Source: a virus
Length of the DNA: 64,000 nt
Virus record (IMG/VR): IMGVR_UViG_3300021138_000007
Location: 48,112 to 112,111 of that record
Direction: 5' to 3' (one strand)
Both the position numbers and the translations under genes were made by a program. Numbering within the stretch: the stretch's first letter is position 1; each line of letters opens with the position of its first letter. The notes below the pieces were generated by a model. The model was not told where the DNA came from and made no database searches. It worked only from the letters and a program-made list of their open reading frames with translations. Shown here one piece after another: positions 1 through 64,000 of the stretch.

Positions 1-1505
1 GCATCATAAAATTTAACATTGATATCCGAGAAAGAAACTAATGCATCAATGTTTATAATGCGCTCTGGTACTGCATGTTGTCCTGCGGCATAAGTGTTTA
101 ATGCTTTGCGCAGTTTATCCATGTTTTCAGCAGGTAAAGTAAATCCAGCAGCAAAAGCGTGACCGCCACAAACAACGGAACCATCATCGCGCTTTAAAAA
201 ACAATCCCAAACTTCAGGTGATTGTAAAGCTTGAAGAATATTGAATGTTTTAACACTACGACAGCTTCCTTTAGCTAATCCAGTCTCTTCATCAATAGAA
301 CAAACTAAAGCTGGACGAGAAAATTTTTCTGCAAGCTTTCCAGCAACCAATCCAATTAGTCCAGGATGCCAACCTTTAGCTCCAACTACAATAATGTATT
401 CATTATCTAAATCATAAGTTTTTTCAACTAAAGCAATAGCTTCGGCAGTAACTTGTTCTTGCTGACTTTGGCGTCTTCTGTTTGCTGTATCTAATTGTAA
501 TGCCTTAGCTTTTGCTCTACCCTCATTAGTTTCAATTAATAAATCAAGAGCAACTCCAGCGTCATCTAAACGCCCTATCGCGTTGATACGAGGTCCTAAT
601 TGAAAACCAATATTCATAGTCGAAACGCCCTTTTGAACGTCTGCAACTTTAAGTAATTCTTGAATACCTGGTTTACTGGTATTTGAAAGAGCTTGACATC
701 CTAAATGAACTAAAACACGATTTTCGTCCAACATTGGAGCCACGTCAGCTACAGTGCCGAGTGCTACATATTCTATTAAATCATGGAAAAGTTCTTTGAC
801 ATTAAGTCCTCTTCTTTGCCCTAGCGCCATCATAACTTTAAAAGCAATACCAACTCCAGCTAAATCATCAAATGGATATCGTTGAAAATCTTCTGTGGCA
901 TATTCTGCAAAATGTTCACCAGGATATTTAGGATCATCTCTATTAGGATTTACCACACCAATACAGTCAGGTATTTTGCCATCTATAGTAGGATGGTGGT
1001 GATCTGTAATAATCAAATCTAATCCATGTTTTTTAGCATATTCTGCCGCTTCAAAAGCAACAATTCCGCAGTCAACGCTCATAAGCAAATCTGCGCCAGC
1101 TTCTAATGCTTTTTCAACGCTTTTAACCTTAATATCATAACCGTCTTTGATTCTATGAGGAGCGTGATATGCAAAATTTGCACCGAGTTTTCTTAACGCT
1201 GTTACGACAACACTGGTTGCTGTAACACCATCTACGTCATAGTCACCCCAGACAAAAATCTTTTCATTATTATCTAAAGCTTTCTCAAGTCTATTAATAA
1301 CTGGTTTAATATCTGGCAATAACCAAGGATTATGTAACTTTGACATAGTTAATTTGACAAAATCATTATAATCCTCAACTGTACGTATATTTCTATTAAT
1401 GTAGACTTTAGCGGCTGACAATGGTATACGTAAATCATCAGCTAAATCTGCCGCTTCATCTCTTGATATTTTTTTAAGATTCCAAATTGTTTTTATTTCT
1501 TGCAT
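1..1505 (-). CDS. recJ: ssDNA-specific exonuclease RecJ (DHH family), 3' end runs off the window
   Basis: Absent from the ORF track because it is truncated. Manual translation from ATG at 1505: MQEIKTIWNLKK...KIFVWGDYDVDGVT...VDCG...IITDHH...GSCRS...GGHAFAAG, the RecJ DHH/DHHA1 motifs. Confidence 0.93.
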   Translation of the reverse strand, partial: MQEIKTIWNLKKISRDEAADLADDLRIPLSAAKVYINRNIRTVEDYNDFVKLTMSKLHNPWLLPDIKPVINRLEKALDNNEKIFVWGDYDVDGVTATSVVVTALRKLGANFAYHAPHRIKDGYDIKVKSVEKALEAGADLLMSVDCGIVAFEAAEYAKKHGLDLIITDHHHPTIDGKIPDCIGVVNPNRDDPKYPGEHFAEYATEDFQRYPFDDLAGVGIAFKVMMALGQRRGLNVKELFHDLIEYVALGTVADVAPMLDENRVLVHLGCQALSNTSKPGIQELLKVADVQKGVSTMNIGFQLGPRINAIGRLDDAGVALDLLIETNEGRAKAKALQLDTANRRRQSQQEQVTAEAIALVEKTYDLDNEYIIVVGAKGWHPGLIGLVAGKLAEKFSRPALVCSIDEETGLAKGSCRSVKTFNILQALQSPEVWDCFLKRDDGSVVCGGHAFAAGFTLPAENMDKLRKALNTYAAGQHAVPERIINIDALVSFSDINVKFYD

Positions 1506-1508
1506 TTA

Positions 1509-1967
1509 TTATTCCTTATCAGGCAAGTAAATATACTCAATACCTGATGTTTTTAATATTTCAAAACTGTAATCGTTTTCAATAGGAGTTAAACTGATTA
1601 CTTTTATGACTCCTGCTCCAGCAATTATTCTCGCGCATGTATGGCATGGGCGATGTGTGGTATAAATAACAGAATCTATTGTACTAACACCCGCTCTAGC
1701 CGCTTGAATAATTAAATTTTGTTCTGCGTGTATAGTTCGAATACATCGTCCAGTTTCTTCCTCAATAAGACAACCTGCGTCTACGCAATGAGGATGACCA
1801 GGAGGAGAACCATTGTATCCAGTTGCTAAAATTCTGCAATCTTTAACAAGAAGTGCTCCTACTTTTCGAGAAGAACACGTTGCTCTTGACGCAATATGTT
1901 TAGCACATTGCATAAAATAATCATCCCAAGATAATCTATCCATTGTCTTCCTCGTCTGATAAATCAT
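1509..1967 (-). CDS. dCMP deaminase (ComEB family); true start may be MDRLSWDDYF
   Basis: WDDYF, ATGYNG, HAEQN and PCHTC zinc-deaminase motifs. Confidence 0.92.
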   Translation of the reverse strand: MIYQTRKTMDRLSWDDYFMQCAKHIASRATCSSRKVGALLVKDCRILATGYNGSPPGHPHCVDAGCLIEEETGRCIRTIHAEQNLIIQAARAGVSTIDSVIYTTHRPCHTCARIIAGAGVIKVISLTPIENDYSFEILKTSGIEYIYLPDKE

Positions 1968-2262
1968 TTATGTATTTTACTAAACCGTTAATTTCAGCAT
2001 CACTCACAGGTGGTTTTAATGTTTCAAAATCAAATTTTGCGAAGTAAAAGGGGATATTTATTGACTTTACTTCTGCGTACCAAGATTCAAATGATTCATC
2101 GGAAGGATAAACAGTTAATTCTTTTTTTCTCACATCAAATGTTAATGTTAAAACAAAATATGTCCATCCCAAACAATCATAAAACTCATAATATCCAACT
2201 AACCAATTTCCATCTCCCTCTTTCCCAGAGGGAGGCGTTTTAGTCCAAGTTAAATCCATCAT
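1936..2262 (-). CDS. hypothetical protein
   Basis: 108-aa ORF overlapping both neighbours, operon-like packing. Confidence 0.6.
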   Translation of the reverse strand: MMDLTWTKTPPSGKEGDGNWLVGYYEFYDCLGWTYFVLTLTFDVRKKELTVYPSDESFESWYAEVKSINIPFYFAKFDFETLKPPVSDAEINGLVKYINDLSDEEDNG

Positions 2263-3068
2263 GCCACCTTAATTTTTAATTCCTCTGTATTGTCAACAAT
2301 CATTTGTTCAATACCCAATCTTAATTGTTTACTGCCATATTTCAAAACAAATTCATCTGGATCATATCCTTTAGGCAAATACACCACATGCAATTTCAAA
2401 TCGGCTTCTTCGATGATAGGTTTTGATCTTATTACAGCCTGTTCACCCGCATCATCTGCATCTAACATTAAAACAACATGATCACAATAGCGCTTAATTA
2501 AAGCCACATGATATTGAGATAATGCTGTGCCACAAATTGCGGCAGTATTACCCATATTTTTAGATGAAAGCACCAATGCGTCTAAGTATCCTTCTACTAG
2601 ATTGATATAATTACGTTTTCGAATTATTTCTTTACCTTCATATAGATTAAAAAGATGTCTTTGTTTAGGATATGGTTCATTAATCCATTTGCCTTTATTC
2701 CATTTATCAATTTTGTCTTTTGCTTGTGCTGGTTCATGTCCGAATGCATCCCATAAAGCATTATGTGTTAATTCTTGCATAGCTTCATACTTTCTGCCAG
2801 CAAATGCGATAATTGTTCCGTGTACATCTCTAATAGGCACTATAATACGTCCTTTTAATAAGGGGAACCAATGTCTTGAATAAGGAGGGCAAAAACCCAT
2901 TCTTCCTTGTTCAATTAATTCTTTTTTGATTCCGCGTTCATTAACGTATTCTAATGCTTTTTCATTGCTCAACAATTCTCTGGAGAATTGTTGAGATATT
3001 TGTTCTCCAGTTAATAGAGTAGGAGAAGCTTTAGGATCAATAACAGTCATATATGTATTATCGTGCAA
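2259..3068 (-). CDS. dnaG: DnaG primase catalytic core and TOPRIM domain, without the zinc-binding domain
   Basis: GRIIVPIRD...IAFAGR, LVEGYLDAL, GTAL, DADDAG, GYDPDE; no CHC2 finger at the N-terminus. Confidence 0.88.
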   Translation of the reverse strand: MHDNTYMTVIDPKASPTLLTGEQISQQFSRELLSNEKALEYVNERGIKKELIEQGRMGFCPPYSRHWFPLLKGRIIVPIRDVHGTIIAFAGRKYEAMQELTHNALWDAFGHEPAQAKDKIDKWNKGKWINEPYPKQRHLFNLYEGKEIIRKRNYINLVEGYLDALVLSSKNMGNTAAICGTALSQYHVALIKRYCDHVVLMLDADDAGEQAVIRSKPIIEEADLKLHVVYLPKGYDPDEFVLKYGSKQLRLGIEQMIVDNTEELKIKVA

Positions 3069-3134
3069 TTATTATCAAAAAAGATGTCTATTTTTCAATA
3101 AACATCTTTTTTGAAAGACTATTTGAAAAGTATT

Positions 3135-4442
3135 TTACTCTTCATCTTCATCTTCGATTTCTTGTTGATCTTGTTCTTCTTGATACTGCATAATCACTTC
3201 GTCTGGAATTTCATATTCATCATCCACTTCTGGAGTATAAATCTTTTCAGAAGGATTATTCAAAGCATTATTAATGGCATCGACTGCCATTGGAGTAAGC
3301 TTAAGCCTATTGCAAATCCATTCAAACGCTGTATCAGCTTTAACTCCCCTTGGCATTTTCAAAGGAGCAGGTTCTTTCTGCAACATTTCAATAAATTCAA
3401 TAGCATCCTTAGATTCAAGAACTTCTCCAGTATCATCGTTAACATACTTAAATACTTTGCGAGTTTCTTTAATAAATTCTTTAGGTTTGCTATTTTTAGC
3501 TTTAAACATAAATTCATCAATAGGATTAGATTCTGCCTTACCAAACATAATAGGAAATTCGCACTTCAGACCTGGAGTGCCATATCTTGTTTTCATAACA
3601 AGCAGTTTTGACTTTCCACCAATGACTTCTTCTTTACCTTCATCATTTTTTCTCACAATTAAGCCTTCTTTGCCACCAATTTTATTGATCCAAAGTCTCA
3701 TGTGCGTAAAGTAATTAATAGAATTACCGCCAGAACTACCTAATTGGAATGTTCCTTTTTGCTTACCAGAACTAATATATAGCTGATTGATATAAACACA
3801 AATCGTCCCAGCTTTAGCGCATTCAGCAACTAAACGACTAGACAAACGTTTCATGAATCTTGCGTGAATACCAATAGTTTGAGCATCGCCCAATGTTTTT
3901 ACATATTCTTCTGATGGAATTAATGCTGTGATAGAGTCTACTACAACAACATCATATAAACCACTAGATACAACAAATTTAATCATTTCACCATATTGCT
4001 CTGCTGTAGCAATATTTTCAAATAGTGTGAAAAGATTAGGATCATAGATTTTTACGCCCAAACTTTCTGCGCGTGGAGGATAAAATGAGTTTTCAATATT
4101 AAAAAAGCAAGCTCGTTTTCCTTCTGCATTTGCTTGTGCCATTAATTTATAGGCAAGATAAGTTTTACCCGACTGAGATTCTCCACAAAACTCAATAAGT
4201 GTGCCTTTAGGAATGCCCATGCCTTCACCAAGTACAGCATCTACTTCCATTTGTCCTGTAGATAAGAATTCAACTGGGATATATCCACCGCCCATCTTTA
4301 AACAATTTTTATCTATGTTTAAAGATTTCATCTTTGCTTCCATGTTTTTTACAAAATCAAGGAATTGCGATTGGCTTGTATCTTTATCTGCCTTGGGTTT
4401 TTCTGATTTTTTACCTTTATCGTCTTTTGCCATTATATTCAC
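3135..4442 (-). CDS. recA: RecA/UvsX-like recombinase with acidic C-terminal extension
   Basis: STG...LG.GMGIPKG..IE..GESQSGKT (Walker A), VVVVDS (Walker B), YINQL. Confidence 0.9.
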   Translation of the reverse strand: MNIMAKDDKGKKSEKPKADKDTSQSQFLDFVKNMEAKMKSLNIDKNCLKMGGGYIPVEFLSTGQMEVDAVLGEGMGIPKGTLIEFCGESQSGKTYLAYKLMAQANAEGKRACFFNIENSFYPPRAESLGVKIYDPNLFTLFENIATAEQYGEMIKFVVSSGLYDVVVVDSITALIPSEEYVKTLGDAQTIGIHARFMKRLSSRLVAECAKAGTICVYINQLYISSGKQKGTFQLGSSGGNSINYFTHMRLWINKIGGKEGLIVRKNDEGKEEVIGGKSKLLVMKTRYGTPGLKCEFPIMFGKAESNPIDEFMFKAKNSKPKEFIKETRKVFKYVNDDTGEVLESKDAIEFIEMLQKEPAPLKMPRGVKADTAFEWICNRLKLTPMAVDAINNALNNPSEKIYTPEVDDEYEIPDEVIMQYQEEQDQQEIEDEDEE

Positions 4443-4499
4443 CTAAATTTAGAATGTTAAAAGTATAGCCAGAATTCTGGCTATACTTTTGTTTAGAGA

Positions 4500-5504
4500 T
4501 TAACCCCAGACTTCATCTTCTTCACTGCTTTCTTCGCTGAAAGGATTAGACTCCTCTGCTACTGTCGCAGTTTTAGCTTTAGCCTTTGCAGGCTTAGATG
4601 CTACTGGTGCTACGGTGGATTCGCTATCTTCGTCTTCGTCAGCATTAGCAGTAATAGTCATTTCATGTGACTTTGTGCTTTCTTCTGTGGTTCGGATTGG
4701 TGCGAACTTATAGATGCGCGATAATGGGTATCCATAGGTGTAGAAATCTTCCCAATCTGGGAATGGAGTATCTGCGAGATTGTACTCTGCGTCTTTACGA
4801 AGTTTAGCATCTTCTGCTTTTTCAGCAAGATATTCGCTTCGCTTTTCTTCCAATTCTTCTGGCTTAGGCTCATTGATTTTTCGGAACATCTCAATTTCTT
4901 CATCTGTTAATCGAGTTTTCTTGTTCTTAATATTTACTTCATACTCAACCTTGCCGATCTTTTTGTCATTGTACTTAGCAATGATTTCAATTTCATGTGC
5001 ATATCGTCCGCCCATAAATGTGATAAGCTTATCGCTATCATCATACTTTTCCTTAACATTTTCGCGGTGGTTGGCAAGCTCTGCCTTGGTAATTTCTTTA
5101 AAAATAGAACTACCCTTCTTGAGAATCTTAGGTACAGAAGTACCGTCAGGAAGTCTTAAAAGACAATTTTGAGCGTACTGAGGATTAGGTCGATAACCCA
5201 ATGCATACCAAGGACATTCGTCCTTGTTCTTTAAACCAACACGAGTGAGCGACTTATTAAGCTCTGCATCTGGGAAAGGAACAGCGGTTGGAGTTGTTTT
5301 GCCATCTTTATTAGGATCGGGCAATTCTTGAAGATTGTTATATTCAACAAAATCAATAGGAAAACCAACAAGGCGAATCGTAACTTCTTTAGTTTCTCCC
5401 TTGCCTACTTTAAGATCAAGTAGAGAATCTTTGAGAGATGTGCGATTGTTGTTTGAATTAGTTCGTTCTTGAACTGATTTGGGTGTAACTGTACGTATTG
5501 ACAT
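4500..5504 (-). CDS. probable single-stranded DNA-binding protein
   Basis: Adjacent to RecA; low-complexity acidic tail ending in an aromatic residue (EESSEEDEVWG), typical of phage SSBs; inference only. Confidence 0.45.
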   Translation of the reverse strand: MSIRTVTPKSVQERTNSNNNRTSLKDSLLDLKVGKGETKEVTIRLVGFPIDFVEYNNLQELPDPNKDGKTTPTAVPFPDAELNKSLTRVGLKNKDECPWYALGYRPNPQYAQNCLLRLPDGTSVPKILKKGSSIFKEITKAELANHRENVKEKYDDSDKLITFMGGRYAHEIEIIAKYNDKKIGKVEYEVNIKNKKTRLTDEEIEMFRKINEPKPEELEEKRSEYLAEKAEDAKLRKDAEYNLADTPFPDWEDFYTYGYPLSRIYKFAPIRTTEESTKSHEMTITANADEDEDSESTVAPVASKPAKAKAKTATVAEESNPFSEESSEEDEVWG

Positions 5505-5751
5505 ATATTTCTCCTTTGAGTCAGTAATTGATTATAACGCTATCTGATTTTTGGAATCAATTGATTCTACAGACTTTGCATTTTTCGATTACTCTGGACT
5601 AATTATCGTGCTTTTTTCTAAATTTCATTACTGATTTTTAGAATATGTGAATTTTTTACTTCACATTATTATTTTCTACAAATGAATAGTTTTATCCTTT
5701 ACATTTGTAGAAAATAATTAATATTATTATGGAAATATTTTCCATAAATTG

Positions 5752-6525
5752 TTAAACTAAATTACGAGTTTTGATTTTTATTTCGGGTTTTTTATTAAAA
5801 CCAACAGATTTATTTCTGTTAAATCCAACATCGACATATTTATCATCTTTTGACTTTTCGTATTCATCATCTAACATACGATTATAAGATACTGCATTTC
5901 CAATATTAACATCATTATTGTTAATTTTTGCTATATTATGTCTTTCATACATCAGACTTTTCATATTTTCAGATGCAAAAGTTAAGCTGGATTTACATTC
6001 AATTAAATACTTTAATTGCGCTTTTGCATTTGTTGCTAACGCAAGCCATGTAAATACCATAAATGAAGCATTTGCATCTTTATCACCCTTTGTTCCAGTA
6101 TAAAGTTTATGGGCCATTTCTTTAAGCGATTTATGTGCTTCATTTAAGAATTCACTTCTTCTATATGCAATATCAATCAATGTAGTTAATCGGAAATTAT
6201 ATGCTATCAATCTTGAATAAGTTTCAGCAATGTCTTCATATTCTGTATTAACTTCACTTGGAATTGAAAAATCCCAAGAAGAAATCTCAGCTTCAATTTG
6301 ATCTCTCTCAAATGTGGGCATCATTTCATATATATTTTGACACATTTTAACACATTCTACATATTCTTCTTTTGTTATGCCTTTTAATCTATTTTTGGCT
6401 TCTGATGTAAAATCATATGTACTGCCATATAAATCTAATGGCTCTATTTCAATTTTAGGCTCTTCAAGAATGTCTTGAGATTGATCAATCTCAAGACATT
6501 CTTCTTCTAATTCTTCATCTAACAT
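5752..6525 (-). CDS. hypothetical helical protein (possible recombination mediator)
   Basis: 257-aa ORF abutting dnaE; function inferred only from position. Confidence 0.5.
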   Translation of the reverse strand: MLDEELEEECLEIDQSQDILEEPKIEIEPLDLYGSTYDFTSEAKNRLKGITKEEYVECVKMCQNIYEMMPTFERDQIEAEISSWDFSIPSEVNTEYEDIAETYSRLIAYNFRLTTLIDIAYRRSEFLNEAHKSLKEMAHKLYTGTKGDKDANASFMVFTWLALATNAKAQLKYLIECKSSLTFASENMKSLMYERHNIAKINNNDVNIGNAVSYNRMLDDEYEKSKDDKYVDVGFNRNKSVGFNKKPEIKIKTRNLV

Positions 6526-9500
6526 TTATTCATCTCCAAAGAAATTACGTGTATTGATACGAGGTTTGGTTTTCTTCACAATTGGATTGCGAATACTTGT
6601 GCGCTCATTTTTAGACGCAATACTATCTAAATCATCAGAATCATTAATTAAAGAATCTGTGGATTTGTATTTCATATTGGCTTGTTTTTTAAGGCGTTTT
6701 TCTTCTTCTCCGCGAATATGAACTAATTCGTCCCAAATTTCCATAAAAACTTCTGTTTCAGTTGTTTTCGATGCTTCAGGGAAACAATCTAAAGCTCCAC
6801 CAATAAATAATGATTCAACTGTTCCTCTATTTGGCCTTGCAACCCAACAAAGTTGTTTGAGCGATTCATAAGGTTGATTAGCAATAATAGTTTCTGCCAT
6901 ACTACCAACACCCTTAATTGATGTTAGGGGCATAAGAATGTCACCATGTTTATTAACGGTTGTTTGCATACCAGATTCATTAACATTTGGATTCAAAACA
7001 TTGATCCGCTCCGTTTTACATTCTTTTTCATAAATAGCCTTCTTTGTTTCATCATTCTGATCTGTCTGCAAACATGCTGCCATCCATTCCGAAGGATAGT
7101 AATATCTCAGCCATGCAGTCCAATAAGAAAGAATCGCATAAGCACAAGCATGTGATCTATTAAAAGCATAACCACTAAATTTTTCCATTAATTGAAGCAA
7201 ATTATTCACAACTTGCGCATCTACTCCACGAGCAATAGCTTTTTCTCTAAATAATTTGGTGATCTTATCAAAAAGCACAGGGTCTTTCTTTGACACAGCC
7301 TTTCTTAGTTTATCTGTTTCATCCCAGTCAAATCCTGCAAGATCACGAGCTAAAAACATAGCTTGCTCCTGATATACCATGATGCCATAGGTAACTTCAA
7401 GATGTTTTTTAATGATAGGATGATCATATTTAATAGCATCAGGATTTTTCTTACCAAGAGCATAATCTGGGATGTAAGCCATAGGGCCAGGACGATAAAG
7501 CGCGGCAACTGCAATTAAGTCTTCAGTATTAGAAGCATTAACATCTTGTAATGCTTTTTGCATTCCGCCTGAAGCAAATTGGAATACAGTTGATGTTTTA
7601 CCTGTGGCATAAATATTTTTGAACACTTTAGGGTCTTCAAGAGGAATATCTGCGGGATCAATATCTTTACCGTGACGTTTTTTAATTAATTCCAAAGCAT
7701 ATGACAATGTGTGTAAAGTCGAAAGCCCTAAATAGTCGTATTTTACAGCACCAACACGTTCTACACTTTTCATATCGTAGCCTGAACATAAAGTGCCTTT
7801 AGAGTTTTCGATAGGTACATGATTACATAATGAATCATTAGCAATTAAAATACCACCAGCATGAACACCTAAATTGGAAATGGTTCCAACAAGTTTACGT
7901 GCAATTGCAATTTCTTCTGGATATTGACGTGCCCAAGATGCAAATTCAGGACTTTCCTGTAAAGCGTCGTCTAATGTTGTGCCAGGTCTGCCAGGAATGG
8001 TCTTACTGACAACTTGAGCCATTTGGTGTGTTTTGTCTTTCCATTTGGCATTAAACTTTTCTGATGTCTTTAAAACGCCAATAACAGCGGCTTTAGCACC
8101 ATAAGTGCCCCAGGTACCAATATTCTTTACTTTATCCTGTCCAAAATAAGAAGAGGCCCATGCAAATGCTTCACTTCTACGAGAATCGTCAATGTCCGTA
8201 TCTACGTCAGGAAGAGTCGCAACTTTCTTGACTTTTAATCCACTTTCTGGCTTTTCATCTGTAATACCAAGAAAATATGCAATCCATGAATTAGATTCAT
8301 TCTTTTGCTTAGTGATTCCAGAGTTTGAAAGATGATTCATGTATGTAGCTAAACCTTGATTCTCTAAAACCCAAATTTCTTTATGAATTGCAGGCATATG
8401 AGATTCATATTCAGGATCATTTGATTTCTCTTTAACAATTTCTTTGAGTCGCCTAACAGCTTCACTTTGATCTTCTTTGCCCTTCTGTTCTTGATATTCT
8501 TTTACAGGCATCACGCTAAAATCAATTTTATATTGTTCGCCACGCCCAGGATTTAAAAATCTTTCAAACATCAAGTTCCATCGAATGGGATCAACAGAGC
8601 AAACTTCTAATAGATAATTTAATAAACTACCCACTCCACTGCCACGAATGCCATAACGAATATTAGATTTCTTCATAAAGCATACCATTTCGTATTCAAT
8701 TAAGAAGTAGTCCACAACACCCATGTTACAAACGGTTTCCCATTCATACTTCATTCGTTTGATGTATGTCGAATTTTTATCTAAACCCAATCTCTTTAAA
8801 CCATTAAATGCCAAATAAGCGAGATAAGCTTCATTTGGTTTATAATACTTAAGATTTCTTTGCCACCATGCTCGAAAATCTTCATCATTCATAGGAACAT
8901 AAGCAGAAGGCAACAAATGAGGCACATCGAGTTTCATAAAATCCTCAACTCGATCTGTTAAGTTTAAAGTATTATCCAATGAATATGGCACACTAGAAAA
9001 AATATTTTCCATTTCATTTCTGGTTTTCAAATGAAAGTTATGTGTTCCATACGCTTCTTTCTTGCCATTTTTCTTGCCAGCGATTCTATCTTGTGATAAA
9101 TCACGCATTTGGATTAGAACATCATGAATCTGCCAATCCTTTTGTTCCAAATAATGAACATCATTCGATGCAACCACTGGGATATCATATTTTTTACCCA
9201 ATTCTAAAAGTTTAGGCAAGTTATGTTCTTGTTCTGGAATGCCGTGATTTTGTATTTCGATATAGTATCTATCTCCAAAAACATCTAAAAATCGTTCTGC
9301 TACTGATTCTGCCTTCTTTTCTCCGTGTCGCAATAGAGCTTGATTTAATTCACTTGCAAGACAACCTGAAAGAGCAATAATGCCTTCATTATGTTCCTCA
9401 ATAACTTTCCAATCAACACGAGGATCATAGTAGTATCCAACTTCGGCACCAATAGAGGCAATATTCAAAAGATTACGATAACCCTTCTCATTCATTGCCA

Positions 9501-9828
9501 ATAGAGTTAAGTGATTGTGTTTAGGTCTTCCAACTGTGCCATCTTCTCTTTCTGCATGTTCTTTGAATGTCATATCAGGACAAGTGTATACTTCACAACC
9601 GATAATAGGTTTAATGGGGTCAGTTGCACCATCGTCTGCACGACAGGCTTCTACGAATTCAACTACTCCGCCCATTCGACCATGATCTGTAATGGCAGAA
9701 GCAATAAAACCTTCAGCCCTGGCTTTTTTAGCATAGTTCTTAGGGGAAGGCAAAGCATCTTGCACACTATAATGAGTGTGCGCATGTAAATGTACAAATT
9801 CTTGTTTACACATATTATTATTCTCCAC
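6526..9828 (-). CDS. dnaE: DNA polymerase III alpha subunit (family C, DnaE type)
   Basis: PHP domain (HLHAHT, TDHG, LSGC, SNDVH); RGSGVGS; FERFLNP; catalytic PDVDTD; HAGG; KYDYLGL; LYRPGP; YQEQ; YAFNRSH; HhH IKGVG. Confidence 0.97.
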   Translation of the reverse strand: MENNNMCKQEFVHLHAHTHYSVQDALPSPKNYAKKARAEGFIASAITDHGRMGGVVEFVEACRADDGATDPIKPIIGCEVYTCPDMTFKEHAEREDGTVGRPKHNHLTLLAMNEKGYRNLLNIASIGAEVGYYYDPRVDWKVIEEHNEGIIALSGCLASELNQALLRHGEKKAESVAERFLDVFGDRYYIEIQNHGIPEQEHNLPKLLELGKKYDIPVVASNDVHYLEQKDWQIHDVLIQMRDLSQDRIAGKKNGKKEAYGTHNFHLKTRNEMENIFSSVPYSLDNTLNLTDRVEDFMKLDVPHLLPSAYVPMNDEDFRAWWQRNLKYYKPNEAYLAYLAFNGLKRLGLDKNSTYIKRMKYEWETVCNMGVVDYFLIEYEMVCFMKKSNIRYGIRGSGVGSLLNYLLEVCSVDPIRWNLMFERFLNPGRGEQYKIDFSVMPVKEYQEQKGKEDQSEAVRRLKEIVKEKSNDPEYESHMPAIHKEIWVLENQGLATYMNHLSNSGITKQKNESNSWIAYFLGITDEKPESGLKVKKVATLPDVDTDIDDSRRSEAFAWASSYFGQDKVKNIGTWGTYGAKAAVIGVLKTSEKFNAKWKDKTHQMAQVVSKTIPGRPGTTLDDALQESPEFASWARQYPEEIAIARKLVGTISNLGVHAGGILIANDSLCNHVPIENSKGTLCSGYDMKSVERVGAVKYDYLGLSTLHTLSYALELIKKRHGKDIDPADIPLEDPKVFKNIYATGKTSTVFQFASGGMQKALQDVNASNTEDLIAVAALYRPGPMAYIPDYALGKKNPDAIKYDHPIIKKHLEVTYGIMVYQEQAMFLARDLAGFDWDETDKLRKAVSKKDPVLFDKITKLFREKAIARGVDAQVVNNLLQLMEKFSGYAFNRSHACAYAILSYWTAWLRYYYPSEWMAACLQTDQNDETKKAIYEKECKTERINVLNPNVNESGMQTTVNKHGDILMPLTSIKGVGSMAETIIANQPYESLKQLCWVARPNRGTVESLFIGGALDCFPEASKTTETEVFMEIWDELVHIRGEEEKRLKKQANMKYKSTDSLINDSDDLDSIASKNERTSIRNPIVKKTKPRINTRNFFGDE

Positions 9829-9866
9829 AGACGCCGTTGTTAGCGGTCATACATCTGTCTTAATTA

Positions 9867-10841
9867 TTATCGTTCTATTTTTCTCTTTTTTATGGAATTC
9901 TGGACAATATTTGTAGTATGCATATTTCTCCATATTCTGGCTTTAAAATCATGTCTTTGATTGCTAATACAATATGGTGATAGCATTTTTCCATTTAATA
10001 TTTTCTTAGAATCCAAGTTGTAAATTTTATCTGTAAATTGTTTTGCATTAATCAAGTCATATGATTTCATATCTTTAGGTCTATGTTTTAATGGCAATCT
10101 TTGAAATTCTGGGAAAATATATGTATTGCCTAATTGTTCAACAATACCCCAATTTTCATTTACTGGCACAATTCTAGCTCCAGTGCCAAAGCATTTTAAT
10201 TCGTCAAATTGCTTTGAAATTTGTTGGTATGCTTTATGTTCTGATTTTAATTTCCAATTTTCATATTTATGTAAATGATCACAAGTTGCCAATGCTGTTT
10301 TGACAGTTCTTATGCTTAAGCCAGTCCATTCGGCGATTGAAGCCGCAGTTACTGGACGACGATCTTTAAATCGTGCCGCTATTAACCCCACTAAAAGATA
10401 TTTGATGTTAGTGCTATTTGGATGTATTTCAGTGTATGGATCATTCCAAACATATTTTAAAGGTATAGAAAATGGTTCTATACGAGGCATTGTTGGATTT
10501 AAATATTTCACTACATTTTTTACGCCTATTAATGAACAGATTTTTTGTCCATTTTTTCCACCTGGTTTATTCCAATATTTGCCAGCACCATCTTGTATTA
10601 TTTGATAAGCATATTTTTCAGTAATACCTAAAACATAGGTCAAAATTTCCAGCATTGCCTTTAAATTGAACATGCCATTTCCTCTGTGGTTAATGCCCGA
10701 AGAGTTTGCTTCTTTTATTTGATCTAAAGACCTTAAAACTGTCCAGCACGAATACAAATCATGTTCTTTTTTTAATAAAGCTGCTGCTGCTAATTCGGGA
10801 TAAAATACAATTTGGCATTCAGATAGTTGATTATTTTTCAA
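9867..10841 (-). CDS. hypothetical protein with helix-turn-helix
   Basis: VTAASIAEWTGLSIRTVKTAL is HTH-like. Confidence 0.55.
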   Translation of the reverse strand: MKNNQLSECQIVFYPELAAAALLKKEHDLYSCWTVLRSLDQIKEANSSGINHRGNGMFNLKAMLEILTYVLGITEKYAYQIIQDGAGKYWNKPGGKNGQKICSLIGVKNVVKYLNPTMPRIEPFSIPLKYVWNDPYTEIHPNSTNIKYLLVGLIAARFKDRRPVTAASIAEWTGLSIRTVKTALATCDHLHKYENWKLKSEHKAYQQISKQFDELKCFGTGARIVPVNENWGIVEQLGNTYIFPEFQRLPLKHRPKDMKSYDLINAKQFTDKIYNLDSKKILNGKMLSPYCISNQRHDFKARIWRNMHTTNIVQNSIKKRKIER

Positions 10842-11155
10842 TTATTATTTTCCTCCTGCAAAGAAAGCCAAACATTAGCCATTCGTTCTAATTCCTTTTC
10901 AGCGCCTGATATAAGTAAATAAGCCAATGCTTCGCCTTCTGATAAATTTTGAGCCGCACTGACCATTTTTTGTGCCATAGCTACTCTTCCAGCAAATGGG
11001 GCTAAAACAGTTAAACTTAATCCTATTTTATCAGGTGGTTGTAAAGATAGTTCGCGTAATTCTTCTGCTAATTTACCGACTTTATTATTGTCATTTTTGG
11101 ATTGTTGTGATTTAGAAGTTTTTTCTTTAACAACTACTGGTTTCGATTTCATCAT
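10838..11155 (-). CDS. hypothetical protein
   Basis: 105-aa ORF in a co-oriented operon. Confidence 0.55.
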   Translation of the reverse strand: MMKSKPVVVKEKTSKSQQSKNDNNKVGKLAEELRELSLQPPDKIGLSLTVLAPFAGRVAMAQKMVSAAQNLSEGEALAYLLISGAEKELERMANVWLSLQEENNN

Positions 11156-11840
11156 TTTTATGTTCCTCTTTATATCTTTTCAGATGTTCACGAATAGTTG
11201 TACCGATTTCTTTCCAAATTTTATTAAGTTCTTTATGATTTTCATTCATCATTGCATCGTCAATGCGAGAATAGATTTCATCAACAATTGCAATTTCTTC
11301 TGGATCATAATTAACTTTTCTTTCAAAATCTTTAAGTCTTTGCGCTGTTGAACGTAAATACTCTACTTCACTAATTGCACCTGGTAAATCAGTTTCTCCA
11401 CTTCTATATTTTAATTGTTCGTCAAACAAACTTTCTATTTGACGAACAATTCTTCCACGGTTTGCATCATCATCAAGATTTAATTCAAAGTTGGTGATTT
11501 CAGCAAGTTTAATAACTGCTTCAAAAAAAGATAATCCTTCTACAGCTCGAATGAAATTTAATATATTCCCCTTTTGACCACATCCAAAACAATTGTATCT
11601 TCCTTCTTCTGGATTAACTCCGAAAGAAGGAGTACTATCTCTATGATTTGGCATAGGGCAATTGCTAGAATACCAGCCATTTGAACCTGGCATAAGTAAT
11701 AAATCATATTCATTAACTAAAATATCAACAATGTTTGCTGATGCAAGTAATTCTTGAATTAAATGATCAGAAACTTGATTTAGTTTTTTACGATTTATTT
11801 TTTCTTCGCCTAAAATTTCTTTAACAGTTAATTTTTTCAT
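11127..11840 (-). CDS. stand-alone DnaG-type CHC2 zinc-binding domain protein
   Basis: CPMPNHRDSTPSFGVN...YNCFGCGQKGNILNFIRAVEGLSFFEAV. Confidence 0.88.
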   Translation of the reverse strand: MKKLTVKEILGEEKINRKKLNQVSDHLIQELLASANIVDILVNEYDLLLMPGSNGWYSSNCPMPNHRDSTPSFGVNPEEGRYNCFGCGQKGNILNFIRAVEGLSFFEAVIKLAEITNFELNLDDDANRGRIVRQIESLFDEQLKYRSGETDLPGAISEVEYLRSTAQRLKDFERKVNYDPEEIAIVDEIYSRIDDAMMNENHKELNKIWKEIGTTIREHLKRYKEEHKNDEIETSSC

Positions 11841-11843
11841 AAA

Positions 11844-13376
11844 TTATGTCCAATTATCTTCATCTATTTCATTGATTTCATCGTCGCTTGGTAAATGTAA
11901 TATCAAGTCGTCCATCGAAGTGTCTTCTTCCACAGTATTATGAACTTTTTTAACTCTGTTGTCACTTGAACTTGACGAAGTTGCTGATTCTCTGCGCAAA
12001 TGTTCTGGCTGATCTTCTTCTGGAATGGGATATATTCTATTATAAACTGGATCAACCCTTGCCGCGAAAGGATCAAACATCGCATCACGCATCTTAACAG
12101 GATGATAAATATTTCTACCAAACTGCTTGTCAGGTTCTACTCCAATTACAAAGTGAGCAAGGTGAATTAATCTTTGATCTCCAGATGCCGCATCTTGGAA
12201 AAATCCAGATGCTTTACCGTTTTCTTTACGTTGTCTGCTTTCTTTAATTGCTTCTCGGTTTACCTGTTGTGCAGTTAAGAACGGAATTTGATATCTTTTA
12301 GCTAACGCAAAAAGTTTTTCAACAGCATCGCCCTGTTTTTCCCAAGGTTTTGCGTCTCTTCTTGAAGTGCGTGTTGTCATATTCCCAATATAGTCAACAA
12401 CTACCATATCTGGCATGCCTTTAGTCGCAATTAATTCTTTAATTCTAGAATCAATATATTCAGGAGTTGGGTCTTCCATATTGACATCGTATTCAAAATA
12501 GGGAGAAGTATCATTACACATTTTCTCTATCATATTAATGATACGATAATCATCTTTGGGTGTTGATTTTAAATCACGATATGGAACTTCATACATTAAA
12601 GACAAATGTCTTAATAAACAAAGCCAAAGCGACATTTCAAATGAAAAATAAAGTATCTTTTTGCCATATACTTGATTGGCATACAATGCCCAGTTTAACA
12701 TTTGAATACTTTTACCACCAGAAGAAGGGGCCAAAAGAACAATAAGTTGCCCTGGCATCCAACCTAAAGTCACATCATCAATTTGGGGCAATCCGCAAGG
12801 AATACCTCTAAATTTATCTGGATGATTGGCTCTTTTCTCGAATTCCTCTTTAAAGTAAGGAGCGGCTTCAGAAATATCTAAACTCTGTTTGTCAACAATA
12901 AATTCGCTTTTCATATCTCGAATAGTTTCAAGACGTTCTTGGCACATTGATAAACACTCTTCTATACCTTTATCAATCAAATATTCATGAGCATCTTTGA
13001 ACATTTCATTCATTAATTTCATGCAATATCTATCTTTCAACTGTGTTATAATTTCATACAAATCATTTTCATCGACATCAATTTCTTCTAATTTTGCCCA
13101 AAGTGTGATATATTTACCACGACTTTTATCTTTAACTTGTTCTTCAATTAATCTGTTTTCTAAAACCAATTGAGTCATCAATGATCCGCCAGATTTCTCA
13201 TAATAATCTCGCAATAATCCAAATAATTTTGAATGATGACTAACTTTTGAACCCTCTTGAACAAATTGAAAATGGTCCGCTGTAATATTACAAGCAAGCA
13301 TTCTATCAACAGCTTTAGCGCTAGTTGTCAAATGTCGCAATGCAATTAGTTCTAATTCTTCTTGATCTAATTTCAT
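11844..13376 (-). CDS. dnaB: DnaB-like replicative helicase
   Basis: APSSGGKS (Walker A), FSFEMS, VVVDY, TAQQVNR. Confidence 0.9.
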   Translation of the reverse strand: MKLDQEELELIALRHLTTSAKAVDRMLACNITADHFQFVQEGSKVSHHSKLFGLLRDYYEKSGGSLMTQLVLENRLIEEQVKDKSRGKYITLWAKLEEIDVDENDLYEIITQLKDRYCMKLMNEMFKDAHEYLIDKGIEECLSMCQERLETIRDMKSEFIVDKQSLDISEAAPYFKEEFEKRANHPDKFRGIPCGLPQIDDVTLGWMPGQLIVLLAPSSGGKSIQMLNWALYANQVYGKKILYFSFEMSLWLCLLRHLSLMYEVPYRDLKSTPKDDYRIINMIEKMCNDTSPYFEYDVNMEDPTPEYIDSRIKELIATKGMPDMVVVDYIGNMTTRTSRRDAKPWEKQGDAVEKLFALAKRYQIPFLTAQQVNREAIKESRQRKENGKASGFFQDAASGDQRLIHLAHFVIGVEPDKQFGRNIYHPVKMRDAMFDPFAARVDPVYNRIYPIPEEDQPEHLRRESATSSSSSDNRVKKVHNTVEEDTSMDDLILHLPSDDEINEIDEDNWT

Positions 13377-13426
13377 ATTAATCCTCTACTCGGTTTGTTA
13401 ATTTTTAGCAGATAAACCGAGATTTT

Positions 13427-14212
13427 TTATTTTTTAGGTGTTGGTAATTCAATTCGGAATAATTCGTTATTGTAATAATTATCCCAAACTGGACCAGATT
13501 TCAGTTTGACATTATAATCTGAAGTAATAATCATAGGCTTATTTGCTTTCTCTCTCGCCGCGATTAATGAGTCTAACTGAAATAGGAAATGTTTTTGTTC
13601 TAATCCATAATCATGTAATCCATCAATAATGATTAAATCTAAATAAGTAAAATCTTCAATGAGACTTTTCTGTTCTTCTCTGCTATCAAAATTAATTAGA
13701 TTTCTAACAATATCAACATTCCAATCATAATATCTGACAGTCATGCCTAATTCAACGGCATGTTTCGCCACAATAGCGGCCAACATAGTTTTACCACTAT
13801 TATTGCCCCCAACGAGTAATAATGATCGTAACTTAATTCTAAAATTCAATTCATTATTGACTATTGTTAAAAATTCTCCATCAACAACTTTCTCAAGATT
13901 CTTGATGTAAAATTGCATAATCATTTTAACTTTTTTCTTTATGGGTTTTGATACGCCCAAATCGTCTCCAAAAGCATCTTGGTTTAAATTCCAATGTTCT
14001 TTGAGATTTAAGTGCCAAAATGATTTTGGTATAGATGCTTCTTCATAAGCGTGATATAATTCTTTTTTCTTTTGACATACACACGTATTTGCTTCTTTAT
14101 TGTCATTTAATAAATAACCTTTATCTTTGCAAATATCACATTTATGAAGGTTCTCAGAAGCATCAAACATTGAAATAAATTCCAATTCTTGTTCGGTTAA
14201 ATTTTCTTTCAT
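13427..14212 (-). CDS. DnaC/IstB-like helicase loader ATPase
   Basis: CDICKDKGY...CVC zinc site, GGNNSGKT, DLIIID, next to DnaB. Confidence 0.8.
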   Translation of the reverse strand: MKENLTEQELEFISMFDASENLHKCDICKDKGYLLNDNKEANTCVCQKKKELYHAYEEASIPKSFWHLNLKEHWNLNQDAFGDDLGVSKPIKKKVKMIMQFYIKNLEKVVDGEFLTIVNNELNFRIKLRSLLLVGGNNSGKTMLAAIVAKHAVELGMTVRYYDWNVDIVRNLINFDSREEQKSLIEDFTYLDLIIIDGLHDYGLEQKHFLFQLDSLIAAREKANKPMIITSDYNVKLKSGPVWDNYYNNELFRIELPTPKK

Positions 14213-15894
14213 AATTCTTCTTCGTCCTCAATTTTATCTATATTAGCCATAATTTGCTTCTTGTCTTTAGCTGTTTGCTGAATAATCGGCTCAATTATTC
14301 GCGGAATAGAAGCATTTCTCGCACGTTGCTCTGCCCAATTTCTAAGCTCATCAATATTTTCTTTCATCATCACAGCAATGGGTATTGTGGAAAGCAAAGC
14401 ATGCTCTATATCTATAGTGGTCAGATTACGCTTCGATTCACTAAAACTTTTATATAATGCTGAAACAATTGATGCTTCAATTTCAGCACCAGTATATCCC
14501 GAACTCTTTCTTGCCAAACGATGAACATCAAAATCTTCAGGATTCCGATTCATCTTTGATAAATGTATCCTAAAAATATCTTTACGATCTTCTTCCGAGG
14601 GCAAGTCAACAAAAAATATCTCATCAAACCTACCCTTTCTTAGTAATTCGGGTGGTAATTGTGAAACATTATTCGCAGTTGCCACAACATATACTGGAGA
14701 TGTTTTTTCTTGCATCCAGGTTAAGATAGTGGCAAAAACACGGGAAGTGGTGCCACCATCCGTTTGATTAGATGACGCTATGCCAGATAAAGCTTTATCA
14801 ATTTCGTCAGCCCATAAAATACAAGGAGCAATAGATTCTGCAACTTTAATAACTGAACGAATATTTTCTTCTGATTGCCCAACATAACTTCCTAAAACTT
14901 TACCCATATCTAATCGCAATAAAGGTAAATTATAAGCGGACGCTATCGCTTTTGCACACAGACTTTTGCCGCCACCCTGAATACCAATCATCAATAAACC
15001 TTTGGGATTTGCTGGTAATCCGTATTCAACTGCTTCTCGTGTAAATGCATCTTTGCGCTCATTAAGCCATTTTTTAAGCTCTTGTAAACCACCAACACTA
15101 TTTAAATCAGTATCAACATCAATCCACTCAATTACGCCACTTTTGCGAATAACATCACGTTTTTTAGAGGCAATTGTTTTTGGGTCCATGCATGGTTGCG
15201 TTAGCATCATATAAGTTGTAATATATTCAACCTCTGTGAGCGTTAAACCCAGAAATGCACGTATGATTTCATCCATTTCATAAGAATCATATTTTGTTTT
15301 AAAATTTGCCGCAAGCTCTTTATGTTTTTCAGCATGATTGAGCATATTGGAGATTTTATCCTCAATATGCTCTTTCTCAGGCAAAGGCCAATCAATAACA
15401 GACGCAATTTTTTCTAATTCTGGAGGAAGAAAAAGATTAGTGCCAAGAAATACAATCGTCTTATGTTGGCCTTTGTTTAATTCACAAAAATTTCTAATCT
15501 GCCTAATGATTGTATGTTCAATATTATTTGGATTTCCATAATATCCAATATACTTATGAAAGTCTTTTAAAACTAAAATTAAATAACTGCCATTAGATGA
15601 TGTTTTTTGTGTTTGAAACCAAGTTATAACATTTGCAGCATCATAAAAATCGTTTCCTAAATCAAAGCTTGGATCATCACAAGACAATCCCGTGGCAACA
15701 TCCCATTGAATAATAGTCCAATTTCTAGATTTACCTTGAGAATTTGGACGAATAGCAATCTCTTTCATAGTTTGAAGAATTCTTTCTTCTTCATGGCTGA
15801 TGATCGAAATTAAAGGTCTATTGGAACGAACTTGCCAATCAAATTCGCGCATCGCTTGGCGATGACGAGTTATCGTTTTATTTTCTGATGTCAT
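14209..15894 (-). CDS. AAA+ ATPase, Ycf46-like
   Basis: VGGL..LKKWL, GIQGGGKS, LWADEIDK, ATAN...LPPELLRKGRFDEIFFVDLP. Confidence 0.9.
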   Translation of the reverse strand: MTSENKTITRHRQAMREFDWQVRSNRPLISIISHEEERILQTMKEIAIRPNSQGKSRNWTIIQWDVATGLSCDDPSFDLGNDFYDAANVITWFQTQKTSSNGSYLILVLKDFHKYIGYYGNPNNIEHTIIRQIRNFCELNKGQHKTIVFLGTNLFLPPELEKIASVIDWPLPEKEHIEDKISNMLNHAEKHKELAANFKTKYDSYEMDEIIRAFLGLTLTEVEYITTYMMLTQPCMDPKTIASKKRDVIRKSGVIEWIDVDTDLNSVGGLQELKKWLNERKDAFTREAVEYGLPANPKGLLMIGIQGGGKSLCAKAIASAYNLPLLRLDMGKVLGSYVGQSEENIRSVIKVAESIAPCILWADEIDKALSGIASSNQTDGGTTSRVFATILTWMQEKTSPVYVVATANNVSQLPPELLRKGRFDEIFFVDLPSEEDRKDIFRIHLSKMNRNPEDFDVHRLARKSSGYTGAEIEASIVSALYKSFSESKRNLTTIDIEHALLSTIPIAVMMKENIDELRNWAEQRARNASIPRIIEPIIQQTAKDKKQIMANIDKIEDEEEL

Positions 15895-15910
15895 GTTTTA
15901 TTATCGTGCG

Positions 15911-16699
15911 TTATCTGCGTCTTTTTGGTGATTGTTTTTTCTTTAGTGGTGTGGTCGCCCCATAATCTGATAAACCATAATACCAATTCATAAAATCACT
16001 ACCTTTAGTTAAATCAATTTGAGAAGTTGCAGGATCAATAGATATGATTCTTTGTCCACCATAATATTTATTTCTAGCAGCGTCAGCATATTTTATGGCA
16101 TTAGCAAATTGATTTGCTAAATGAGCGCCATTATTAATGTTTTTTAGTATCCATTCATAATATTCATTGAGCGTTTTGCCATTGCCAACTTTTGATATTA
16201 AATATTCGGGTAAACTATTATAATCAATTATAACACCCGCTTGATCTGAGGATTCATTTTGATTAATTTGATTTTGCCATTTTTGCAAATTTTCCGATGT
16301 TTGTTTTTCAATTAATGCATCTTGATCGGTATTTACATATGAAGTTTTATCCTCAGTTAAAGGATAATCTTTAATGTTTTCCTGTCGATTACTGTTTAAA
16401 TAATCCCATAGTTGTTTATATGTTGAATTTTGATTGTTACCAAGCCATGTATATTGAGCAGCATAATCTTTGCTTAGCCGATTGATTGCATCCACAGGAG
16501 ACATATTAGAATAGCCCTGTGTATTATAAACATTAATAATATATTGCAATTGCTGATTTAAATCATTTGTCTGAATTTGTGTTTGATTATTAGAATTATT
16601 ATTAGGTACATTGGTATTTTCAGCAGGATATTGAGATGGCTGATTTTGAGTCATCTGTTGTGAAACTGGACCATATTGTTGTGAAAATTTATACCACAT
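15911..16699 (-). CDS. hypothetical Q/N-rich protein, MWY-leader family (start MWYKFSQQ)
   Basis: Internal ATG at 16699 removes the overlap with the upstream gene and lies 12 nt after the start of the AATA box of an AGGA-N19-AATA motif. Confidence 0.65.
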   Translation of the reverse strand: MWYKFSQQYGPVSQQMTQNQPSQYPAENTNVPNNNSNNQTQIQTNDLNQQLQYIINVYNTQGYSNMSPVDAINRLSKDYAAQYTWLGNNQNSTYKQLWDYLNSNRQENIKDYPLTEDKTSYVNTDQDALIEKQTSENLQKWQNQINQNESSDQAGVIIDYNSLPEYLISKVGNGKTLNEYYEWILKNINNGAHLANQFANAIKYADAARNKYYGGQRIISIDPATSQIDLTKGSDFMNWYYGLSDYGATTPLKKKQSPKRRR

Positions 16700-16734
16700 A
16701 TTTAATGTATTCCTCAATTTATATTGAATCTCCT

Positions 16735-17448
16735 TTAAATAGGAGTGAATTCTTCTATGAGCTGTTTGTATTGGGGACTCCAAACACGATCACGAAAAGA
16801 TAACATAACTTTGCGTAATTCAGACCAGCAATGCCAAAATTCTTTAGCATATTCCTTGCAAATTTCGCGTTCTTGTTCTACGGATTTATTTAAAGCGCTT
16901 TCATATTCATGGTATCTTGGGTTTCTTGAATTCCATATAGGAGCATTAGGCAAATCATATTGTTTCCAATGCTGCGTGAAATCATCATCTCTTACCATGC
17001 TATTAATAGCATTTTCGTCCAACTCTTTTAATCTTTGATCAATTTCTTGGATTTTATTAATGTATTTCTCAATATCAATATCCTTGTAAAACATATGTTC
17101 ATACAAATACATAAAAGTAGGCATACCTTTTTTAATTGATTGTAATCTTAGTATTTGGCAAGCAAAAGCTATGCCTTGATAATGATCTAATGCTTGCCCT
17201 TCATAATAATGAAAATCGCCCTCTGATCTGGGGTTATTAACGTCTATTTGAGTAATATTATCATCATAATCATCTGGTACAGGAGCGTTAACTTTAATGG
17301 CTTTAAAACCCCGAGATGATAAATCTAATTCTTTGCCAGTAGAAAGTGCGTCCATAATATCATGGACGGCATCATCTATTCTTACTTCTTTATTTAATTC
17401 GTTTAAATCATAAGAATCATTCGCAATTTTAATTACTCTATACCACAT
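16735..17448 (-). CDS. hypothetical protein, MWY-leader family (MWYRVIKIAN)
   Basis: ORF track; same upstream motif and spacing as the 16699 gene. Confidence 0.7.
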   Translation of the reverse strand: MWYRVIKIANDSYDLNELNKEVRIDDAVHDIMDALSTGKELDLSSRGFKAIKVNAPVPDDYDDNITQIDVNNPRSEGDFHYYEGQALDHYQGIAFACQILRLQSIKKGMPTFMYLYEHMFYKDIDIEKYINKIQEIDQRLKELDENAINSMVRDDDFTQHWKQYDLPNAPIWNSRNPRYHEYESALNKSVEQEREICKEYAKEFWHCWSELRKVMLSFRDRVWSPQYKQLIEEFTPI

Positions 17449-17483
17449 ATTTAATATATTGAATATGACAAAACAAAAATCCT

Positions 17484-18350
17484 TTAAGGGGATTTCAGTT
17501 TGTCATATTGTGAAAGAGATTTACCTTTATAATCTTCGTCTCTCCACCAATTTTCATGATGAAAACGAGAAACATAAGTTTCAAATCGGTTGCGCCAATC
17601 TAATAGCACAAAATCTTCTGGATACGGAGATAAAATGATCGATTTATTAATCATTTCAGTAAATCTTTGTCTTTCTACCGAATTTCCCTTTGACAAAGTG
17701 TCAAGAAATTTTTCAATACCCGCTACAATAGCTGGCTCTTTCATACCCTGCACATTTACAAAATACGAAGCAGCGACAGGAATACCAAATCGTAAGAAAA
17801 TTTCTTTTGCTTTACCTTCTTTATTGGCCTCTTCAATCTCTTTTAAGATATCTTCTTCGCAATAAGAACGATCAACTTCGTCTTTCTCAACTTTGGGCAA
17901 TACTACATCTTGATAAAAGTAATTAACATATCTATTAATGTCTTGAATCGTAAAATGACCTTCTTTTTTTATAATATCTGAACGTCTCTTAAATGACCAA
18001 TCTACAAATTTTTTGGTCCATTCTTTTTTCTCTAACCCTGTAGAAGTAAAAAACTTGAAAATTTCTTTAAAAGTTGTCATATCTGAACGATACATAACGC
18101 GATAATTGCCATTTGTTTCTTCTTGATATTTTTGAGCAAAATATTCCACAAACACTTTCGGCGTCCATTGCTTGATATTATCAGGGAATACCTTATTCCT
18201 GTCAGAAATAATCTCGCCCAAGGTGAGTTCGTTTTTCTTCTTTTTAAAAGGATTTGATAATTCTCCCTGTGCAGGAATGGATGTTTTCATTATGTTTTTA
18301 ATTATTGTTTTTGATTGATCTTCTTTAGTTTGTCTCATTTTCTTCTTCAA
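17484..18350 (-). CDS. hypothetical protein
   Basis: 288-aa ORF. Confidence 0.65.
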   Translation of the reverse strand: MKKKMRQTKEDQSKTIIKNIMKTSIPAQGELSNPFKKKKNELTLGEIISDRNKVFPDNIKQWTPKVFVEYFAQKYQEETNGNYRVMYRSDMTTFKEIFKFFTSTGLEKKEWTKKFVDWSFKRRSDIIKKEGHFTIQDINRYVNYFYQDVVLPKVEKDEVDRSYCEEDILKEIEEANKEGKAKEIFLRFGIPVAASYFVNVQGMKEPAIVAGIEKFLDTLSKGNSVERQRFTEMINKSIILSPYPEDFVLLDWRNRFETYVSRFHHENWWRDEDYKGKSLSQYDKLKSP

Positions 18351-19098
18351 TAGATTCTATGTCATACTCATAATCATAATCGACAATAGAATGTTCTTCC
18401 ATTTTATTCTTTAATTCTTCGTAAGTTATGTTTTCAACGTCAGCAATCCCATTCTCTTTTTTAACATAAATTATGTTATCAGCAATTTGCCCAAATACTT
18501 CAGCCTTATGTGTGGCGAAAATAATCTGTCTACCAGTTTCATCAGCTATGTATCTCAAAAATTGGGCAATTTTCTCCAATTTAGAGTCATTGCTGATACT
18601 CTTATATGCCTCATCTAAAAGCAATGGGCCTTCATAGCCTTGCCACTCCAAGGCGGCAATACGCAATGCGAATGAAACAGTTTCAATAACACCGCCACCA
18701 CGCTCACCAAATAAACCTGTTGCAAATTCTTTACCTTTAAAATCGCTTACAACCTGTATATCCATATTGAAACCAGTTGATTTACCAGCAGCGCGTTTTT
18801 CATCATAAGTATTGAATTTTAATTTATAATCTGAACCATAAACAATTTTCAAAGCACTTGTTCCCATTGATTCAATAGCATCAATGGCTTGTTTGCGGCG
18901 CTCAAAAATTTCTGATTGTAAAAAGTTTTTAGCCTTTTCGTTAAGAATTTGTTCTTCTTTATATTTGGACACTAAAGCTTTTTCTTCTTCCAGACTTTTT
19001 TCAAGCTGTTCTTTTGCACCCTGGCGTTTAGCTAATTGACTAGAACAATTAGCTAAATCATTTTTTATATTTTCCCAACTTGTTAATACTTCTGTCAT
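18325..19098 (-). CDS. SbcC/Rad50-like ATPase, C-terminal half
   Basis: Coiled coil, ABC signature-like GERGGG, Walker B LLLDEA, H-loop IFATH. Confidence 0.85.
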   Translation of the reverse strand: MTEVLTSWENIKNDLANCSSQLAKRQGAKEQLEKSLEEEKALVSKYKEEQILNEKAKNFLQSEIFERRKQAIDAIESMGTSALKIVYGSDYKLKFNTYDEKRAAGKSTGFNMDIQVVSDFKGKEFATGLFGERGGGVIETVSFALRIAALEWQGYEGPLLLDEAYKSISNDSKLEKIAQFLRYIADETGRQIIFATHKAEVFGQIADNIIYVKKENGIADVENITYEELKNKMEEHSIVDYDYEYDIESIEEENETN

Positions 19099-19106
19099 AA
19101 TCTCAC

Positions 19107-19844
19107 TTAAATTATTGCTTTTACTCTTTTAATATTTTGCATATTATGAAACATACAACCGAACTTAGATTTAGCTATAATGCACGATTTTTCGGTTTCA
19201 GGATCATAACCGCCAGTTAATACCCAATCTGATCTAATAGGCATAATTCCAGTGAGTTCTGATGATGGAATCGAATAAACCATTGTCTGCTTAATGCCAT
19301 TATTTAAAGGACATAAATTGTATTCTGTAAAACTATCGTTTAATTTATGATTTAAATATTTATTGCAAATAATTGATTTAGTCAAATCAGAAACTAAATG
19401 ATCTTTTAATTGTTTTTTATCTGAAATAACTGGACAATCAGCAATTGCAGAATCTAATCCAAAAGTTAAAATACGATTCTCGTATTTTAAAATTGCCTGA
19501 AACATATATTTGATTTGCTTATAAATTTGTTGTTCTTTCATTTCTGGATCAAAATCAAAGTTTCTTGTAATAATATGTTCTGGACAACCAACAGAAATAT
19601 TTGTATTACTTACAAAACCTTTGGCATATTTACTTCCTGGCTGCAACATTGATACTTTTCTGGACGAATCAAGACAATATACGGAATGAGCCAGAGGAGT
19701 AAGAAAATCAGTAGACAATAACTTTCTCAAATATGATTCCTTAAGCAATGGTTCCAACTCTTTATTTGCTTTTGATAAAGCTCGACTCATTTCCTCATCA
19801 AATTCAGGAAATACTGCCAGTGTCATATGACCTTGTATTCTCAT
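19107..19844 (-). CDS. hypothetical protein, possibly a degenerate HK97-fold capsid paralog
   Basis: ELTGIMPIRSD...YDP...FG...N pattern recalls a jumbo-phage capsid family; by-eye similarity only. Confidence 0.4.
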   Translation of the reverse strand: MRIQGHMTLAVFPEFDEEMSRALSKANKELEPLLKESYLRKLLSTDFLTPLAHSVYCLDSSRKVSMLQPGSKYAKGFVSNTNISVGCPEHIITRNFDFDPEMKEQQIYKQIKYMFQAILKYENRILTFGLDSAIADCPVISDKKQLKDHLVSDLTKSIICNKYLNHKLNDSFTEYNLCPLNNGIKQTMVYSIPSSELTGIMPIRSDWVLTGGYDPETEKSCIIAKSKFGCMFHNMQNIKRVKAII

Positions 19845-20107
19845 TACTTTCCTCCCATTAAAGATGCTAATCTTGGTTTTAATTTTTCCATTGATTCTTG
19901 CATTTCTAAAGCAATATCATTTATTTTTTGTTCCAATTCTTTAGGGACACAATCAAAATTGTCTTTGATTTCATTTGTTAATTCATCATATTGTGGTTTA
20001 AGCTCATTAAGTTGTTTTTCCAAAATGGTTACTTCTGTTTTAGCTTGATTTCTTAGTTCTTGTAATTTTTTAAAATCTTCTTGAATTTCTTCTAAATTTA
20101 TTTCCAT
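19844..20107 (-). CDS. short coiled-coil protein in the SbcCD cluster
   Basis: 87 aa, heptad-rich. Confidence 0.65.
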   Translation of the reverse strand: MEINLEEIQEDFKKLQELRNQAKTEVTILEKQLNELKPQYDELTNEIKDNFDCVPKELEQKINDIALEMQESMEKLKPRLASLMGGK

Positions 20108-20115
20108 GTGATCCT

Positions 20116-21087
20116 CTATTTGTTATCATTAACTTCTTTTAAAGCTGTAATAGCTTTATCAATAACTTTTGTATCAATTGATTTAATAGTTCCAGCTTTT
20201 CTTAGATTTTCATATTTGTCGCCAGTGCTATTAATTATGGCGATTTGAGACACCTGTTTCAAAAATTGTCTTTTATCTGTTTGAATGTCTTTTTTGTTTT
20301 GTATTTGACTTACTTTAAATATCTCTTTTGCTGGCAGGGCTGATTTTAATGCGATATATTTATAGTCAACTTTTGTTGCATCTAAATTATGATCCATTAA
20401 CAATACTTTAATGTCACGAGACATATTTTCTTTTGTAGCAGCATTTCTACCAACATTACCAGGATTAATAAACAATTTACCATCTTTGCGTTTTTGTTCC
20501 ATAGGCATATGCACATGACCAGCAATAACTACATTTGTTCCTTTGCCCAAAGGAACATCTTCAAACATGATAAATTTGCCAAATATTTTTTGTGTCACAA
20601 TACTTGCATGTGCTACCCAAATCGGATATTGCTTTTTTTGAAACAATCCTTTTGAAATATTTTCTTCTATATGAGGTTCAAAATGAGCGAACCCAATTCC
20701 ATATTGAGAAACAGCATCCACTTTTTCAAGATAACCAGCAATTAAAAGACTGCCTAAAGTTGACTCATGAAGCCTCTGAGGATCGTGTTTAATATCATGA
20801 TTGCCAACACAAACGTATTTATCGAACAACCACTTGTCGCCATTTGGTTGTTCTTTTAATACTTGCATAATTTTATTGCGGCAACTGCCTCCAACCTCAA
20901 TTCGGTTGAAAATATCACCCAGGAATACAATATAATCGCAATTATTATCTCTTGCAATTTCTAAACATTCAAGTAATTCCGCAACTGTGGCGTTTTCATA
21001 ATTATCATTTCTTGATGGCAAATTGGCAGAATCACAATGATTGTCCCCAATATATAAACCCCTAAACGTTTTTTTATTTAATGCCAC
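20116..21087 (-). CDS. sbcD: SbcD/Mre11-like metallophosphoesterase nuclease
   Basis: GDNH, LGDIF, GNHD, GHVH, NPG motifs. Confidence 0.88.
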   Translation of the reverse strand: MALNKKTFRGLYIGDNHCDSANLPSRNDNYENATVAELLECLEIARDNNCDYIVFLGDIFNRIEVGGSCRNKIMQVLKEQPNGDKWLFDKYVCVGNHDIKHDPQRLHESTLGSLLIAGYLEKVDAVSQYGIGFAHFEPHIEENISKGLFQKKQYPIWVAHASIVTQKIFGKFIMFEDVPLGKGTNVVIAGHVHMPMEQKRKDGKLFINPGNVGRNAATKENMSRDIKVLLMDHNLDATKVDYKYIALKSALPAKEIFKVSQIQNKKDIQTDKRQFLKQVSQIAIINSTGDKYENLRKAGTIKSIDTKVIDKAITALKEVNDNK

Positions 21088-22258
21088 AATTATCCTCCAT
21101 CAATGGCCGATCACATTTATCGCACCATAAATTGTTTTTCTTCATATGTTTTTTAAGTTTTTCTAGTTCTTTGTCACAATCTTGTAATTTGCTTGTCCAT
21201 ACTTTAATTTCCGATTGATATTTATCTTGTTTTTGATTTAATTTATTCAGTTTAGACACAAGTTCTTGGGCTAAATCACATTTACTATTTAATTCATCGA
21301 GTCTAGAAAATATCTCTGTATTTTCATCATTGAAAAAAATCTTGATATTTTTCAATTTCTTTACTTGAGATTCTCTTTGGGATTCAAATAATTTGTATTT
21401 ATTCAATAAGCTATTTGCTAAACTTATTTTTGTATTTAACTTTTCCAGTTCATCAAATTCATTGGAATAACTCATTATTAACTTTGCTCTATCTATTTGT
21501 GATTTTAAACTTCTGGCTTGTTGCATTAACTGATTTTTCTTAAACAATAAATTATTTCCAAGATTTAACAAATCCCCCAAATCATCAATTTCTTTAGCAT
21601 CTAGCTTTAACTGAGCAAGTCTTTTTAATTTAATGGGAACGTCATTATACTCTTCCAACGACTGCTCAATCCTTTGTACTCTTGCCTCAGATGATTTCGC
21701 TTCTTTAGCGGCAGAATTCGCAGATGATTGTAAATTCTTAACAGCCTCTTCGTAATCACTAATTCCCGTTAAATCTGAAAGAACACGAGGAATTTCTGTG
21801 CTTGTCAAAGACACAATGAACAAATTTCCCATTTGTTCTGCATATGATACAGGACCATGAGAATCAATAATTGGTGGATTACCCAATGCTTCTAATGCCT
21901 CTTTGGGCAAAGAACTACCTATTTTCTCGCATACGCGCTCTTCACCATCAGGATAAGTTATATGAACAATATTTCGATCACCTTTAATGCGATGCACAAC
22001 ATGATTATCAGAAAACCATAAAGCTACACGAGCTTCTTTCTCTCCACAATGAATAAATGAATTATTCTTTGGTTGATTGTGAAGCGCGAAATTTAAGCCT
22101 CTCAATAAAGCTGATTTACCCACATCAGACGATCCCGTAATAATGTTAATCCCTGGAGTGAACGTTACCGTCGTATCTTTATGATCTTGAAAATTCTCAA
22201 TATGAGCTTTCTTAATGTAACGCTTTGTTTTAATAGTTCCATCTGTGCTGTCAGACAT
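21074..22258 (-). CDS. sbcC: SbcC/Rad50-like ATPase, N-terminal half ending at the zinc hook
   Basis: IENFQDH, GSSDVGKS Walker A, coiled coil, C-terminal CDKC. Confidence 0.87.
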   Translation of the reverse strand: MSDSTDGTIKTKRYIKKAHIENFQDHKDTTVTFTPGINIITGSSDVGKSALLRGLNFALHNQPKNNSFIHCGEKEARVALWFSDNHVVHRIKGDRNIVHITYPDGEERVCEKIGSSLPKEALEALGNPPIIDSHGPVSYAEQMGNLFIVSLTSTEIPRVLSDLTGISDYEEAVKNLQSSANSAAKEAKSSEARVQRIEQSLEEYNDVPIKLKRLAQLKLDAKEIDDLGDLLNLGNNLLFKKNQLMQQARSLKSQIDRAKLIMSYSNEFDELEKLNTKISLANSLLNKYKLFESQRESQVKKLKNIKIFFNDENTEIFSRLDELNSKCDLAQELVSKLNKLNQKQDKYQSEIKVWTSKLQDCDKELEKLKKHMKKNNLWCDKCDRPLMEDNCGIK

Positions 22259-22268
22259 AATACCTCAT

Positions 22269-22793
22269 CTATATTGCTTCTTCTAAAGATAAAGAAAAAA
22301 CAATTCCTGCAAAAAAGTTGTTTAAAGCATTTTCACGCTTAATGTTTTCAATACTATTATTGTGCAAAGTATCATAGATTTGTATATATTTTATTGAAAA
22401 TTCGTGAAGCAAAGTAATTGCGGCTGTTACAACACAATCACAATGATTGCTTGCAGGCACGTAAATTCGGTTACATCTGGGACATTCAATTTTCCTAATA
22501 TCTAAAACAGGACTCGCCCGTAGAGTCGAATAATCTCTTGGAAAATGCTCATTCGTTTTTAAATGAACAAAAAAGCATTGATGCATTGTGCTATATGAAG
22601 CATATTTAACTTTTCCTACAATTAAATCATTATAAAAAATATCAACTAACTCAGGCTTGTATTTCAATAAATTTTCTTGACTAACAACATATCCATCATG
22701 ACTAATATAATTAGAGATAAATAAAGGAATTTTTTTACTATTGTCATTGAGAGATATAATACTTCCTGTTTTGTATGTAAAATCAGCATTCAT
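22269..22793 (-). CDS. hypothetical protein with CxxC...HCxC cluster (start probably MNADFTY)
   Basis: Internal ATG at 22793 avoids overlap with the divergent gene. Confidence 0.5.
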   Translation of the reverse strand: MNADFTYKTGSIISLNDNSKKIPLFISNYISHDGYVVSQENLLKYKPELVDIFYNDLIVGKVKYASYSTMHQCFFVHLKTNEHFPRDYSTLRASPVLDIRKIECPRCNRIYVPASNHCDCVVTAAITLLHEFSIKYIQIYDTLHNNSIENIKRENALNNFFAGIVFSLSLEEAI

Positions 22794-22830
22794 AAAAAGG
22801 ATTATAGGCTGTAAATATAGAAATTTTCCA

Positions 22831-23019
22831 ATGATGGTACAAATTAAATTAGACAGGGATATGTTAGTTGAAGAATTGTATAGCCTACGTGCTTTGATTC
22901 CAACAGAAATCAATGAAGCTAATACAAAACTTATGGATATTATTCTTTTGGTTCAAAATGCTCCAGTGGATACAAATCAAGCATCATACCCTAGAATAAA
23001 CGGCAGAAGAAGAGGCTAA
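22831..23019 (+). CDS. small hypothetical protein (MMVQIKLDRD...)
   Basis: ATG just downstream of AGGA-N19-AAAT motif. Confidence 0.5.
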   Translation: MMVQIKLDRDMLVEELYSLRALIPTEINEANTKLMDIILLVQNAPVDTNQASYPRINGRRRG

Positions 23020-23022
23020 AAA

Positions 23023-23412
23023 TTGAACGAATTTCAAACAGCTATAAAACTTGCTCATCATTTAGATGCAACGGGGAATTACCATCTCGCTGATGAAATT
23101 GATCACATTTTGATAAAATATGCGCAAAATGCCATTTTACCTGGCAATAATCAAACATATGATCAACAAATTAATCAAATTAACCAAAATTTAGTAACAA
23201 TGGATAGAAACTATAGCAATATGTTTAATTTGTTCAAATTACAACTTAATAGAATTATTCAGCAAATGAATAATACACCAGGAGCGTCTCCGTCAACAGC
23301 AACTTCGGCAGGAGCACCTTCGGCAACTGAATCACAACCAGTAAATAATCCTACAAACAATCCAAATATTAATGTTCCTTCTGGTGGAACTGTTAATATC
23401 AATACTTTATAG
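23023..23412 (+). CDS. hypothetical protein with LDxxG...ADxxD N-terminal motif, possibly virion-associated
   Basis: IKLAHHLDATGNYHLADEIDHILIKYAQ followed by a Q/N/S-rich tail. Confidence 0.6.
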   Translation: MNEFQTAIKLAHHLDATGNYHLADEIDHILIKYAQNAILPGNNQTYDQQINQINQNLVTMDRNYSNMFNLFKLQLNRIIQQMNNTPGASPSTATSAGAPSATESQPVNNPTNNPNINVPSGGTVNINTL

Positions 23413-23711
23413 TGAATGGTATGAAATTAAAAGAACTCAAATCTATACAGGAAAAAGCTTTAATCAATGAAGCAACTATCGCAGATGTTATTATGATCGT
23501 AAGCGAACATTTTGTTTCGTCTAGTGAACATAATAAAAAAACTAATGCGTTGCTTGAAAAGATTTTAGATAATCAAAACAAATTGTTATCTAAAATTGAA
23601 ACATTGGAAACATATGTACTTTCGCCAATTTATCAAGGGATTTTCGAAGAAGAGGAAGAAGAAATTCCTTCCTCTTCTTCGGAGGAAAATGAAGAGGAAG
23701 AGGAAGATTAA
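23412..23711 (+). CDS. hypothetical protein with acidic tail
   Basis: ORF track. Confidence 0.55.
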   Translation: MNGMKLKELKSIQEKALINEATIADVIMIVSEHFVSSSEHNKKTNALLEKILDNQNKLLSKIETLETYVLSPIYQGIFEEEEEEIPSSSSEENEEEEED

Positions 23712-24520
23712 AATTTCTTTCTAACTCTGATAGGAGGAAGCAAAATTTCTGAACTCTTTTGGGTAAACTTTTGCTTGTTTGCAGTGGCCTGTAAATCAGC
23801 TAAATTTAAATCAATACGAAACTTCTTGTCTGTAGCCAAACAACAATAAATGCCGTCACCGACAGGATATACATCAGAAGTATTAGTGAAAGGAGAAAGT
23901 ATTTCCCACTCTCCATTATCTAAAGCCACAATGGTTCCAAAAGGCAATGTACTTCGAGTATTAGTCTCTACAACAGCATCGCCAGATAATGTATCATAAT
24001 CTTTACTGATCATTCCTAAACGACGTTTTCCTTCAATACTTAAATCTTCGTTTTCAATATCGTCTAACATATCAATATCGTCCATAATCAAAGTGCGCTC
24101 TTGAATGTTACCATTTTTATCTTTAGTTAAAACTTTAGCAACATTATCCCCATTGTCTGAAACGCTATTGGCATTTAATTCCTTAAATAAAGCATCTGTA
24201 ATTGCGTTATGTTGTTTAATCTGCTCGTCATTTAAAACAGGCTCAACAGTTTTCACATGATTTAATTCTCCATAAAGAACTAATGCTCTCATTGCCATAG
24301 AAGCAAAATCTGCCTGTGCGTCTTCTTTAACAGCATTAATGCAAGCCTGAGCAATTCTTGCCGCTGCCAATAAACCGCCAGTAGGCATAACTCCCACTTG
24401 ATCCATAAAATGCTTCTTTAAAGCATTTAAAACAATTTGCTCTTCATTACTTAATCCAGAAGTTTGAATCTTTGATTCAAATAATGCCTGTCCACGTTGC
24501 TGATTGTAATCTAATGTCAT
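23708..24520 (-). CDS. hypothetical protein
   Basis: 270-aa ORF with a GGAG Shine-Dalgarno sequence upstream. Confidence 0.7.
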   Translation of the reverse strand: MTLDYNQQRGQALFESKIQTSGLSNEEQIVLNALKKHFMDQVGVMPTGGLLAAARIAQACINAVKEDAQADFASMAMRALVLYGELNHVKTVEPVLNDEQIKQHNAITDALFKELNANSVSDNGDNVAKVLTKDKNGNIQERTLIMDDIDMLDDIENEDLSIEGKRRLGMISKDYDTLSGDAVVETNTRSTLPFGTIVALDNGEWEILSPFTNTSDVYPVGDGIYCCLATDKKFRIDLNLADLQATANKQKFTQKSSEILLPPIRVRKKF

Positions 24521-24541
24521 TTTTGTTTTTCTCCATTAATA

Positions 24542-25174
24542 ATGTTAATTTATACAAAATTTGCCATTATTAATGGAGAGGTGATGTGTATGAGTAGGAA
24601 TCCAGCGTATAATGCGTTTTTAAATAAAGTAAATGAAACAATTGTCAATGAGGCTGAAAATAACTTTTTTGGAAAAGTTCCGAAACAAAACGTAATTCAA
24701 GATGGAACAGCTATTACAAAAGCTATGCTTATTACTTATGAAGCTAAAGACACAGATTACGCCAGTAATGGTAAACCTATGGGTAATTTGAGACTATCAG
24801 AAAAAATGGGAATTGCACCCTGGAAAGCTGTATTACTTAGAATGAGTGATAAATTAAGCAGAATCGAAAGCTTTATTCAAAGAGGCGAATATTCTGTTGA
24901 AGATGAAAAAGTCACAGATACACTTATTGACTTTGCAAACTATGCATTGCTAGGAAGATGTTTATTTGATGAATATTTTGAAGATCAAAAAACAAACAAT
25001 GTTTTAGATGCTCAAACAAATTGGCTCAGTTTGTCATATCTGTGTGTGAAATCAAAACTACTTTATGAATATAACAAAAATGAAGAATATGAAACAATAA
25101 AGTGGAGCCAAAATAATTGGGAACAAGTTAAATATTACTTTGAACTTCTTTGTGAATTCGCAAGAAGCGTATAA
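24542..25174 (+). CDS. nucleotide-modification-associated domain (DUF1599/MazG-like); start probably near 24590
   Basis: K..DY...N......G......R..DK..R...E...DTL.D.ANY pattern. Confidence 0.75.
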   Translation: MLIYTKFAIINGEVMCMSRNPAYNAFLNKVNETIVNEAENNFFGKVPKQNVIQDGTAITKAMLITYEAKDTDYASNGKPMGNLRLSEKMGIAPWKAVLLRMSDKLSRIESFIQRGEYSVEDEKVTDTLIDFANYALLGRCLFDEYFEDQKTNNVLDAQTNWLSLSYLCVKSKLLYEYNKNEEYETIKWSQNNWEQVKYYFELLCEFARSV

Positions 25175-25263
25175 CGGAATCATTAATACTATCCTTTGTA
25201 GGAATTTAAGCTATTATGGAAGAATATTCTTTTATAATAGCTTAAGCTTAAATAGAGGATAAT

Positions 25264-26127
25264 ATGCCCATTTTACCACCAGAACTTATATCGACTTGGT
25301 ATATTATGTATGATACCAGTACAGGTAATCCTACATATAGACTATTAGAAAATTGGTCTGAATCACAATCACAATCTGTTACGCCTAAACCGCTCTTGCA
25401 AGGTGATATAGGTACGCATGTAATGGATATTGGAGGGATTAAATATACAACAACAATTAATTCTCCTGTTGTGATTGTGGAAACTAATGGAGGAACAGAT
25501 ATTACATCTGTTTTTGATTTATTATTAACTAGCTTTAATGTTATTTTTGATCCAACATTACAAAGCGATCCAAATCTTACTTATATTCTTAAATCAGCCG
25601 CCATAAACATAAGACAAGAAGGCGTTACTGTGGACTTAACATATTGGTCTAGCCAACCAGGAGCATTTCAACCAGCTTACATTAGCCCATTTGATTTTAT
25701 CGCAAGAACAGCTAGATTTTATGATACTACCTTCGTGGTTAATGATTCAGACGTCACTGGTAATTATCAAATTATAACTGGCTCAATCAATATTGATGTG
25801 AATTTATCTGAAAATTATTTTATTAATACAGGTTCACAATTGCCTTATTTTGGTATACAGGGTTACACTGTTAAAGGTAATGTGGATATATTGGCGACAC
25901 CTATCACCAATACCTCTAATAATATCTTTGATAGGTTTTTTGTTACAGCACAAAGTCCTGGTATATTAAATACAATTAATGCCAATACATCATTAAAAAT
26001 TGGCAACGTACAATTAAATTTAGGGCAAACTAGCGTAGTCAATAATTCAAGTATTAAAATGTCACCTAATCAACCAACTACAGTGAAATTAGAATTCAAC
26101 TCTTATGTTAGATATACATCTGTATAA
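25264..26127 (+). CDS. probable virion structural protein (beta-rich, T/S/N-rich)
   Basis: Composition, GAGG SD and upstream AGGA-N19-AATA motif. Confidence 0.5.
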   Translation: MPILPPELISTWYIMYDTSTGNPTYRLLENWSESQSQSVTPKPLLQGDIGTHVMDIGGIKYTTTINSPVVIVETNGGTDITSVFDLLLTSFNVIFDPTLQSDPNLTYILKSAAINIRQEGVTVDLTYWSSQPGAFQPAYISPFDFIARTARFYDTTFVVNDSDVTGNYQIITGSINIDVNLSENYFINTGSQLPYFGIQGYTVKGNVDILATPITNTSNNIFDRFFVTAQSPGILNTINANTSLKIGNVQLNLGQTSVVNNSSIKMSPNQPTTVKLEFNSYVRYTSV

Positions 26128-26137
26128 TTGTTGTACT

Positions 26138-26725
26138 ATGCCTAAAAAGACAAAGAAAACTAAACCAAAAGCTCCCACTGTTAAAAAAGCTTTTGTGTTT
26201 CACACAGTGACACCAGAAGAAAACTTACCAGATGGATCATTGCTTCTGAAATTTACCATTCCTGGAAGACCAGCAACTAAAAAAACACACCAAAGAATTG
26301 TTAGACTTGGTGGTTTTAATCGCATACTTCCCTCTATACAATATGAAAAATATGAAAAAGAATGCAAAAAATACTGTGAAGATGTTTGGAAGAAAATAGG
26401 TAAACCACCTATGGATTTTGGAGTTTCAGTATGTATAAAAATTGCTGTTGATACTTGGGTGCTGGGAGATGTAACTGGATATCAACAAGCAATAGGAGAT
26501 ATTCTTGAAAAACATGGAGTCATAGCAGATGATATGTGGATTCATTGGACAGATGAAGATACTCATACGATGTTGGAACCAGATAAAGTCAATCCAAGAG
26601 TTGAAATTACTATCAGAAGATTTAGACATCCTAAAGAAAATTATAGAATTCAACAAGAAAATGACGAAAATAGAAAAATAGCTAAAAGATTAGCCAAAAA
26701 TAAGGATCAAGATGGCACAACTTAA
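26138..26725 (+). CDS. rusA: RusA-like Holliday junction resolvase
   Basis: FTIPGRP.TK...GDVTGY..AI.D.L...GVIADD...NPRVEITI. Confidence 0.78.
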   Translation: MPKKTKKTKPKAPTVKKAFVFHTVTPEENLPDGSLLLKFTIPGRPATKKTHQRIVRLGGFNRILPSIQYEKYEKECKKYCEDVWKKIGKPPMDFGVSVCIKIAVDTWVLGDVTGYQQAIGDILEKHGVIADDMWIHWTDEDTHTMLEPDKVNPRVEITIRRFRHPKENYRIQQENDENRKIAKRLAKNKDQDGTT

Positions 26726-27041
26726 AACAATTAATATTATTGATATCAAAGGCTTGAACGATGATGAAATTATAGAAGTCGCTCAAAATTTAGAAGATGA
26801 TGATCCAAGTACACTTTACTTTTTAGTATCATTTGAACTTCAATTTTCTCTAGAAGAACAAGATAATAAAACATTGCTGACGCTTGAAATCAAAGACGCA
26901 GAACAAAGCGATTTTGAAAATTTCGTCTACAATTTGGCGTATGTACCTGATTATTATGATGATTTGATCATTAAAGTCATTAATGCGGATCAATATAATA
27001 CCGATAAACTCGAAGGATTTACAATCAAAGAAGAAAAATGA
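26712..27041 (+). CDS. hypothetical acidic protein
   Basis: ORF track. Confidence 0.55.
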   Translation: MAQLKTINIIDIKGLNDDEIIEVAQNLEDDDPSTLYFLVSFELQFSLEEQDNKTLLTLEIKDAEQSDFENFVYNLAYVPDYYDDLIIKVINADQYNTDKLEGFTIKEEK

Positions 27042-27047
27042 TAGATG

Positions 27048-27318
27048 TATGGTAGAAATTTTTACATTCGAGCAATTTTCAGATGATAAAATCAAATTAA
27101 TGTGGAATACCCTTTATAATCTCTACATTATTAAAGACAAACCTGTGGGGTGGAAATTAACTCCTCCATTCCTTGATTCTCTTTGTGTGTTGCTTAATGT
27201 TCCAACAGAACCTACATATAATTTAATTTTGAAAGAAAAATTTTTGGGTGTAGGAATTGATATAACAACTAAACAACCTTGCTTGATTGGAGAAAATGGT
27301 TTTTTTGTTCTATATTAA
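27048..27318 (+). CDS. hypothetical protein (MVEIFTF...)
   Basis: Internal start of the 26983-27318 ORF. Confidence 0.5.
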
Positions 27319-27323
27319 TATTT

Positions 27324-27378
27324 AAAAATTCCTTCATAATCCCAAGCTTTTTAGGCTTGGGATTATGAAGGAATTTTT
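27324..27378. terminator. bidirectional terminator, 24-bp perfect inverted repeat
   Basis: aaaaattccttcataatcccaagc-tttttag-gcttgggattatgaaggaattttt between convergent genes. Confidence 0.8.
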
Positions 27379-27390
27379 ATTTCAACAATA

Positions 27391-27951
27391 CTAAACGTTT
27401 TCACTACTTAATTTCTTTGTAATAGGATTATATATAATAATGTGCTTGTTCTTTTTACGAGCATACTCTACACAATTATAAGTTCCACCCTTGGGATTTC
27501 CATCAAATACAGCTAACAAAGTATCTGATTGATCCACCATATAATGGTTTCGCGCATGTAACCAACCAACAACACTGCGATCATGATTGTAAACAGCAGC
27601 ATCCTCGGCATCTAAAAGCTCATCTAAACTATATACACGCTTTTCACTCACAACATAAATAGTATCAGAATTTTGAGCAATATTTACCCAATTATTTACA
27701 TGCCTGTCTGTCCATGATTTCTTTGTTTGACCAATAAAAGGCACAGCGGCAACCAAATTAATGTCATCCCGAAACTGCTTTTCTTCTACTAAAATTTTAC
27801 CAGCAATCTGATCTACGCCAATCGCCATACCAGTGTAAAAAGTTCGATAATCTTTATTAAGTGAAGAACGTATCAAACGACGCAATGCTTCCTCAACCAA
27901 TAAATCTTTCCCATAAAGATTGCGATGACCTGTAAATGCGAGAGTTTTCAT
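27391..27951 (-). CDS. SLOG-superfamily protein (YpsA/DUF1273-like)
   Basis: AFTGHR, TGMAIGVDQ, RNHYMVD.S, GGTYNCV.YA. Confidence 0.85.
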   Translation of the reverse strand: MKTLAFTGHRNLYGKDLLVEEALRRLIRSSLNKDYRTFYTGMAIGVDQIAGKILVEEKQFRDDINLVAAVPFIGQTKKSWTDRHVNNWVNIAQNSDTIYVVSEKRVYSLDELLDAEDAAVYNHDRSVVGWLHARNHYMVDQSDTLLAVFDGNPKGGTYNCVEYARKKNKHIIIYNPITKKLSSENV

Positions 27952-28087
27952 AAAAACTTCTACGCTCTTTATTCTTCTAAAATTGTTATTTTCAAATACA
28001 TTTTTAGAAAAAACTGCCTATAATTAAATGTTCATGAAAAAATTGTATAAACATTTATATACGAAACCCTTTCGTGAATAAATTGAA

Positions 28088-28459
28088 ATGAGGTATATAC
28101 CAAAAATGATTCCACAAGATATTCTCAACGACATGGATTCTGATACTCTTCCAGAAACTACAGTGACTGCGCAGCCTGTAATTAGCGATGAAGATTATCA
28201 GAGACTTGCTGTTCTCCGTAATACAATTATCGCTCTTAAAGCCGATAAATCAGATATCGCTGATGCTATCGAAGCCCGTAAACTTGCGCTACAGGAAGCC
28301 GAAGATGCATTGCTGTCTGTGAAAACACAGATTGAAGAAAATGCTAAAAAGCTTCAGGAAACGCTCGATGAAGTCATCGGGCCACTTGGTCTTGAAGGAC
28401 AATTCCAAATTGCAGATGACTCCCCGCACTACGTAACTCCTATGTCTGCTCAACAGTAA
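28088..28459 (+). CDS. hypothetical coiled-coil protein
   Basis: ORF followed by a hairpin terminator near 28472-28515. Confidence 0.65.
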   Translation: MRYIPKMIPQDILNDMDSDTLPETTVTAQPVISDEDYQRLAVLRNTIIALKADKSDIADAIEARKLALQEAEDALLSVKTQIEENAKKLQETLDEVIGPLGLEGQFQIADDSPHYVTPMSAQQ

Positions 28460-28530
28460 GAAAATTCTTACAAATTAAAATAGCATCATAGAGATATGAT
28501 GCTATTTTAATTTAAGGTATACTAAAAATT

Positions 28531-29142
28531 ATGAACTTCGATTTATCATTATTTATTAGAGAAAGTAATTTAATTGATCCACAACCTGATCAAAACGGTG
28601 GAGTCATTCCTGGCGCATTGCCAGGTGATCTACTTTATGATAATCAGAAAAATGCGTGGGATTATATAGAATCAATTAAAAATGATAAACAATGGACAAA
28701 AGATGTACCACTGAATATACATCGCCTACTTACAAAAGATGTGCCATTTTTTGAATATAATAACTTTTCAGGAAAATATCGCACTTATAATGTAACAGTA
28801 GGAGGTCACGCATGCCCTGCTTTTTATACCGTTCCAGGATTAATGGAAGATATATTAATACCGAAAATTAATCAACTCTTTAAAGGAGTGGAAATAGGAA
28901 AAATTGATAAAGATGTCGCCGCATGGTGGGTACATAACTGTTTTGAATGCATTCACCCATTCGTAGATGGAAATGGAAGAACAGGAAGATTAATGCTTAA
29001 TGCTTTTCTTTTAGCCAATCAAGGCGAACCCGAAATCGTGTACTTTAATAAAAGATTCGAGTACTATAATAAAATACAAACATTTAGAAATGAAAGATTT
29101 GGAGATATTCTTAATGAATACTATGAAAAATTTGTATCCTAA
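28531..29142 (+). CDS. Fic-domain protein (AMPylase-type)
   Basis: Complete HPFVDGNGRTGR motif. Confidence 0.92.
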   Translation: MNFDLSLFIRESNLIDPQPDQNGGVIPGALPGDLLYDNQKNAWDYIESIKNDKQWTKDVPLNIHRLLTKDVPFFEYNNFSGKYRTYNVTVGGHACPAFYTVPGLMEDILIPKINQLFKGVEIGKIDKDVAAWWVHNCFECIHPFVDGNGRTGRLMLNAFLLANQGEPEIVYFNKRFEYYNKIQTFRNERFGDILNEYYEKFVS

Positions 29143-29159
29143 AGAACGATAATAAATAT

Positions 29160-29846
29160 ATGAAAACTTATACTATTAGCCCCAGTGACTTAACATTCCT
29201 TTGGAAATCAAAAAGATGCTTTTATCTTAAATATGCACTTAATATCCAAAGACCAAGAATGCCCTTTCCACAAATATTTAATGAAATTGATGCATTAATG
29301 AAAGCAGAATTTAAAGATAAAAATCTTAATGACTTACATCCAAGTCTTCCAAAAGCAAAAGTATTAGATTTAAGTGAATGGGTGGAGAGTGTACCTTTTG
29401 CTGTTCCAGAATATGATATGCAAATTGTTATTAGAGGCAAAGTTGATACTGTTATTCAATTTGAAGATAATACATATGGCATTGTTGATAATAAAACTGC
29501 AAAAGTAGATAAACTTGAAGACTATAAATTAGCCATGAATGCATATGCATTTGCAACAGAACATTCAGCGGAAAAAGAAAAATATGGTAAAAAAGATTTA
29601 TCTATATCGCCAATTAGTAAATTGGGTTTGATTGTATATGAACCAAATCTTTTCACACTAGAACAAGAAGGCAATCTAAAAGGATCAATTCATTGGGTGG
29701 AAATAGAAAAAAATACAGATGCATTTCTTAAATTTTTAGGAAAAAGAGTTGCACCACTTCTTGCACAAAAAGAAGTACCCGCACCAGAAGAAAATGATGA
29801 ATGGTATAAATATGTAGAAAACTTTTACGTATCAACAGAGGAATAA
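29160..29846 (+). CDS. PD-(D/E)XK nuclease (RecB/Cas4-like superfamily)
   Basis: ISPS...CFY, GKVD...IVDNKT. Confidence 0.75.
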   Translation: MKTYTISPSDLTFLWKSKRCFYLKYALNIQRPRMPFPQIFNEIDALMKAEFKDKNLNDLHPSLPKAKVLDLSEWVESVPFAVPEYDMQIVIRGKVDTVIQFEDNTYGIVDNKTAKVDKLEDYKLAMNAYAFATEHSAEKEKYGKKDLSISPISKLGLIVYEPNLFTLEQEGNLKGSIHWVEIEKNTDAFLKFLGKRVAPLLAQKEVPAPEENDEWYKYVENFYVSTEE

Positions 29847-29848
29847 AT

Positions 29849-30124
29849 ATGAAAATTATGCAATTCCAATTGTTTAAAGAATTAACAAAAAATTGGTATG
29901 AATATCCCAAAAATGTTAGAAGAAAACAACTGCTATATTTATTAAAACCTAAAACATATTTTGATGTTCTGCGCTTAACAATAACAAGAAAAGCAAAATA
30001 TCAACTATTTGATCCTTTTTTATGCTATGATATAATTAAAACAGGAATGTATGGACAAACATATAGCGCAGACATACATGTTGCACCAATGATACCGTGT
30101 ATTAAAAATAATGATGATAAATAA
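29849..30124 (+). CDS. hypothetical protein
   Basis: ORF track. Confidence 0.5.
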   Translation: MKIMQFQLFKELTKNWYEYPKNVRRKQLLYLLKPKTYFDVLRLTITRKAKYQLFDPFLCYDIIKTGMYGQTYSADIHVAPMIPCIKNNDDK

Positions 30125-30719
30125 AGATTTAATTGAAGTTAATTTGAAATATGATATCTACGATTACAAAAATGCTTTAAACATATTGCAAAAAAATTAT
30201 GCCAAAGAGTATAATGAAATAATCGAATGTTTAAAATTGATCGTAATATCGAAAGATGATATTGTTGAGAATGGAGGTAATCAATCTAATATTGCAAAAA
30301 ATATTAAATCAATATTTAAAAATAAATATTGGAAAGATGAATGTCAAATATCTGCAAAAATTAGCGATCATGATATATACACTTCACATCATATAGATTT
30401 GTTTAAAAATAATATTGCTATAGAAGTGGAATGGAATAATAAAGATACTTTTTTCGACAGAGATATTCTAAACAATAACAAACTCTATAACAAAGAGAAA
30501 ATTTCACTGGCTGTAATTATTACAAGGAGCGATGATTTACAAGAAGTTTTTAATATACTAAATAAAGGAACTTCGTATGGAAGTTCCACTACACATATAG
30601 GTAAAATTAAAAACAAATTACTAGGAACAGAATGCCCAACAATTGTATTTGGCATAAAGCCAGAATTGATTTCTGAACAGCAATTTGAAAAACAAAAATC
30701 TCTCTTCGATTATTTTTAA
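30111..30719 (+). CDS. BglII/BstYI-family type II restriction endonuclease-like protein
   Basis: GGN.S.I; HHIDLFKNNIAIEVEWNNKDTFFDRD; IITR...YGSSTTH. Confidence 0.75.
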   Translation: MMINKDLIEVNLKYDIYDYKNALNILQKNYAKEYNEIIECLKLIVISKDDIVENGGNQSNIAKNIKSIFKNKYWKDECQISAKISDHDIYTSHHIDLFKNNIAIEVEWNNKDTFFDRDILNNNKLYNKEKISLAVIITRSDDLQEVFNILNKGTSYGSSTTHIGKIKNKLLGTECPTIVFGIKPELISEQQFEKQKSLFDYF

Positions 30720-30735
30720 TAATAAAAGAATAACT

Positions 30736-31338
30736 ATGAAAAAACAAGAACTAGATCAAATAATTAAAAGAAGAGGAATTCTATCAGAAGGACAAATTGA
30801 AGAACAATTTCCTAGAAGAAGATTCTCTCCCTCTATATCAAGAGATGTGTACTATGGAGCAAATGTTCCAGTGCAAGTCCTGTCAAGATGGGTGATGGGA
30901 TTAACTACGCATGATTCACCGTATATCGTAATCTCTATCACCGATCCTGGACAAAATCAATCACCAGACGAACAAGATCATGCGAAAATTCCTCAATCTC
31001 CAAATCTTAAAGCTATTCTCCCAGTATCATTCTATGATACGAATATAGATTATGAAAATGAAGAAAAAACTTATCCATGTATCAATGATCAACAAGCTGC
31101 AAGAATTGCTAAATTCTTGATGCAACATATAGTAAATAATAAACAAACTCCTATTGTGGTTTGTCATTGTGAAGCTGGTATTTCAAGAAGTTCTGGACTC
31201 GCGGCGGCGATAGTTAAATTCTTTGATGATGATAATGATGGGATGTGGATTTCTAATCATTTTTATCCCAATATGACGGTATTTATTAAAGTGTTTAATG
31301 CTCTTCAAAATGAATACATTAATTCGAAAAAGAAATAA
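30736..31338 (+). CDS. protein-tyrosine/dual-specificity phosphatase-like protein
   Basis: VISITDP; HCEAGISRS (CX5R) motif; PN. Confidence 0.82.
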   Translation: MKKQELDQIIKRRGILSEGQIEEQFPRRRFSPSISRDVYYGANVPVQVLSRWVMGLTTHDSPYIVISITDPGQNQSPDEQDHAKIPQSPNLKAILPVSFYDTNIDYENEEKTYPCINDQQAARIAKFLMQHIVNNKQTPIVVCHCEAGISRSSGLAAAIVKFFDDDNDGMWISNHFYPNMTVFIKVFNALQNEYINSKKK

Positions 31339-31372
31339 ATTCTCATAAGGTTAAATTGTATAATTTAATCTT

Positions 31373-32662
31373 ATGAGAATAGGTGTGATTGGAACAGGAT
31401 ATGTCGGACTTGTACATGCGGCTGTAATGGCTGAAATTGGACATGAAGTTCTTTGCGCTGATATTGATTTTGATAAAATAAATCAGCTTAGAAAAGGCGA
31501 ATGCCCTATCTATGAACCAGGACTTCATGAACTTCTTGTTGCACATACAAAAAATGATAGGATATTCTATACTAGTGATATTCTACAATGTGCTAAATAT
31601 GCAGATATTATCTTTATATGTGTTGGAACTCCCCCAAATAAAGACGGATCACCAAATCTTTCCTTTGTGCAAGATGTAGCACAAACAATAGCTAAAGCAA
31701 TTGATAAATATAAAATCATTGTTAATAAATCTACTGTTCCAGTGGGTACTGCTAAATTAGTCTCTAATATCATAAAACAACATCAAATTACTCCAGCGCC
31801 ATTTGATGTTGTAAGTAATCCAGAATTCCTTCGAGAAGGTAACGCCGTCAAAGACGCCTTCAATGGAGATAGAATCGTTATAGGAAGCAATTCATGGAAA
31901 GCATCAGATGAAATGATGCAACTCTATGCTCAACTTAATACACGAATACTTATTACTGATACTGAAAGCGCCGAAATGATCAAATATGCCGCTAATGCAT
32001 TTCTTGCACTTAAAATAAGCTTTATTAACTCTGTGGCAGATATATGCGAACAAACTGGAGCGAATGTAGAAGAAGTAGCAAGAGGTATTGGAAGCGATTC
32101 TAGAATTGGATCACAATTTCTTAAAGCAGGACTTGGATATGGAGGATCATGTTTTGGTAAAGATGTAGACGCATTTATTCATCTGGCAGATCAATATGAT
32201 ATCGATTTTAATATCCTTAAAGCAACTAAATTAGTAAATCAAAATCGAACTGCTAAATTTATTGAAAGAATTAGAGAACAACTTTCTTCATTAAATGATA
32301 GAAATATTGCAGTACTAGGATTGTCTTTTAAACCAAATACTGATGATATGAGAGATGCTAAATCTATTCCTTTAATTAAACAATTAATTCAAGAAGGAGC
32401 ATTTGTAAAAGCATACGATCCTGTTGCGATTCCACAAGCCAGAAAACTAATCCCAAATATTACATACGCTAAAGATGCATATGATGCATGTGAAACAGCA
32501 GACGCTGTGATTATATGTACTGAATGGGATGAATTTAAACAACTTGAATGGGAATATATAGCTAATAATATGCGTGACCCAATTATGTTTGATGGAAGGA
32601 ATATGTTTGAAAAAGAAGAAATAGAAAAATTAGGGTGGAGCTATTTTAGTATAGGAAGATAA
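31373..32662 (+). CDS. ugd: UDP-glucose 6-dehydrogenase
   Basis: GTGYVG, CVGTP, KSTVPVGT, NPEFLREG, GYGGSCFGKD, FKPNTDDMR, DGRN. Confidence 0.96.
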   Translation: MRIGVIGTGYVGLVHAAVMAEIGHEVLCADIDFDKINQLRKGECPIYEPGLHELLVAHTKNDRIFYTSDILQCAKYADIIFICVGTPPNKDGSPNLSFVQDVAQTIAKAIDKYKIIVNKSTVPVGTAKLVSNIIKQHQITPAPFDVVSNPEFLREGNAVKDAFNGDRIVIGSNSWKASDEMMQLYAQLNTRILITDTESAEMIKYAANAFLALKISFINSVADICEQTGANVEEVARGIGSDSRIGSQFLKAGLGYGGSCFGKDVDAFIHLADQYDIDFNILKATKLVNQNRTAKFIERIREQLSSLNDRNIAVLGLSFKPNTDDMRDAKSIPLIKQLIQEGAFVKAYDPVAIPQARKLIPNITYAKDAYDACETADAVIICTEWDEFKQLEWEYIANNMRDPIMFDGRNMFEKEEIEKLGWSYFSIGR

Positions 32663-32697
32663 AGCTCCAATAAAGAATATAAATACAGGAGCTTAAA

Positions 32698-33198
32698 ATG
32701 AGTCAACAAACAACAGTAAAAATAGCAGAAGTCCTTGGGCAAATGAATGGAGTAATTAACTCTATGGAAGAACAAGGATTATTCGAAGAAGCAAATGCTT
32801 TGAATAAAGTATTTCATAAAATTGCTTGCGATAATTGTCAATGCGGAACTGAAGAATCCACAAATATGACACAACAATTTAGTAATGAAATGTCTAATCA
32901 AGACGAACCAGATTTTGAAGTCGAAATGGCACATAATCAACTTAGCACAGCGAAAAGAGCAATTCAACAATTACAAGAAACACTTGGTGTTCATGAAAAA
33001 AATCTTCCTGCCTGGGTGCAGTCTAAACTTACAACTGCTGTTGATTATTTAGATACTATTAGCGATTATATGAAAAGCGATAAAGATGGCGTAGAAATGG
33101 AAGATAATGAAGCCGTTCCTATGAAAGCTAAATCATTCAATATGACTGTAGATTCACCTAAAACATCTGCCCCTGCATTCAAGATCACAGTTGAATAA
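32698..33198 (+). CDS. hypothetical phage protein, probably late/virion
   Basis: EEQGLFEEANAL..VF.KIA leader; LPAWVQSKLT.A.DYL domain; upstream AGGA-N19-AATA. Confidence 0.65.
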   Translation: MSQQTTVKIAEVLGQMNGVINSMEEQGLFEEANALNKVFHKIACDNCQCGTEESTNMTQQFSNEMSNQDEPDFEVEMAHNQLSTAKRAIQQLQETLGVHEKNLPAWVQSKLTTAVDYLDTISDYMKSDKDGVEMEDNEAVPMKAKSFNMTVDSPKTSAPAFKITVE

Positions 33199-33223
33199 CT
33201 TTTAAGAAGAAATAGGAAATTTC

Positions 33224-33541
33224 CTATTTCTTCTTAAAAAATCCCTTCTTACTCTCTAATTCTAAAATCTTAGCCTCTAATTGATCATTCTTGGCAAGTA
33301 ATTTTGCAACTTTATCCTTTAATTCAATCACTTCCTCAGGATCATCACTTGCGTCATCACTAATAGTCCAAATATTGCTATGATTATTAGGGCATTGAAA
33401 ATTCTTTCCATCAGTCCTGCGGCGACGATAAAAATCTTTTGTAACACCAAATTTAATGCAACATGTTGCACATGTTATTGGAATTAAATCATCATCGTCA
33501 AATTGATTTAAATATTCTTGAGTTGCTTTGCTTAATCTCAT
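33224..33541 (-). CDS. zinc-finger plus coiled-coil hypothetical protein
   Basis: CATC...FQCPNNH. Confidence 0.6.
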   Translation of the reverse strand: MRLSKATQEYLNQFDDDDLIPITCATCCIKFGVTKDFYRRRRTDGKNFQCPNNHSNIWTISDDASDDPEEVIELKDKVAKLLAKNDQLEAKILELESKKGFFKKK

Positions 33542-33592
33542 ATGTTTTTCTCTTTAAAGGTATGTTTAATTGTAAAATGTAATTATTGTATT

Positions 33593-34039
33593 ATGTGGTA
33601 TAGGAATAAGCATAAATATAGAATTTCTCATGATTTAAATGAAGTTGATAGAATTGCGGACATTGTAAGTAAAATGAATCCATATACTCCTCAACAACAC
33701 TTTGATCTTTTGACAAAACCATTGCCGCAAATATCTGAATCTGCTTCCGTAGAAGAAAGACTTAAACATATTGCTGATAATAACTTTATCAGGATATATA
33801 ATAGTATTCATCCTCAAATTTATATTTTCCCAAGTGAATCAGTAGGCAAATGGAGATATTTTTTATATGATCCCAAACATCTTAAAAGAATAATGAATGA
33901 AGATTATTATGAAACACTTACCACGCCTTTTAATCTAGATTATCCATTAGAAGAAGTTTATAGCTGGTGTCATAAACAATATCCAACAGCATTAATTGAT
34001 CATTTTGATTCGGAAGAAGAAGCTATTCAAGACTCATAA
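33593..34039 (+). CDS. hypothetical protein, MWY-leader family (MWYRNKHKYRIS)
   Basis: Internal ATG downstream of AGGT-N19-AATT with the same spacing as the 16699 and 17448 genes. Confidence 0.6.
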   Translation: MWYRNKHKYRISHDLNEVDRIADIVSKMNPYTPQQHFDLLTKPLPQISESASVEERLKHIADNNFIRIYNSIHPQIYIFPSESVGKWRYFLYDPKHLKRIMNEDYYETLTTPFNLDYPLEEVYSWCHKQYPTALIDHFDSEEEAIQDS

Positions 34040-34433
34040 GTTTTTTGCTTAATTCAATATTCAATTTATTAGGAAATTTTAACTTTAAATTTTGTAAAAA
34101 ACTTCGTTTACTAGGCTGTCGAAAATAAATATAAATATTATATTTGTCTTTGTCTTCTTGAGGAATCTTTAAACCTATAACTGTAGAGTCTGAATATACT
34201 AATTCACAATCTTTACCAAATTGTTTATAAATATGATCATCTACAATAATGCTAAAGTCTCCATAATAAGATGGCCCACTCAATATTCGTGTTTGAGGAT
34301 GATAGGGAACAAATTTAATATCTACATAAACTACATTCCCAACACCATACCCGCCATGATATATCCACAAATATTTATCATGATTAACATTCATTAATGT
34401 TAAAATTTTGTTCAAAGCTTTATCTATTTTCAT
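34023..34433 (-). CDS. hypothetical protein
   Basis: ORF track. Confidence 0.5.
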   Translation of the reverse strand: MKIDKALNKILTLMNVNHDKYLWIYHGGYGVGNVVYVDIKFVPYHPQTRILSGPSYYGDFSIIVDDHIYKQFGKDCELVYSDSTVIGLKIPQEDKDKYNIYIYFRQPSKRSFLQNLKLKFPNKLNIELSKKLMSLE

Positions 34434-34942
34434 TAGCTTCCTCGATAAAGAATGCCCTGAATGTATTCATATTTACCTTTGCATTCACGAGCGTCTGCAA
34501 GAGCATCATGCTTATTTCCTGTAGTTGGCAAAATGAACTTTTCAATACCTTCTTGCTTACGCCATTGCTGAATGTCACGCACAAACATAGGCCAAGTCTT
34601 CGGTAAATCAAGCATTTTGCCATATAATTGACATAACACCACCCAATCATATGAAGCATAATCTGCCCAGAATTCAGGATTTTTCCCGACAAATTCAATA
34701 ATGTCTTTCGCTATCTGTTTTCTGGTCTTCCAAACAGGAGAGTCCTCTTGCGGTAAATGACAAATGACATTGTCTTGTAGCCATTTATCTTTAAGAATAC
34801 GATCCCAATCTGCGTCAATAACACAAGCGTAATATTCTCTGTTATCTTCACTAACAATCGCAATTGAAATTAATTCAATTGTTTTACCATCTTCTAAAAA
34901 TTCTGTATCAAAAAAGTATTTAATCTTCTTGCTCCTCTTCAT
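34433..34942 (-). CDS. DEDDh 3'-5' exoribonuclease (RNase AS/Rv2179c-like)
   Basis: YFFDTEF...ELISIAIV, ASYDWV, HDALADA. Confidence 0.85.
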   Translation of the reverse strand: MKRSKKIKYFFDTEFLEDGKTIELISIAIVSEDNREYYACVIDADWDRILKDKWLQDNVICHLPQEDSPVWKTRKQIAKDIIEFVGKNPEFWADYASYDWVVLCQLYGKMLDLPKTWPMFVRDIQQWRKQEGIEKFILPTTGNKHDALADARECKGKYEYIQGILYRGS

Positions 34943-35285
34943 CTGTGTCTTTTGTATTTGCTAATAAATCCTCATAAGTTTTAATTGCATTCTCAATAGT
35001 GGCAATTTGATTCTTAATCTGGTCAATATTAAAATCACCTTCATCAGCCTTCACGTTATCATAACGCACTACTGATTCTACTAAAGTTAATTCTAACTTG
35101 GAGAAATATAACATTTCATTTAAAAATTGTAACTTTAAATTAATGCCACCGCGATTTGAATCATACATGGCTTTCACCCTGCCATATTCAACACCAGCAT
35201 AAATAACTAAATTAATAGCCTGTTTAGATGTTAACTGAACAGGATATTTGACTTCTTCTGCATATAATTCTTCAATGTTTTTCAT
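34920..35285 (-). CDS. hypothetical protein
   Basis: ORF track. Confidence 0.55.
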   Translation of the reverse strand: MKNIEELYAEEVKYPVQLTSKQAINLVIYAGVEYGRVKAMYDSNRGGINLKLQFLNEMLYFSKLELTLVESVVRYDNVKADEGDFNIDQIKNQIATIENAIKTYEDLLANTKDTDEEEQED

Positions 35286-35443
35286 TTTTTACCCTTAATA
35301 TATACTACGTGAATTCATCAATAATGTTAGCATCCCTAATGCCTCGATATGTCCCATACATCAAAGCAATTATAGTGATCATTATATATGTGAAACTAAA
35401 TACTAATTCAAGCGCCATTGCTTTATTTTTTATTGAAATTCAA

Positions 35444-36091
35444 CTACCATTCAGAATGAATTTCAATAAAACTCCAAATATTTATTAACTTTTTATACAT
35501 CATGATTTCCAGTGTATTACAATTAGCACTGGAAATTTCCACAATTACAAAATGACCTTCTTCTGTAACTTTACGACCAACAGATGAAACTCTGACATGC
35601 AATGGATTAATGTTTAAAGTTATATTCTCTTTCTTAGCTTCAGAAATAACATCCTCTAAAGCTTTTTCGGCATCTTCGCGCAAATATTGAAATAATTGTT
35701 CATCATTTAATTTCACGCCATCACGATAATGAATTCCTTTAGCAGATTCTTCTAATTCGAATTGCTTCATATCAAGCTTTCGCATTTCATTAATAGAAAT
35801 ACCTTCATACCAATCGCTCCCGTATAAATCTTGAAGATATTTATCATAATCAGCAATGCTTTTTGGAGAATCTACTAAATCAGAATTAGGAGAAGCATCT
35901 AATTCTATTTCATAACTACCCGCTTCATAATATCCATCGATGTCATTATATCTTCCATGTTCATTTAAATACCATTTTCTTACCGTTCTTGTAGGACGTG
36001 TAGCTACAGCGTCGGCTTTTTCTTTACTGGAATAAACGCCGAGAATTGTAGTGGATTCTATATCATTAATATAAGCAATATGTAATTTCAT
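35444..36091 (-). CDS. hypothetical protein
   Basis: N-terminal ILGVYSSKEKA small-domain motif common in phage proteins. Confidence 0.6.
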   Translation of the reverse strand: MKLHIAYINDIESTTILGVYSSKEKADAVATRPTRTVRKWYLNEHGRYNDIDGYYEAGSYEIELDASPNSDLVDSPKSIADYDKYLQDLYGSDWYEGISINEMRKLDMKQFELEESAKGIHYRDGVKLNDEQLFQYLREDAEKALEDVISEAKKENITLNINPLHVRVSSVGRKVTEEGHFVIVEISSANCNTLEIMMYKKLINIWSFIEIHSEW

Positions 36092-36633
36092 TTTATATCA
36101 TAATCGATCAAACGATCTATATTTATTCTTATTATAGCAAATCTTTCTTCAAAATCTCCTACGATAATATCACCAAAATCGTTATCAAAAAACTTCCAAC
36201 CATTTGAAGTTTTTTCAAATGATAAACTGTTAATTTTATATTCATTTAAAATGTGCTTAATATGCTCTAAAAATGAATTAACGTAGTCTTGTGATATATT
36301 TAGTATCACTGCCCCAAATTCAGTAAATTCCCTATAATTTCCGTGCTTTGGACGTGTGTTTTTAAGCCAACACTGTGTTACATAAAAGTATCTATGTTCT
36401 TCAGCACTAACATAGTCTAAATAATCCCTGATTGTATCTTTCCCAGTCTGTCGTAAATATACATTGCTTTTTTCAATTTGATAAGAATGTAATAAATCTA
36501 CTTTAGGATAAGTTTCAAATGATTGTAGACATATTTCTTGAAAACCAACTAAATCTAAACCACTAATCAAAGTATTAATTAATGATCTTTTGTGTTTTTC
36601 TCTTTTGGTGTCAAAACTCATTGTCTTCCTCAA
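36088..36633 (-). CDS. degenerate class II aaRS-like (HisRS/HisZ-like) catalytic-domain fragment
   Basis: GFQEI...; YLR; YFYVTQCWLKNTRPKHGNYREFTEFG resembles motif 2; INIDRL resembles motif 3. Confidence 0.55.
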   Translation of the reverse strand: MRKTMSFDTKREKHKRSLINTLISGLDLVGFQEICLQSFETYPKVDLLHSYQIEKSNVYLRQTGKDTIRDYLDYVSAEEHRYFYVTQCWLKNTRPKHGNYREFTEFGAVILNISQDYVNSFLEHIKHILNEYKINSLSFEKTSNGWKFFDNDFGDIIVGDFEERFAIIRINIDRLIDYDIK

Positions 36634-36979
36634 TAATTACTTCAGGCGATTCAACATTAAATTCAGCTCTCCAACGATTGAATGCCTCTAATACATCTGG
36701 AGCTAAATAAACTACTTCTATAGAACGACGCAATTCTGTAATGCCATCACGAGCTATTCGACGCAACTGAACGACTCCAACAAATCCAGATGTCTTCAAC
36801 TCTTTTAGATATTCTACTTCAATATTATCAGCCTCATCTTTAACATCATATAAAGCTAATAATTCCCATCCAGATTCATCTTTAAAATTTGGTTCACGCT
36901 TATCTAAACGTGTGTCTTCAAATTCAATACGTAATTCTTTTTTACGCATTTGTATCATTTTCATTTGTTTCTCTGTCAT
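36611..36979 (-). CDS. hypothetical protein
   Basis: ORF track. Confidence 0.55.
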   Translation of the reverse strand: MTEKQMKMIQMRKKELRIEFEDTRLDKREPNFKDESGWELLALYDVKDEADNIEVEYLKELKTSGFVGVVQLRRIARDGITELRRSIEVVYLAPDVLEAFNRWRAEFNVESPEVIIEEDNEF

Positions 36980-37947
36980 AATGTATATACTTCCTTATTG
37001 GCATTTTCAAAACAATTTATTTCTACTTGAATTTGATTTAAAGTTCCAACAGTTTTGCTACACATAGATTGTAATATTGATAATACTTGTTTATTTTGCT
37101 GAAGTAATATATCAGTATCATCAATTAAATTATATGCACTTTGAATTTCTTGTATCGAATTTGTCGCGCCGTAAATTACATTGAGTTTTTGAGCCATAGA
37201 TTCAATAGGTGCAATTATATCAATGGCTTCTTGTTTTTGTATGAGTAGTTTATTTTGTTGCTCTTTTAATTTCACAATACAATCATTCGCTGTTTCAATG
37301 CGAGATAATGTCAATATAGACATTTCATCTTCTTGCACTTCAACTGAATGTTGCAAACTACTGACAATATCATGAAGTTTATTTATATGTTTTGAAATTT
37401 TATTGTAACTTTCATCAATTGTTTTTATTAAATCATGGCTTTTTTGTATAGGTTCATTTGTTAAATAATCAATAACTTTTTTAATTATATTTGCATCATA
37501 TGCATTAAAATCTAAAATATTATTTTCTAATTTAAATTCCTTTTCATATTTATGCTTTTTAATACTGTAATATATTGAACTTATGAATCCATACCTATGA
37601 TAAAAAATAGGAGGAAAATATTTCGAATCTTGGTATGCATTTAGTACCATACCAATGAACATACCCGTTAATACAAAGCCAATAATCAAATTAACAACAA
37701 AATGACCTAGATAATCTGGAAAAGTCACGGGATTATCAACAATATGATAATGATGCGCAATATACCAAGAAATTCCAGTCATCCAAATTATAATATCTCC
37801 AAATACACCGATTTGAAAAGCTTCATTTGCAACAACTATTTTATCGTGCATTGAATTTTCTTGTTTTTTTGATAAAATTTCGCATGCAATAGCCTCTTTA
37901 TATAAAGTCTCAATATCTATATCAGTATTCATTTCTAAAGTATTCAT
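36976..37947 (-). CDS. two-TM membrane protein with coiled-coil tail (paralog 1)
   Basis: Two hydrophobic segments; YD..I..V..YL...PIQ....LI..IDES shared with the next gene. Confidence 0.65.
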   Translation of the reverse strand: MNTLEMNTDIDIETLYKEAIACEILSKKQENSMHDKIVVANEAFQIGVFGDIIIWMTGISWYIAHHYHIVDNPVTFPDYLGHFVVNLIIGFVLTGMFIGMVLNAYQDSKYFPPIFYHRYGFISSIYYSIKKHKYEKEFKLENNILDFNAYDANIIKKVIDYLTNEPIQKSHDLIKTIDESYNKISKHINKLHDIVSSLQHSVEVQEDEMSILTLSRIETANDCIVKLKEQQNKLLIQKQEAIDIIAPIESMAQKLNVIYGATNSIQEIQSAYNLIDDTDILLQQNKQVLSILQSMCSKTVGTLNQIQVEINCFENANKEVYTL

Positions 37948-38966
37948 GATATTTTTTCAATCTCCAATTGAGCGCCAACATAACAGTCTAAATCCCTGCG
38001 GATATTATTAATACGAGACATAGTATGATTACATATTGCGTTAATGCTATCAATCGCGGCACAATTTTGAGCAATAAGAACTTTATTGTCATCGACAACA
38101 TTCATCATTATATTAATCTCATTTATCATATTTGTAACAGTGCTAAGAGCATTTAGACGATCCGCCATCTTCTTTAATGGCTCAATAGCATTATTAACTT
38201 CATTTTTCTGATTTTTAAATATAACCAACTGATCTTTAAGCTTTTGAGAACACAATTGAGCCATATCAATCCGATTTTGAGTTAATTCACTAATTGCATC
38301 TTTATTGTTATCAAAAGTTAAGCGAACTTTCATATTTTTAACTAATTGATCAATCTTGGATATTTGATTGTCTGTTGATCGAATTGATTCATCAATTGAT
38401 GAAATTAAATTATCAGCTTCTTGGATGGGGAATTTTAATAAATATTTAGATACAGTATCAATAACTTCAGGATCATATATATTTATTTCCTGAGTCGTAT
38501 TAGGTATTTCGATATTTTGCTTTTTGATAATTAAAGATACAATTAAAGACATAATACCATGCACTCGATAATCATACGACAAATGACCAGGAGTATATCT
38601 ACCTAAAGCAATATTGTCTAAAACAAGAATGGAAAATAAAGTTGTAAATATAGCACCTTCTCCAGCCAGACAATATGCCCACCAACCGAATAATCCAAAG
38701 TAAAAATTAACTGCGGCAAAAATTGTAATAGCATTATAAGAAAATAGATCAAGACTATTAAATATACCAAAAATAGCTTTCCATATCTTTTGCGAATTGT
38801 CTAGTTTATTTTTCCATTTATTAATTTGTTTGATTCTACTATCATATGTATCAATTTCCTCATTTTTAAACTGGGACTCTTCTGACTTTGCTTTTTTATA
38901 TAAAGCAATAATATCAGATTCAACAAGATAGTTGGTAAAATCAATTTGCTCTAATGCTAAACTCAT
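37944..38966 (-). CDS. two-TM membrane protein with coiled-coil tail (paralog 2)
   Basis: Shares the motifs of 36976-37947. Confidence 0.65.
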   Translation of the reverse strand: MSLALEQIDFTNYLVESDIIALYKKAKSEESQFKNEEIDTYDSRIKQINKWKNKLDNSQKIWKAIFGIFNSLDLFSYNAITIFAAVNFYFGLFGWWAYCLAGEGAIFTTLFSILVLDNIALGRYTPGHLSYDYRVHGIMSLIVSLIIKKQNIEIPNTTQEINIYDPEVIDTVSKYLLKFPIQEADNLISSIDESIRSTDNQISKIDQLVKNMKVRLTFDNNKDAISELTQNRIDMAQLCSQKLKDQLVIFKNQKNEVNNAIEPLKKMADRLNALSTVTNMINEINIMMNVVDDNKVLIAQNCAAIDSINAICNHTMSRINNIRRDLDCYVGAQLEIEKIS

Positions 38967-39478
38967 TTTAATAATTCCCTGACATTGCTCAATTTATTTA
39001 ATTCTTGCCCACTCAATGTCACATATCCATTATCGGATGTTTTGCTGCGCAATACATTAAAAAAACTAATGTTATCATCATATTTACCACATCGCTTGAG
39101 ATAACGCTTATAAATTGAATTTCCAAATTTATTTTTAGAATGAACCCTGGAAAGAATATCCGACGATGTGACAGCAGGAACACCAAATAACTTTAAATAT
39201 TTCCGCCAACCATTAATGCGATCTATTTCAAGATTTATAAGATGAGCAAATTCACGACGTAAAATATTATCGTTCTTTACAGATAATTCACGAACGAGAC
39301 TGTCAACAAATACCTTGCGCACACGATAAAAACTATCATGGGACAAATTATTGCCGTTCATCAACAAACCCTCAACCACTAAATTGTCTGACAAAATTTC
39401 GTTTTCTAACATAACACTTTCTACGATCTTTTTGAATAAAAAGTTTTTCCTGAAAATTGCACACGAATAAATAGGCAA
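38963..39478 (-). CDS. hypothetical protein
   Basis: ORF track; start uncertain. Confidence 0.5.
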   Translation of the reverse strand: MPIYSCAIFRKNFLFKKIVESVMLENEILSDNLVVEGLLMNGNNLSHDSFYRVRKVFVDSLVRELSVKNDNILRREFAHLINLEIDRINGWRKYLKLFGVPAVTSSDILSRVHSKNKFGNSIYKRYLKRCGKYDDNISFFNVLRSKTSDNGYVTLSGQELNKLSNVRELLK

Positions 39479-39536
39479 TTATATACTGTTAGTATAGAAA
39501 AAGAACTTTGTTAAATAATGAGAGAAAAATCTCTCA

Positions 39537-40367
39537 TTATTTAACATAATTGAAACAATAATATCTTAATGTACTTCGTAATAAATCATTATAGTCACGA
39601 TATACTGGATGTAACCAATAAGGATGCATCCTTTGAATATTATCTAAATCATTTATGTTTAAATAAGGACGATAACGAACATAATTACTACTAGATGAAA
39701 TTAATTGATAACCCTCTAACGCTATTATTGTTGGAAAAATAAACTCAATGGCAACACACATGTCATCTATTAAATCTAAAAATTCAACTAAATTTGTTTT
39801 ATCACAAAATGAAATTAAACTTCTAATAGCTTTTCTACTGTAACTTGTACTTGGAAAAAAACATAAATAAAATGAATTACTGTCAATTTCATCTAAAGAA
39901 TAATATTTACTTAAAAATTCAATGAGATGATAACGGTTTTTGAACATATTGTGATCTTTTAACCAATCTTCATTATATTCAAATATCCTGAAACAATTCC
40001 CATATATTCCCCAATAAGGATAAAATTGTACTGCGGAACGTATGTGATCAATATATCCAGAACGTAATAATAATTGATCTGAATCTATAAATGTGATAAT
40101 GTCGTAATCAAAATTTAATTCACAATAACGCATGCAATCTAAAACATAATTATGAACATTTGCCCATTCTTGATGTGTAGAATTGGGATAGAATACTATA
40201 CGAGAATGATAACTTAATAACTCATCCCTGTGAAACTCTAAAAATTGATCATAACTACCGTCATATATCAATATGATAGAACTATTGTCAAAATATGATA
40301 TGTTTTTTAACATATCAATAACACAATCTAAACACTCGTGAAAAGAAATGACGTAAATGTGATCCAT
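39537..40367 (-). CDS. putative GT-A glycosyltransferase-like protein
   Basis: IYDGS, FIDSD (DxD), C-terminal HPV. Confidence 0.5.
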   Translation of the reverse strand: MDHIYVISFHECLDCVIDMLKNISYFDNSSIILIYDGSYDQFLEFHRDELLSYHSRIVFYPNSTHQEWANVHNYVLDCMRYCELNFDYDIITFIDSDQLLLRSGYIDHIRSAVQFYPYWGIYGNCFRIFEYNEDWLKDHNMFKNRYHLIEFLSKYYSLDEIDSNSFYLCFFPSTSYSRKAIRSLISFCDKTNLVEFLDLIDDMCVAIEFIFPTIIALEGYQLISSSSNYVRYRPYLNINDLDNIQRMHPYWLHPVYRDYNDLLRSTLRYYCFNYVK

Positions 40368-40445
40368 AATATCTTTATACGATTTTGCGATAACTTTATC
40401 TTGTCATAAAAAGGATTCAATAACAGTAAGTTGAAAATAATTAAT

Positions 40446-41156
40446 ATGTGGTATAGATTCGCAATGATAAGAACTGCAAATGAATATTGGTTCTATGATA
40501 ATAATGTCGAATATGCAGACGGAGATGTCGGTGATAAAGATCATGAAATGATCGCTGAAGATTATATACTAAACCAATTTATACCATATGAAAGATTGCC
40601 AGAATTTAATGATGAATATGGACTTACTCAAGAAAAATTAGAAACCTCTGCTGCCAGAAATTATAATTTCATTGAATATTTAACAAATAAATATCAACTG
40701 CCTGAACAAGAAATAATCGATAATATCTATGAATATAATTATATCAATTGGCTCTTGACTGGAGATGATACTTTGCAAACTCCACAAAGTAAAGAATTAT
40801 TTTCAGCACTATACGATCCAAGAAAATATGCCTTGGAAAAATTAGGATGGATACGTGTCCGAGGAAATAATATACAAACACAAAATTTAGATCAAAATCA
40901 TTTAGATGAAATCATAAATGGTTTGCAAGAAATTTATGGCGAAGATTATGATGAAGGATTTGATGAGAAAATTAATAATAAAAAATTTACAATCGAAGTA
41001 TTAGGTAATAGAAAAACACTACATGATGTTCCATACTGGGAAATTGCTGATGGAAGCGTAAGAAAAAGATTACAAGAAAAAGTTGAAGACTATCTACCAA
41101 CTAATAGATTTAATCCGTATTCGAATACTCCTGGATATAAATATACAGGAGGATAA
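40446..41156 (+). CDS. hypothetical acidic protein, MWY-leader family (MWYRFAMIRTA)
   Basis: Internal ATG; upstream AGGA-N19/20-AATA. Confidence 0.65.
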   Translation: MWYRFAMIRTANEYWFYDNNVEYADGDVGDKDHEMIAEDYILNQFIPYERLPEFNDEYGLTQEKLETSAARNYNFIEYLTNKYQLPEQEIIDNIYEYNYINWLLTGDDTLQTPQSKELFSALYDPRKYALEKLGWIRVRGNNIQTQNLDQNHLDEIINGLQEIYGEDYDEGFDEKINNKKFTIEVLGNRKTLHDVPYWEIADGSVRKRLQEKVEDYLPTNRFNPYSNTPGYKYTGG

Positions 41157-41193
41157 TTATTAATGTATCTGAAACTTTTAAAAGGAAAAGAAA

Positions 41194-41598
41194 ATGTGGT
41201 ATAAATTTGCACAAGAAATAATAAATGAACCACTAAACACCATAGAGGAAAATAAACAAAATCCAGAAGATTTTGCAAACTATCTGGCAAATAAATATAA
41301 TGCAGCCATTCGATTGTATTTAACAAATAGAAATGATCTGAAATTAGACCATTTAGTCGTTCCTAAAGAACTAAGAAAACAAGGTATAGGATCATCAATT
41401 ATGCGCGAAATAATAGACTATGCAGATAAAAATCAATATAGACTAATACTTACAACAGCCTCAAAAGATCAATACTTTGGCACTACATCATCTGGAAGAT
41501 TGAAAAAGTTCTATAAACAATTTGGACTTAAAGAAAATAAAGGAAAAGATTATTCTATCTCGGAAAATATGTTCAGATTACCAGCCAAATGTAAATAA
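41194..41598 (+). CDS. GNAT acetyltransferase with MWYKFAQ leader
   Basis: V(V)PKELRKQGIGS motif A; LKKFYKQFG motif B. Confidence 0.8.
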   Translation: MWYKFAQEIINEPLNTIEENKQNPEDFANYLANKYNAAIRLYLTNRNDLKLDHLVVPKELRKQGIGSSIMREIIDYADKNQYRLILTTASKDQYFGTTSSGRLKKFYKQFGLKENKGKDYSISENMFRLPAKCK

Positions 41599-41599
41599 A

Positions 41600-42030
41600 A
41601 ACAAACATATTTAACTAATTATATATTACTCCAGGGAGTCAAACGAAATCCAAAAACAAAAAAATCTAATAGCCCCCCATACCAATATTATATTCTGCTA
41701 CCTCGGAGTCCCTAAGCATTAGGTACCATATCACAAAAATTTAACTCCCCCCCCCCATACCAATCCTATTTTTAAAAACATATTTCTAAAGAACATAAAA
41801 AAGTTTTCTAAAAAATCCTAGCGATTGGAAATGCCACTTCGATTTTTTGGCGGGGGCAGGAAACACCCTTCCTTATGGAACCAAAATAATTGACTACCCC
41901 TGGGGGTAGTATAGGAATAGTAGCATAGTAGCAATAGTAGCCATGTGGCATATACTATTATGTGGCATTAACATCTTATGGCATAAAACAGTACCCTATT
42001 TCTAGGGTACTGTTCTTAGTACCTTGCGGG
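41600..42030. other. non-coding boundary region with C-runs, short repeats and hairpins
   Basis: CCCCCCATACCAAT twice (near 41673 and 41751); ACTACCCC-T-GGGGGTAGT dyad; TAGTAGC three times; CAGTACCCTA-TTTC-TAGGGTACTG dyad. Confidence 0.55.
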
Positions 42031-42038
42031 GTACTGTA

Positions 42039-42524
42039 CTAGCTGAATCGTACTACGTTCTCCACCTTGAAGATGTTGAACATTGCCTGACCTACTTCTG
42101 CTTTTGCTTCCTTTTCGGCACTATAGTCAGTGTCCTTGGCGTCTTCCGCCAACAAGTAATCGCGGATGTCATCCTTTTGTACTTCTACTCCGCCAAGAGT
42201 CCAAGTACTCGGCAATGGTCGAACAGGCAGTACTGCCAAGTACCATTGAGTACCCTTCCTCCAGAACTCGACACCGTTTACTACTTGGACTTCTTCCACC
42301 CAAGGTTGTCGTTCTGGCGCTTCGCGTGTGCCTTCTGCTACGGCTTCCCGTACCGCTTTGGCGTTGGCATAAACGGCCTTAACATGGAATTGCATGGCAC
42401 CGATTTTGCGGATTTCTGGACCGTCATAGGATTTCTTAACCTTAGCGGGTCTGTCAGTATGAACCGTAGTAATAGCGCCACCGCGAAGGCCACCGAGAAT
42501 GTCGATAATTGCTTCCTTAGTCAT
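42039..42524 (-). CDS. hypothetical protein, ~160-aa family paralog A
   Basis: RPAKVKKSYDGPEIRK...FWRK...WYL...W.L.G..V...I.D.LLA; GGAG SD. Confidence 0.8.
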   Translation of the reverse strand: MTKEAIIDILGGLRGGAITTVHTDRPAKVKKSYDGPEIRKIGAMQFHVKAVYANAKAVREAVAEGTREAPERQPWVEEVQVVNGVEFWRKGTQWYLAVLPVRPLPSTWTLGGVEVQKDDIRDYLLAEDAKDTDYSAEKEAKAEVGQAMFNIFKVENVVRFS

Positions 42525-42842
42525 TTCTTAACTCCTTCGGTCCTGCCCCTCTTGGCTGAACCACACATAGTATACCTGATATGGTCAAGCCCTTCGCAAG
42601 CGTTGCTGAATTTATCGCAATATCACGTTTTATTTTACATCTTAAAAAACAAGGAGCGTATGCTATTTATGCAACATAATATTATAATATAAAATAGTTA
42701 ATATAAATAATTATGCAAAAAACGTCCCATTATGAATTTTAAGACGTAAAATAAATTGCTGATTTTTGAGCAATCAAATGCGTTGTCTCTATAGGGTATA
42801 ATATATGTGTAGTTTACCCTAGAGGGTAGGGGTTAAAATAAC

Positions 42843-43328
42843 ATGACATTAGAAGCGATTATTGAAACACTGGATAAAAAGCGACGTGGTACAATTAGCA
42901 CTGTATATTTGGACAGACCTGCACTTGTAAGAAGTAAATATCATGGTCCTGAAATTCGCAAAAAATCAGGAGTGCAGTTTTTGGCAAAAGTCGATTACTC
43001 AGACACAAATACAGTACGCCAAGCGGTTAAGAATGGCATTCGTCCTACGCCTCAAACACCGTCTTGGGTGGAAGAAGTTGTAATGCAAAAAGGTATTACA
43101 TTCTGGCGCAAAAAAGATCAATGGTACCTAGTTATGGTGCCAATCAAACCACTCAAAGTAACATGGACTCTTGACGGTAATACAGTACCAAAAGAATCAA
43201 TCCATGATTTTCTTCTTGCCGATGATGCAAAAGAAAGTAACTTCCAAGCAGAAAAATCAGATCGTGCAGAAAAAGGACATTCTGTTTATATTGTTGCTAA
43301 ATTAGAAAACATCTCAAAAATGATTTAA
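42843..43328 (+). CDS. hypothetical protein, ~160-aa family paralog B
   Basis: Clearly homologous to 42039-42524 (DRPA.V...Y.GPEIRK, WVEEV, FWRK..QWYL). Confidence 0.82.
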   Translation: MTLEAIIETLDKKRRGTISTVYLDRPALVRSKYHGPEIRKKSGVQFLAKVDYSDTNTVRQAVKNGIRPTPQTPSWVEEVVMQKGITFWRKKDQWYLVMVPIKPLKVTWTLDGNTVPKESIHDFLLADDAKESNFQAEKSDRAEKGHSVYIVAKLENISKMI

Positions 43329-43471
43329 TCGAAACAGCGACTCCCAAAATCCAGTACTAAATACTGGATTTTATTTTTGTCTTAAAATTCATGGAAGGAC
43401 GATTTTTGTTACTCTCTAACAATAAGATTTATTGCTAAATTCATAGCAATAAATATCGTTCCCTCTAACGT

Positions 43472-43738
43472 GTGATTGGGTATAATAAATACATTGTGCT
43501 GAGGACGCAGGGAAGTTATAAGTTTGCTGACACAAAAGAAACAGCAGAGTTTTGGGGATTCCTGCCTTTCTCTTACTGTTGTCAGGCTATTAGAGACAAT
43601 GTTATAATTCACGAAGCACGATATGAAATTTTTTGTCGTTCTCTAAATGATTTTGTAGCTATTGTTAAGATATGGAATGCTTTAGGAGAAATCAAGACAA
43701 AATACAGTACGATTCAATGGAGATATACGATTTGTTAG
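43472..43738 (+). CDS. small hypothetical protein; true start probably near 43496
   Basis: GGGTATAAT -10 box lies inside the annotated 5' end. Confidence 0.45.
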   Translation: MIGYNKYIVLRTQGSYKFADTKETAEFWGFLPFSYCCQAIRDNVIIHEARYEIFCRSLNDFVAIVKIWNALGEIKTKYSTIQWRYTIC

Positions 43739-43837
43739 AGTGTTACTCTAACTCACTTCTTGCGATGGCATAGTATCGCAAGAAGTGAGTTAACTCCAAC
43801 CCCTCAAACAAGCCCGTTGAAAAACGGGCCTTTATTG
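43727..43837 (+). ncRNA. structured RNA element, copy 1 (three hairpins)
   Basis: Near-duplicate at 45149-45252 with compensatory stem changes around a conserved GGCATAGT loop. Confidence 0.55.
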
Positions 43838-43935
43838 AAATAAGAGTCTTATCGTAATTTTTAAGACTCTAAAGAAAATTCGAAAAATTATTCGAAAAAT
43901 GCTCGATTTTTGTTTAGACCGTGGTATACTTATTA

Positions 43936-44096
43936 AGTCAACGATAAAGGTTGACATCGTTCAAAAGTCCATCTTAGGATGGCATTCGTCAACACAACAT
44001 ACGGGAAGCGCGTCCCGTAACGTGATCAACAGCTAGGTGCGAAAAAGGGCCTCACCTTGAGTCTTCTGTCAAAAGCAGAAGGAGGCCCTTTTTCTT
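43936..44096 (+). ncRNA. ORF-less structured RNA cassette
   Basis: TGGTATACT promoter; hairpins GTCAAC/GTTGAC, CCATC/GATGG, TACGGGA/TCCCGTA, AAAAAGGGCCT/AGGCCCTTTTT. Confidence 0.5.
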
Positions 44097-44193
44097 TTGC
44101 ATTTTTATATAAATAAACGTCCCATCATGAATTTTAAGACGTAAAATAAATTGCTGATTTTTCCGCTTGCTATAAAAATAGCAATAAAAACAC

Positions 44194-44221
44194 TTGACTT
44201 TTTAGTGTTTAGTAGTATACT
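44194..44221 (+). promoter_or_regulatory. sigma70-type early promoter
   Basis: TTGACT-N16-TATACT; near-identical copy at 46307-46334. Confidence 0.7.
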
Positions 44222-44252
44222 AGGCTATCGCTGAGGCGAGGGAGTAAAACAG

Positions 44253-44828
44253 ATGTTTATGAAACGCGACAAGTCCGACGATTTACAGAATGCCGCTTGT
44301 AATATCTTTGGATACAATGGTACTAAATTGAAAGCTGAGTTGGCTAAGGACAATATCGTTCAGTTGACTGACATGTATTGGCATGGTGGTACTAAAAGTT
44401 TCTATGCCATTATTGAATTGGCAACGATGAATTCAGTACCTTTGCCAAGTTTTCATCCTATGTTTGACGGTCAAGTACTTCCTGATAAGGTGGAACTTAA
44501 ACCAGGATACGTACTGGTTCGCCATATTAAATTCTGCGGAAGTGATTTAGGACTTGAGTTTATCGTTCATGCTGACGACTGGAAGAATTACGAACTTCCA
44601 GTACCCACCGAACTGAATAGGGATCAAAAGGTAGTACTTCTTTGTACTAAGTGCTATATTTCAAGTTATAGGCGCGAAGAAGCCAAAAGGTACGGTATTA
44701 AGGATTTTGACGCGATTAAGTCAGAGTTAATCGCTAAAGGACTTTTGTCCAAAATCGGAGCACTCACCGTAGAAGGTAAAAATGTTGCCAGTACTTTAGG
44801 CGACATCTATTCCTACTCTAAAAGATAA
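44253..44828 (+). CDS. hypothetical protein
   Basis: GGAG SD, own promoter and terminator. Confidence 0.75.
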   Translation: MFMKRDKSDDLQNAACNIFGYNGTKLKAELAKDNIVQLTDMYWHGGTKSFYAIIELATMNSVPLPSFHPMFDGQVLPDKVELKPGYVLVRHIKFCGSDLGLEFIVHADDWKNYELPVPTELNRDQKVVLLCTKCYISSYRREEAKRYGIKDFDAIKSELIAKGLLSKIGALTVEGKNVASTLGDIYSYSKR

Positions 44829-45002
44829 GTACTAAAATAAAAGGGAAGGATATTCATCTTCCCTTTTATTTTACGTCTTAAAATCTATGACGGGACGATT
44901 ATTGTAATAAAATTAAAAAAGTATTTTCACTATGGGATTTATTGTTATTATAAAAACAACTTTTATTATACTCTTAAACGTGTTTGAGGGTATAATAAAT
45001 AC

Positions 45003-45146
45003 ATGACGAATGAGGAGTTAGTAACAGAACTTCTGAAACTTAATCCTAAAGCAAAAATCAAGATTTTATCTTTGGATAGCATTGATAATCATGATTTGGT
45101 TAAGATTTATGGAGAACAAGATGTTATTATATTCGATCATCAATAA
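45003..45146 (+). CDS. 47-aa hypothetical protein (MTNEELVTELLKLNPKAKI...)
   Basis: Manual translation; GGGTATAAT-N7-ATG leaderless start. Confidence 0.6.
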   Translation: MTNEELVTELLKLNPKAKIKILSLDSIDNHDLVKIYGEQDVIIFDHQ

Positions 45147-45148
45147 AA

Positions 45149-45252
45149 ACGATTTGTTAGAGTAACACTCTAACGCACATCTTGTGATTGGCATAGTAGT
45201 CACAAGTTAACTCCAACCCTCAAACAAGCCCGTTGAAAACGGGCCTTTATTG
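45149..45252 (+). ncRNA. structured RNA element, copy 2
   Basis: Near-duplicate of 43727-43837. Confidence 0.55.
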
Positions 45253-45414
45253 CATTTAGAGTCCCGTCATGAATTTTAAGACGTAAAATAAATTGCTGAT
45301 TTTTGAACAAGTTATTGATACTTGAAAATTGCTCGATTTCCAACAAGAAAATACGTTTACCCTATATGGTAAACTATATGCGTCTGTGCCATGAGGGGCC
45401 AACAGGGAGTTAAA

Positions 45415-46167
45415 ATGCAAGTTTTAGATATTAACCTTTCGTCAACGATTAACCAGTTTGTAGAATTTGGTGAGGTTGCTATGGAGTCCGTAGAAACCGC
45501 CGTAAAGCGGTTTGCTGGGTTGAATCTGTACTTGAAGGTATCCAACTACTCTGAAGGCGGATACGACGACGAAACAGGCAGGGAGTGGCCTTCAGGGTGG
45601 AACTCTGAAACAGCTCCGTATGACGTTAAAAACGTAGTATGGCACTGTCTTGGATTGTCCCATATGGACACTGATGCTTTTCGAGAGGAGTTCGAGTCGT
45701 GGGCTACCGCGACTGAACAGGAGTTTCTTGCGTCTGCCATCCGATGTATAGCCTATGACGATGAGAACATTCAGGCTGAATTCTTGACCCCTGAACAGTT
45801 TCAGGAACAGGAACAAGCTGAATTCGTTCGACGTATGAACCTTGAGCGAGATCGGTACGAACCTATCGCTTGTCGGTTCGCTCACAAGCATGGAGTTAAA
45901 TTTGGTACTCCCGAATTTATGTCCAAGTTGGCAGATGCTTTAAGTACTGCCGAAGAAGATGAGCAGGAACGAAGGCATGGCATGAGGGAGGACGGTTTGT
46001 GCTGTACTGGGTACGGTTTTGGTAGCGCGGCTGTAAACGAATGGTACGATTCGTACAATACTCGTTTACCTGAACTCGTCGAACTTGAGGGACTTATGGA
46101 ATGGATTCAAGAATTCCAACCGCTTTTGTATTCTGTTTGGGAGTCCAGTAGACTACAAACAGCATAG
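45415..46167 (+). CDS. hypothetical acidic protein
   Basis: GGGAG SD before ATG at 45415. Confidence 0.7.
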   Translation: MQVLDINLSSTINQFVEFGEVAMESVETAVKRFAGLNLYLKVSNYSEGGYDDETGREWPSGWNSETAPYDVKNVVWHCLGLSHMDTDAFREEFESWATATEQEFLASAIRCIAYDDENIQAEFLTPEQFQEQEQAEFVRRMNLERDRYEPIACRFAHKHGVKFGTPEFMSKLADALSTAEEDEQERRHGMREDGLCCTGYGFGSAAVNEWYDSYNTRLPELVELEGLMEWIQEFQPLLYSVWESSRLQTA

Positions 46168-46364
46168 TCTAAAGTACTCAATAACTAGGAATGTAAAAAT
46201 TCCTAGTTATTGTTAATATATTAAAAAAAGTGTCCCGTTATGAATTTTAAGACGTAAAATAAATTGCTGATTTTTGAGTAAGCTGTAAAGATAGCAATAA
46301 AAGCACTTGACTTTTTAGAGAATAGTAGTATACTAAGTTATCGCTTTGAGGGCGATATGGAGTA

Positions 46365-46811
46365 ATGAAAATGTTTGATCGTTTAACAGAAACCGCGCTG
46401 GTGCCTTTCACTAATGATGAACTGAATCTTCTTTTGGATCGTCACTATGGAGTCGAAAGGAGTGACGACGACGGCAAGTCGATTATCACTGATATTTGGG
46501 ATGCTGTAGCCCCTTATACAGACGTATATGCAACACTGACACACTATCACATGACGGATTGGGAACCCGCTGAGGGTGGCTGTGGCATTTGGAAGGCAGT
46601 GGAGCAAAAAGCATGGCGCGTCGATGGCACTGTTACAGAAGACGATCTGGATGCCATTAGGGACGCAATCTTGTCTTCTCTAACAGACGTGCGAACCAAC
46701 GAGCAAGGTGAAATCGTAGGGTACTCAAACGACGGCGAAAAAGGTTCGTTTTCTGTTTACTTCACCGTCGGACGACCTTACGCACATATCCCCTATTTCG
46801 GATACTGCTAA
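46365..46811 (+). CDS. hypothetical acidic protein
   Basis: Own promoter, SD and terminator. Confidence 0.7.
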   Translation: MKMFDRLTETALVPFTNDELNLLLDRHYGVERSDDDGKSIITDIWDAVAPYTDVYATLTHYHMTDWEPAEGGCGIWKAVEQKAWRVDGTVTEDDLDAIRDAILSSLTDVRTNEQGEIVGYSNDGEKGSFSVYFTVGRPYAHIPYFGYC

Positions 46812-47064
46812 GAGTTAAAAGCAAGGGAAGTAATTTCCTTGCTTTTAATTTGTGTCTTAAAATTCATGACGGGACGCTTTTTGTAAAAAAGTTAAAATTA
46901 ATTATTTTTAACCATTATAATTTATTGTTATTTAAAATAGTAATAAAACGTTGTTTTATATCAATAATGGTATGATTTGTCGATTCATTCTCTAAATGAT
47001 TATTTTGCCTATATTTTAGCAATAAATCGTGGATATTATTTAGAGAGTGTGATATAATAAAGAC

Positions 47065-47205
47065 ATGAAAAAGTTTATTCTTCATTGGAAAGACGGAAAG
47101 AAAGAAGAAGTGACTGGCAATGATATTGCTAGTGCCTTTAGCAATGCGGGATATTCTCAAGGCGCGATTAGAGCCTTGGATTATTACGAAGAAGTCAAGA
47201 ACTAA
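47065..47205 (+). CDS. 46-aa hypothetical protein (MKKFILHWKDGKKEEVTG...)
   Basis: Manual translation; TGATATAAT-N6-ATG. Confidence 0.6.
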   Translation: MKKFILHWKDGKKEEVTGNDIASAFSNAGYSQGAIRALDYYEEVKN

Positions 47206-47426
47206 TATGAACTAAAAATAACATTTAGAGATAGATGTTATTTTTATTATAATGCATTTAGAGTCCCGTCATGAATTTTAAGATGTAAAATAAAATTAAA
47301 GATATTGCTTAAATTTTAGCTCGATTTATTACTACTCGAAAATTGCTCGAAAAATGTTCGAAAACACTCGATTTTTGCCAGCATATACGGTATTATATAA
47401 GAACATAAGGATACGGAGAACAGTAA

Positions 47427-47909
47427 ATGACTACAACTGAAATCGCTACCGCACTTGAATCCAAACCGAAGGGTTCCATTTTTACTCTGGTTGTTACACG
47501 CGCAGGCAAGGTGCGAAAGTCTTATGACGGTAAACCTATCACCAAGACTTCGATCATGCAGGGAATGACAAACGTCAACTATGCTGATCGTAAACCAGTA
47601 CGTGAAGCCGTCGCCAACGAGGAAAGGGATGCTCCCGAACTTCCATCCCATATTGAGGATACCTTTATGGTATCTAAGACACGATTCTGGAAGGGTAAGA
47701 ACGGTAAGGAGTATTTTCCTGTCTGTCTGACTGGTAATAAGCCGCAAGCACAATGGTACTTGGATGGTGAACCAGTGGACTTGGATACCATTAAGGATCA
47801 TCTTTTGGCTTCCGAGTACGCCGAACGAAAGGACAAGGAAACCACTGAGGACAAAGGTCAGGCCCTTTTCATCGGTGTCGAAGTTTCCAACGTAACGGAA
47901 GTACGATAA
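47427..47909 (+). CDS. hypothetical protein, ~160-aa family paralog C
   Basis: GKVRKSYDG..I.K; VREAV; FWK; WYLDG..V...IKDHLLA; KGQA.F. Confidence 0.8.
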   Translation: MTTTEIATALESKPKGSIFTLVVTRAGKVRKSYDGKPITKTSIMQGMTNVNYADRKPVREAVANEERDAPELPSHIEDTFMVSKTRFWKGKNGKEYFPVCLTGNKPQAQWYLDGEPVDLDTIKDHLLASEYAERKDKETTEDKGQALFIGVEVSNVTEVR

Positions 47910-48034
47910 ACTTCTGAAATTAAAAGTAGGAAAAGCAATTTTCCTACTTTTAATTTGTGTCTTAAAATTCATGACGGGACGATTATTTCAAAAATATTGT
48001 GTAAAATTATGCCTGATTATGGTATACTAACTGT

Positions 48035-48250
48035 ATGCCTACGAAGCGATATGATCGAACATGGTCGCAAATTTGCAATAAAGAAGGTAGCGTTTTAATT
48101 TATACTGAAGTTTTATGGTCCTCAAAATTCGGATCATCTTTTGTTACAATGAAGCGCGAACTTTACGAACAATTCGTGAAATCCAAAGAAAAGTATTTCT
48201 CAATTTTCATGAAAAAGAATAACATTACTAGCGTGATGTTAAAAGCCTGA
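48035..48250 (+). CDS. hypothetical protein
   Basis: TGGTATACT-N6-ATG. Confidence 0.55.
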   Translation: MPTKRYDRTWSQICNKEGSVLIYTEVLWSSKFGSSFVTMKRELYEQFVKSKEKYFSIFMKKNNITSVMLKA

Positions 48251-48264
48251 GGTAAAATTAGAAC

Positions 48265-48657
48265 ATGGCTGCAAAGAATGAATGGACCTTAAAAACATGG
48301 GACTGCGATAATAGCGGAAATAAATGCTGGGTTAAGAAATTTGGCAAAGGAGAAGTTAGTGTTGGTGTTGGAACATTTCTTTTAGTCAACTTTTCTTATG
48401 GTCCTAATTCCGATCATTCTATGTCAGGCACTCGCTGGCATTATGGCACAACCATTTCAGAACAAGATATGATGAACTGGATTGACGAAAACGAAGGAAA
48501 ACATAAATCAATGCCAGTCGATCCAAAACTTTACAAAGATTGGTTTGATTCATGTTCAAAAGAAGTGCAAGATGCACTTTTGGCAGTTGGACAACCCTGG
48601 CATCAATTGTGTCTGAATGATCATAATCGAAAACTGGGAAATTTGAGGTATACTTAG
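48265..48657 (+). CDS. hypothetical protein
   Basis: ORF track. Confidence 0.6.
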   Translation: MAAKNEWTLKTWDCDNSGNKCWVKKFGKGEVSVGVGTFLLVNFSYGPNSDHSMSGTRWHYGTTISEQDMMNWIDENEGKHKSMPVDPKLYKDWFDSCSKEVQDALLAVGQPWHQLCLNDHNRKLGNLRYT

Positions 48658-48660
48658 AGC

Positions 48661-48984
48661 ATGGCTAAGAAACCAAAAATCGTAGTCGATACGCCTTATC
48701 TAAATAGTTGGGCACATCAAGAAAAACTCAATCAGCAAGCCATTGAAGATGAAAAGAAATTGCCATTTCGACAAATGATTGAAGCTAGGAAAAAGCGACT
48801 AGCGAAAGAGATTGAAAGTGCCAAGAATTGCAATATCATCTTTAAAAATGAAAATATTGCATGGTATATGAGACTTTTCTACTGTGATAGAGAAACAGCA
48901 AGAAAAGAACTTGGTTATAGTCCTCCTCTTGCAACTGTATCTTTTGAAGAATATCGCAATTGTCCTTTCCGTGGAGGAGGATAG
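48661..48984 (+). CDS. hypothetical protein
   Basis: GGTATACT-N6-ATG; followed by a GGGC-TTCG-GCCC terminator. Confidence 0.6.
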   Translation: MAKKPKIVVDTPYLNSWAHQEKLNQQAIEDEKKLPFRQMIEARKKRLAKEIESAKNCNIIFKNENIAWYMRLFYCDRETARKELGYSPPLATVSFEEYRNCPFRGGG

Positions 48985-49005
48985 GGCTTCGGCCCTTTTA
49001 TTTTG
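48983..49005 (+). terminator. GGGC-TTCG-GCCC terminator fused to a reverse dyad site
   Basis: Same hairpin near 50189, 55730 and 58209, variant near 59362; the U-tract is the conserved arm of the dyad site. Confidence 0.8.
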
Positions 49006-49034
49006 TGTCTTAAAATCTATGGACGGACGATTAT

Positions 49035-49260
49035 TGTAAGTTTATATATAACTCGATGTCCTGTATACACACTGGTATACAGGACATCAGCATTTGTTAA
49101 ATAACTAGGGAGTGAGTCTAGTCATTTAACTACTCGGCCCAATGCCAAGGCCCCGTCAAGGTCGGACTGTTTTTTATTCTACACTTTAAAGATTATGTTA
49201 TCGCTTCATATGTGTTTTAAGTTCCTCCCGCCAGCGCCGTCTCTAAATCACACTGACTCT
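49035..49260 (-). ncRNA. candidate ~200-nt ORF-less RNA cassette
   Basis: Minus-strand TTGACT-N17-TATTAT promoter at 49264-49292; no meaningful ORF; hairpins GTTAAATGACTAG/CTAGTTATTTAAC and GATGTCCTGTATAC/GTATACAGGACATC. Confidence 0.45.
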
Positions 49261-49402
49261 TATATAATACCTTAACTGTGTATCGAAGTCAAGCATTTTA
49301 GAAAAATATTTTACATTTAAATTAAAATAAGCGTCTCGTCATCTTTTTTAAGGCATAAAGTAAAAAGCTCTAGTCTTTTTACTTTATGCAAGAATGATTC
49401 AC

Positions 49403-49768
49403 TTATGGATATACATAGTATTCCACTTTCACTTCACCAGATTGCAACATACTTACCATAGCAATTCCCCCAAGCCAGCCATATCCTTTCTCATTATAGC
49501 CAACATGAATGCTTGTATTGTCGATGCCAATTCCCTTGAACCATTCACAAATTTGTTTGGCTTTCTCAATGGCTTTTTCAGGAGAATTGAATTTATTCAA
49601 ATATCCTGCACCGCCAAAATAAGAATTATTCACAAGTAAACTTGTATCCACTGTTTTATTGTCTTTGTCGTCTTTTGGCGTGCTAAGACTATCCGCCAAA
49701 GGATAATCAGGCATATTCTCAATTTCTTCACGACGCTTCCAAAAATCGTTAGACTTAAAAACGCTCAT
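49403..49768 (-). CDS. hypothetical protein (MSVFKSND...)
   Basis: TGGTATACT-N6-ATG. Confidence 0.6.
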   Translation of the reverse strand: MSVFKSNDFWKRREEIENMPDYPLADSLSTPKDDKDNKTVDTSLLVNNSYFGGAGYLNKFNSPEKAIEKAKQICEWFKGIGIDNTSIHVGYNEKGYGWLGGIAMVSMLQSGEVKVEYYVYP

Positions 49769-49894
49769 ATACGTAGTATACCACATAATTTATAAAAATA
49801 AACAACTATTTTGAAATAATCGTCCCCTCATAAATTTTAAGACGTAAAATAAATCATTGACTTTCTAAGATCATGATGGTATACTATTTAAGCT

Positions 49895-50188
49895 ATGCAA
49901 ACAATCAACACCACTTTCGGTGAAGCTCGAATCGAAACTACCAAATACCAGCTTGGCGGTTTGGCTGTTTTTCTGATCGACAATCATAACGGGGAGCCTA
50001 TCGCAACTCTATCTACGTGTATTCCTGATCATGTTCACAAACTTGAAGAAGGTGAATTCTTCGTCAAGAATTGGTCAGAAAATGAAACTTTGGCACAAGA
50101 AGCATTTGAATCAGGGTTATTCATTGACACTGGCAAGAGTGCAGCCACTGGATATGTTGTTGCACCAGTCTGGAAATTCAAAGATTAA
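49895..50188 (+). CDS. DUF4313-like protein
   Basis: Y...LA..L...GEP.ATLS...F.KNWSEN...L...G......GY pattern; TTGACT/TATACT promoter. Confidence 0.6.
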   Translation: MQTINTTFGEARIETTKYQLGGLAVFLIDNHNGEPIATLSTCIPDHVHKLEEGEFFVKNWSENETLAQEAFESGLFIDTGKSAATGYVVAPVWKFKD

Positions 50189-50306
50189 GGGCTTCGGCCC
50201 TTTTATTTTGTATCTTAAAATCTATGGACGGACGGTTATTATAATTTTTTTGAATTTTTATAAAATCATTGACTTCGATTATCATAAGGGGTATAATAAT
50301 TCTGTT

Positions 50307-50645
50307 ATGGAAATTTCAAAGCTCGAAAAGCCAAGTGTCGTCATTGCCAACGGGGTTGCCTATCTCGGAAAGGTTGTCGAAAAGGACAACAAAATCACAA
50401 TCGAAAACGCCTTTCCCCTTGGAACTCCAAAGGAAATCAAAGCCAATGACCTCATGGACTATATGGAAACTGCCTACAGTGAAAAGCTCACAAAGCTGAC
50501 TGTCGGCGGAACAAGCTCATGGACGTGCGTCGAACTTGATGAGGATTTGAGCATTTCTTGGGATGTCGCCAAGCTCAATCTAACTCGCGCTATCAAGCTC
50601 GGCCCCATCACTTGCGTTATTGACGCTTTCAACAAAATGCGATAA
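50307..50645 (+). CDS. hypothetical protein (MEISKLEK...)
   Basis: TTGACT-N17-TATAAT promoter immediately upstream. Confidence 0.6.
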   Translation: MEISKLEKPSVVIANGVAYLGKVVEKDNKITIENAFPLGTPKEIKANDLMDYMETAYSEKLTKLTVGGTSSWTCVELDEDLSISWDVAKLNLTRAIKLGPITCVIDAFNKMR

Positions 50646-50654
50646 AGGAGCAAC

Positions 50655-51152
50655 ATGAGAATTTTCTTTCCAGAAGAAAATTCTGTTACTGAGGGTACTA
50701 AGTCCTCAGTAACAGAAACTCAATCAAAACCCGCAAAAGCTCAAAATTCTTTCGAACTTGAAACAAAGTTGAAGGAAGTTGAATTTGAATTGAAGAAATG
50801 TCAGCAATCACTTAGGGATACTGAGCGTCGTTTGCAGGACGCAAAGCGCAATAATGTCAATATCTTTGAGACTGAAGTTAAAAATGTCAGGCTCATTGGT
50901 AGTGATAGCGACGGTGATCGTACCGAATGGTGCGCTAAAATGTTCCTTCACGAATCTGGTCATACCTTCTTTGTTCTTACAGAAGATGATGAGGAATGCG
51001 ATCTGTTGAATGAAGCAGTTGAAATTCTTGAGGGTGAAGAGGAGATCAAAATCCAAGGTGAAGCAATCGTTTTCTCTCCTAATTTAGCACGTAGATACGT
51101 TGTTGAATACGTGAGCGGATACGATGACGGTATTTGGCAACGATGTTATTGA
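50655..51152 (+). CDS. hypothetical protein
   Basis: AAGGAG SD. Confidence 0.65.
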   Translation: MRIFFPEENSVTEGTKSSVTETQSKPAKAQNSFELETKLKEVEFELKKCQQSLRDTERRLQDAKRNNVNIFETEVKNVRLIGSDSDGDRTEWCAKMFLHESGHTFFVLTEDDEECDLLNEAVEILEGEEEIKIQGEAIVFSPNLARRYVVEYVSGYDDGIWQRCY

Positions 51153-51226
51153 TTTGTAATAGATTGGAAAAAGGACTTTTCCAATCTATTACAGTTGACA
51201 ATTTTGTTTTTTGTTGGATATAATAT

Positions 51227-51307
51227 AAATGTAGCCAGTTGAAGTTCTTTACTCACCTGCTGGAAGACTCAACGTGAAAGAACGCAGGTAATCTTTCAGC
51301 TACATTT
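51227..51307 (+). ncRNA. candidate ~80-nt pseudoknotted small RNA
   Basis: TTGACA-N18-TATAAT promoter; closing stem AAATGTAGC/GCTACATTT; interleaved pairings GTTCTTT/AAAGAAC and ACCTGC/GCAGGT. Confidence 0.5.
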
Positions 51308-51386
51308 TTATTTTGTATCTTAAAATCTATGGACGGACGCTTTTTGTCATTTAATAGCTAAAGGAGAATTTCTTCTCCTTTAGCTA

Positions 51387-51545
51387 TTATTCTAAATCAG
51401 TAGGATTGATTTTGTTTCTTTCTGATTTAGAAGTTCTTTGATGTTTTGGACTTCCGTAAATAGCCGCATTCCCTGCCCAACGAAATTTGGTACACATAGA
51501 ACAGCGGATTTGACGCCGTGTTTTCTTTGACTTAAAGTGAGCCAT
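51387..51545 (-). CDS. 52-aa basic CxxC peptide (MAHFKSKKTRRQIRCSMCTK...)
   Basis: Manual translation; start overlaps the end of the upstream ORF. Confidence 0.5.
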   Translation of the reverse strand: MAHFKSKKTRRQIRCSMCTKFRWAGNAAIYGSPKHQRTSKSERNKINPTDLE

Positions 51546-51729
51546 CTTGAAGTCGCCTCATAGTTTCTCTTTCCTCATTATGGATAGATGAACGATCTTG
51601 TCTGTCTTTGCGTTTATGAACGCCCGTTCCTGCCTTTGATTGAGGAGTAGAATGAAAGAATCCGTCGAGATGATGCTTAGTTACATCTTTGGATGACATC
51701 GTGAATCGTCGCTTAGATTTGTTGCCCAT
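51532..51729 (-). CDS. small basic hypothetical protein
   Basis: GGAG SD; GTGVHKRKDRQDR. Confidence 0.55.
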   Translation of the reverse strand: MGNKSKRRFTMSSKDVTKHHLDGFFHSTPQSKAGTGVHKRKDRQDRSSIHNEERETMRRLQDGSL

Positions 51730-51858
51730 TTTTATGACTCCAATAAAGACATTATACCATACTTCAGCGCGAAATGTAACTTTTATTTTTACATCTTAAA
51801 ATAAACGATGAGACGCTTGTTACAATAAACTCGAAAAAACTCGATTTTTATATTGTAA

Positions 51859-52098
51859 TTAATTTTCCTTTTCTTCGATAAAGATATTATTATCTTTCAT
51901 ATAATTCACTGTTCCTACAAGTGACATACGTGGTTTGAAAGAATTACGAATGAAGCCAATAGCCTCATTTGGATTTACGAAAGGATATGGCTCACCTTCG
52001 GCATTCAGCATATATTTGGTCTTGTGAGTTTTTGGACTCACGGAAGCAAGATAAAACATGATACATATATCATACCCGAAAGTAAATAAATGATACAT
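51859..52098 (-). CDS. small hypothetical protein; start probably MFYLASV
   Basis: ORF track. Confidence 0.45.
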   Translation of the reverse strand: MYHLFTFGYDICIMFYLASVSPKTHKTKYMLNAEGEPYPFVNPNEAIGFIRNSFKPRMSLVGTVNYMKDNNIFIEEKEN

Positions 52099-52196
52099 GA
52101 TATTCTTGTGATTTTAAACGCAAAAATTAAACAACAAACGTCTGACCATAAATTTTAAGATGGTAAATAAAATGTGATATATGGTATACTGTAATC

Positions 52197-52463
52197 GTGG
52201 AAAATAATTTAGGGTTCGTTGGATATAGTGATCGCGGATATCCTATTTATGAACTTGATTGTCGAGCGCGTTGTTTCAAATGCAATGAACTTTTAGTAAA
52301 TACTGGTCATGATCGTTTCACAGGTCATAGAGGCGGATATTGCTGCAATTGTCATATGACTACAAGTTATGATCTTCCAGAGGAACGATTGCACTTTATT
52401 TACAATGAGATGATGGGACATCAGCAGGGATATCGCCATGAATCAACAACAGTAGTGGAGTAA
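52197..52463 (+). CDS. zinc-ribbon hypothetical protein
   Basis: CFKC...CCNC; TGGTATACT-N6-GTG. Confidence 0.55.
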   Translation: MENNLGFVGYSDRGYPIYELDCRARCFKCNELLVNTGHDRFTGHRGGYCCNCHMTTSYDLPEERLHFIYNEMMGHQQGYRHESTTVVE

Positions 52464-52467
52464 AAAC

Positions 52468-53319
52468 ATGAATGATCCAAAAGTAGTAGCAGAAGTTTTA
52501 TCAAAACTCGTGTTGTTTCCAGTATTTGTTTCCATGTCTTTTAAAAATACATCAAAAATTCAAAGATGTAAAATGAAAGATAATGTCTTATATGACAATG
52601 CTGGGAATATGTATTTTCCTACTCAAATGGATGGTAGTATTACTCCTCCATTTGGGACTTTTATTCATAAATATGGCAAAATCAGACAATATGAAGATGG
52701 TGATTATTATGCTTATTGTGGCACCGTAAAGCATGATATCACTCTTGAAAAATTGGAACAGTGGCAGAAAAAACCATTAAGAAAGTCATATGGTTCTGGG
52801 AAGTTTGGGAAAGAAATGTACGAAAGGGATGTCACTGCTTGGAAACTTACAACATTCAATAGCGTTGGGTGGAAAGAGTTTATCGAATTATTTCCAACGG
52901 AATATCCTGGATTTACTGTTTTGAAACAAATCGGCAATGAATCTTTTGTTCCCAAAGCAAAGGAAATCTATTTAGATAGATATGATTTTAATATCTATTA
53001 CAATGAATGGCCGCAAAGAGAAACGATTTTTGAATTTAGCGCCCATTATCCATTAAGTAATTATATGGATAAAATTGTCATGGATAATTGGGAACGACAG
53101 TACTGTCCTTGGTTTAACATGAAATGGGAATTTCAACATTTTGTTGACGAAATGTCATCAGAATTTATGAATACACATTTCTACAATAAAAATAATTGGA
53201 CATTTCATGATGGGGAACAGCATCGTGAATACGCAGTTTCCAAACCTGCAATGATTGAACTCCTGAATGCAGAAATTGTAAGAATCTGGAATCTGTACGA
53301 AGATAAGAAATACTATTAG
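52468..53319 (+). CDS. hypothetical protein
   Basis: 283-aa ORF. Confidence 0.7.
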   Translation: MNDPKVVAEVLSKLVLFPVFVSMSFKNTSKIQRCKMKDNVLYDNAGNMYFPTQMDGSITPPFGTFIHKYGKIRQYEDGDYYAYCGTVKHDITLEKLEQWQKKPLRKSYGSGKFGKEMYERDVTAWKLTTFNSVGWKEFIELFPTEYPGFTVLKQIGNESFVPKAKEIYLDRYDFNIYYNEWPQRETIFEFSAHYPLSNYMDKIVMDNWERQYCPWFNMKWEFQHFVDEMSSEFMNTHFYNKNNWTFHDGEQHREYAVSKPAMIELLNAEIVRIWNLYEDKKYY

Positions 53320-53430
53320 TATAAGGGGAAATTTTCCCCTTATACTAATAGTATTGAATTAAGCGTCTAATCATAAATTTTAAGATACAAAATAAAATGT
53401 GGTATGTGGTATACTGAGTGTGGAGTAAAC

Positions 53431-54054
53431 ATGAATACTACTGCTCGTGTCTTAACATCTTCTCGCGGCAAGACAGTTACAACAGAATTGACTGATGAAC
53501 AGGCTTATGTGATCTGTAAAACGCTTAAAGGCGAGTTTATTGAAAGCATTACAAAGCGTCCATTCGTTCGCTTGACGCCCGATCAAATCGTTTGGCTACA
53601 TATCTACGCTCAACCAAAGCCAGAGCCACAAAAAGTCAAAATCACTGACAACTTTTCAAACATTATTGCACTATTTAATAGTGCAGTAAATTCCAAGTTG
53701 CTTAGACCTAAAATTCGCTTGTCAGTAAACGGATTTAACATCAAAATCAGCATGGCTTCTAAACATAGCAAGAATGCTGGTTATGTCTATGTGACAAGTG
53801 GCGTTACTGGGGCCGTAAATGACTATTACGGCAAGATTAGTCCCGAAGGTGAGTTCTACCCTGGAAAGAACTGTTTCGACGGTTTATATGCGTTTTTAGA
53901 GCGGTTTAGCGCATATCCTGCGGAAGTGGCGGCGGAATATGGTAAACGCACTGGAAGATGCTGTTTTTGCGAACATGAGTTGACTGATGATCGCTCAGTC
54001 AAAGTAGGCTATGGGCCTATCTGCGGTAGACATTATGGCTTGCCTTGGAATTAA
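53431..54054 (+). CDS. DUF6011-domain protein
   Basis: C-terminal YG..TG.CCFC...LTDDRSV.VGYGPIC. Confidence 0.78.
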   Translation: MNTTARVLTSSRGKTVTTELTDEQAYVICKTLKGEFIESITKRPFVRLTPDQIVWLHIYAQPKPEPQKVKITDNFSNIIALFNSAVNSKLLRPKIRLSVNGFNIKISMASKHSKNAGYVYVTSGVTGAVNDYYGKISPEGEFYPGKNCFDGLYAFLERFSAYPAEVAAEYGKRTGRCCFCEHELTDDRSVKVGYGPICGRHYGLPWN

Positions 54055-54210
54055 TTAAAATGGCAGTAAGAAATTGCTGCTATTTTAATTAAACAACAAT
54101 AATCGTCGCGCCATAGATTTTAAGACGTAAAATAAATTGCTGATTTTTAAGCAATAAATAAGCGTAGATTCTTTCGTATATATGGGTATACTCTTGATCA
54201 CGAGGTTGAA

Positions 54211-55101
54211 ATGAAGAGTTCCAAACCAAATAGTTATGATCTTATCACTGATCGCATGATCCAAGCGTTAGAAAATGGCACTTGTCCTTGGCGCAAACCT
54301 TGGTCCGCTTGCGGTAATGCCATCAACGCGGTATCAGGAAAGCGGTATCGTGGTGTAAACGTCTTTATGCTTGCTTTTAACGATTATGCTGACCCCCGTT
54401 GGTTGACGTATAAGCAGGCGCAAGAATTGGGCGGTAACGTCAAGACGGGCGAAAAGGGTACTTATATCTACTTTTATAAGTGGGTACAAAAGCCCGATGC
54501 AAATGACCCTAGTAAGGTGGCAACGTATCCTTTATTCCAAAGGTTCGTAGTATTCAACGTCTCACAATGCGAAAATCTGAAGCTGAAACCACTGGAAGTT
54601 AAGGACGATAACGAACCATTGGTAAAGGCCGAAGCAATTATCGAGTACATGAGTAACAAGCCCGTTGTACGATTCGGCGGCAATAGAGCTTGTTACCATC
54701 CTACTACTGACGTAGTTTGTATGCCAACCTTGCAAAGTTTCGACAGTTCAGAAGAGTATTACAGTACGTTCTTTCATGAACTTGCTCACGCTACTGGACA
54801 TTCGTCACGTCTTAACCGTAAAGAAATTACAGAATCCAAGGTGACTTTTGGTGATTGTGACTACTCCAAAGAAGAACTTGTGGCAGAACTCACCGCCTCT
54901 ATGGTATGTTGCACTCTTGGAATTGACAATAATCAGTCATTCGAGAACTCAGCAAGTTACCTTCGTAATTGGCTTGGCGTACTAAAGAAAGATATGAAAA
55001 TCTTTGCAGAAGCCGCTGGTAAGGCACAAAAAGCCGCTGACTTCATTATGGGAGTATCTTTCGCTCAGGAACAAGACAGTACCGAAGAACTCGCGGCATA
55101 G
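54211..55101 (+). CDS. ardC: ArdC-like antirestriction/ssDNA-binding protein with zincin domain
   Basis: PWRKPW, YRGVN, WLTYKQA...GG.V..GEKG, VFNVSQ, HELAHATGH..RL.R, YS.EELVAEL, SASYL..W. Confidence 0.92.
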   Translation: MKSSKPNSYDLITDRMIQALENGTCPWRKPWSACGNAINAVSGKRYRGVNVFMLAFNDYADPRWLTYKQAQELGGNVKTGEKGTYIYFYKWVQKPDANDPSKVATYPLFQRFVVFNVSQCENLKLKPLEVKDDNEPLVKAEAIIEYMSNKPVVRFGGNRACYHPTTDVVCMPTLQSFDSSEEYYSTFFHELAHATGHSSRLNRKEITESKVTFGDCDYSKEELVAELTASMVCCTLGIDNNQSFENSASYLRNWLGVLKKDMKIFAEAAGKAQKAADFIMGVSFAQEQDSTEELAA

Positions 55102-55262
55102 GAATAACATTAAAAGTAAGGAAAGCAATTTCCTTACTTTTAATTTGCGTCTTAAAAAACATGGACGGACATTTATTGTTATTATGTTTAATAATGATAA
55201 ATTGCTATCCAAAAAGCAATAAATAATAGCTCATATGTATCATGTAATGGTATACTATCTAT

Positions 55263-55514
55263 ATGCAGCTAACCCTCACGTACCGAGAAGCATTAAGTTT
55301 GATTGCAAGAGAACACTGTGTGCGTCCTGAAGATGTAAATATCATTGGATTAGGGTCTGATGATATTATTCAGGCTCTCAAAGATGATGACAAACTGAAT
55401 GCCATTAAACTCGCAAGATATAAGTATGGCATGGGTTTGAAAGATGCAAAAGAATTCGTTGAAAAGATCGGCACAACTGATCCTGACATTTTGGTGGTGG
55501 TGACAAACACATAA
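55263..55514 (+). CDS. ribosomal protein L7/L12 C-terminal-like domain protein
   Basis: KLNAIKLAR...GMGLKDAKEFVE. Confidence 0.7.
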   Translation: MQLTLTYREALSLIAREHCVRPEDVNIIGLGSDDIIQALKDDDKLNAIKLARYKYGMGLKDAKEFVEKIGTTDPDILVVVTNT

Positions 55515-55729
55515 TGTGGCAAGAAAGAATCAAAACACGTTTCGTTGAAGAATACGCCTATACTCGCAATAATGTTCTTTGCGGTAAAGTGAGGTCAAAT
55601 CCTTTCTTAATTCGTATTGTTGCAGAAGTTTATATCCCCAAGGATGGAGAACTTCAAGGCAAGACACTGACATTTCGTTGCAGTAAAATCGACGATGCAA
55701 AACACATTGTCGAAACATACTTCAAATAA
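55514..55729 (+). CDS. hypothetical protein
   Basis: Translationally coupled (TAATG). Confidence 0.55.
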   Translation: MWQERIKTRFVEEYAYTRNNVLCGKVRSNPFLIRIVAEVYIPKDGELQGKTLTFRCSKIDDAKHIVETYFK

Positions 55730-55822
55730 GGGCTTCGGCCCTTTTTATTTGCGTCTTAAAAAACATGAGAAGACCTTTATTTCAATATTAAAACAAAAAG
55801 CCTGTTTTGCAGGCTAGTTGTT

Positions 55823-56230
55823 TTAACTAAAGTTATCGTAATACATCAAATCATAAGTGCCAGGTCCATGCTTAATATCATGAGTTTCTTTACATCTCAT
55901 AAGTTGATTTGGCCCTAGATCGGCCCGATTCTTTTGAAGATATTCGTTTGTCAAAGGTTCAGTACGATTGAAACTTCTTTTAGTGATGATATTAATCATC
56001 TCTTGCGGGGTAATCTCGGCACCGTATTCGTCTAAAATTCCGTATTCAGGATTATTGAATTGTTCGATCCATTCTTCAAGAGTTTTGAAAACAGTAGCAC
56101 AAAGTAAAAAACACCAGCCAGCAGATGATTTGCCGATATGCACGTTTTTTACTTGTACTTCCAAGAATAAATCTGATTCTGGAAGATTTTCAGGTTGTTT
56201 TCTCCTGTAGAGATAATAGTTCGTACCCAT
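55823..56230 (-). CDS. hypothetical phage protein
   Basis: MGTNYY...HIGKSSAGW.F...I.DEYG motif pattern. Confidence 0.7.
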   Translation of the reverse strand: MGTNYYLYRRKQPENLPESDLFLEVQVKNVHIGKSSAGWCFLLCATVFKTLEEWIEQFNNPEYGILDEYGAEITPQEMINIITKRSFNRTEPLTNEYLQKNRADLGPNQLMRCKETHDIKHGPGTYDLMYYDNFS

Positions 56231-56350
56231 ATATCTAGTATACCATAGATTTCGAAAATTAAATACATATTTTTAAAGTAAATGTCTTCCCACGATTTTT
56301 AAGATACAAAATAAAAGTGTGAGAATTACTATTCCCACACTTTTACTATT

Positions 56351-56752
56351 TCATCCAAAGATGATTTCGTCAAATACAGCAAATTGGATAATGCAGTCCG
56401 CAACTTCTGCATCCATATCTTCAAGAAAATTGATTGTCTTTTTCCATTCTGCGTACTTCTTGATGCCTTCTTTGAGTGAATCAAGTGTTAATGGAATATA
56501 GTTTTCATAATCATCCGTGCTGAACGGTTGTCCTGTTTCAGTATCGTACAATTCCCATCTGAATCCTTCAGGGCTATAGTATTCGTCGCTTGTGGGGTCG
56601 CTAGGTTGTGTTCCTTCAACCAATCTGGCTTCGGCACACCAATAGTCAATACCGCCTTCAAATGCCGTGCAAATGATTTCATTGATTTGCAGTTGCGTAA
56701 GAGGGCGATCAAGCGTGACCTGAATAGTGCAAATAACTTTTGTTTCTGGCAT
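56351..56752 (-). CDS. hypothetical phage protein
   Basis: A.EGGI.YW...DAE.AD.I.Q.A.F.E...G. Confidence 0.7.
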   Translation of the reverse strand: MPETKVICTIQVTLDRPLTQLQINEIICTAFEGGIDYWCAEARLVEGTQPSDPTSDEYYSPEGFRWELYDTETGQPFSTDDYENYIPLTLDSLKEGIKKYAEWKKTINFLEDMDAEVADCIIQFAVFDEIIFG

Positions 56753-56885
56753 AGCATCAATAGTATACCATAGATTTCGAAAAAATCAATAGCCCTCGAA
56801 AATAAAAGTGTCTCGCCATGATTTTTAAGACGTAAAATAAATTCGAAAAAACTTCGATTTTTGAAAAATGTGTGGTATAATATTT

Positions 56886-57019
56886 GCGTTGAGTGGTAAA
56901 GATAGTTCGAAATGTCTTGCCCGTTGAAGTACAAGACGCATCAACTAGCCAGAGAAGCGGGTTCGATTCCCGTTATGGGCAATCTCATATAGCATTAAGT
57001 GGGTAATGCGCTGGTGAAA
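56886..57019 (+). ncRNA. YrlA-like Y RNA / circularly permuted tRNA mimic
   Basis: In order: GCCAG, T-arm GCGGG-TTCGATT-CCCGT, acceptor stem TATGGG-CAAT-CTCATA closed by a loop, TA, D-arm GCATT-AAGTGGGT-AATGC, G, CTGGT (pairs with GCCAG). TGGTATAAT promoter upstream and terminator at 57020-57057. Confidence 0.72.
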
Positions 57020-57084
57020 GTATAGAGAAATAAACGAATAGTTTTATTTCTCTATACGAATAAATTCTGAGGTATACTGTAATC

Positions 57085-57333
57085 ATGCTCAAAAACGACA
57101 GACCTTTTCTCACTGAATTGCGATCCATCTATAATGGAGCTTTAGCGGCTCATATCAATAAGATTAAAAGCCTAATGAAAGAGGCCGCAGCAGAAGGGGC
57201 AAATTACATTGTTTATAAAATGCCTTTGGGTCCAATGTCAAGCAAAATTCAAGTTCTTTTTCAAGCAGAAGAGGGGATTCGAGTTTCTGGAACTGACGAG
57301 GGCCTTTACATTACTTGGACTTGGGAAGATTAG
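57085..57333 (+). CDS. hypothetical protein, paralog of 62656-62910
   Basis: AA.EG and L.I.W shared; GGTATACT-N6-ATG. Confidence 0.6.
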   Translation: MLKNDRPFLTELRSIYNGALAAHINKIKSLMKEAAAEGANYIVYKMPLGPMSSKIQVLFQAEEGIRVSGTDEGLYITWTWED

Positions 57334-57346
57334 GTATACTGTAATC

Positions 57347-57604
57347 ATGGCAAAAATTGAATACCTGCTCACTGCGTTAGATGATAAAGGTAATATTCTG
57401 GCGAGAAAAATTCATATTGGACAACAGAATGGCACTCAGCGCGGTATCCAAAGAGCTTTCGATAACGCACGTAAAAAATCAGTGCTTTTGTTGGATTCTG
57501 TTCCAAACGCCAAACGATGCGAAATGGAAAGAATTTTCAAAACAGATAACAATCAATACACGGATTCGTATGGTACAATTATCGAAGGATTCACATGGAA
57601 GTAA
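57347..57604 (+). CDS. hypothetical protein (MAKIEYLL...)
   Basis: AGGTATACTGTAATCATG, identical to the start of the preceding gene. Confidence 0.6.
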   Translation: MAKIEYLLTALDDKGNILARKIHIGQQNGTQRGIQRAFDNARKKSVLLLDSVPNAKRCEMERIFKTDNNQYTDSYGTIIEGFTWK

Positions 57605-57831
57605 AAATTCTTGATCAATTGTTTGAAATGCAATCTACTGAAAATGACGGCAGAGGCATTTCAGCAGTACGTGAATTAGTCAAAATACTGCGTAATCCAG
57701 ACCATACGCAAGAACAACTGAAAACCGCAGTTTACTGGGATTGGGATAAAATTGCAAATTATCCTGAGATTGCAAACTTCATCAAGAAAAACATCTATGA
57801 TGATTCGACAATGTATGTTCGTGAGGTATAA
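57595..57831 (+). CDS. hypothetical protein
   Basis: ORF track. Confidence 0.55.
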   Translation: MEVKILDQLFEMQSTENDGRGISAVRELVKILRNPDHTQEQLKTAVYWDWDKIANYPEIANFIKKNIYDDSTMYVREV

Positions 57832-57839
57832 TTAAAGAG

Positions 57840-58205
57840 ATGAGCAGTTTCTATATTGATTTTCCCAAAAGCAAAGTGACATCGTACTTCGAGTCTATTG
57901 GTTTTGCACAAGTCTACTATCAGCCACACACTCCGATGGGTGGCGGCGGAAATACCATTGGTAAAGTGATATACGATGGTAATGATCACATTGTGCATAT
58001 CACCAACAACGCAGGCGAAGCCTATTCAGAATGGAATCTTGAGAAATTGGAGAATGAATGCGTTATCGAAATTGATATCAATGATAAAGCATTGCGATTC
58101 AAAAACAAAAACTACACTATCGAATTCGTTCCCAAAACTCTTGATCAAATCAAAAAATATTACAAGAGCGAATTCGGTGTGAACTGGCTGAAAACTGGAC
58201 GTTAA
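57840..58205 (+). CDS. hypothetical protein
   Basis: GGTATAAT-N7-ATG; UUCG terminator. Confidence 0.6.
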   Translation: MSSFYIDFPKSKVTSYFESIGFAQVYYQPHTPMGGGGNTIGKVIYDGNDHIVHITNNAGEAYSEWNLEKLENECVIEIDINDKALRFKNKNYTIEFVPKTLDQIKKYYKSEFGVNWLKTGR

Positions 58206-58308
58206 AAAGGGCTTCGGCCCTTTTTTATTTTACATCTTAAAATTCATGATGGGACGATTGTTGATACTTTATGTTAAATGCCCTTTTCAGGGCATTTAAC
58301 GTGGTATT

Positions 58309-58530
58309 TTAGACAAATACAGGTACGACTGTAGCGTATGTTGGTGGTAAGAATATTGCATCAGTCAATGCTTGCACTGAATCCTCATCCTCATCGCTCC
58401 AGTTCTCGCAACCCATATTGAGGAAAAACGCCATAGTTTCGGCCAAAACCTGAAATTGACGGGTGAGGTCAAACTTCAAGAGGGCATTAAAAGCCCAATC
58501 CAACTGTTCATAGAGTGATTTATTCGGCAT
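58309..58530 (-). CDS. hypothetical protein
   Basis: Own minus-strand promoter. Confidence 0.55.
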   Translation of the reverse strand: MPNKSLYEQLDWAFNALLKFDLTRQFQVLAETMAFFLNMGCENWSDEDEDSVQALTDAIFLPPTYATVVPVFV

Positions 58531-58675
58531 AGCATAGATAGTATAGCATAGTTTGACGAGAAAGTCAAATTTATTTTACATCTTAAAATCTATGGCGGGA
58601 CCAGCTTTGCAATATTTTAAAAATTATATAAATAGTTGACTATTACTTGTGAGCGTCAGGTATACTTATTTTACT

Positions 58676-59359
58676 ATGCTAAAGACTTATGCCACTGCGA
58701 TGACTGGCAATTCTAAACTTGGCAGTGGGGTCGCAACGACATATAGGCCCGTCGGCAACGCAGGTACGTCTGAGGGGACGTGTGCTGGCAGTTGCGCCAT
58801 GCTGAATAATGGTTGTTATGCTCAAACCAATCCGTTTGTTGCAAAATGGCATAATACAGCAAAGTCCACCAATCATGATCTTGACGTTCTATTGCAAGAA
58901 GGAGCTAATTTAGTTCGTTTACATACTGCTGGCGACTTTTTTAAGTCTAACGGTAACGGCGGTTGGGAATTGGATTTAGATTATGTCATGGCAGTAATTC
59001 AGTTCTGTAAAGATAATCCCAAGATTACGGTGTGGACATATACTCACGATTTTAAGGAATTTATTAAGCATAATTTAACTTATGCTAAAAATGCTTTCCC
59101 TAGCAATTTTTATTTACTTGCGTCAGTAGATACGCTTGTAGATAAGTATATTGCCACAAGTCACGGGTTTAAGACTGCAAGAGTCATTATGACTGAAACT
59201 GATAAAGACCCAAGCGAAACATTTTGCCCGTATGATCTACAATCCTCACGCGGGATTAAACCTACTGTAAAATGTTCTACTTGTAAGTTGTGCTTTAACG
59301 ATAAACACAAAAAGGACATTGCATTTATCGCCAAATTGCCAAAAAAGTACAGAAAATAA
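58676..59359 (+). CDS. Gp88-like Fe-S/radical-SAM-related phage protein
   Basis: GNSKLG; TC..SC.....CYA; RLH..GDF; WTYT; ASVD; CP...C..CKLC. Confidence 0.65.
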   Translation: MLKTYATAMTGNSKLGSGVATTYRPVGNAGTSEGTCAGSCAMLNNGCYAQTNPFVAKWHNTAKSTNHDLDVLLQEGANLVRLHTAGDFFKSNGNGGWELDLDYVMAVIQFCKDNPKITVWTYTHDFKEFIKHNLTYAKNAFPSNFYLLASVDTLVDKYIATSHGFKTARVIMTETDKDPSETFCPYDLQSSRGIKPTVKCSTCKLCFNDKHKKDIAFIAKLPKKYRK

Positions 59360-59456
59360 TCGGGCTTTGGCCCTTTTATTTTACGTCTTAAAATCTATGG
59401 GCGGACGATTATTGCAAATTTATAAAATATTGGGATATATTACTATCCCAATATTT

Positions 59457-59825
59457 TTAGTTTCTGACAGCTTGTTTCAACTGGTAAACTTGATCTTCAA
59501 GATTAGCTTTTTCAGCTTTCAGTGTTTCATTTTCTGTTGAAAATTTCTTCATACTTGCCTCATATTGATCTTGATAAACAGAAGAATCTGGCTTGTATGC
59601 TTCAAGCCAAAGTTTGCTATTAAACAAAGTACACAAAGACATAAGTCCTGTAATACAAAGAGCGGCGATAGCAATAATTGCAGTATTTTCGTTCCAATTA
59701 CTGCCTTTAATCATCCAAAAGATGATAACTGCTAGAATTAACAAAGACACAAAACCTAAAACAAGATATGTGACTCCATGAATATGAGCGGCGTCTGATA
59801 ATGCGTGTAATGTTTTATCTGGCAT
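59457..59825 (-). CDS. two-TM membrane protein with coiled-coil tail
   Basis: Hydrophobic segments. Confidence 0.6.
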   Translation of the reverse strand: MPDKTLHALSDAAHIHGVTYLVLGFVSLLILAVIIFWMIKGSNWNENTAIIAIAALCITGLMSLCTLFNSKLWLEAYKPDSSVYQDQYEASMKKFSTENETLKAEKANLEDQVYQLKQAVRN

Positions 59826-59846
59826 GACTGTATGATACTTTATGTG

Positions 59847-60032
59847 TCATTCTTTTGTCAATATATCTGGGTTCGAAAAAACTTCTATGCAGAATAAAAT
59901 AAATGCTGCTCCAAGCCAGGTGCTAAAATCAAATATGATATGTTTATCAAATAGAAGATTTATTGATAATATCAAACCATAAGGACAGACAATAAAACAA
60001 ATGATGTTGTAAATAATTGTTATTAATTTCAT
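59847..60032 (-). CDS. small membrane protein
   Basis: Hydrophobic 61 aa. Confidence 0.5.
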   Translation of the reverse strand: MKLITIIYNIICFIVCPYGLILSINLLFDKHIIFDFSTWLGAAFILFCIEVFSNPDILTKE

Positions 60033-60046
60033 ACTCGAATTATCGG

Positions 60047-60412
60047 CTAATGAAGAACGATTTTTACAATTCCTTGCATTGTGACACTCAAATTATTTAC
60101 AGTATTAGATACTCCATCTAAAAGATTGAGATCACTTTGTTCTTGTGCTGTTCGAATTTGTTTTGCGAAAAGTTCGAAAAAATTATACGCCAGACTCTCG
60201 AAATTTGTTTGCAGTTGAGTAAGTTTTTCAGAGTCAGTCATATTTGATGTATCCACGCCAGCGTTAAGATCATCAAGATTAAATTTATCATTTCTAGTTA
60301 AAGATAATTCGGTTCCAGAGTGCGACATGGTATAATTGATTGTCGCACTTCCGTCTGTGTTATCTGTGATATGATTAACAATATAACTGATAGATATAGA
60401 AAGATCAGGCAT
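60047..60412 (-). CDS. hypothetical protein
   Basis: ORF track. Confidence 0.55.
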   Translation of the reverse strand: MPDLSISISYIVNHITDNTDGSATINYTMSHSGTELSLTRNDKFNLDDLNAGVDTSNMTDSEKLTQLQTNFESLAYNFFELFAKQIRTAQEQSDLNLLDGVSNTVNNLSVTMQGIVKIVLH

Positions 60413-60432
60413 ATTGTTTTATACTCGAAAAA

Positions 60433-60654
60433 TTAAACTATTGCCTTTAGTTGTTTATCTATTTCGGCAATTTTATTTTCGAAAATCTGTTTACTCTTTG
60501 TGAGTGCTTCTTTATGTGTGAATATTTCATCTTCATTATAGATGAATCTATTATCACAAATATATCTTGCTTTATCACAAGATATGATTTTGTGTTTATG
60601 TATACTTCCGTTTTTACTAACGCTGTATACAATTTCATTAATCGAATATTTCAT
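60433..60654 (-). CDS. hypothetical protein
   Basis: ORF track. Confidence 0.5.
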   Translation of the reverse strand: MKYSINEIVYSVSKNGSIHKHKIISCDKARYICDNRFIYNEDEIFTHKEALTKSKQIFENKIAEIDKQLKAIV

Positions 60655-60767
60655 GCTTATATTGTACCTCGAAAATTAATTATGGGAATTTATTTTACAT
60701 CTTAAAATAAATGTTGGGACCGTTTTTGTTATTTAATTTAATTAGGGAAAGAACTTCCCTAATTAAA

Positions 60768-61223
60768 TTACTTATTGTGTTTTCGACTATACACTTTAAT
60801 ACCTTTGTGTTCTTTAGGCGTATAGTAAGTCAGAGTTTCTTGACTGCCATAAAGAATAATGCCACAACATTGAATATTGAGATTAAACACAAAACAGGCG
60901 TCATTGTATTCTTTGATTCTTTTGACAATAAAATCGACTGTTGCTCCAGTGTGCATCAAATCATCAACAATCACATAGTTCTTGCATTTAATAGAAGATG
61001 CTTCAATCCCATAACTTGAATGAGATGAATCCCTCTCCTTTCTTACGAATAGAAGATTTTTATTCATCTTTTCTGCAACAATGGGAGCGATGAGTGCTCC
61101 AGACATTCCAGAGAAAGCAATCGTATCGCAATCAATTTGTTCGATCATTTTACAAACAAAATCGATTGTTTTCTTTCTTGCTGCTTTATCGAGTGCGGAT
61201 TGGAGATAACTTGTGTGAGCCAT
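60768..61223 (-). CDS. type I phosphoribosyltransferase-like protein
   Basis: SG...VRK; YVIVDDLMHTGAT PRPP-binding motif. Confidence 0.82.
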   Translation of the reverse strand: MAHTSYLQSALDKAARKKTIDFVCKMIEQIDCDTIAFSGMSGALIAPIVAEKMNKNLLFVRKERDSSHSSYGIEASSIKCKNYVIVDDLMHTGATVDFIVKRIKEYNDACFVFNLNIQCCGIILYGSQETLTYYTPKEHKGIKVYSRKHNK

Positions 61224-61259
61224 ACACGTAGTATACCCTATTAATTGGGCATTTTAGAG

Positions 61260-61580
61260 CTATACGAAATTGCCTGTTACATCGTTTTTATCGACATCAA
61301 CTGGATATACTGGGTGAATATTGAAAGATTCAATGTATTGAAAATCATCTTCTTCTCTTTGTGAGTCCTCGAAAAGTTCAACAGCCTTTTCCCATTCACG
61401 ATTTTCGAGCAATTCAAGAATATCAGGAATGTCGTCGCTATTTAAGCGTTGTGGATTTTCGCGCAGTTCTTCTTTAATTCCACGAATAACAATATCAATT
61501 GCTTTATCTAGTGAACTTGCCACCCAAATCGACGGACCATCTTCAAAATGGTATGTGACTACGTATAATGTTTGTTCCAT
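61260..61580 (-). CDS. hypothetical acidic protein
   Basis: GGTATACT-N6-ATG. Confidence 0.6.
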   Translation of the reverse strand: MEQTLYVVTYHFEDGPSIWVASSLDKAIDIVIRGIKEELRENPQRLNSDDIPDILELLENREWEKAVELFEDSQREEDDFQYIESFNIHPVYPVDVDKNDVTGNFV

Positions 61581-61596
61581 GATGCTAGTATACCTC

Positions 61597-61983
61597 TCAA
61601 ACTGTGTTGTAATTCGATCTTTTAATCATATTAATGATTCTTGTATAGATCATCGCACCTTTTGACAAGACATTAACTCCAGTAAGTTGTTCTTTTTCGA
61701 TTTCGTCATTAAGGTAGTTCATGCTTGATCCAGAGATTAGGAATACAGGAACATTAACCCCCATTGATCTTAGAGTCTTGATATAGCTAATGCCATTTTG
61801 TCTACCAATCCCGTAATCATAATCAGTGAAGACAAAATCAGGCTGAAAACCATTTTCGATTTCTCTTGTAGCTTGATCTGCAAATTCAAACCCACGAACG
61901 TCGGCATCAGGAAAAGCATCTTTAATGCATCTTACAGATGCATTGAGAATTTCAGTAGAATCATCGGAAATCAAAAAGTTCAT
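61597..61983 (-). CDS. stand-alone response-regulator receiver (CheY-like)
   Basis: LISDD, PDFVFTDY, NG, FLISG, LSK. Confidence 0.78.
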   Translation of the reverse strand: MNFLISDDSTEILNASVRCIKDAFPDADVRGFEFADQATREIENGFQPDFVFTDYDYGIGRQNGISYIKTLRSMGVNVPVFLISGSSMNYLNDEIEKEQLTGVNVLSKGAMIYTRIINMIKRSNYNTV

Positions 61984-62030
61984 GTTGTTAGTATACCTTA
62001 ATTTCTTTATTGAGAATCATCTTCTTCTCA

Positions 62031-62267
62031 TTATTGCTCCTGCAAAATTTCATGCGGAAATGTTTCATCGAATTGCCATCCTAGATACATTCCATCATCG
62101 CAACATACAACTTTCGCAATGCCTAGAGTTTGAAGAGACACCGCAATTTTTGTCTCATCCTCATTGAGATTGTCAAATGAAGCAAGACACGTCCAATCAC
62201 CATCAGAAATACCGTTTTTAATTTTCTGATAAACTTCAAATTCTTTTGCGTTGAGAGCGATCTTCAT
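62031..62267 (-). CDS. hypothetical protein
   Basis: GGTATACT-N6-ATG. Confidence 0.55.
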   Translation of the reverse strand: MKIALNAKEFEVYQKIKNGISDGDWTCLASFDNLNEDETKIAVSLQTLGIAKVVCCDDGMYLGWQFDETFPHEILQEQ

Positions 62268-62659
62268 GCTGTTAGTATACCTTGATTATGGATGAAATCA
62301 ATTGCTTTTTTGAAATCACTCCAATCTTTTCGAACAACAACGACATCAGGTATATTAGGAAATTCTTGGCGTCTGATTGCATTCGAAATTTCATTAGAGA
62401 CTGATCCAATGATTAGAAAAGCGGGAGCAGTGATTCCTTTTGTTCGTAGAGTTTTGAGATAATCATCTCCATTGAGTTTTCCAAATGGGTATTTGTAGTC
62501 AGTCAAGATGACATCGGGTTGAAAACCATTTTCGATTTCTTGAATAGCCTGTTCTGTATATTGGCATCCTCGAATTTCAACGTCTTTGCAAGTTGTTTCA
62601 AGGTATTTGACGAGAGAGTTAAGGAAGCCTGCATAGCCAGCAGAAATCAAAATCTTCAT
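62264..62659 (-). CDS. degenerate receiver-domain paralog
   Basis: IENGFQPDVILTDY shared with 61597-61983; lacks the N-terminal DD. Confidence 0.7.
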   Translation of the reverse strand: MKILISAGYAGFLNSLVKYLETTCKDVEIRGCQYTEQAIQEIENGFQPDVILTDYKYPFGKLNGDDYLKTLRTKGITAPAFLIIGSVSNEISNAIRRQEFPNIPDVVVVRKDWSDFKKAIDFIHNQGILTA

Positions 62660-62910
62660 GATCTGATTATACCAGATTCCCATGAAATAAAGAGAGTATT
62701 AGAGCCTTTTAACCACATCATTTTAAGCCCTTGATCTTTGAGTTCTTCCATGACATAATCTGCATAATCTTTATTAGGAAGCTCGATTTTGATAGATAGT
62801 TTGCCCTCTGATGCGGCCTTTTCGCATCTTTCCACGATTCTGTCAAATTCTGTGGAAATTGCGTTATGATATAGATTACAAAGACGTTCGCCAAAAGTTC
62901 GTGCTATCAT
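62656..62910 (-). CDS. hypothetical protein, paralog of 57085-57333
   Basis: AASEG...LFISW. Confidence 0.55.
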   Translation of the reverse strand: MIARTFGERLCNLYHNAISTEFDRIVERCEKAASEGKLSIKIELPNKDYADYVMEELKDQGLKMMWLKGSNTLFISWESGIIRS

Positions 62911-62917
62911 TTTTTTA

Positions 62918-63151
62918 TTATACCTTGATCTTTAAGCTTTTAGCAAAGGAAATTAATCTCTTAGCTGAAAATAAATATTGATTTCCTCGCATAAAAAACG
63001 AATATGGCTCTATCAATTTTTCTAGATCGCCACGTTCTTTATTGATAGAACCCCACAAAGTCAAAGTAAAAATAGGCCCATCTTTGACAACAGTAACTTT
63101 TAATGCTTCTTCAATTTTAAGTGCTGCCAATTCGCTTTTACTTTGCTTCAT
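62918..63151 (-). CDS. hypothetical protein
   Basis: ORF track. Confidence 0.5.
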   Translation of the reverse strand: MKQSKSELAALKIEEALKVTVVKDGPIFTLTLWGSINKERGDLEKLIEPYSFFMRGNQYLFSAKRLISFAKSLKIKV

Positions 63152-63155
63152 GTTT

Positions 63156-63407
63156 CTATTCTACCTCGCCAAAATAGATAGTAGGAGTTTTTCTATTGAG
63201 ATATGTTAAGATAACTCCATATTTCGTGTTGTCGAATCCGACATATTCCCAGTTGTTATGTTCTCCAGAATTCTCCACCAAATCTTCAATTCCAACATAG
63301 AAGCTTTTTCTTGATTTTCTGGCTAGATAATCTTGTGCTTGGTAACCATTTCCACTAATGCCGCCAACTTCGCGGTCAATAAGGACAAACCAAAGATTTC
63401 TTTCCAA
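63156..63407 (-). CDS. hypothetical protein
   Basis: ORF track; start uncertain. Confidence 0.45.
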   Translation of the reverse strand: MERNLWFVLIDREVGGISGNGYQAQDYLARKSRKSFYVGIEDLVENSGEHNNWEYVGFDNTKYGVILTYLNRKTPTIYFGEVE

Positions 63408-63426
63408 GTCATGATTTCATTATACC

Positions 63427-63867
63427 TCAAACGACAAAGAGTTTTCCTTCTGAAATACCAGAAAATATTGCTGTTGGGTCTGACATGGATGTGATTTCCG
63501 AACCTTCTTTAGCAGTTCGCGTAATTTCATCTTCTGCCTTTAGTAACATAGCGTGTTTACTAGGCACACAACCAATCAAAATAGGACAATGTGTTTTGAT
63601 TGTTAGCCTTTTCAAATTTGGGTAATATAAAGAAATTCTGTGAAACAACATTCTTCTTTCTATAATGTTGAGCCAACGTTCAGGAAATGAAATGAGAATA
63701 TCATCAACTTTATTATCAACTCTTTTTTCTTTGAAGCAATTCTTCATAATTCCTAGGCCGAGATAGCTTTCATATTCAAAATCATCAGCAAGAAAATCTG
63801 GTCTACGCAGAATAATAACTTCCGCTTTTTCCAGTGAGCTAAAATAATCTCCAACATCGAATGACAT
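63427..63867 (-). CDS. hypothetical protein
   Basis: GGTATAAT-N6-ATG. Confidence 0.6.
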   Translation of the reverse strand: MSFDVGDYFSSLEKAEVIILRRPDFLADDFEYESYLGLGIMKNCFKEKRVDNKVDDILISFPERWLNIIERRMLFHRISLYYPNLKRLTIKTHCPILIGCVPSKHAMLLKAEDEITRTAKEGSEITSMSDPTAIFSGISEGKLFVV

Positions 63868-64000
63868 GATCCTATTATACCACGATATTCGATTAGTGTC
63901 AAGGGTGAGAAAACTGTTCTTAAAAATCTAATGAATTCTAGAAATTCTTTATAAATTTCTTGTATAAAAAGAGTGTCAGCGAAAGCTGACTGTACATTGA

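Follow-up and report, generated by a model that had tools for sequence, protein, structure and literature searches.

A repeated, possibly protein-bound boundary box between early-type transcription units of an uncultured giant freshwater phage

We found that about 27 short transcription units of an uncultured freshwater giant phage (positions 42629-60720, units on both strands) are separated at nearly every junction by copies of one 32-nt box. Positions are those of the window, the 64,000-nucleotide stretch that we analyzed; it belongs to a record of 112,111 bp, which holds about 31% of the phage genome and is the part of it that our searches covered. On balance we lean towards reading the box as part of a lineage-private boundary element, likely the docking site of one protein, within early promoter/terminator cassettes that resemble the promoter-early stem-loops (PeSLs) of T4-type phages. 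The array has a GC content of 37% compared to 33.5% elsewhere and is of the early or host-takeover type. Most of its ORFs (about 40 genes) have no Pfam or PHROG family, and the predicted products include ArdC-like, WYL-like and L12-like proteins, with DUF6011 and GP88-like genes also present.

The box has the 32-base consensus GTC-N4-YCAT-N2-ATTTTAAGAY-RY-AAAATAAA, and conservation extends over about 40 nt, with an A-rich AATAAnC as its 5' limit and AAAATAAA as its 3' limit. The pattern GTC-N12-TTAAGAY has 26 exact matches in the window (42724-60720) compared to 0.26 expected from shuffles (largest shuffle, 2). The whole record yielded the same 26 matches only, and the reversed-pattern control yielded none. 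Allowing two mismatches added two degenerate copies, at 42639 (-), which lacks GTC, and at 49333 (+), which has GGC for GAY; the remaining two-mismatch matches in the window all lack a flanking A-tract. The 28 boxes, 13 forward and 15 reverse, contain no indels and are confined to 42.6-60.7 kb, and the other 94 kb of the record is box-free. An earlier note on this DNA was accurate in these respects: it had described a region-specific set of about 28 copies in the same proportions, none of them in the first 42 kb, with fixed spacing, the same two exceptions and the core classes CATGAATT (seven copies), CATAGATT (seven) and CATAAATT (three).

Conservation within the box is position-specific, which resembles a contact pattern rather than blockwise homogenization. 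Positions 14-20 (TTTTAAG) and C3 are invariant in all 28 copies, and G1, T2, T10 and A21 are conserved in 27, while variation is free at positions 4-7, 11-12 and 22-24. The 22 nt that are best conserved match no promoter hexamer and form no terminator stem, and the same box is retained beside quite different terminators and promoters. Phased A/T tracts at the boxes suggest that the DNA may be bent. The dyad geometry reported earlier is present in a good form at 43846 only; elsewhere, pairing within this asymmetric box is limited to GTC/GAC, arm complementarity averages 3.3 of 8 positions, and the sequence between the arms differs from site to site. Folding of ten sites as single-stranded DNA gave energies between -0.6 and -3 kcal/mol (z-scores close to 0), and the 43846 copy alone reached -6.1 kcal/mol.

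The A-tract end of the box adjoins an outward-reading promoter at 15 sites and the foot of a terminator at 13. On the promoter side, degenerate box 1 (42629-42660, -) points towards the promoter of paralog A (42039-42524, -) and box 2 (42724-42755, +) towards that of 42843-43328. Box 4 (43846-43877, +), the sole good dyad, has a terminator on its 5' side and a candidate ncRNA promoter on its 3' side. Boxes 5 (44119-44150, +), 7 (45261-45292, +) and 8 (46232-46263, +) face the promoters of 44253-44828, 45391-46167 and 46365-46811, respectively, and box 10 (47263-47294, +) faces the promoter region of paralog C (47427-47909). Divergent promoters lie on either side of box 14 (49822-49853, +; promoters at 49780, -, and 49880, +), box 24 (56810-56841, +; 56767, -, and 56876, +) and box 26 (58570-58601, -; TTGACT-17-TATACT on the minus strand, the GP88-like gene on the plus strand). 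At the divergent junction of box 18 (52140-52171, +), the -10 box is just 13 nt past the A-tract; box 19 (53365-53396, +) has a terminator on its 5' side and the promoter of the DUF6011 gene 13 nt past its A-tract. Box 17 (51783-51814, -) faces the promoter of 51532-51729 (-), box 20 (54105-54136, +) that of the ArdC-like gene (54211-55101), and box 28 (60689-60720, -) that of operon 60654-59457 (-).

On the terminator side, the A-tract of box 3 (43369-43400, -) is itself the T-tract of the 42843-43328 terminator. Boxes 6 (44865-44896, -), 9 (46844-46875, -), 11 (47949-47980, -), 15 (50202-50233, -) and 21 (55139-55170, -) face the terminators of 44253-44828, 46365-46811, paralog C, 49895-50188 and the ArdC-like gene, respectively. 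Box 12 (48997-49028, -) faces the terminator of operon 48035-48984 and has a promoter on neither side, and degenerate box 13 (49333-49364, +) faces the hairpin behind 49403-49786 (-). Box 23 (56284-56315, +) faces the terminator of 56351-56752 (-), with the promoter of 55823-56230 (-) on its 5' side. Box 16 (51307-51338, -) occupies a convergent junction, where a candidate sRNA (+) ends on one side and the terminator of minus-strand genes stands on the other, and convergent terminators stand on either side of boxes 22 (55743-55774, -), 25 (58224-58255, -) and 27 (59375-59406, -).

All boxes are intergenic, between complete units, and none falls inside a coding segment. Almost all units come with -10/-35 boxes and a terminator of their own, as had been claimed earlier: terminator-like hairpins number 33 in 42.0-61.5 kb compared to 12.9 expected, TGnTATAMT-type -10 boxes are frequent, and the junction promoters are of the TTGACT-17-TATACT or extended -10 kind. 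Because the distance from box to -10 varies from 13 to 77 nt, the box does not behave as a phase-locked activator site, and because five sites lie between converging units and away from any promoter, a role in initiation cannot by itself explain the box. Box orientation is independent of the direction of transcription, again as the earlier note had it; by our own reading of the site maps, 9 boxes at tandem junctions run parallel to transcription and 7 antiparallel. A longer "chassis" of 50-160 nt is common to junctions around unrelated cargo, with 44106-44258 pairing with 46217-46376, and 43727-43880 with 45149-45294.

We compared this phage (G000) with four relatives, G001 (100% complete), G005 (99%), G004 and G002. 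The order terminator, box, A-tract, promoter is common to G001, G002 and G004, and the box is private to each. In the first 60 kb of the closest relative, G001 (Pol III alpha 62% identical), there are at least 23 copies of a private element of about 31 nt plus A-tract, whose A-tract end meets a terminator (about 14 copies) or a promoter (6) and whose opposite end mostly meets a promoter. Five tandem short copies of 25 nt ahead of the rIIA-like gene of G001 are arranged as in operator arrays. In G002, a 22-bp palindrome with an A-tract occurs 18 times (9 copies perfect), beside a promoter or terminator; two divergent XRE-type HTH (repressor-like) genes flank one of these copies, which is the classical operator/repressor arrangement. 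G004 combines terminator, palindrome, A-tract and -35 box, and an XRE HTH homolog lies within its array. The G000 box and the G001 element are no more similar in sequence than shuffled controls; thus, the link to the relatives is one of position and architecture only. Three of the roughly 40 array genes are common to G000 and G001; paralog A, ArdC and GP88 keep the same order and orientation, and the orthologous ArdC and GP88 units are flanked in each genome by its respective private box. The box of this phage recurs in two metagenome contigs, L219 and L253, at 90-97% identity over about 42 nt, where the flanks and the cargo (Macro, HNH, PARP-like) have nothing in common with our record. L219 and G001 differ in the relative order of their PARP and Macro units.

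We propose that the 32-40-nt element is a cis-acting boundary of the early region, composed of an asymmetric recognition box (GTC ... YCAT ... ATTTTAAGAY) and an A-tract, and placed in the spacer between a terminator and the next promoter, where little transcription is expected. The A-tract would serve as the upstream A/T-rich (UP-like) tract of a promoter reading outward and, on the other strand, as the T-tract of a terminator reading towards the box. We infer that one sequence-specific DNA-binding protein, of phage or host, binds the box and controls or insulates all early units jointly, for example through early shut-off or a block to read-through. The junctions may double as PeSL-like homologous crossover points for the gain, loss and swap of cassettes, because they repeat 40-60 nt about 28 times. 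The earlier note had offered operators or loading sites for one DNA-binding protein as its alternative, and the comparative evidence favors this protein-binding reading. We count for it the position-specific conservation, the constancy of the box beside differing terminators and promoters and, in L219 and L253, between unrelated flanks, the private boxes within a common layout, including the G002 palindrome between repressor-like genes, the operator-like tandem copies in G001, the bracketing of the ArdC and GP88 units by each private box, and the restriction of the array to the early region. Counted against it are the variable distance to the -10 box, the five promoterless convergent sites, the sequence similarity to the G001 element at no more than control level, and an orientation that, unlike that of the mycobacteriophage stoperators considered below, is not tied to transcription. 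No array ORF has a recognizable DNA-binding domain, and searches of the record (about 31% of the genome) for HU, ParB and XRE-HTH were negative.

The earlier note had put forward shufflon- or integron-like recombination instead. Such a site-specific system (shufflon-, integron- or lox-like), with an enzyme that is encoded outside the record or belongs to an unknown family, would account for the fixed geometry, the two orientations, the single site per cassette boundary and the same site around unrelated cargo in another fragment, and 69% of the genome is missing from the record. However, tyrosine, serine and Y1 enzymes are all absent: PF00589, PF00239 and PF01797 have no match in the 112-kb record or in G001, G005, G004 and G002, relatives with analogous arrays, two of them 99-100% complete. 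Moreover, the sites have neither an inverted arm pair (complementarity covers about 3 of 8 arm positions on average) nor a constant core nor a stable single-strand fold, each cassette has its own promoter, unlike integron cassettes, and the three genes shared with G001 are collinear, with paralog A, ArdC and GP88 in the same orientation rather than reshuffled. We regard the proposal as unsupported and the probability of any such system as low indeed. A version in which the boxes are substrates of a recombinase of an unrecognized family, whose gene would lie among the ORFans or outside the record, with a private site and enzyme in each lineage, appears marginally less probable again; if true, it would amount to a recombinase-driven "early-gene integron" of giant phages that inverts, excises and captures promoter-gene-terminator cassettes.

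Nor do named classes of repeat fit the array. For integrons, PF00589 (IntI-type) is absent from the record and the four relatives, ssDNA folding is weak, and a common promoter with a single cassette orientation is contradicted by the units' own promoters on both strands. The R64 shufflon fits poorly, given the absence of a PF00589 (Rci-type) match from the same genomes and sites that are intergenic rather than splitting alternative 3' coding segments. Sites of the lox/FRT type would have two inverted arms, each of some 13 bp, separated by a constant spacer of 6-8 bp, and REP/RAYT or IS200/IS605-type repeats a stable fold and PF01797 (Y1/HUH transposase), none of which was found in the boxes or the genomes searched. 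The likeness to integron attC, R64 sfx and loxP/FRT thus consists of a short repeated boundary site with one arm better conserved, but integrase or Rci, folded attC, symmetric arms and constant spacer are missing, and the units have their own promoters.

The comparison with PeSLs, also made earlier, is apt. PeSLs of T4-type phages are composite terminator/AT-rich/promoter repeats in hyperplastic regions that form mini-circles (Arbiol et al. 2010, PMC2839356; Comeau et al. 2014, PMC4122927). Here too, composite terminator/AT-rich/sigma-70-type promoter junctions enclose short operons or single genes, and the early region around them is hyperplastic, rich in ORFans and of different content in each relative, with a lineage-dependent consensus and a common chassis around unrelated cargo. 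A pure PeSL-type element with no dedicated binder, its repeats kept as promoter/terminator parts (UP-like A-tract, T-tract, curved DNA) and homogenized by homologous recombination and gene conversion between junctions, would fit this chassis, the small overlap of 3 of about 40 array genes with the closest relative, the differing PARP/Macro order, the RecA-like recombinase that the phage encodes, and the mini-circle-forming composite repeats already known. We nevertheless consider it rather unlikely, although a real contender: the best-conserved 22 nt belong to neither promoter hexamers nor terminator stem and persist beside very different promoters and terminators and in a fragment with unrelated flanks, variation is by position rather than blockwise, and the G002 equivalent is a perfect palindrome between repressor-like genes. 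If it holds, the main consequence would be evolutionary, in the modular gain, loss and swap of early ORFans. Beyond this, PeSLs repeat a stem-loop and promoter, while the most conserved part here is an additional 22-nt asymmetric box, which occurs in both orientations and between convergent terminators as well. PeSLs also belong to T4-type phages, while the present family, with its Pol III alpha, is not T4-like.

A host nucleoid protein or global regulator recruited to the early region is improbable in our estimate. It would explain why no candidate phage binder was found, why boxes differ among relatives with possibly different hosts, and the phased A/T tracts suggestive of bent DNA. However, the 32-nt pattern occurs in 0 of 185,579 bacterial and archaeal species genomes (the pattern includes the A-tract, and a shorter site is possible), and by eye we saw no match to the IHF, Fis, CRP or ARG-box consensus. 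Least credible is that the box serves a phage-specific sigma factor or RNA polymerase as a promoter, for example of a middle class, with an upstream element of about ATCGTCC, 16-17 nt, and a YAAAAT -10-like box. The spacing of about 17 nt from GTC to the YAAAAT of the A-tract and the 15 boxes co-directed with the following gene fit this reading, but transcription from 13 of the 28 would run directly into a terminator hairpin from behind, in antisense to the neighboring gene, and the would-be contacts (positions 22-24 and 4-7) are variable ones.

For the protein-binding reading, the closest parallel is found in Cluster A mycobacteriophages, whose stoperators number about 30; these asymmetric sites are intergenic, are bound by one monomeric repressor and have motifs that vary among lineages together with that repressor (PMC9283540, PMC6550527). 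As with the L5 gp71-type repressor, 20-30 copies of one asymmetric, lineage-specific site lie in short intergenic spaces and at promoters, and a single reader protein is expected. In contrast, stoperators are 13 bp (the box, 22-32 nt), lie genome-wide in temperate phages rather than in the early region of an apparently lytic giant phage, are oriented with transcription and have a cognate repressor; none is recognized here in about 31% of the genome, although the arrays of G002 and G004 contain XRE HTH genes.

The finding is incremental rather than a new principle, with cassettes of a known kind. Because the relatives keep the layout and replace the box, with one palindrome near repressor-like genes, the comparison suggests that a regulator and some 20-30 sites may evolve together. 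To our knowledge, such co-evolution is known for the stoperators of temperate mycobacteriophages and has not been described for giant lytic phages; if true, it could bear on exclusion or cross-talk among co-infecting relatives. Much as here, the host-takeover module of Bacillus phage SPO1 packs many very short operons for small host-acting proteins into a compact block, each operon with a strong early promoter and a terminator, and we know of no common boundary box described for it. The early regions of large phages harbor most unknown anti-host and anti-defense genes, examples being the ArdC-like, WYL-like and L12-like proteins here and the PARP and Macro domains in the related fragment. One private box per junction would give a handle on the block-wise switching or insulation of such regions, and the box would also serve as a practical marker that delimits early cassettes in metagenomic giant-phage contigs.

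The box, a 32-nt repeat lying between short early transcription units, was scanned for as GTC-N12-TTAAGAY. We found 26 exact matches in the 64-kb window against 0.26 expected, all within 42724-60720. Allowing two mismatches added just two degenerate copies, at 42639(-) and 49333(+), and the remaining two-mismatch matches across the 64 kb had no A-tract and were chance-like. A scan of all 112,111 bp of the record (an IMG/VR contig with a CheckV completeness of 31%, of which the window is the final 64 kb) gave the same 26 matches and none further, with 0 for a control pattern. These scans and an alignment of the 28 copies reproduced the copy counts, core classes, and exceptions of the earlier note, along with its observation that none lie in the first 42 kb. 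Oriented and aligned, the copies read from an A-rich AATAAnC through GTC-N4-YCAT-N2-ATTTTAAGAY-RY to AAAATAAA; TTTTAAG and C3 were invariant in 28/28 boxes, while positions 4-7, 11-12, and 22-24 were variable. The dyad that had been proposed stood for the copy at 43846, the only good palindrome, but was weak overall, a mean of 3.3 of 8 arm positions pairing (GTC with GAC). Two degenerate box patterns hit no IMG/VR contig besides the phage's own record, and the 32-nt pattern had no match in GTDB species genomes. Behind five of the boxes there is another short palindrome, TGCTGA-TTTTT-GAGCA. Separately, TCGAAAA was roughly 3-fold enriched in the array at 43880-60780 (22 vs 6.8 expected; 19/22 on the + strand), often near promoters.

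Along the array region, ~27 very short transcription units follow one another. The region contains 33 terminator-like hairpins (12.9 expected) and many promoters of the form TTGACT-17-TATACT or TRTGnTATAMT at its junctions, which agrees with the earlier claim that the intervals have their own promoter and terminator. At 15 sites, the A-tract end of the box touches the upstream edge of a promoter reading away, with 13-77 nt between the A-tract and the -10 box; at the other 13, it touches the foot of a terminator hairpin whose unit reads towards the box, TTTATTTT on the opposite strand being the T-tract of that terminator. Beyond the GTC end lies a 20-180-nt AT-rich spacer, followed by another promoter or terminator. 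Junctions are tandem, divergent, or convergent, and five convergent ones (49007, 51317, 55753, 58234, and 59385) have no nearby promoter. By our own reading of the annotations, the box is parallel to transcription at nine tandem junctions and antiparallel at seven, as anticipated from the claim that site orientation is independent of transcription. Thus, the box lies chiefly in untranscribed DNA, shows no orientation preference, and is a mark of the junction itself.

Several other identities were considered and rejected. Inward-facing boxes occur at 7 of ~27 units, the random-orientation expectation, which disfavors inverted-repeat-flanked cassettes. A mini-ORF (ATG-AAT-TTT-AAG-ACG-TAA) would have its ATG in only about half of the sites, and an RNA hairpin or processing site does not fit a box that lies outside predicted transcripts in both orientations. 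Neither AGG nor GG-N10-GC was present at the right spacing for a SigH-type or sigma-54-type promoter, and we saw no convincing match by eye to an IHF, Fis, CRP, ARG, or met box.

Searching with Pol III alpha returned ~20 IMG/VR relatives at 50-62% identity. In five large relatives, counts of this phage's box pattern did not exceed the reversed-pattern control and none was enriched. Several relatives have the same junction architecture, each with its own box. The closest, G001 (378,848 bp, 100% complete), shows collinearity with this record once its orientation is reversed. A private promoter, AAAAATCCCC ... ATCGGATATATAA, followed 3-5 nt later by an ATG, occurs ~43 times in the first 60 kb of G001, where a ~31-nt element, ATGATCGTG ... 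AGAAAGTCAT plus an A-tract, is found in at least 23 copies. The A-tract end of this element adjoins a terminator (~14) or a promoter (6), and the opposite end usually faces a promoter reading away. Five exact tandem 25-nt repeats, which are shortened copies of the boundary element, occupy 4660-4790 of G001 (L089) directly upstream of a gene for a 699-aa rIIA-like GHKL ATPase. Three shared array genes (a paralog of a 160-aa family, ArdC, and GP88) have the same order and orientation in both phages, and each phage has its own private element on either side of the ArdC and GP88 units. Homology between the box and the G001 element was not supported: a by-eye alignment looked good, but the Smith-Waterman score (6.94) was at the level of column-shuffled controls (6.76 +/- 0.64; not significant), and an ungapped PWM comparison, which aligned only the A-rich ends, was uninformative. 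What links the two is thus position and design, with no demonstrable homology.

In a second relative, G002, a 22-bp palindrome with the consensus GGGGTGATAATATTATCACCCC recurs 18 times over 4.7-27 kb, and nine of these copies are perfect. About 10 nt after each comes a CAAATAAA tract, which adjoins either a terminator or a promoter of the form TTGCAT-17-TATAAT. A pair of small, divergent XRE-type HTH genes flanks one of the copies (L265, 16914-17488); these genes together with the palindrome are likely a repressor/operator pair controlling the whole early region. Junctions in G004 consist of a terminator, a variable palindrome, an A-tract, and a -35 box, and the G004 array holds a homolog of the G002 HTH protein. 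G005 has ~62 copies of a further private promoter, whose -35 region is enclosed by an inverted repeat of a 10-nt word. We additionally observed in G005 (L126-L127), at 14.4-33 kb, ~70 copies of the 22-nt word CCACACAATCTGTATTAATCAT, at intervals of ~160 nt across 19 kb; the intervals contain many words resembling ATCAGGTGTGG.

The same box was also found beside different cargo. When metagenomes were scanned with a 20-nt pattern, most matches were single and due to chance; the only real ones were in two contigs of one sample, L219 (two copies) and L253 (one copy). Their boxes are 90-97% identical to window sites over ~42 nt, amid surroundings unrelated to this record. L219 (contig Ga0214164_1000596, 1-5188) carries Macro-domain, DUF7715, HNH, and WGR+PARP-catalytic-domain genes. 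The PARP/Macro cargo is of ADP-ribosylation writer/eraser type in an early region, and G001 has PARP and Macro homologs in its own early region (32-35 kb) with their relative order swapped. The two contigs could represent an unseen stretch of this phage's genome, or else a close relative. Whichever origin they have, retention of the box in unrelated surroundings indicates that it is selected for in its own right, and the array probably extends beyond 18 kb.

The earlier note had put forward a shufflon- or integron-like shuffling system and looked to the rest of the genome for a recombinase. Searches for tyrosine recombinases, serine recombinases, and Y1 transposases were negative in the 112,111-bp record (31% complete) and in G001, G005, G004, and G002; the controls responded in 14, 12, and 6 of 14 reference genomes. 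The 28 aligned copies have no symmetric arms and no constant spacer, no single-stranded DNA fold was found, and the array cassettes have their own promoters. On these results, the array lacks what defines integrons, shufflons, lox-type sites, and REP/RAYT systems. The shuffling system is unsupported, and we regard site-specific recombination at the boxes as very improbable. The junctions are PeSL-like composite cassettes. A chassis of 50-160 nt is common to junctions around unrelated cargo, the array ORFans show strong turnover relative to G001, and the phage encodes a RecA-like recombinase; here the comparison drawn in the earlier note was apt. PeSLs are likewise composite junction cassettes (PMC2839356, PMC4122927), but the lineage-private box with its A-tract is a third component that they lack, and a purely PeSL-type element without a factor of its own seems to us a minor possibility.

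On balance, we favor a protein-binding boundary or operator element. The alternative already raised, that these are sites for one phage DNA-binding protein, is somewhat favored in its one-protein part because conservation of the box is position-specific, because the box is independent of the neighboring promoter or terminator and is present at convergent junctions, because G001 has a tandem mini-array of short copies, and because the perfect palindrome of G002 adjoins repressor-like genes. A site for a host factor is unlikely, and that the box is itself a phage-specific promoter is the least likely reading. Stoperators of Cluster A mycobacteriophages, ~30 asymmetric sites that differ between lineages together with their repressor (PMC9283540, PMC6550527), are a known parallel for many sites read by one protein, although they are oriented with transcription and this phage's box is not. 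A putative box-binding protein could serve early shut-off, insulation against read-through, or activation. On this reading, homologous exchange between the repeats would be a side effect. We conclude that the feature is a set of PeSL-type early cassettes with a private boundary box, a real observation for which a shuffling machinery is not supported.

The majority of array ORFs are without family assignment. Those assigned include a DUF6011 protein (53404-54054), an ArdC-like antirestriction/metallopeptidase protein (54211-55101), a GP88/DUF7227 protein (58649-59359), and, as early cargo, an 83-aa protein matching the ribosomal L7/L12 C-terminal domain (55263-55514; E 4e-6). Elsewhere in the window are genes for Pol III alpha, RecA, DnaB, a RecJ-like DHH protein, and AAA ATPases. 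In megablast searches of 50,697 phage records, neither the array nor the core genes (20 kb) had a match, and no cultured phage matched at the DNA level. The phage is an uncultured giant phage whose array is an early region of host-takeover type. Related-locus searches with the GP88-like protein and with the 160-aa family alignment confirmed no locus.

The three 160-aa paralogs (42039-42524 (-), 42843-43328 (+), and 47427-47909 (+)) share 32-36% identity and belong to a family of 19 database clusters; an identical paralog protein is also encoded by other contigs. The family had no Pfam or PHROG match. Its AlphaFold model (pLDDT 95.8) found nothing in the PDB with Foldseek at E <= 0.001 and only weak matches with VIA-align (Z 4.5), to the WYL/Sm-like barrels of the defense regulators PafBC, CapW, DriD, and BrxR; two of the three paralogs contain a literal W-Y-L motif. 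The family is possibly a stand-alone WYL-like early protein. As a candidate box-binding protein it was not convincing, having no recognizable DNA-binding regulator fold.

Promoter-to-terminator units without a convincing ORF are candidate small RNAs (43935-44095, 51231-51316, 49050-49257 (-), and 56886-57057). Rfam gave nothing at gathering score over 41-64 kb, the YrlA-like match of 56886-57057 reaching 24 bits against a threshold of 69 bits. A ~105-nt structured 3' element (two hairpins plus terminator) without an Rfam family match ends two unrelated units, at 43727-43835 and 45149-45250; its two copies share 80% identity, and one of the stems is altered on both sides. Finally, a TATAAT/TATACT -10-like hexamer, mostly with GG in front, precedes the ATG by 6-7 nt in several genes, some within operons (44991-45003, 47053-47065, 48253-48265, 48649-48661, 57073-57085, and 57827-57840), which suggests leaderless starts; the private promoters of G001 and G005 likewise have an ATG 3-5 nt past the -10-like box.

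What the first reader, a model, noticed from the sequence alone, without database searches (positions are those of the whole stretch)
43369..46876. Same cassette chassis, unrelated cargo
Seen: cassettes 43369-43880 and 44864-45295 share a promoter context (CTC(T)TAA(A)CGTGT...GGGTATAATAAATACA) and the same 3' RNA element abutting a forward site, yet encode unrelated peptides. Cassettes 44118-44897 and 46231-46876 share forward site + TTGCTGATTTTT + TAGCAATAAAA.CACTTGACTTTTTAG...TAGTAGTATACTA..TATCGC...GGCGA...GGAGTAA but carry unrelated ORFs. A TAAAAG..GGAA.G.AATTTCC...CTTTTAA terminator recurs near 46815, 47920 and 55110. Inference: ORFs are exchanged inside reusable expression frames.
Basis: partly seen in the sequence, partly recalled or inferred. 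Interest (0 to 1): 0.72.

Follow-up and report, generated by a model that had tools for sequence, protein, structure and literature searches.

The report
Reused gene-expression frames in giant phage
An uncultured freshwater giant phage expresses about 35 unrelated small early genes from a small set of repeated promoter, terminator and boundary pieces, a variant of the promoter-terminator cassettes (PeSLs) already known from T4-like phages.

Summary
Window 42.6-60.8 kb is an array of about 30 self-contained transcription units. In it, repeated DNA covers 39% of the non-coding bases and 0.26% of the coding bases. Their ORFs show no similarity by BLASTP or by profile comparison.

5' and 3' modules assort independently, and cargo GC3 ranges from 0.22 to 0.49. 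Every unit boundary carries one asymmetric core, TCTTAAAA-N3-ATG-N4-GAC. There are 27 copies, in both orientations, at tandem, divergent and convergent junctions.

The closest complete relative (G001) has the same architecture at the syntenic locus, with its own diverged boundary site, and shares only 3 cargo genes. The orthologous ArdC gene lies in a different lineage-specific frame in each of three phages. No tyrosine, serine or IS110-type recombinase was found.

Best reading: PeSL-like composite terminator/site/promoter modules that serve both as expression signals and as homology patches for recombination. The core is probably a protein-binding site. Actual exchange events were not observed. 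This scan has already reported PeSL-like arrays in several other phage genomes.

The parts
42616..60738 (.). Whole cassette array: about 30 transcription units, 27 boundary sites
   Evidence: All copies of the site in the 112-kb contig lie in this stretch. GC is 0.36-0.40 here against 0.28-0.35 elsewhere.
42724..42745 (-). Boundary site core (divergent junction)
43379..43400 (+). Boundary site core, between a terminator and the leaderless-type promoter L1
43455..43495 (+). L1 promoter context, copy 1
   Evidence: alignment
43496..43738 (+). Cargo of L1 cassette 1: an 80-codon frame with a GTG start, possibly non-coding RNA
   Evidence: no Pfam or PHROG match
43727..43840 (+). 3' structured RNA element with terminator, copy 1
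   Evidence: no Rfam family
43846..43867 (-). Degenerate boundary site
   Evidence: 7 mismatches
44119..44252 (+). S1 5' chassis, copy A: site, TTGCTGATTTTT box, dyad, sigma-70-type promoter, UTR hairpin, SD
44253..44828 (+). Cargo A (191 aa, an ORFan with 2 metagenome homologues)
44836..44896 (+). Terminator T3 with boundary site. The same module is found in contig L052.
   Evidence: 83% over 90 nt to L052 2680-2766
44965..45002 (+). L1 promoter context, copy 2
45003..45146 (+). Cargo of L1 cassette 2 (47 aa, leaderless)
45149..45255 (+). 3' structured RNA element with terminator, copy 2
45261..45282 (-). Boundary site core
46232..46364 (+). S1 5' chassis, copy B
   Evidence: 86.8% over 114 nt to copy A
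46365..46811 (+). Cargo B (148 aa, unrelated to cargo A)
46815..46875 (+). Terminator T1, copy 1, with boundary site
47263..47284 (-). Boundary site core
47427..47909 (+). Cargo: a 160-aa family with paralogues at 42039-42524 (-) and 42843-43328 (+). It is one of 3 cargo families shared with G001.
47920..47980 (+). Terminator T1, copy 2, with boundary site
54105..54126 (-). Boundary site upstream of ArdC
54211..55101 (+). Cargo: ArdC-like anti-restriction gene. Its orthologue lies in the arrays of G001 and G004.
55110..55170 (+). Terminator T1, copy 3, with boundary site
49007..60720 (.). The other boundary site cores start at 49007+, 49333-, 49822-, 50212+, 51317+, 51793+, 52140-, 53365-, 55753+, 56284-, 56810-, 58234+, 58580+, 59385+ and 60699+ (22 nt each)

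Best explanation
Window 42.6-60.8 kb is the hyperplastic early (host-takeover) region of a roughly 360-kb phage. It is a row of autonomous mini transcription units built from a small repertoire of regulatory parts:
- a boundary module;
- two promoter classes: sigma-70-type with leader and SD on one side of the boundary, and leaderless GGTATAMT-N6-ATG on the other;
- a 5'-UTR hairpin;
- three or four terminator types;
- a 3' structured RNA.

The boundary module is asymmetric. Its T-rich arm serves either as the U-tract of a terminator reading into it, or as the A-tract directly upstream of a -35 box reading away from it. Next comes the core TCTTAAAA-N3-ATG-N4-GAC, and then the arm GATTATTG.

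Shown: the parts are reused around unrelated ORFs of heterogeneous composition. 5' and 3' parts assort independently. The architecture is conserved at the syntenic locus of relatives, while the sequence of the parts is lineage-specific and the cargo is almost entirely different.

Inferred: as with PeSLs of T4-type phages, the 40-130-bp conserved parts act as homology patches for the phage's own UvsX-type recombination. ORFs are therefore gained, lost and swapped between intact expression signals, and the parts are homogenised within each genome (concerted evolution).

Also inferred: the core, which is under position-specific selection, is the binding site of a sequence-specific protein, either a regulator or an insulator of the array, and not a crossover site.
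For: Reuse of parts:
- Repeats lie almost only in non-coding DNA.
- Only one paralogous family exists among 36 ORFs.
- Neither cassette pair shows cargo homology.
- Similarity ends at the start codon, not at the site.
- 5' and 3' modules combine independently: cargos A and B share a 5' module, but their 3' modules match different partners.

Cargo:
- Cargo GC3 averages 0.349 (sd 0.075), against 0.221 (sd 0.047) for core ORFs.
- Cargo genes are ORFans or moron-like: ArdC, GP88-like, DUF6011.

Comparison with other contigs:
- L052 shares only the boundary modules (83-93% identity) and no protein similarity. It still belongs to the same phage clade, because its PARP-like gene is 60% identical to one in G001.
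- G001 (DNA polymerase 62% identical, collinear core) has 22 copies of its own site. Nineteen of them lie in the syntenic 41-59 kb, with the same terminator/site/promoter grammar.
- Only 3 of about 37 G001 array ORFs are shared with the G000 array.
- ArdC orthologues are flanked by inverted sites of the G000 type in G000 and of the G001 type in G001, and by a third type of module in G004.

The core and the recombination machinery:
- Conservation across the site is strongly position-specific (chi-square 248, p = 7e-32).
- A UvsX-like recombinase and an SbcC-like protein are encoded in the window.
- PeSL properties are taken from PMC2839356 and PMC4122927.
Against: - No exchange event was seen directly. 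No near-identical genome pair could be fetched.
- Similarity between sites does not fall significantly with distance (rho 0.086, p = 0.10), so ongoing local gene conversion is not demonstrated.
- The neighbouring region at 32.7-41.6 kb is just as poorly conserved in G001 and has no sites. High turnover therefore does not need the sites.
- Sites also lie at 4-5 convergent junctions that have no promoter. A purely promoter-linked regulator site does not explain these.
- No binding protein was identified.
- Promoters and terminators are predictions from sequence only.
Confidence: 0.6

Rival explanations
1. Regulatory constraint alone. The genes are old and stay where they are. Their flanks look alike only because all of them must be read by the same host or phage factors, or are homogenised by gene conversion. 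No ORFs are swapped.
For: The ArdC orthologue stays in place while its frame differs in each lineage. Conservation within the core is position-specific. In G001 the site lies at a fixed distance of about 28 nt upstream of the promoter in at least 14 of 23 copies. T4 early promoters are also long and uniform (my own knowledge).
Against: Identity of 87% over 114 nt includes spacer and UTR positions. Only 3 cargo genes are shared with the syntenic G001 array. Cargo GC3 is heterogeneous and unlike the core. The order of the macro and PARP-like genes differs between L052 and G001.
Confidence: 0.2
2. A site-specific cassette system resembling an integron or shufflon. A recombinase cuts within the 22-bp core and inserts, excises or inverts cassettes.
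For: There is one asymmetric, highly conserved core at every boundary, including convergent junctions without promoters. Both orientations occur, and many cassettes are flanked by inverted copies.
Against: No Phage_integrase, Resolvase or IS110 DEDD domain was found in the complete 379-kb G001 or in the 112 kb of G000, and the controls were positive. The TnpB-like genes of G001 lie 85-275 kb away from the array. Chassis similarity breaks at ORF borders, not inside the core. Site orientation is not fixed relative to the cargo. The cassettes carry their own promoters.
Confidence: 0.08
3. Cassettes are small mobile elements bounded by terminal inverted repeats (transposon- or MITE-like). The inverted sites would be their ends.
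For: S-type units such as 44119-44896, 46232-46875 and 54105-55170 are flanked by inverted sites.
Against: No target-site duplications flank these units (read directly). The units in between are flanked the opposite way round. Tandem junctions with direct sites also exist (45261/46232). No transposase lies in or near the array.
Confidence: 0.04
4. Whole-cassette duplication, followed by divergence of the ORFs beyond recognition.
For: One real paralogous family exists (three copies, 31-48% identity).
Against: Non-coding flanks are 84-98% identical while the ORFs show nothing by BLASTP or profile comparison. The ORFs differ in length and in GC. 5' and 3' parts assort independently.
Confidence: 0.03

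Closest known systems
PeSLs (promoter-early stem-loops) of T4-type phages RB49/phi1, PST/T4 and nt-1/KVP40 (PMC2839356, PMC4122927)
   Same: Both are composite terminator-plus-early-promoter repeats of 50-100 bp. Both are concentrated in a hyperplastic region of ORFans and carry lineage-specific sequence versions. In both, the repeats flank genes that differ between relatives. In both cases the phage has its own homologous-recombination machinery.
   Different: - Here a strongly conserved asymmetric 22-bp core lies between terminator and promoter. It is neither a hairpin nor a -35/-10 box.
- The module occurs in both orientations and at convergent junctions.
- Each arm is tied to a different promoter class, one of them leaderless.
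- 5'-UTR and 3'-RNA parts are reused as well.
- The phage is a roughly 360-kb uncultured freshwater phage, and it was not shown to be T4-type.
- Mini-circles, and indels between close relatives, were not observed.
Integron cassette arrays (attC/attI with IntI)
   Same: Both are rows of single-gene cassettes with unrelated cargo, separated by a recurring site.
   Different: There is no tyrosine recombinase. The sites are not hairpin-forming attC-like repeats and are not all in one orientation. Each cassette has its own promoter and terminator.
Dispersed asymmetric operators of a phage-wide regulator, such as the C1 operators of phage P1 (my own knowledge, not tested here)
   Same: Both have many copies of an asymmetric site of about 20 bp, in both orientations, next to promoters across a phage genome.
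   Different: Here the sites lie upstream of promoters or at promoter-less junctions and do not overlap the promoters. They are confined to one 18-kb region, and no cognate protein is known.

Membership tests
PeSL-type regulatory cassettes | The repeat contains a sigma-70-like early promoter | tested here: met
   TTGACT-16-TATACT at 44194 and 46307. GGTATAMT-N6-ATG occurs 16 times against 0.11 expected. These are sequence predictions only.
PeSL-type regulatory cassettes | A stem-loop terminator or attenuator is joined to the promoter | tested here: met
   Hairpin plus T-tract lies directly next to the site in the junctions where a gene reads into it.
PeSL-type regulatory cassettes | Concentrated in a hyperplastic region rich in ORFans | tested here: met
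   All 27 copies lie in 18 kb. 4 of 32 array ORFs have a G001 homologue, against 29 of 53 to the left of the array. Almost no Pfam or PHROG matches.
PeSL-type regulatory cassettes | Indels and replacements between close relatives are bounded by the repeats | tested here: inconclusive
   Only distant relatives were available (G001, L052, G004).
PeSL-type regulatory cassettes | Mini-circles formed by recombination between neighbouring repeats | not testable with these tools
   This needs PCR or read-level data from a lysate or metagenome.
Integron | IntI-type tyrosine recombinase | tested here: not met
   PF00589 is absent from G000 (112 kb, a partial genome) and from the complete G001. All 14 controls were positive.
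Integron | Promoter-less cassettes, each ending in an attC site, all in one orientation | tested here: not met
   The cassettes have their own promoters. The sites are asymmetric, 14 in one orientation and 13 in the other.
Shufflon | Rci-type recombinase, with inverted sites inside one coding region | tested here: not met
   There is no tyrosine recombinase. The sites are intergenic.

The most novel reading that the evidence does not exclude
The 22-bp asymmetric core is the recognition site of an unrecognised recombination or nicking activity, either a protein of no known recombinase family or an RNA-guided one. This activity would actively insert, excise or invert single-gene cassettes, making the array a phage counterpart of an integron with self-expressing cassettes.
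Probability: 0.08. Interest if true: 0.85.

Novelty: new variant of a known kind. Interest (0 to 1): 0.45.

Why it matters
- It extends the PeSL principle from T4-like phages to an uncultured lineage of giant freshwater phages. In PeSLs, regulatory parts double as joints for gene shuffling.
- It adds a feature that PeSLs lack: an invariant, orientation-free boundary core. At positionally orthologous junctions this core evolved in concert within each genome.
- The array marks the phage's early, anti-defence gene set, since ArdC lies inside it. It therefore points to about 30 unknown host-takeover candidates.
- It supplies a compact set of natural promoters, terminators and insulator-like boundaries that can be tested.
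- The core gives a concrete bait for finding the regulator of the region.

Tried and rejected
- **Known RNA families and tRNAs:** none in the window.
- **Phage and plasmid collections:** blastn found nothing.
- **G000-type site elsewhere:** absent from IMG/VR apart from its own record, from 19 related records and from GTDB genomes. One metagenome contig (L052) has it.
- **G001-type site elsewhere:** found only in G001.
- **Loci related to ArdC, the 160-aa family or cargo B:** none carried the site or a close relative.
- **A mini-ORF in the right arm** (M-x-G-R-L-L-stop in several copies, with variation at third codon positions): rejected as coding. The homologous G001 frame contains stop codons or lacks a start in many copies.
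- **An RNA-level role for the site:** unlikely. The site lies downstream of terminators and occurs in both orientations relative to transcription.
- **A dyad operator in G000:** the apparent palindrome is not conserved across copies.
- **Distance-dependent similarity of sites:** not significant.
- **The 160-aa family as the site binder:** the model is confident (pLDDT 95.8), but no clear fold match was found. Foldseek gave nothing at E <= 0.001, and the best VIA Z of 4.5 (to WYL/Sm-like barrels) is within noise.
Full report
**Source.** The window is the last 64 kb of a 112,111-bp IMG/VR virus contig that CheckV rates 31% complete, which implies a genome of about 360 kb. The contig encodes a DNA polymerase, a DnaB-like helicase, a UvsX-like recombinase and an SbcC-like protein. 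Nothing similar is present in the phage or plasmid collections.

**Checking the observation.** The 'forward site' is real. A 24-nt probe with up to 3 mismatches finds 10 copies, against 0 in shuffles. Looser scans and repeat finding give 27 copies, all between 42.6 and 60.8 kb and none elsewhere in the 112 kb.

Both cassette pairs share their frames as described:
- The first pair (43369-43880 and 44864-45295) shares a 24-base promoter motif that occurs only at 43467 and 44977. It also shares a three-hairpin 3' RNA element that is 86% identical.
- The second pair shares 114 nt at 86.8% identity (E = 2.6e-32). The match runs from the site to the Shine-Dalgarno sequence and stops at the start codon.
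- The terminator at 46815, 47920 and 55110 is 84-90% identical and follows three unrelated genes.

The paired ORFs are unrelated. BLASTP gives E = 5, or no alignment at all. Small profiles built from metagenome homologues give an hhalign probability of 0.08%.

Over the whole array, repeated DNA covers 39% of non-coding and 0.26% of coding bases. Of 36 ORFs, only one 160-aa family is paralogous.

**Anatomy.** I oriented all 27 sites the same way. The consensus is a T-rich arm (TTTTATTTTAC), then the core rTCTTAAAA-N3-ATG-N4-GAC, then G-aTTaTTG. Mismatches are very unevenly distributed along it (chi-square 248, p = 7e-32). Seven consecutive positions and the GAC are invariant, and the spacers vary freely.

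The two arms behave differently:
- The T-rich arm is either the U-tract of a hairpin terminator of a gene reading into the site, or, read on the other strand, the A-tract just upstream of a -35 box (TTGACT type) of a gene reading away.
- The other arm faces either a leaderless-type promoter or the terminator of a converging gene. The leaderless-type promoter GGTATAMT-N6-ATG has 16 copies in 44.9-63.9 kb against 0.11 expected.

All junction types carry a site: about 19 tandem, 5 divergent and 4-5 convergent. This explains the alternating site orientation in a row of same-strand genes. Units with a sigma-70-type promoter, leader and SD alternate with leaderless units, and each class uses its own arm of the site.

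5' and 3' parts combine independently. Cargos A and B share a 5' module. Cargo A's 3' end is closest to that of the GP88-like gene, and cargo B's is closest to those of the 160-aa gene and ArdC.

Cargo GC3 ranges from 0.22 to 0.49 (mean 0.349). Core ORFs average 0.221, and the intergenic frames are uniform. Cargo genes are ORFans or moron-like: ArdC, GP88-like, DUF6011 and an L7/L12 C-terminal-like protein.

**Relatives.** One metagenome contig, L052, carries two copies of the same site with the adjoining terminator or promoter. These are 83% identical over 90 nt and 93% over 54 nt to window copies. L052 has no protein-level similarity to the 112-kb contig. It still belongs to the same phage clade, because its PARP-like gene is 60% identical to a G001 gene. 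The order of the macro and PARP-like genes differs between L052 and G001, and in G001 the macro gene is a cassette flanked by sites.

G001 is a complete 378,848-bp record whose DNA polymerase is 62% identical. Its core is collinear with window 1.5-32.6 kb. At the syntenic position it has 22 copies of its own 28-nt site, 19 of them in 41-59 kb, in both orientations. The grammar is the same: terminator, T-rich arm, site, then a promoter motif about 28 nt further on. Some copies lie at convergent junctions. Repeats are again mostly non-coding (35% against 4%), and only 3 of about 37 array ORFs are shared with G000, in the same order.

ArdC is the clearest case. In G000 and G001 the orthologue is flanked by inverted sites with the T-rich arms facing inward. 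Each pair of sites matches its own genome's consensus and not its positional orthologue. In the more distant G004, ArdC lies between copies of a third module: a hairpin plus a leaderless promoter, with more than 55 copies, all direct. The G000 and G001 sites share rTG and ACGAT-y-ATT at matching positions, so they are probably homologous. The G001 site also shares the motif GATTGTG with G004, where AGATTGTG occurs 108 times in 40 kb against 1.4 expected.

**Mechanism.** The frames evolve in concert within each genome, and the cargo turns over between genomes. Chassis similarity breaks at ORF borders, not inside the core. This is the PeSL picture: conserved terminator/promoter composites in hyperplastic regions that act as preferred sites of homologous recombination (PMC2839356 and PMC4122927). 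The phage has the recombination genes this needs.

A site-specific system is unlikely. No tyrosine, serine or IS110-type recombinase is detectable in the complete G001 or in G000, and the controls were positive. The three TnpB-like genes of G001 lie far from the array. There are no target-site duplications, and site orientation is not fixed relative to the cargo.

The position-specific conservation, the fixed distance to promoters in G001, and the lineage-specific versions all suggest that a sequence-specific protein binds the core. What that protein does is open. The copies at promoter-less convergent junctions fit an insulator or boundary role better than a classical operator.

**Limits.**
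- Similarity between sites does not fall significantly with distance.
- The neighbouring region at 32.7-41.6 kb has no sites and is also poorly conserved in G001.
- All promoters and terminators are sequence predictions.

**Context in this scan.** PeSL-like arrays have already been reported in several other phage genomes. The kind is therefore not new. The boundary core and its concerted evolution at orthologous junctions are the distinctive points here.

Noticed in passing
window 42039-42524 (-), 42843-43328 (+), 47427-47909 (+): A 160-aa family with three paralogues of very different GC (50%, 37%, 47%). It has one orthologue at the edge of the G001 array and 18 metagenome clusters. The AlphaFold model is very confident (pLDDT 95.8), but there is no clear PDB fold match (best Z 4.5, to WYL/Sm-like barrels).
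   Followed up: partly
window, right arm of most boundary sites (e.g. 44886-44906, 49018-49038, 50223-50243): A recurrent 6-codon mini-ORF (M-x-G-R-L-L-stop) whose variation falls at third codon positions. The homologous G001 frame has stops, so it is probably not coding, but the periodicity is unexplained.
   Followed up: partly
window 43920-44100: A unit with its own promoter and a strong terminator but no plausible ORF. This is probably a cargo RNA of about 160 nt. There is no Rfam match above threshold.
   Followed up: no
window 44989-63881: Sixteen copies of GGTATAMT-N6-ATG, which look like leaderless starts. They include a tight row of minus-strand genes at 61-64 kb (PRTase and receiver-domain-like proteins) that has no boundary sites.
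   Followed up: partly
L239/L240 (G004 30-70 kb): A more distant relative has more than 55 direct copies of a hairpin plus leaderless-promoter module. AGATTGTG occurs 108 times in 40 kb, including tandem arrays with periods of 14 and 46 nt. This suggests a dedicated DNA-binding protein.
   Followed up: partly
G001 145160-145360, 318061-318291, 335404-335604: Three TnpB-like (Cas12f1-like_TNB) genes in a 379-kb phage genome.
   Followed up: no
L052 1-545 and 3194-4480; G001 32154-35240: A macro-domain gene and a WGR/PARP-like gene occur together in both phages but in opposite order. This may be an ADP-ribosylation pair.
   Followed up: no
window 55263-55514: An 83-aa cargo protein matches the C-terminal domain of ribosomal protein L7/L12 (Pfam E = 4e-6).
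   Followed up: no
window 43428-43455, 44163-44185, 42753-42775, 54134-54160, 55195-55222: A second recurrent element lies between site and promoter: an AT-rich dyad (TTGCT-N6-9-AGCAA, often followed by TAAATA). It could be another operator or a hairpin.
   Followed up: no
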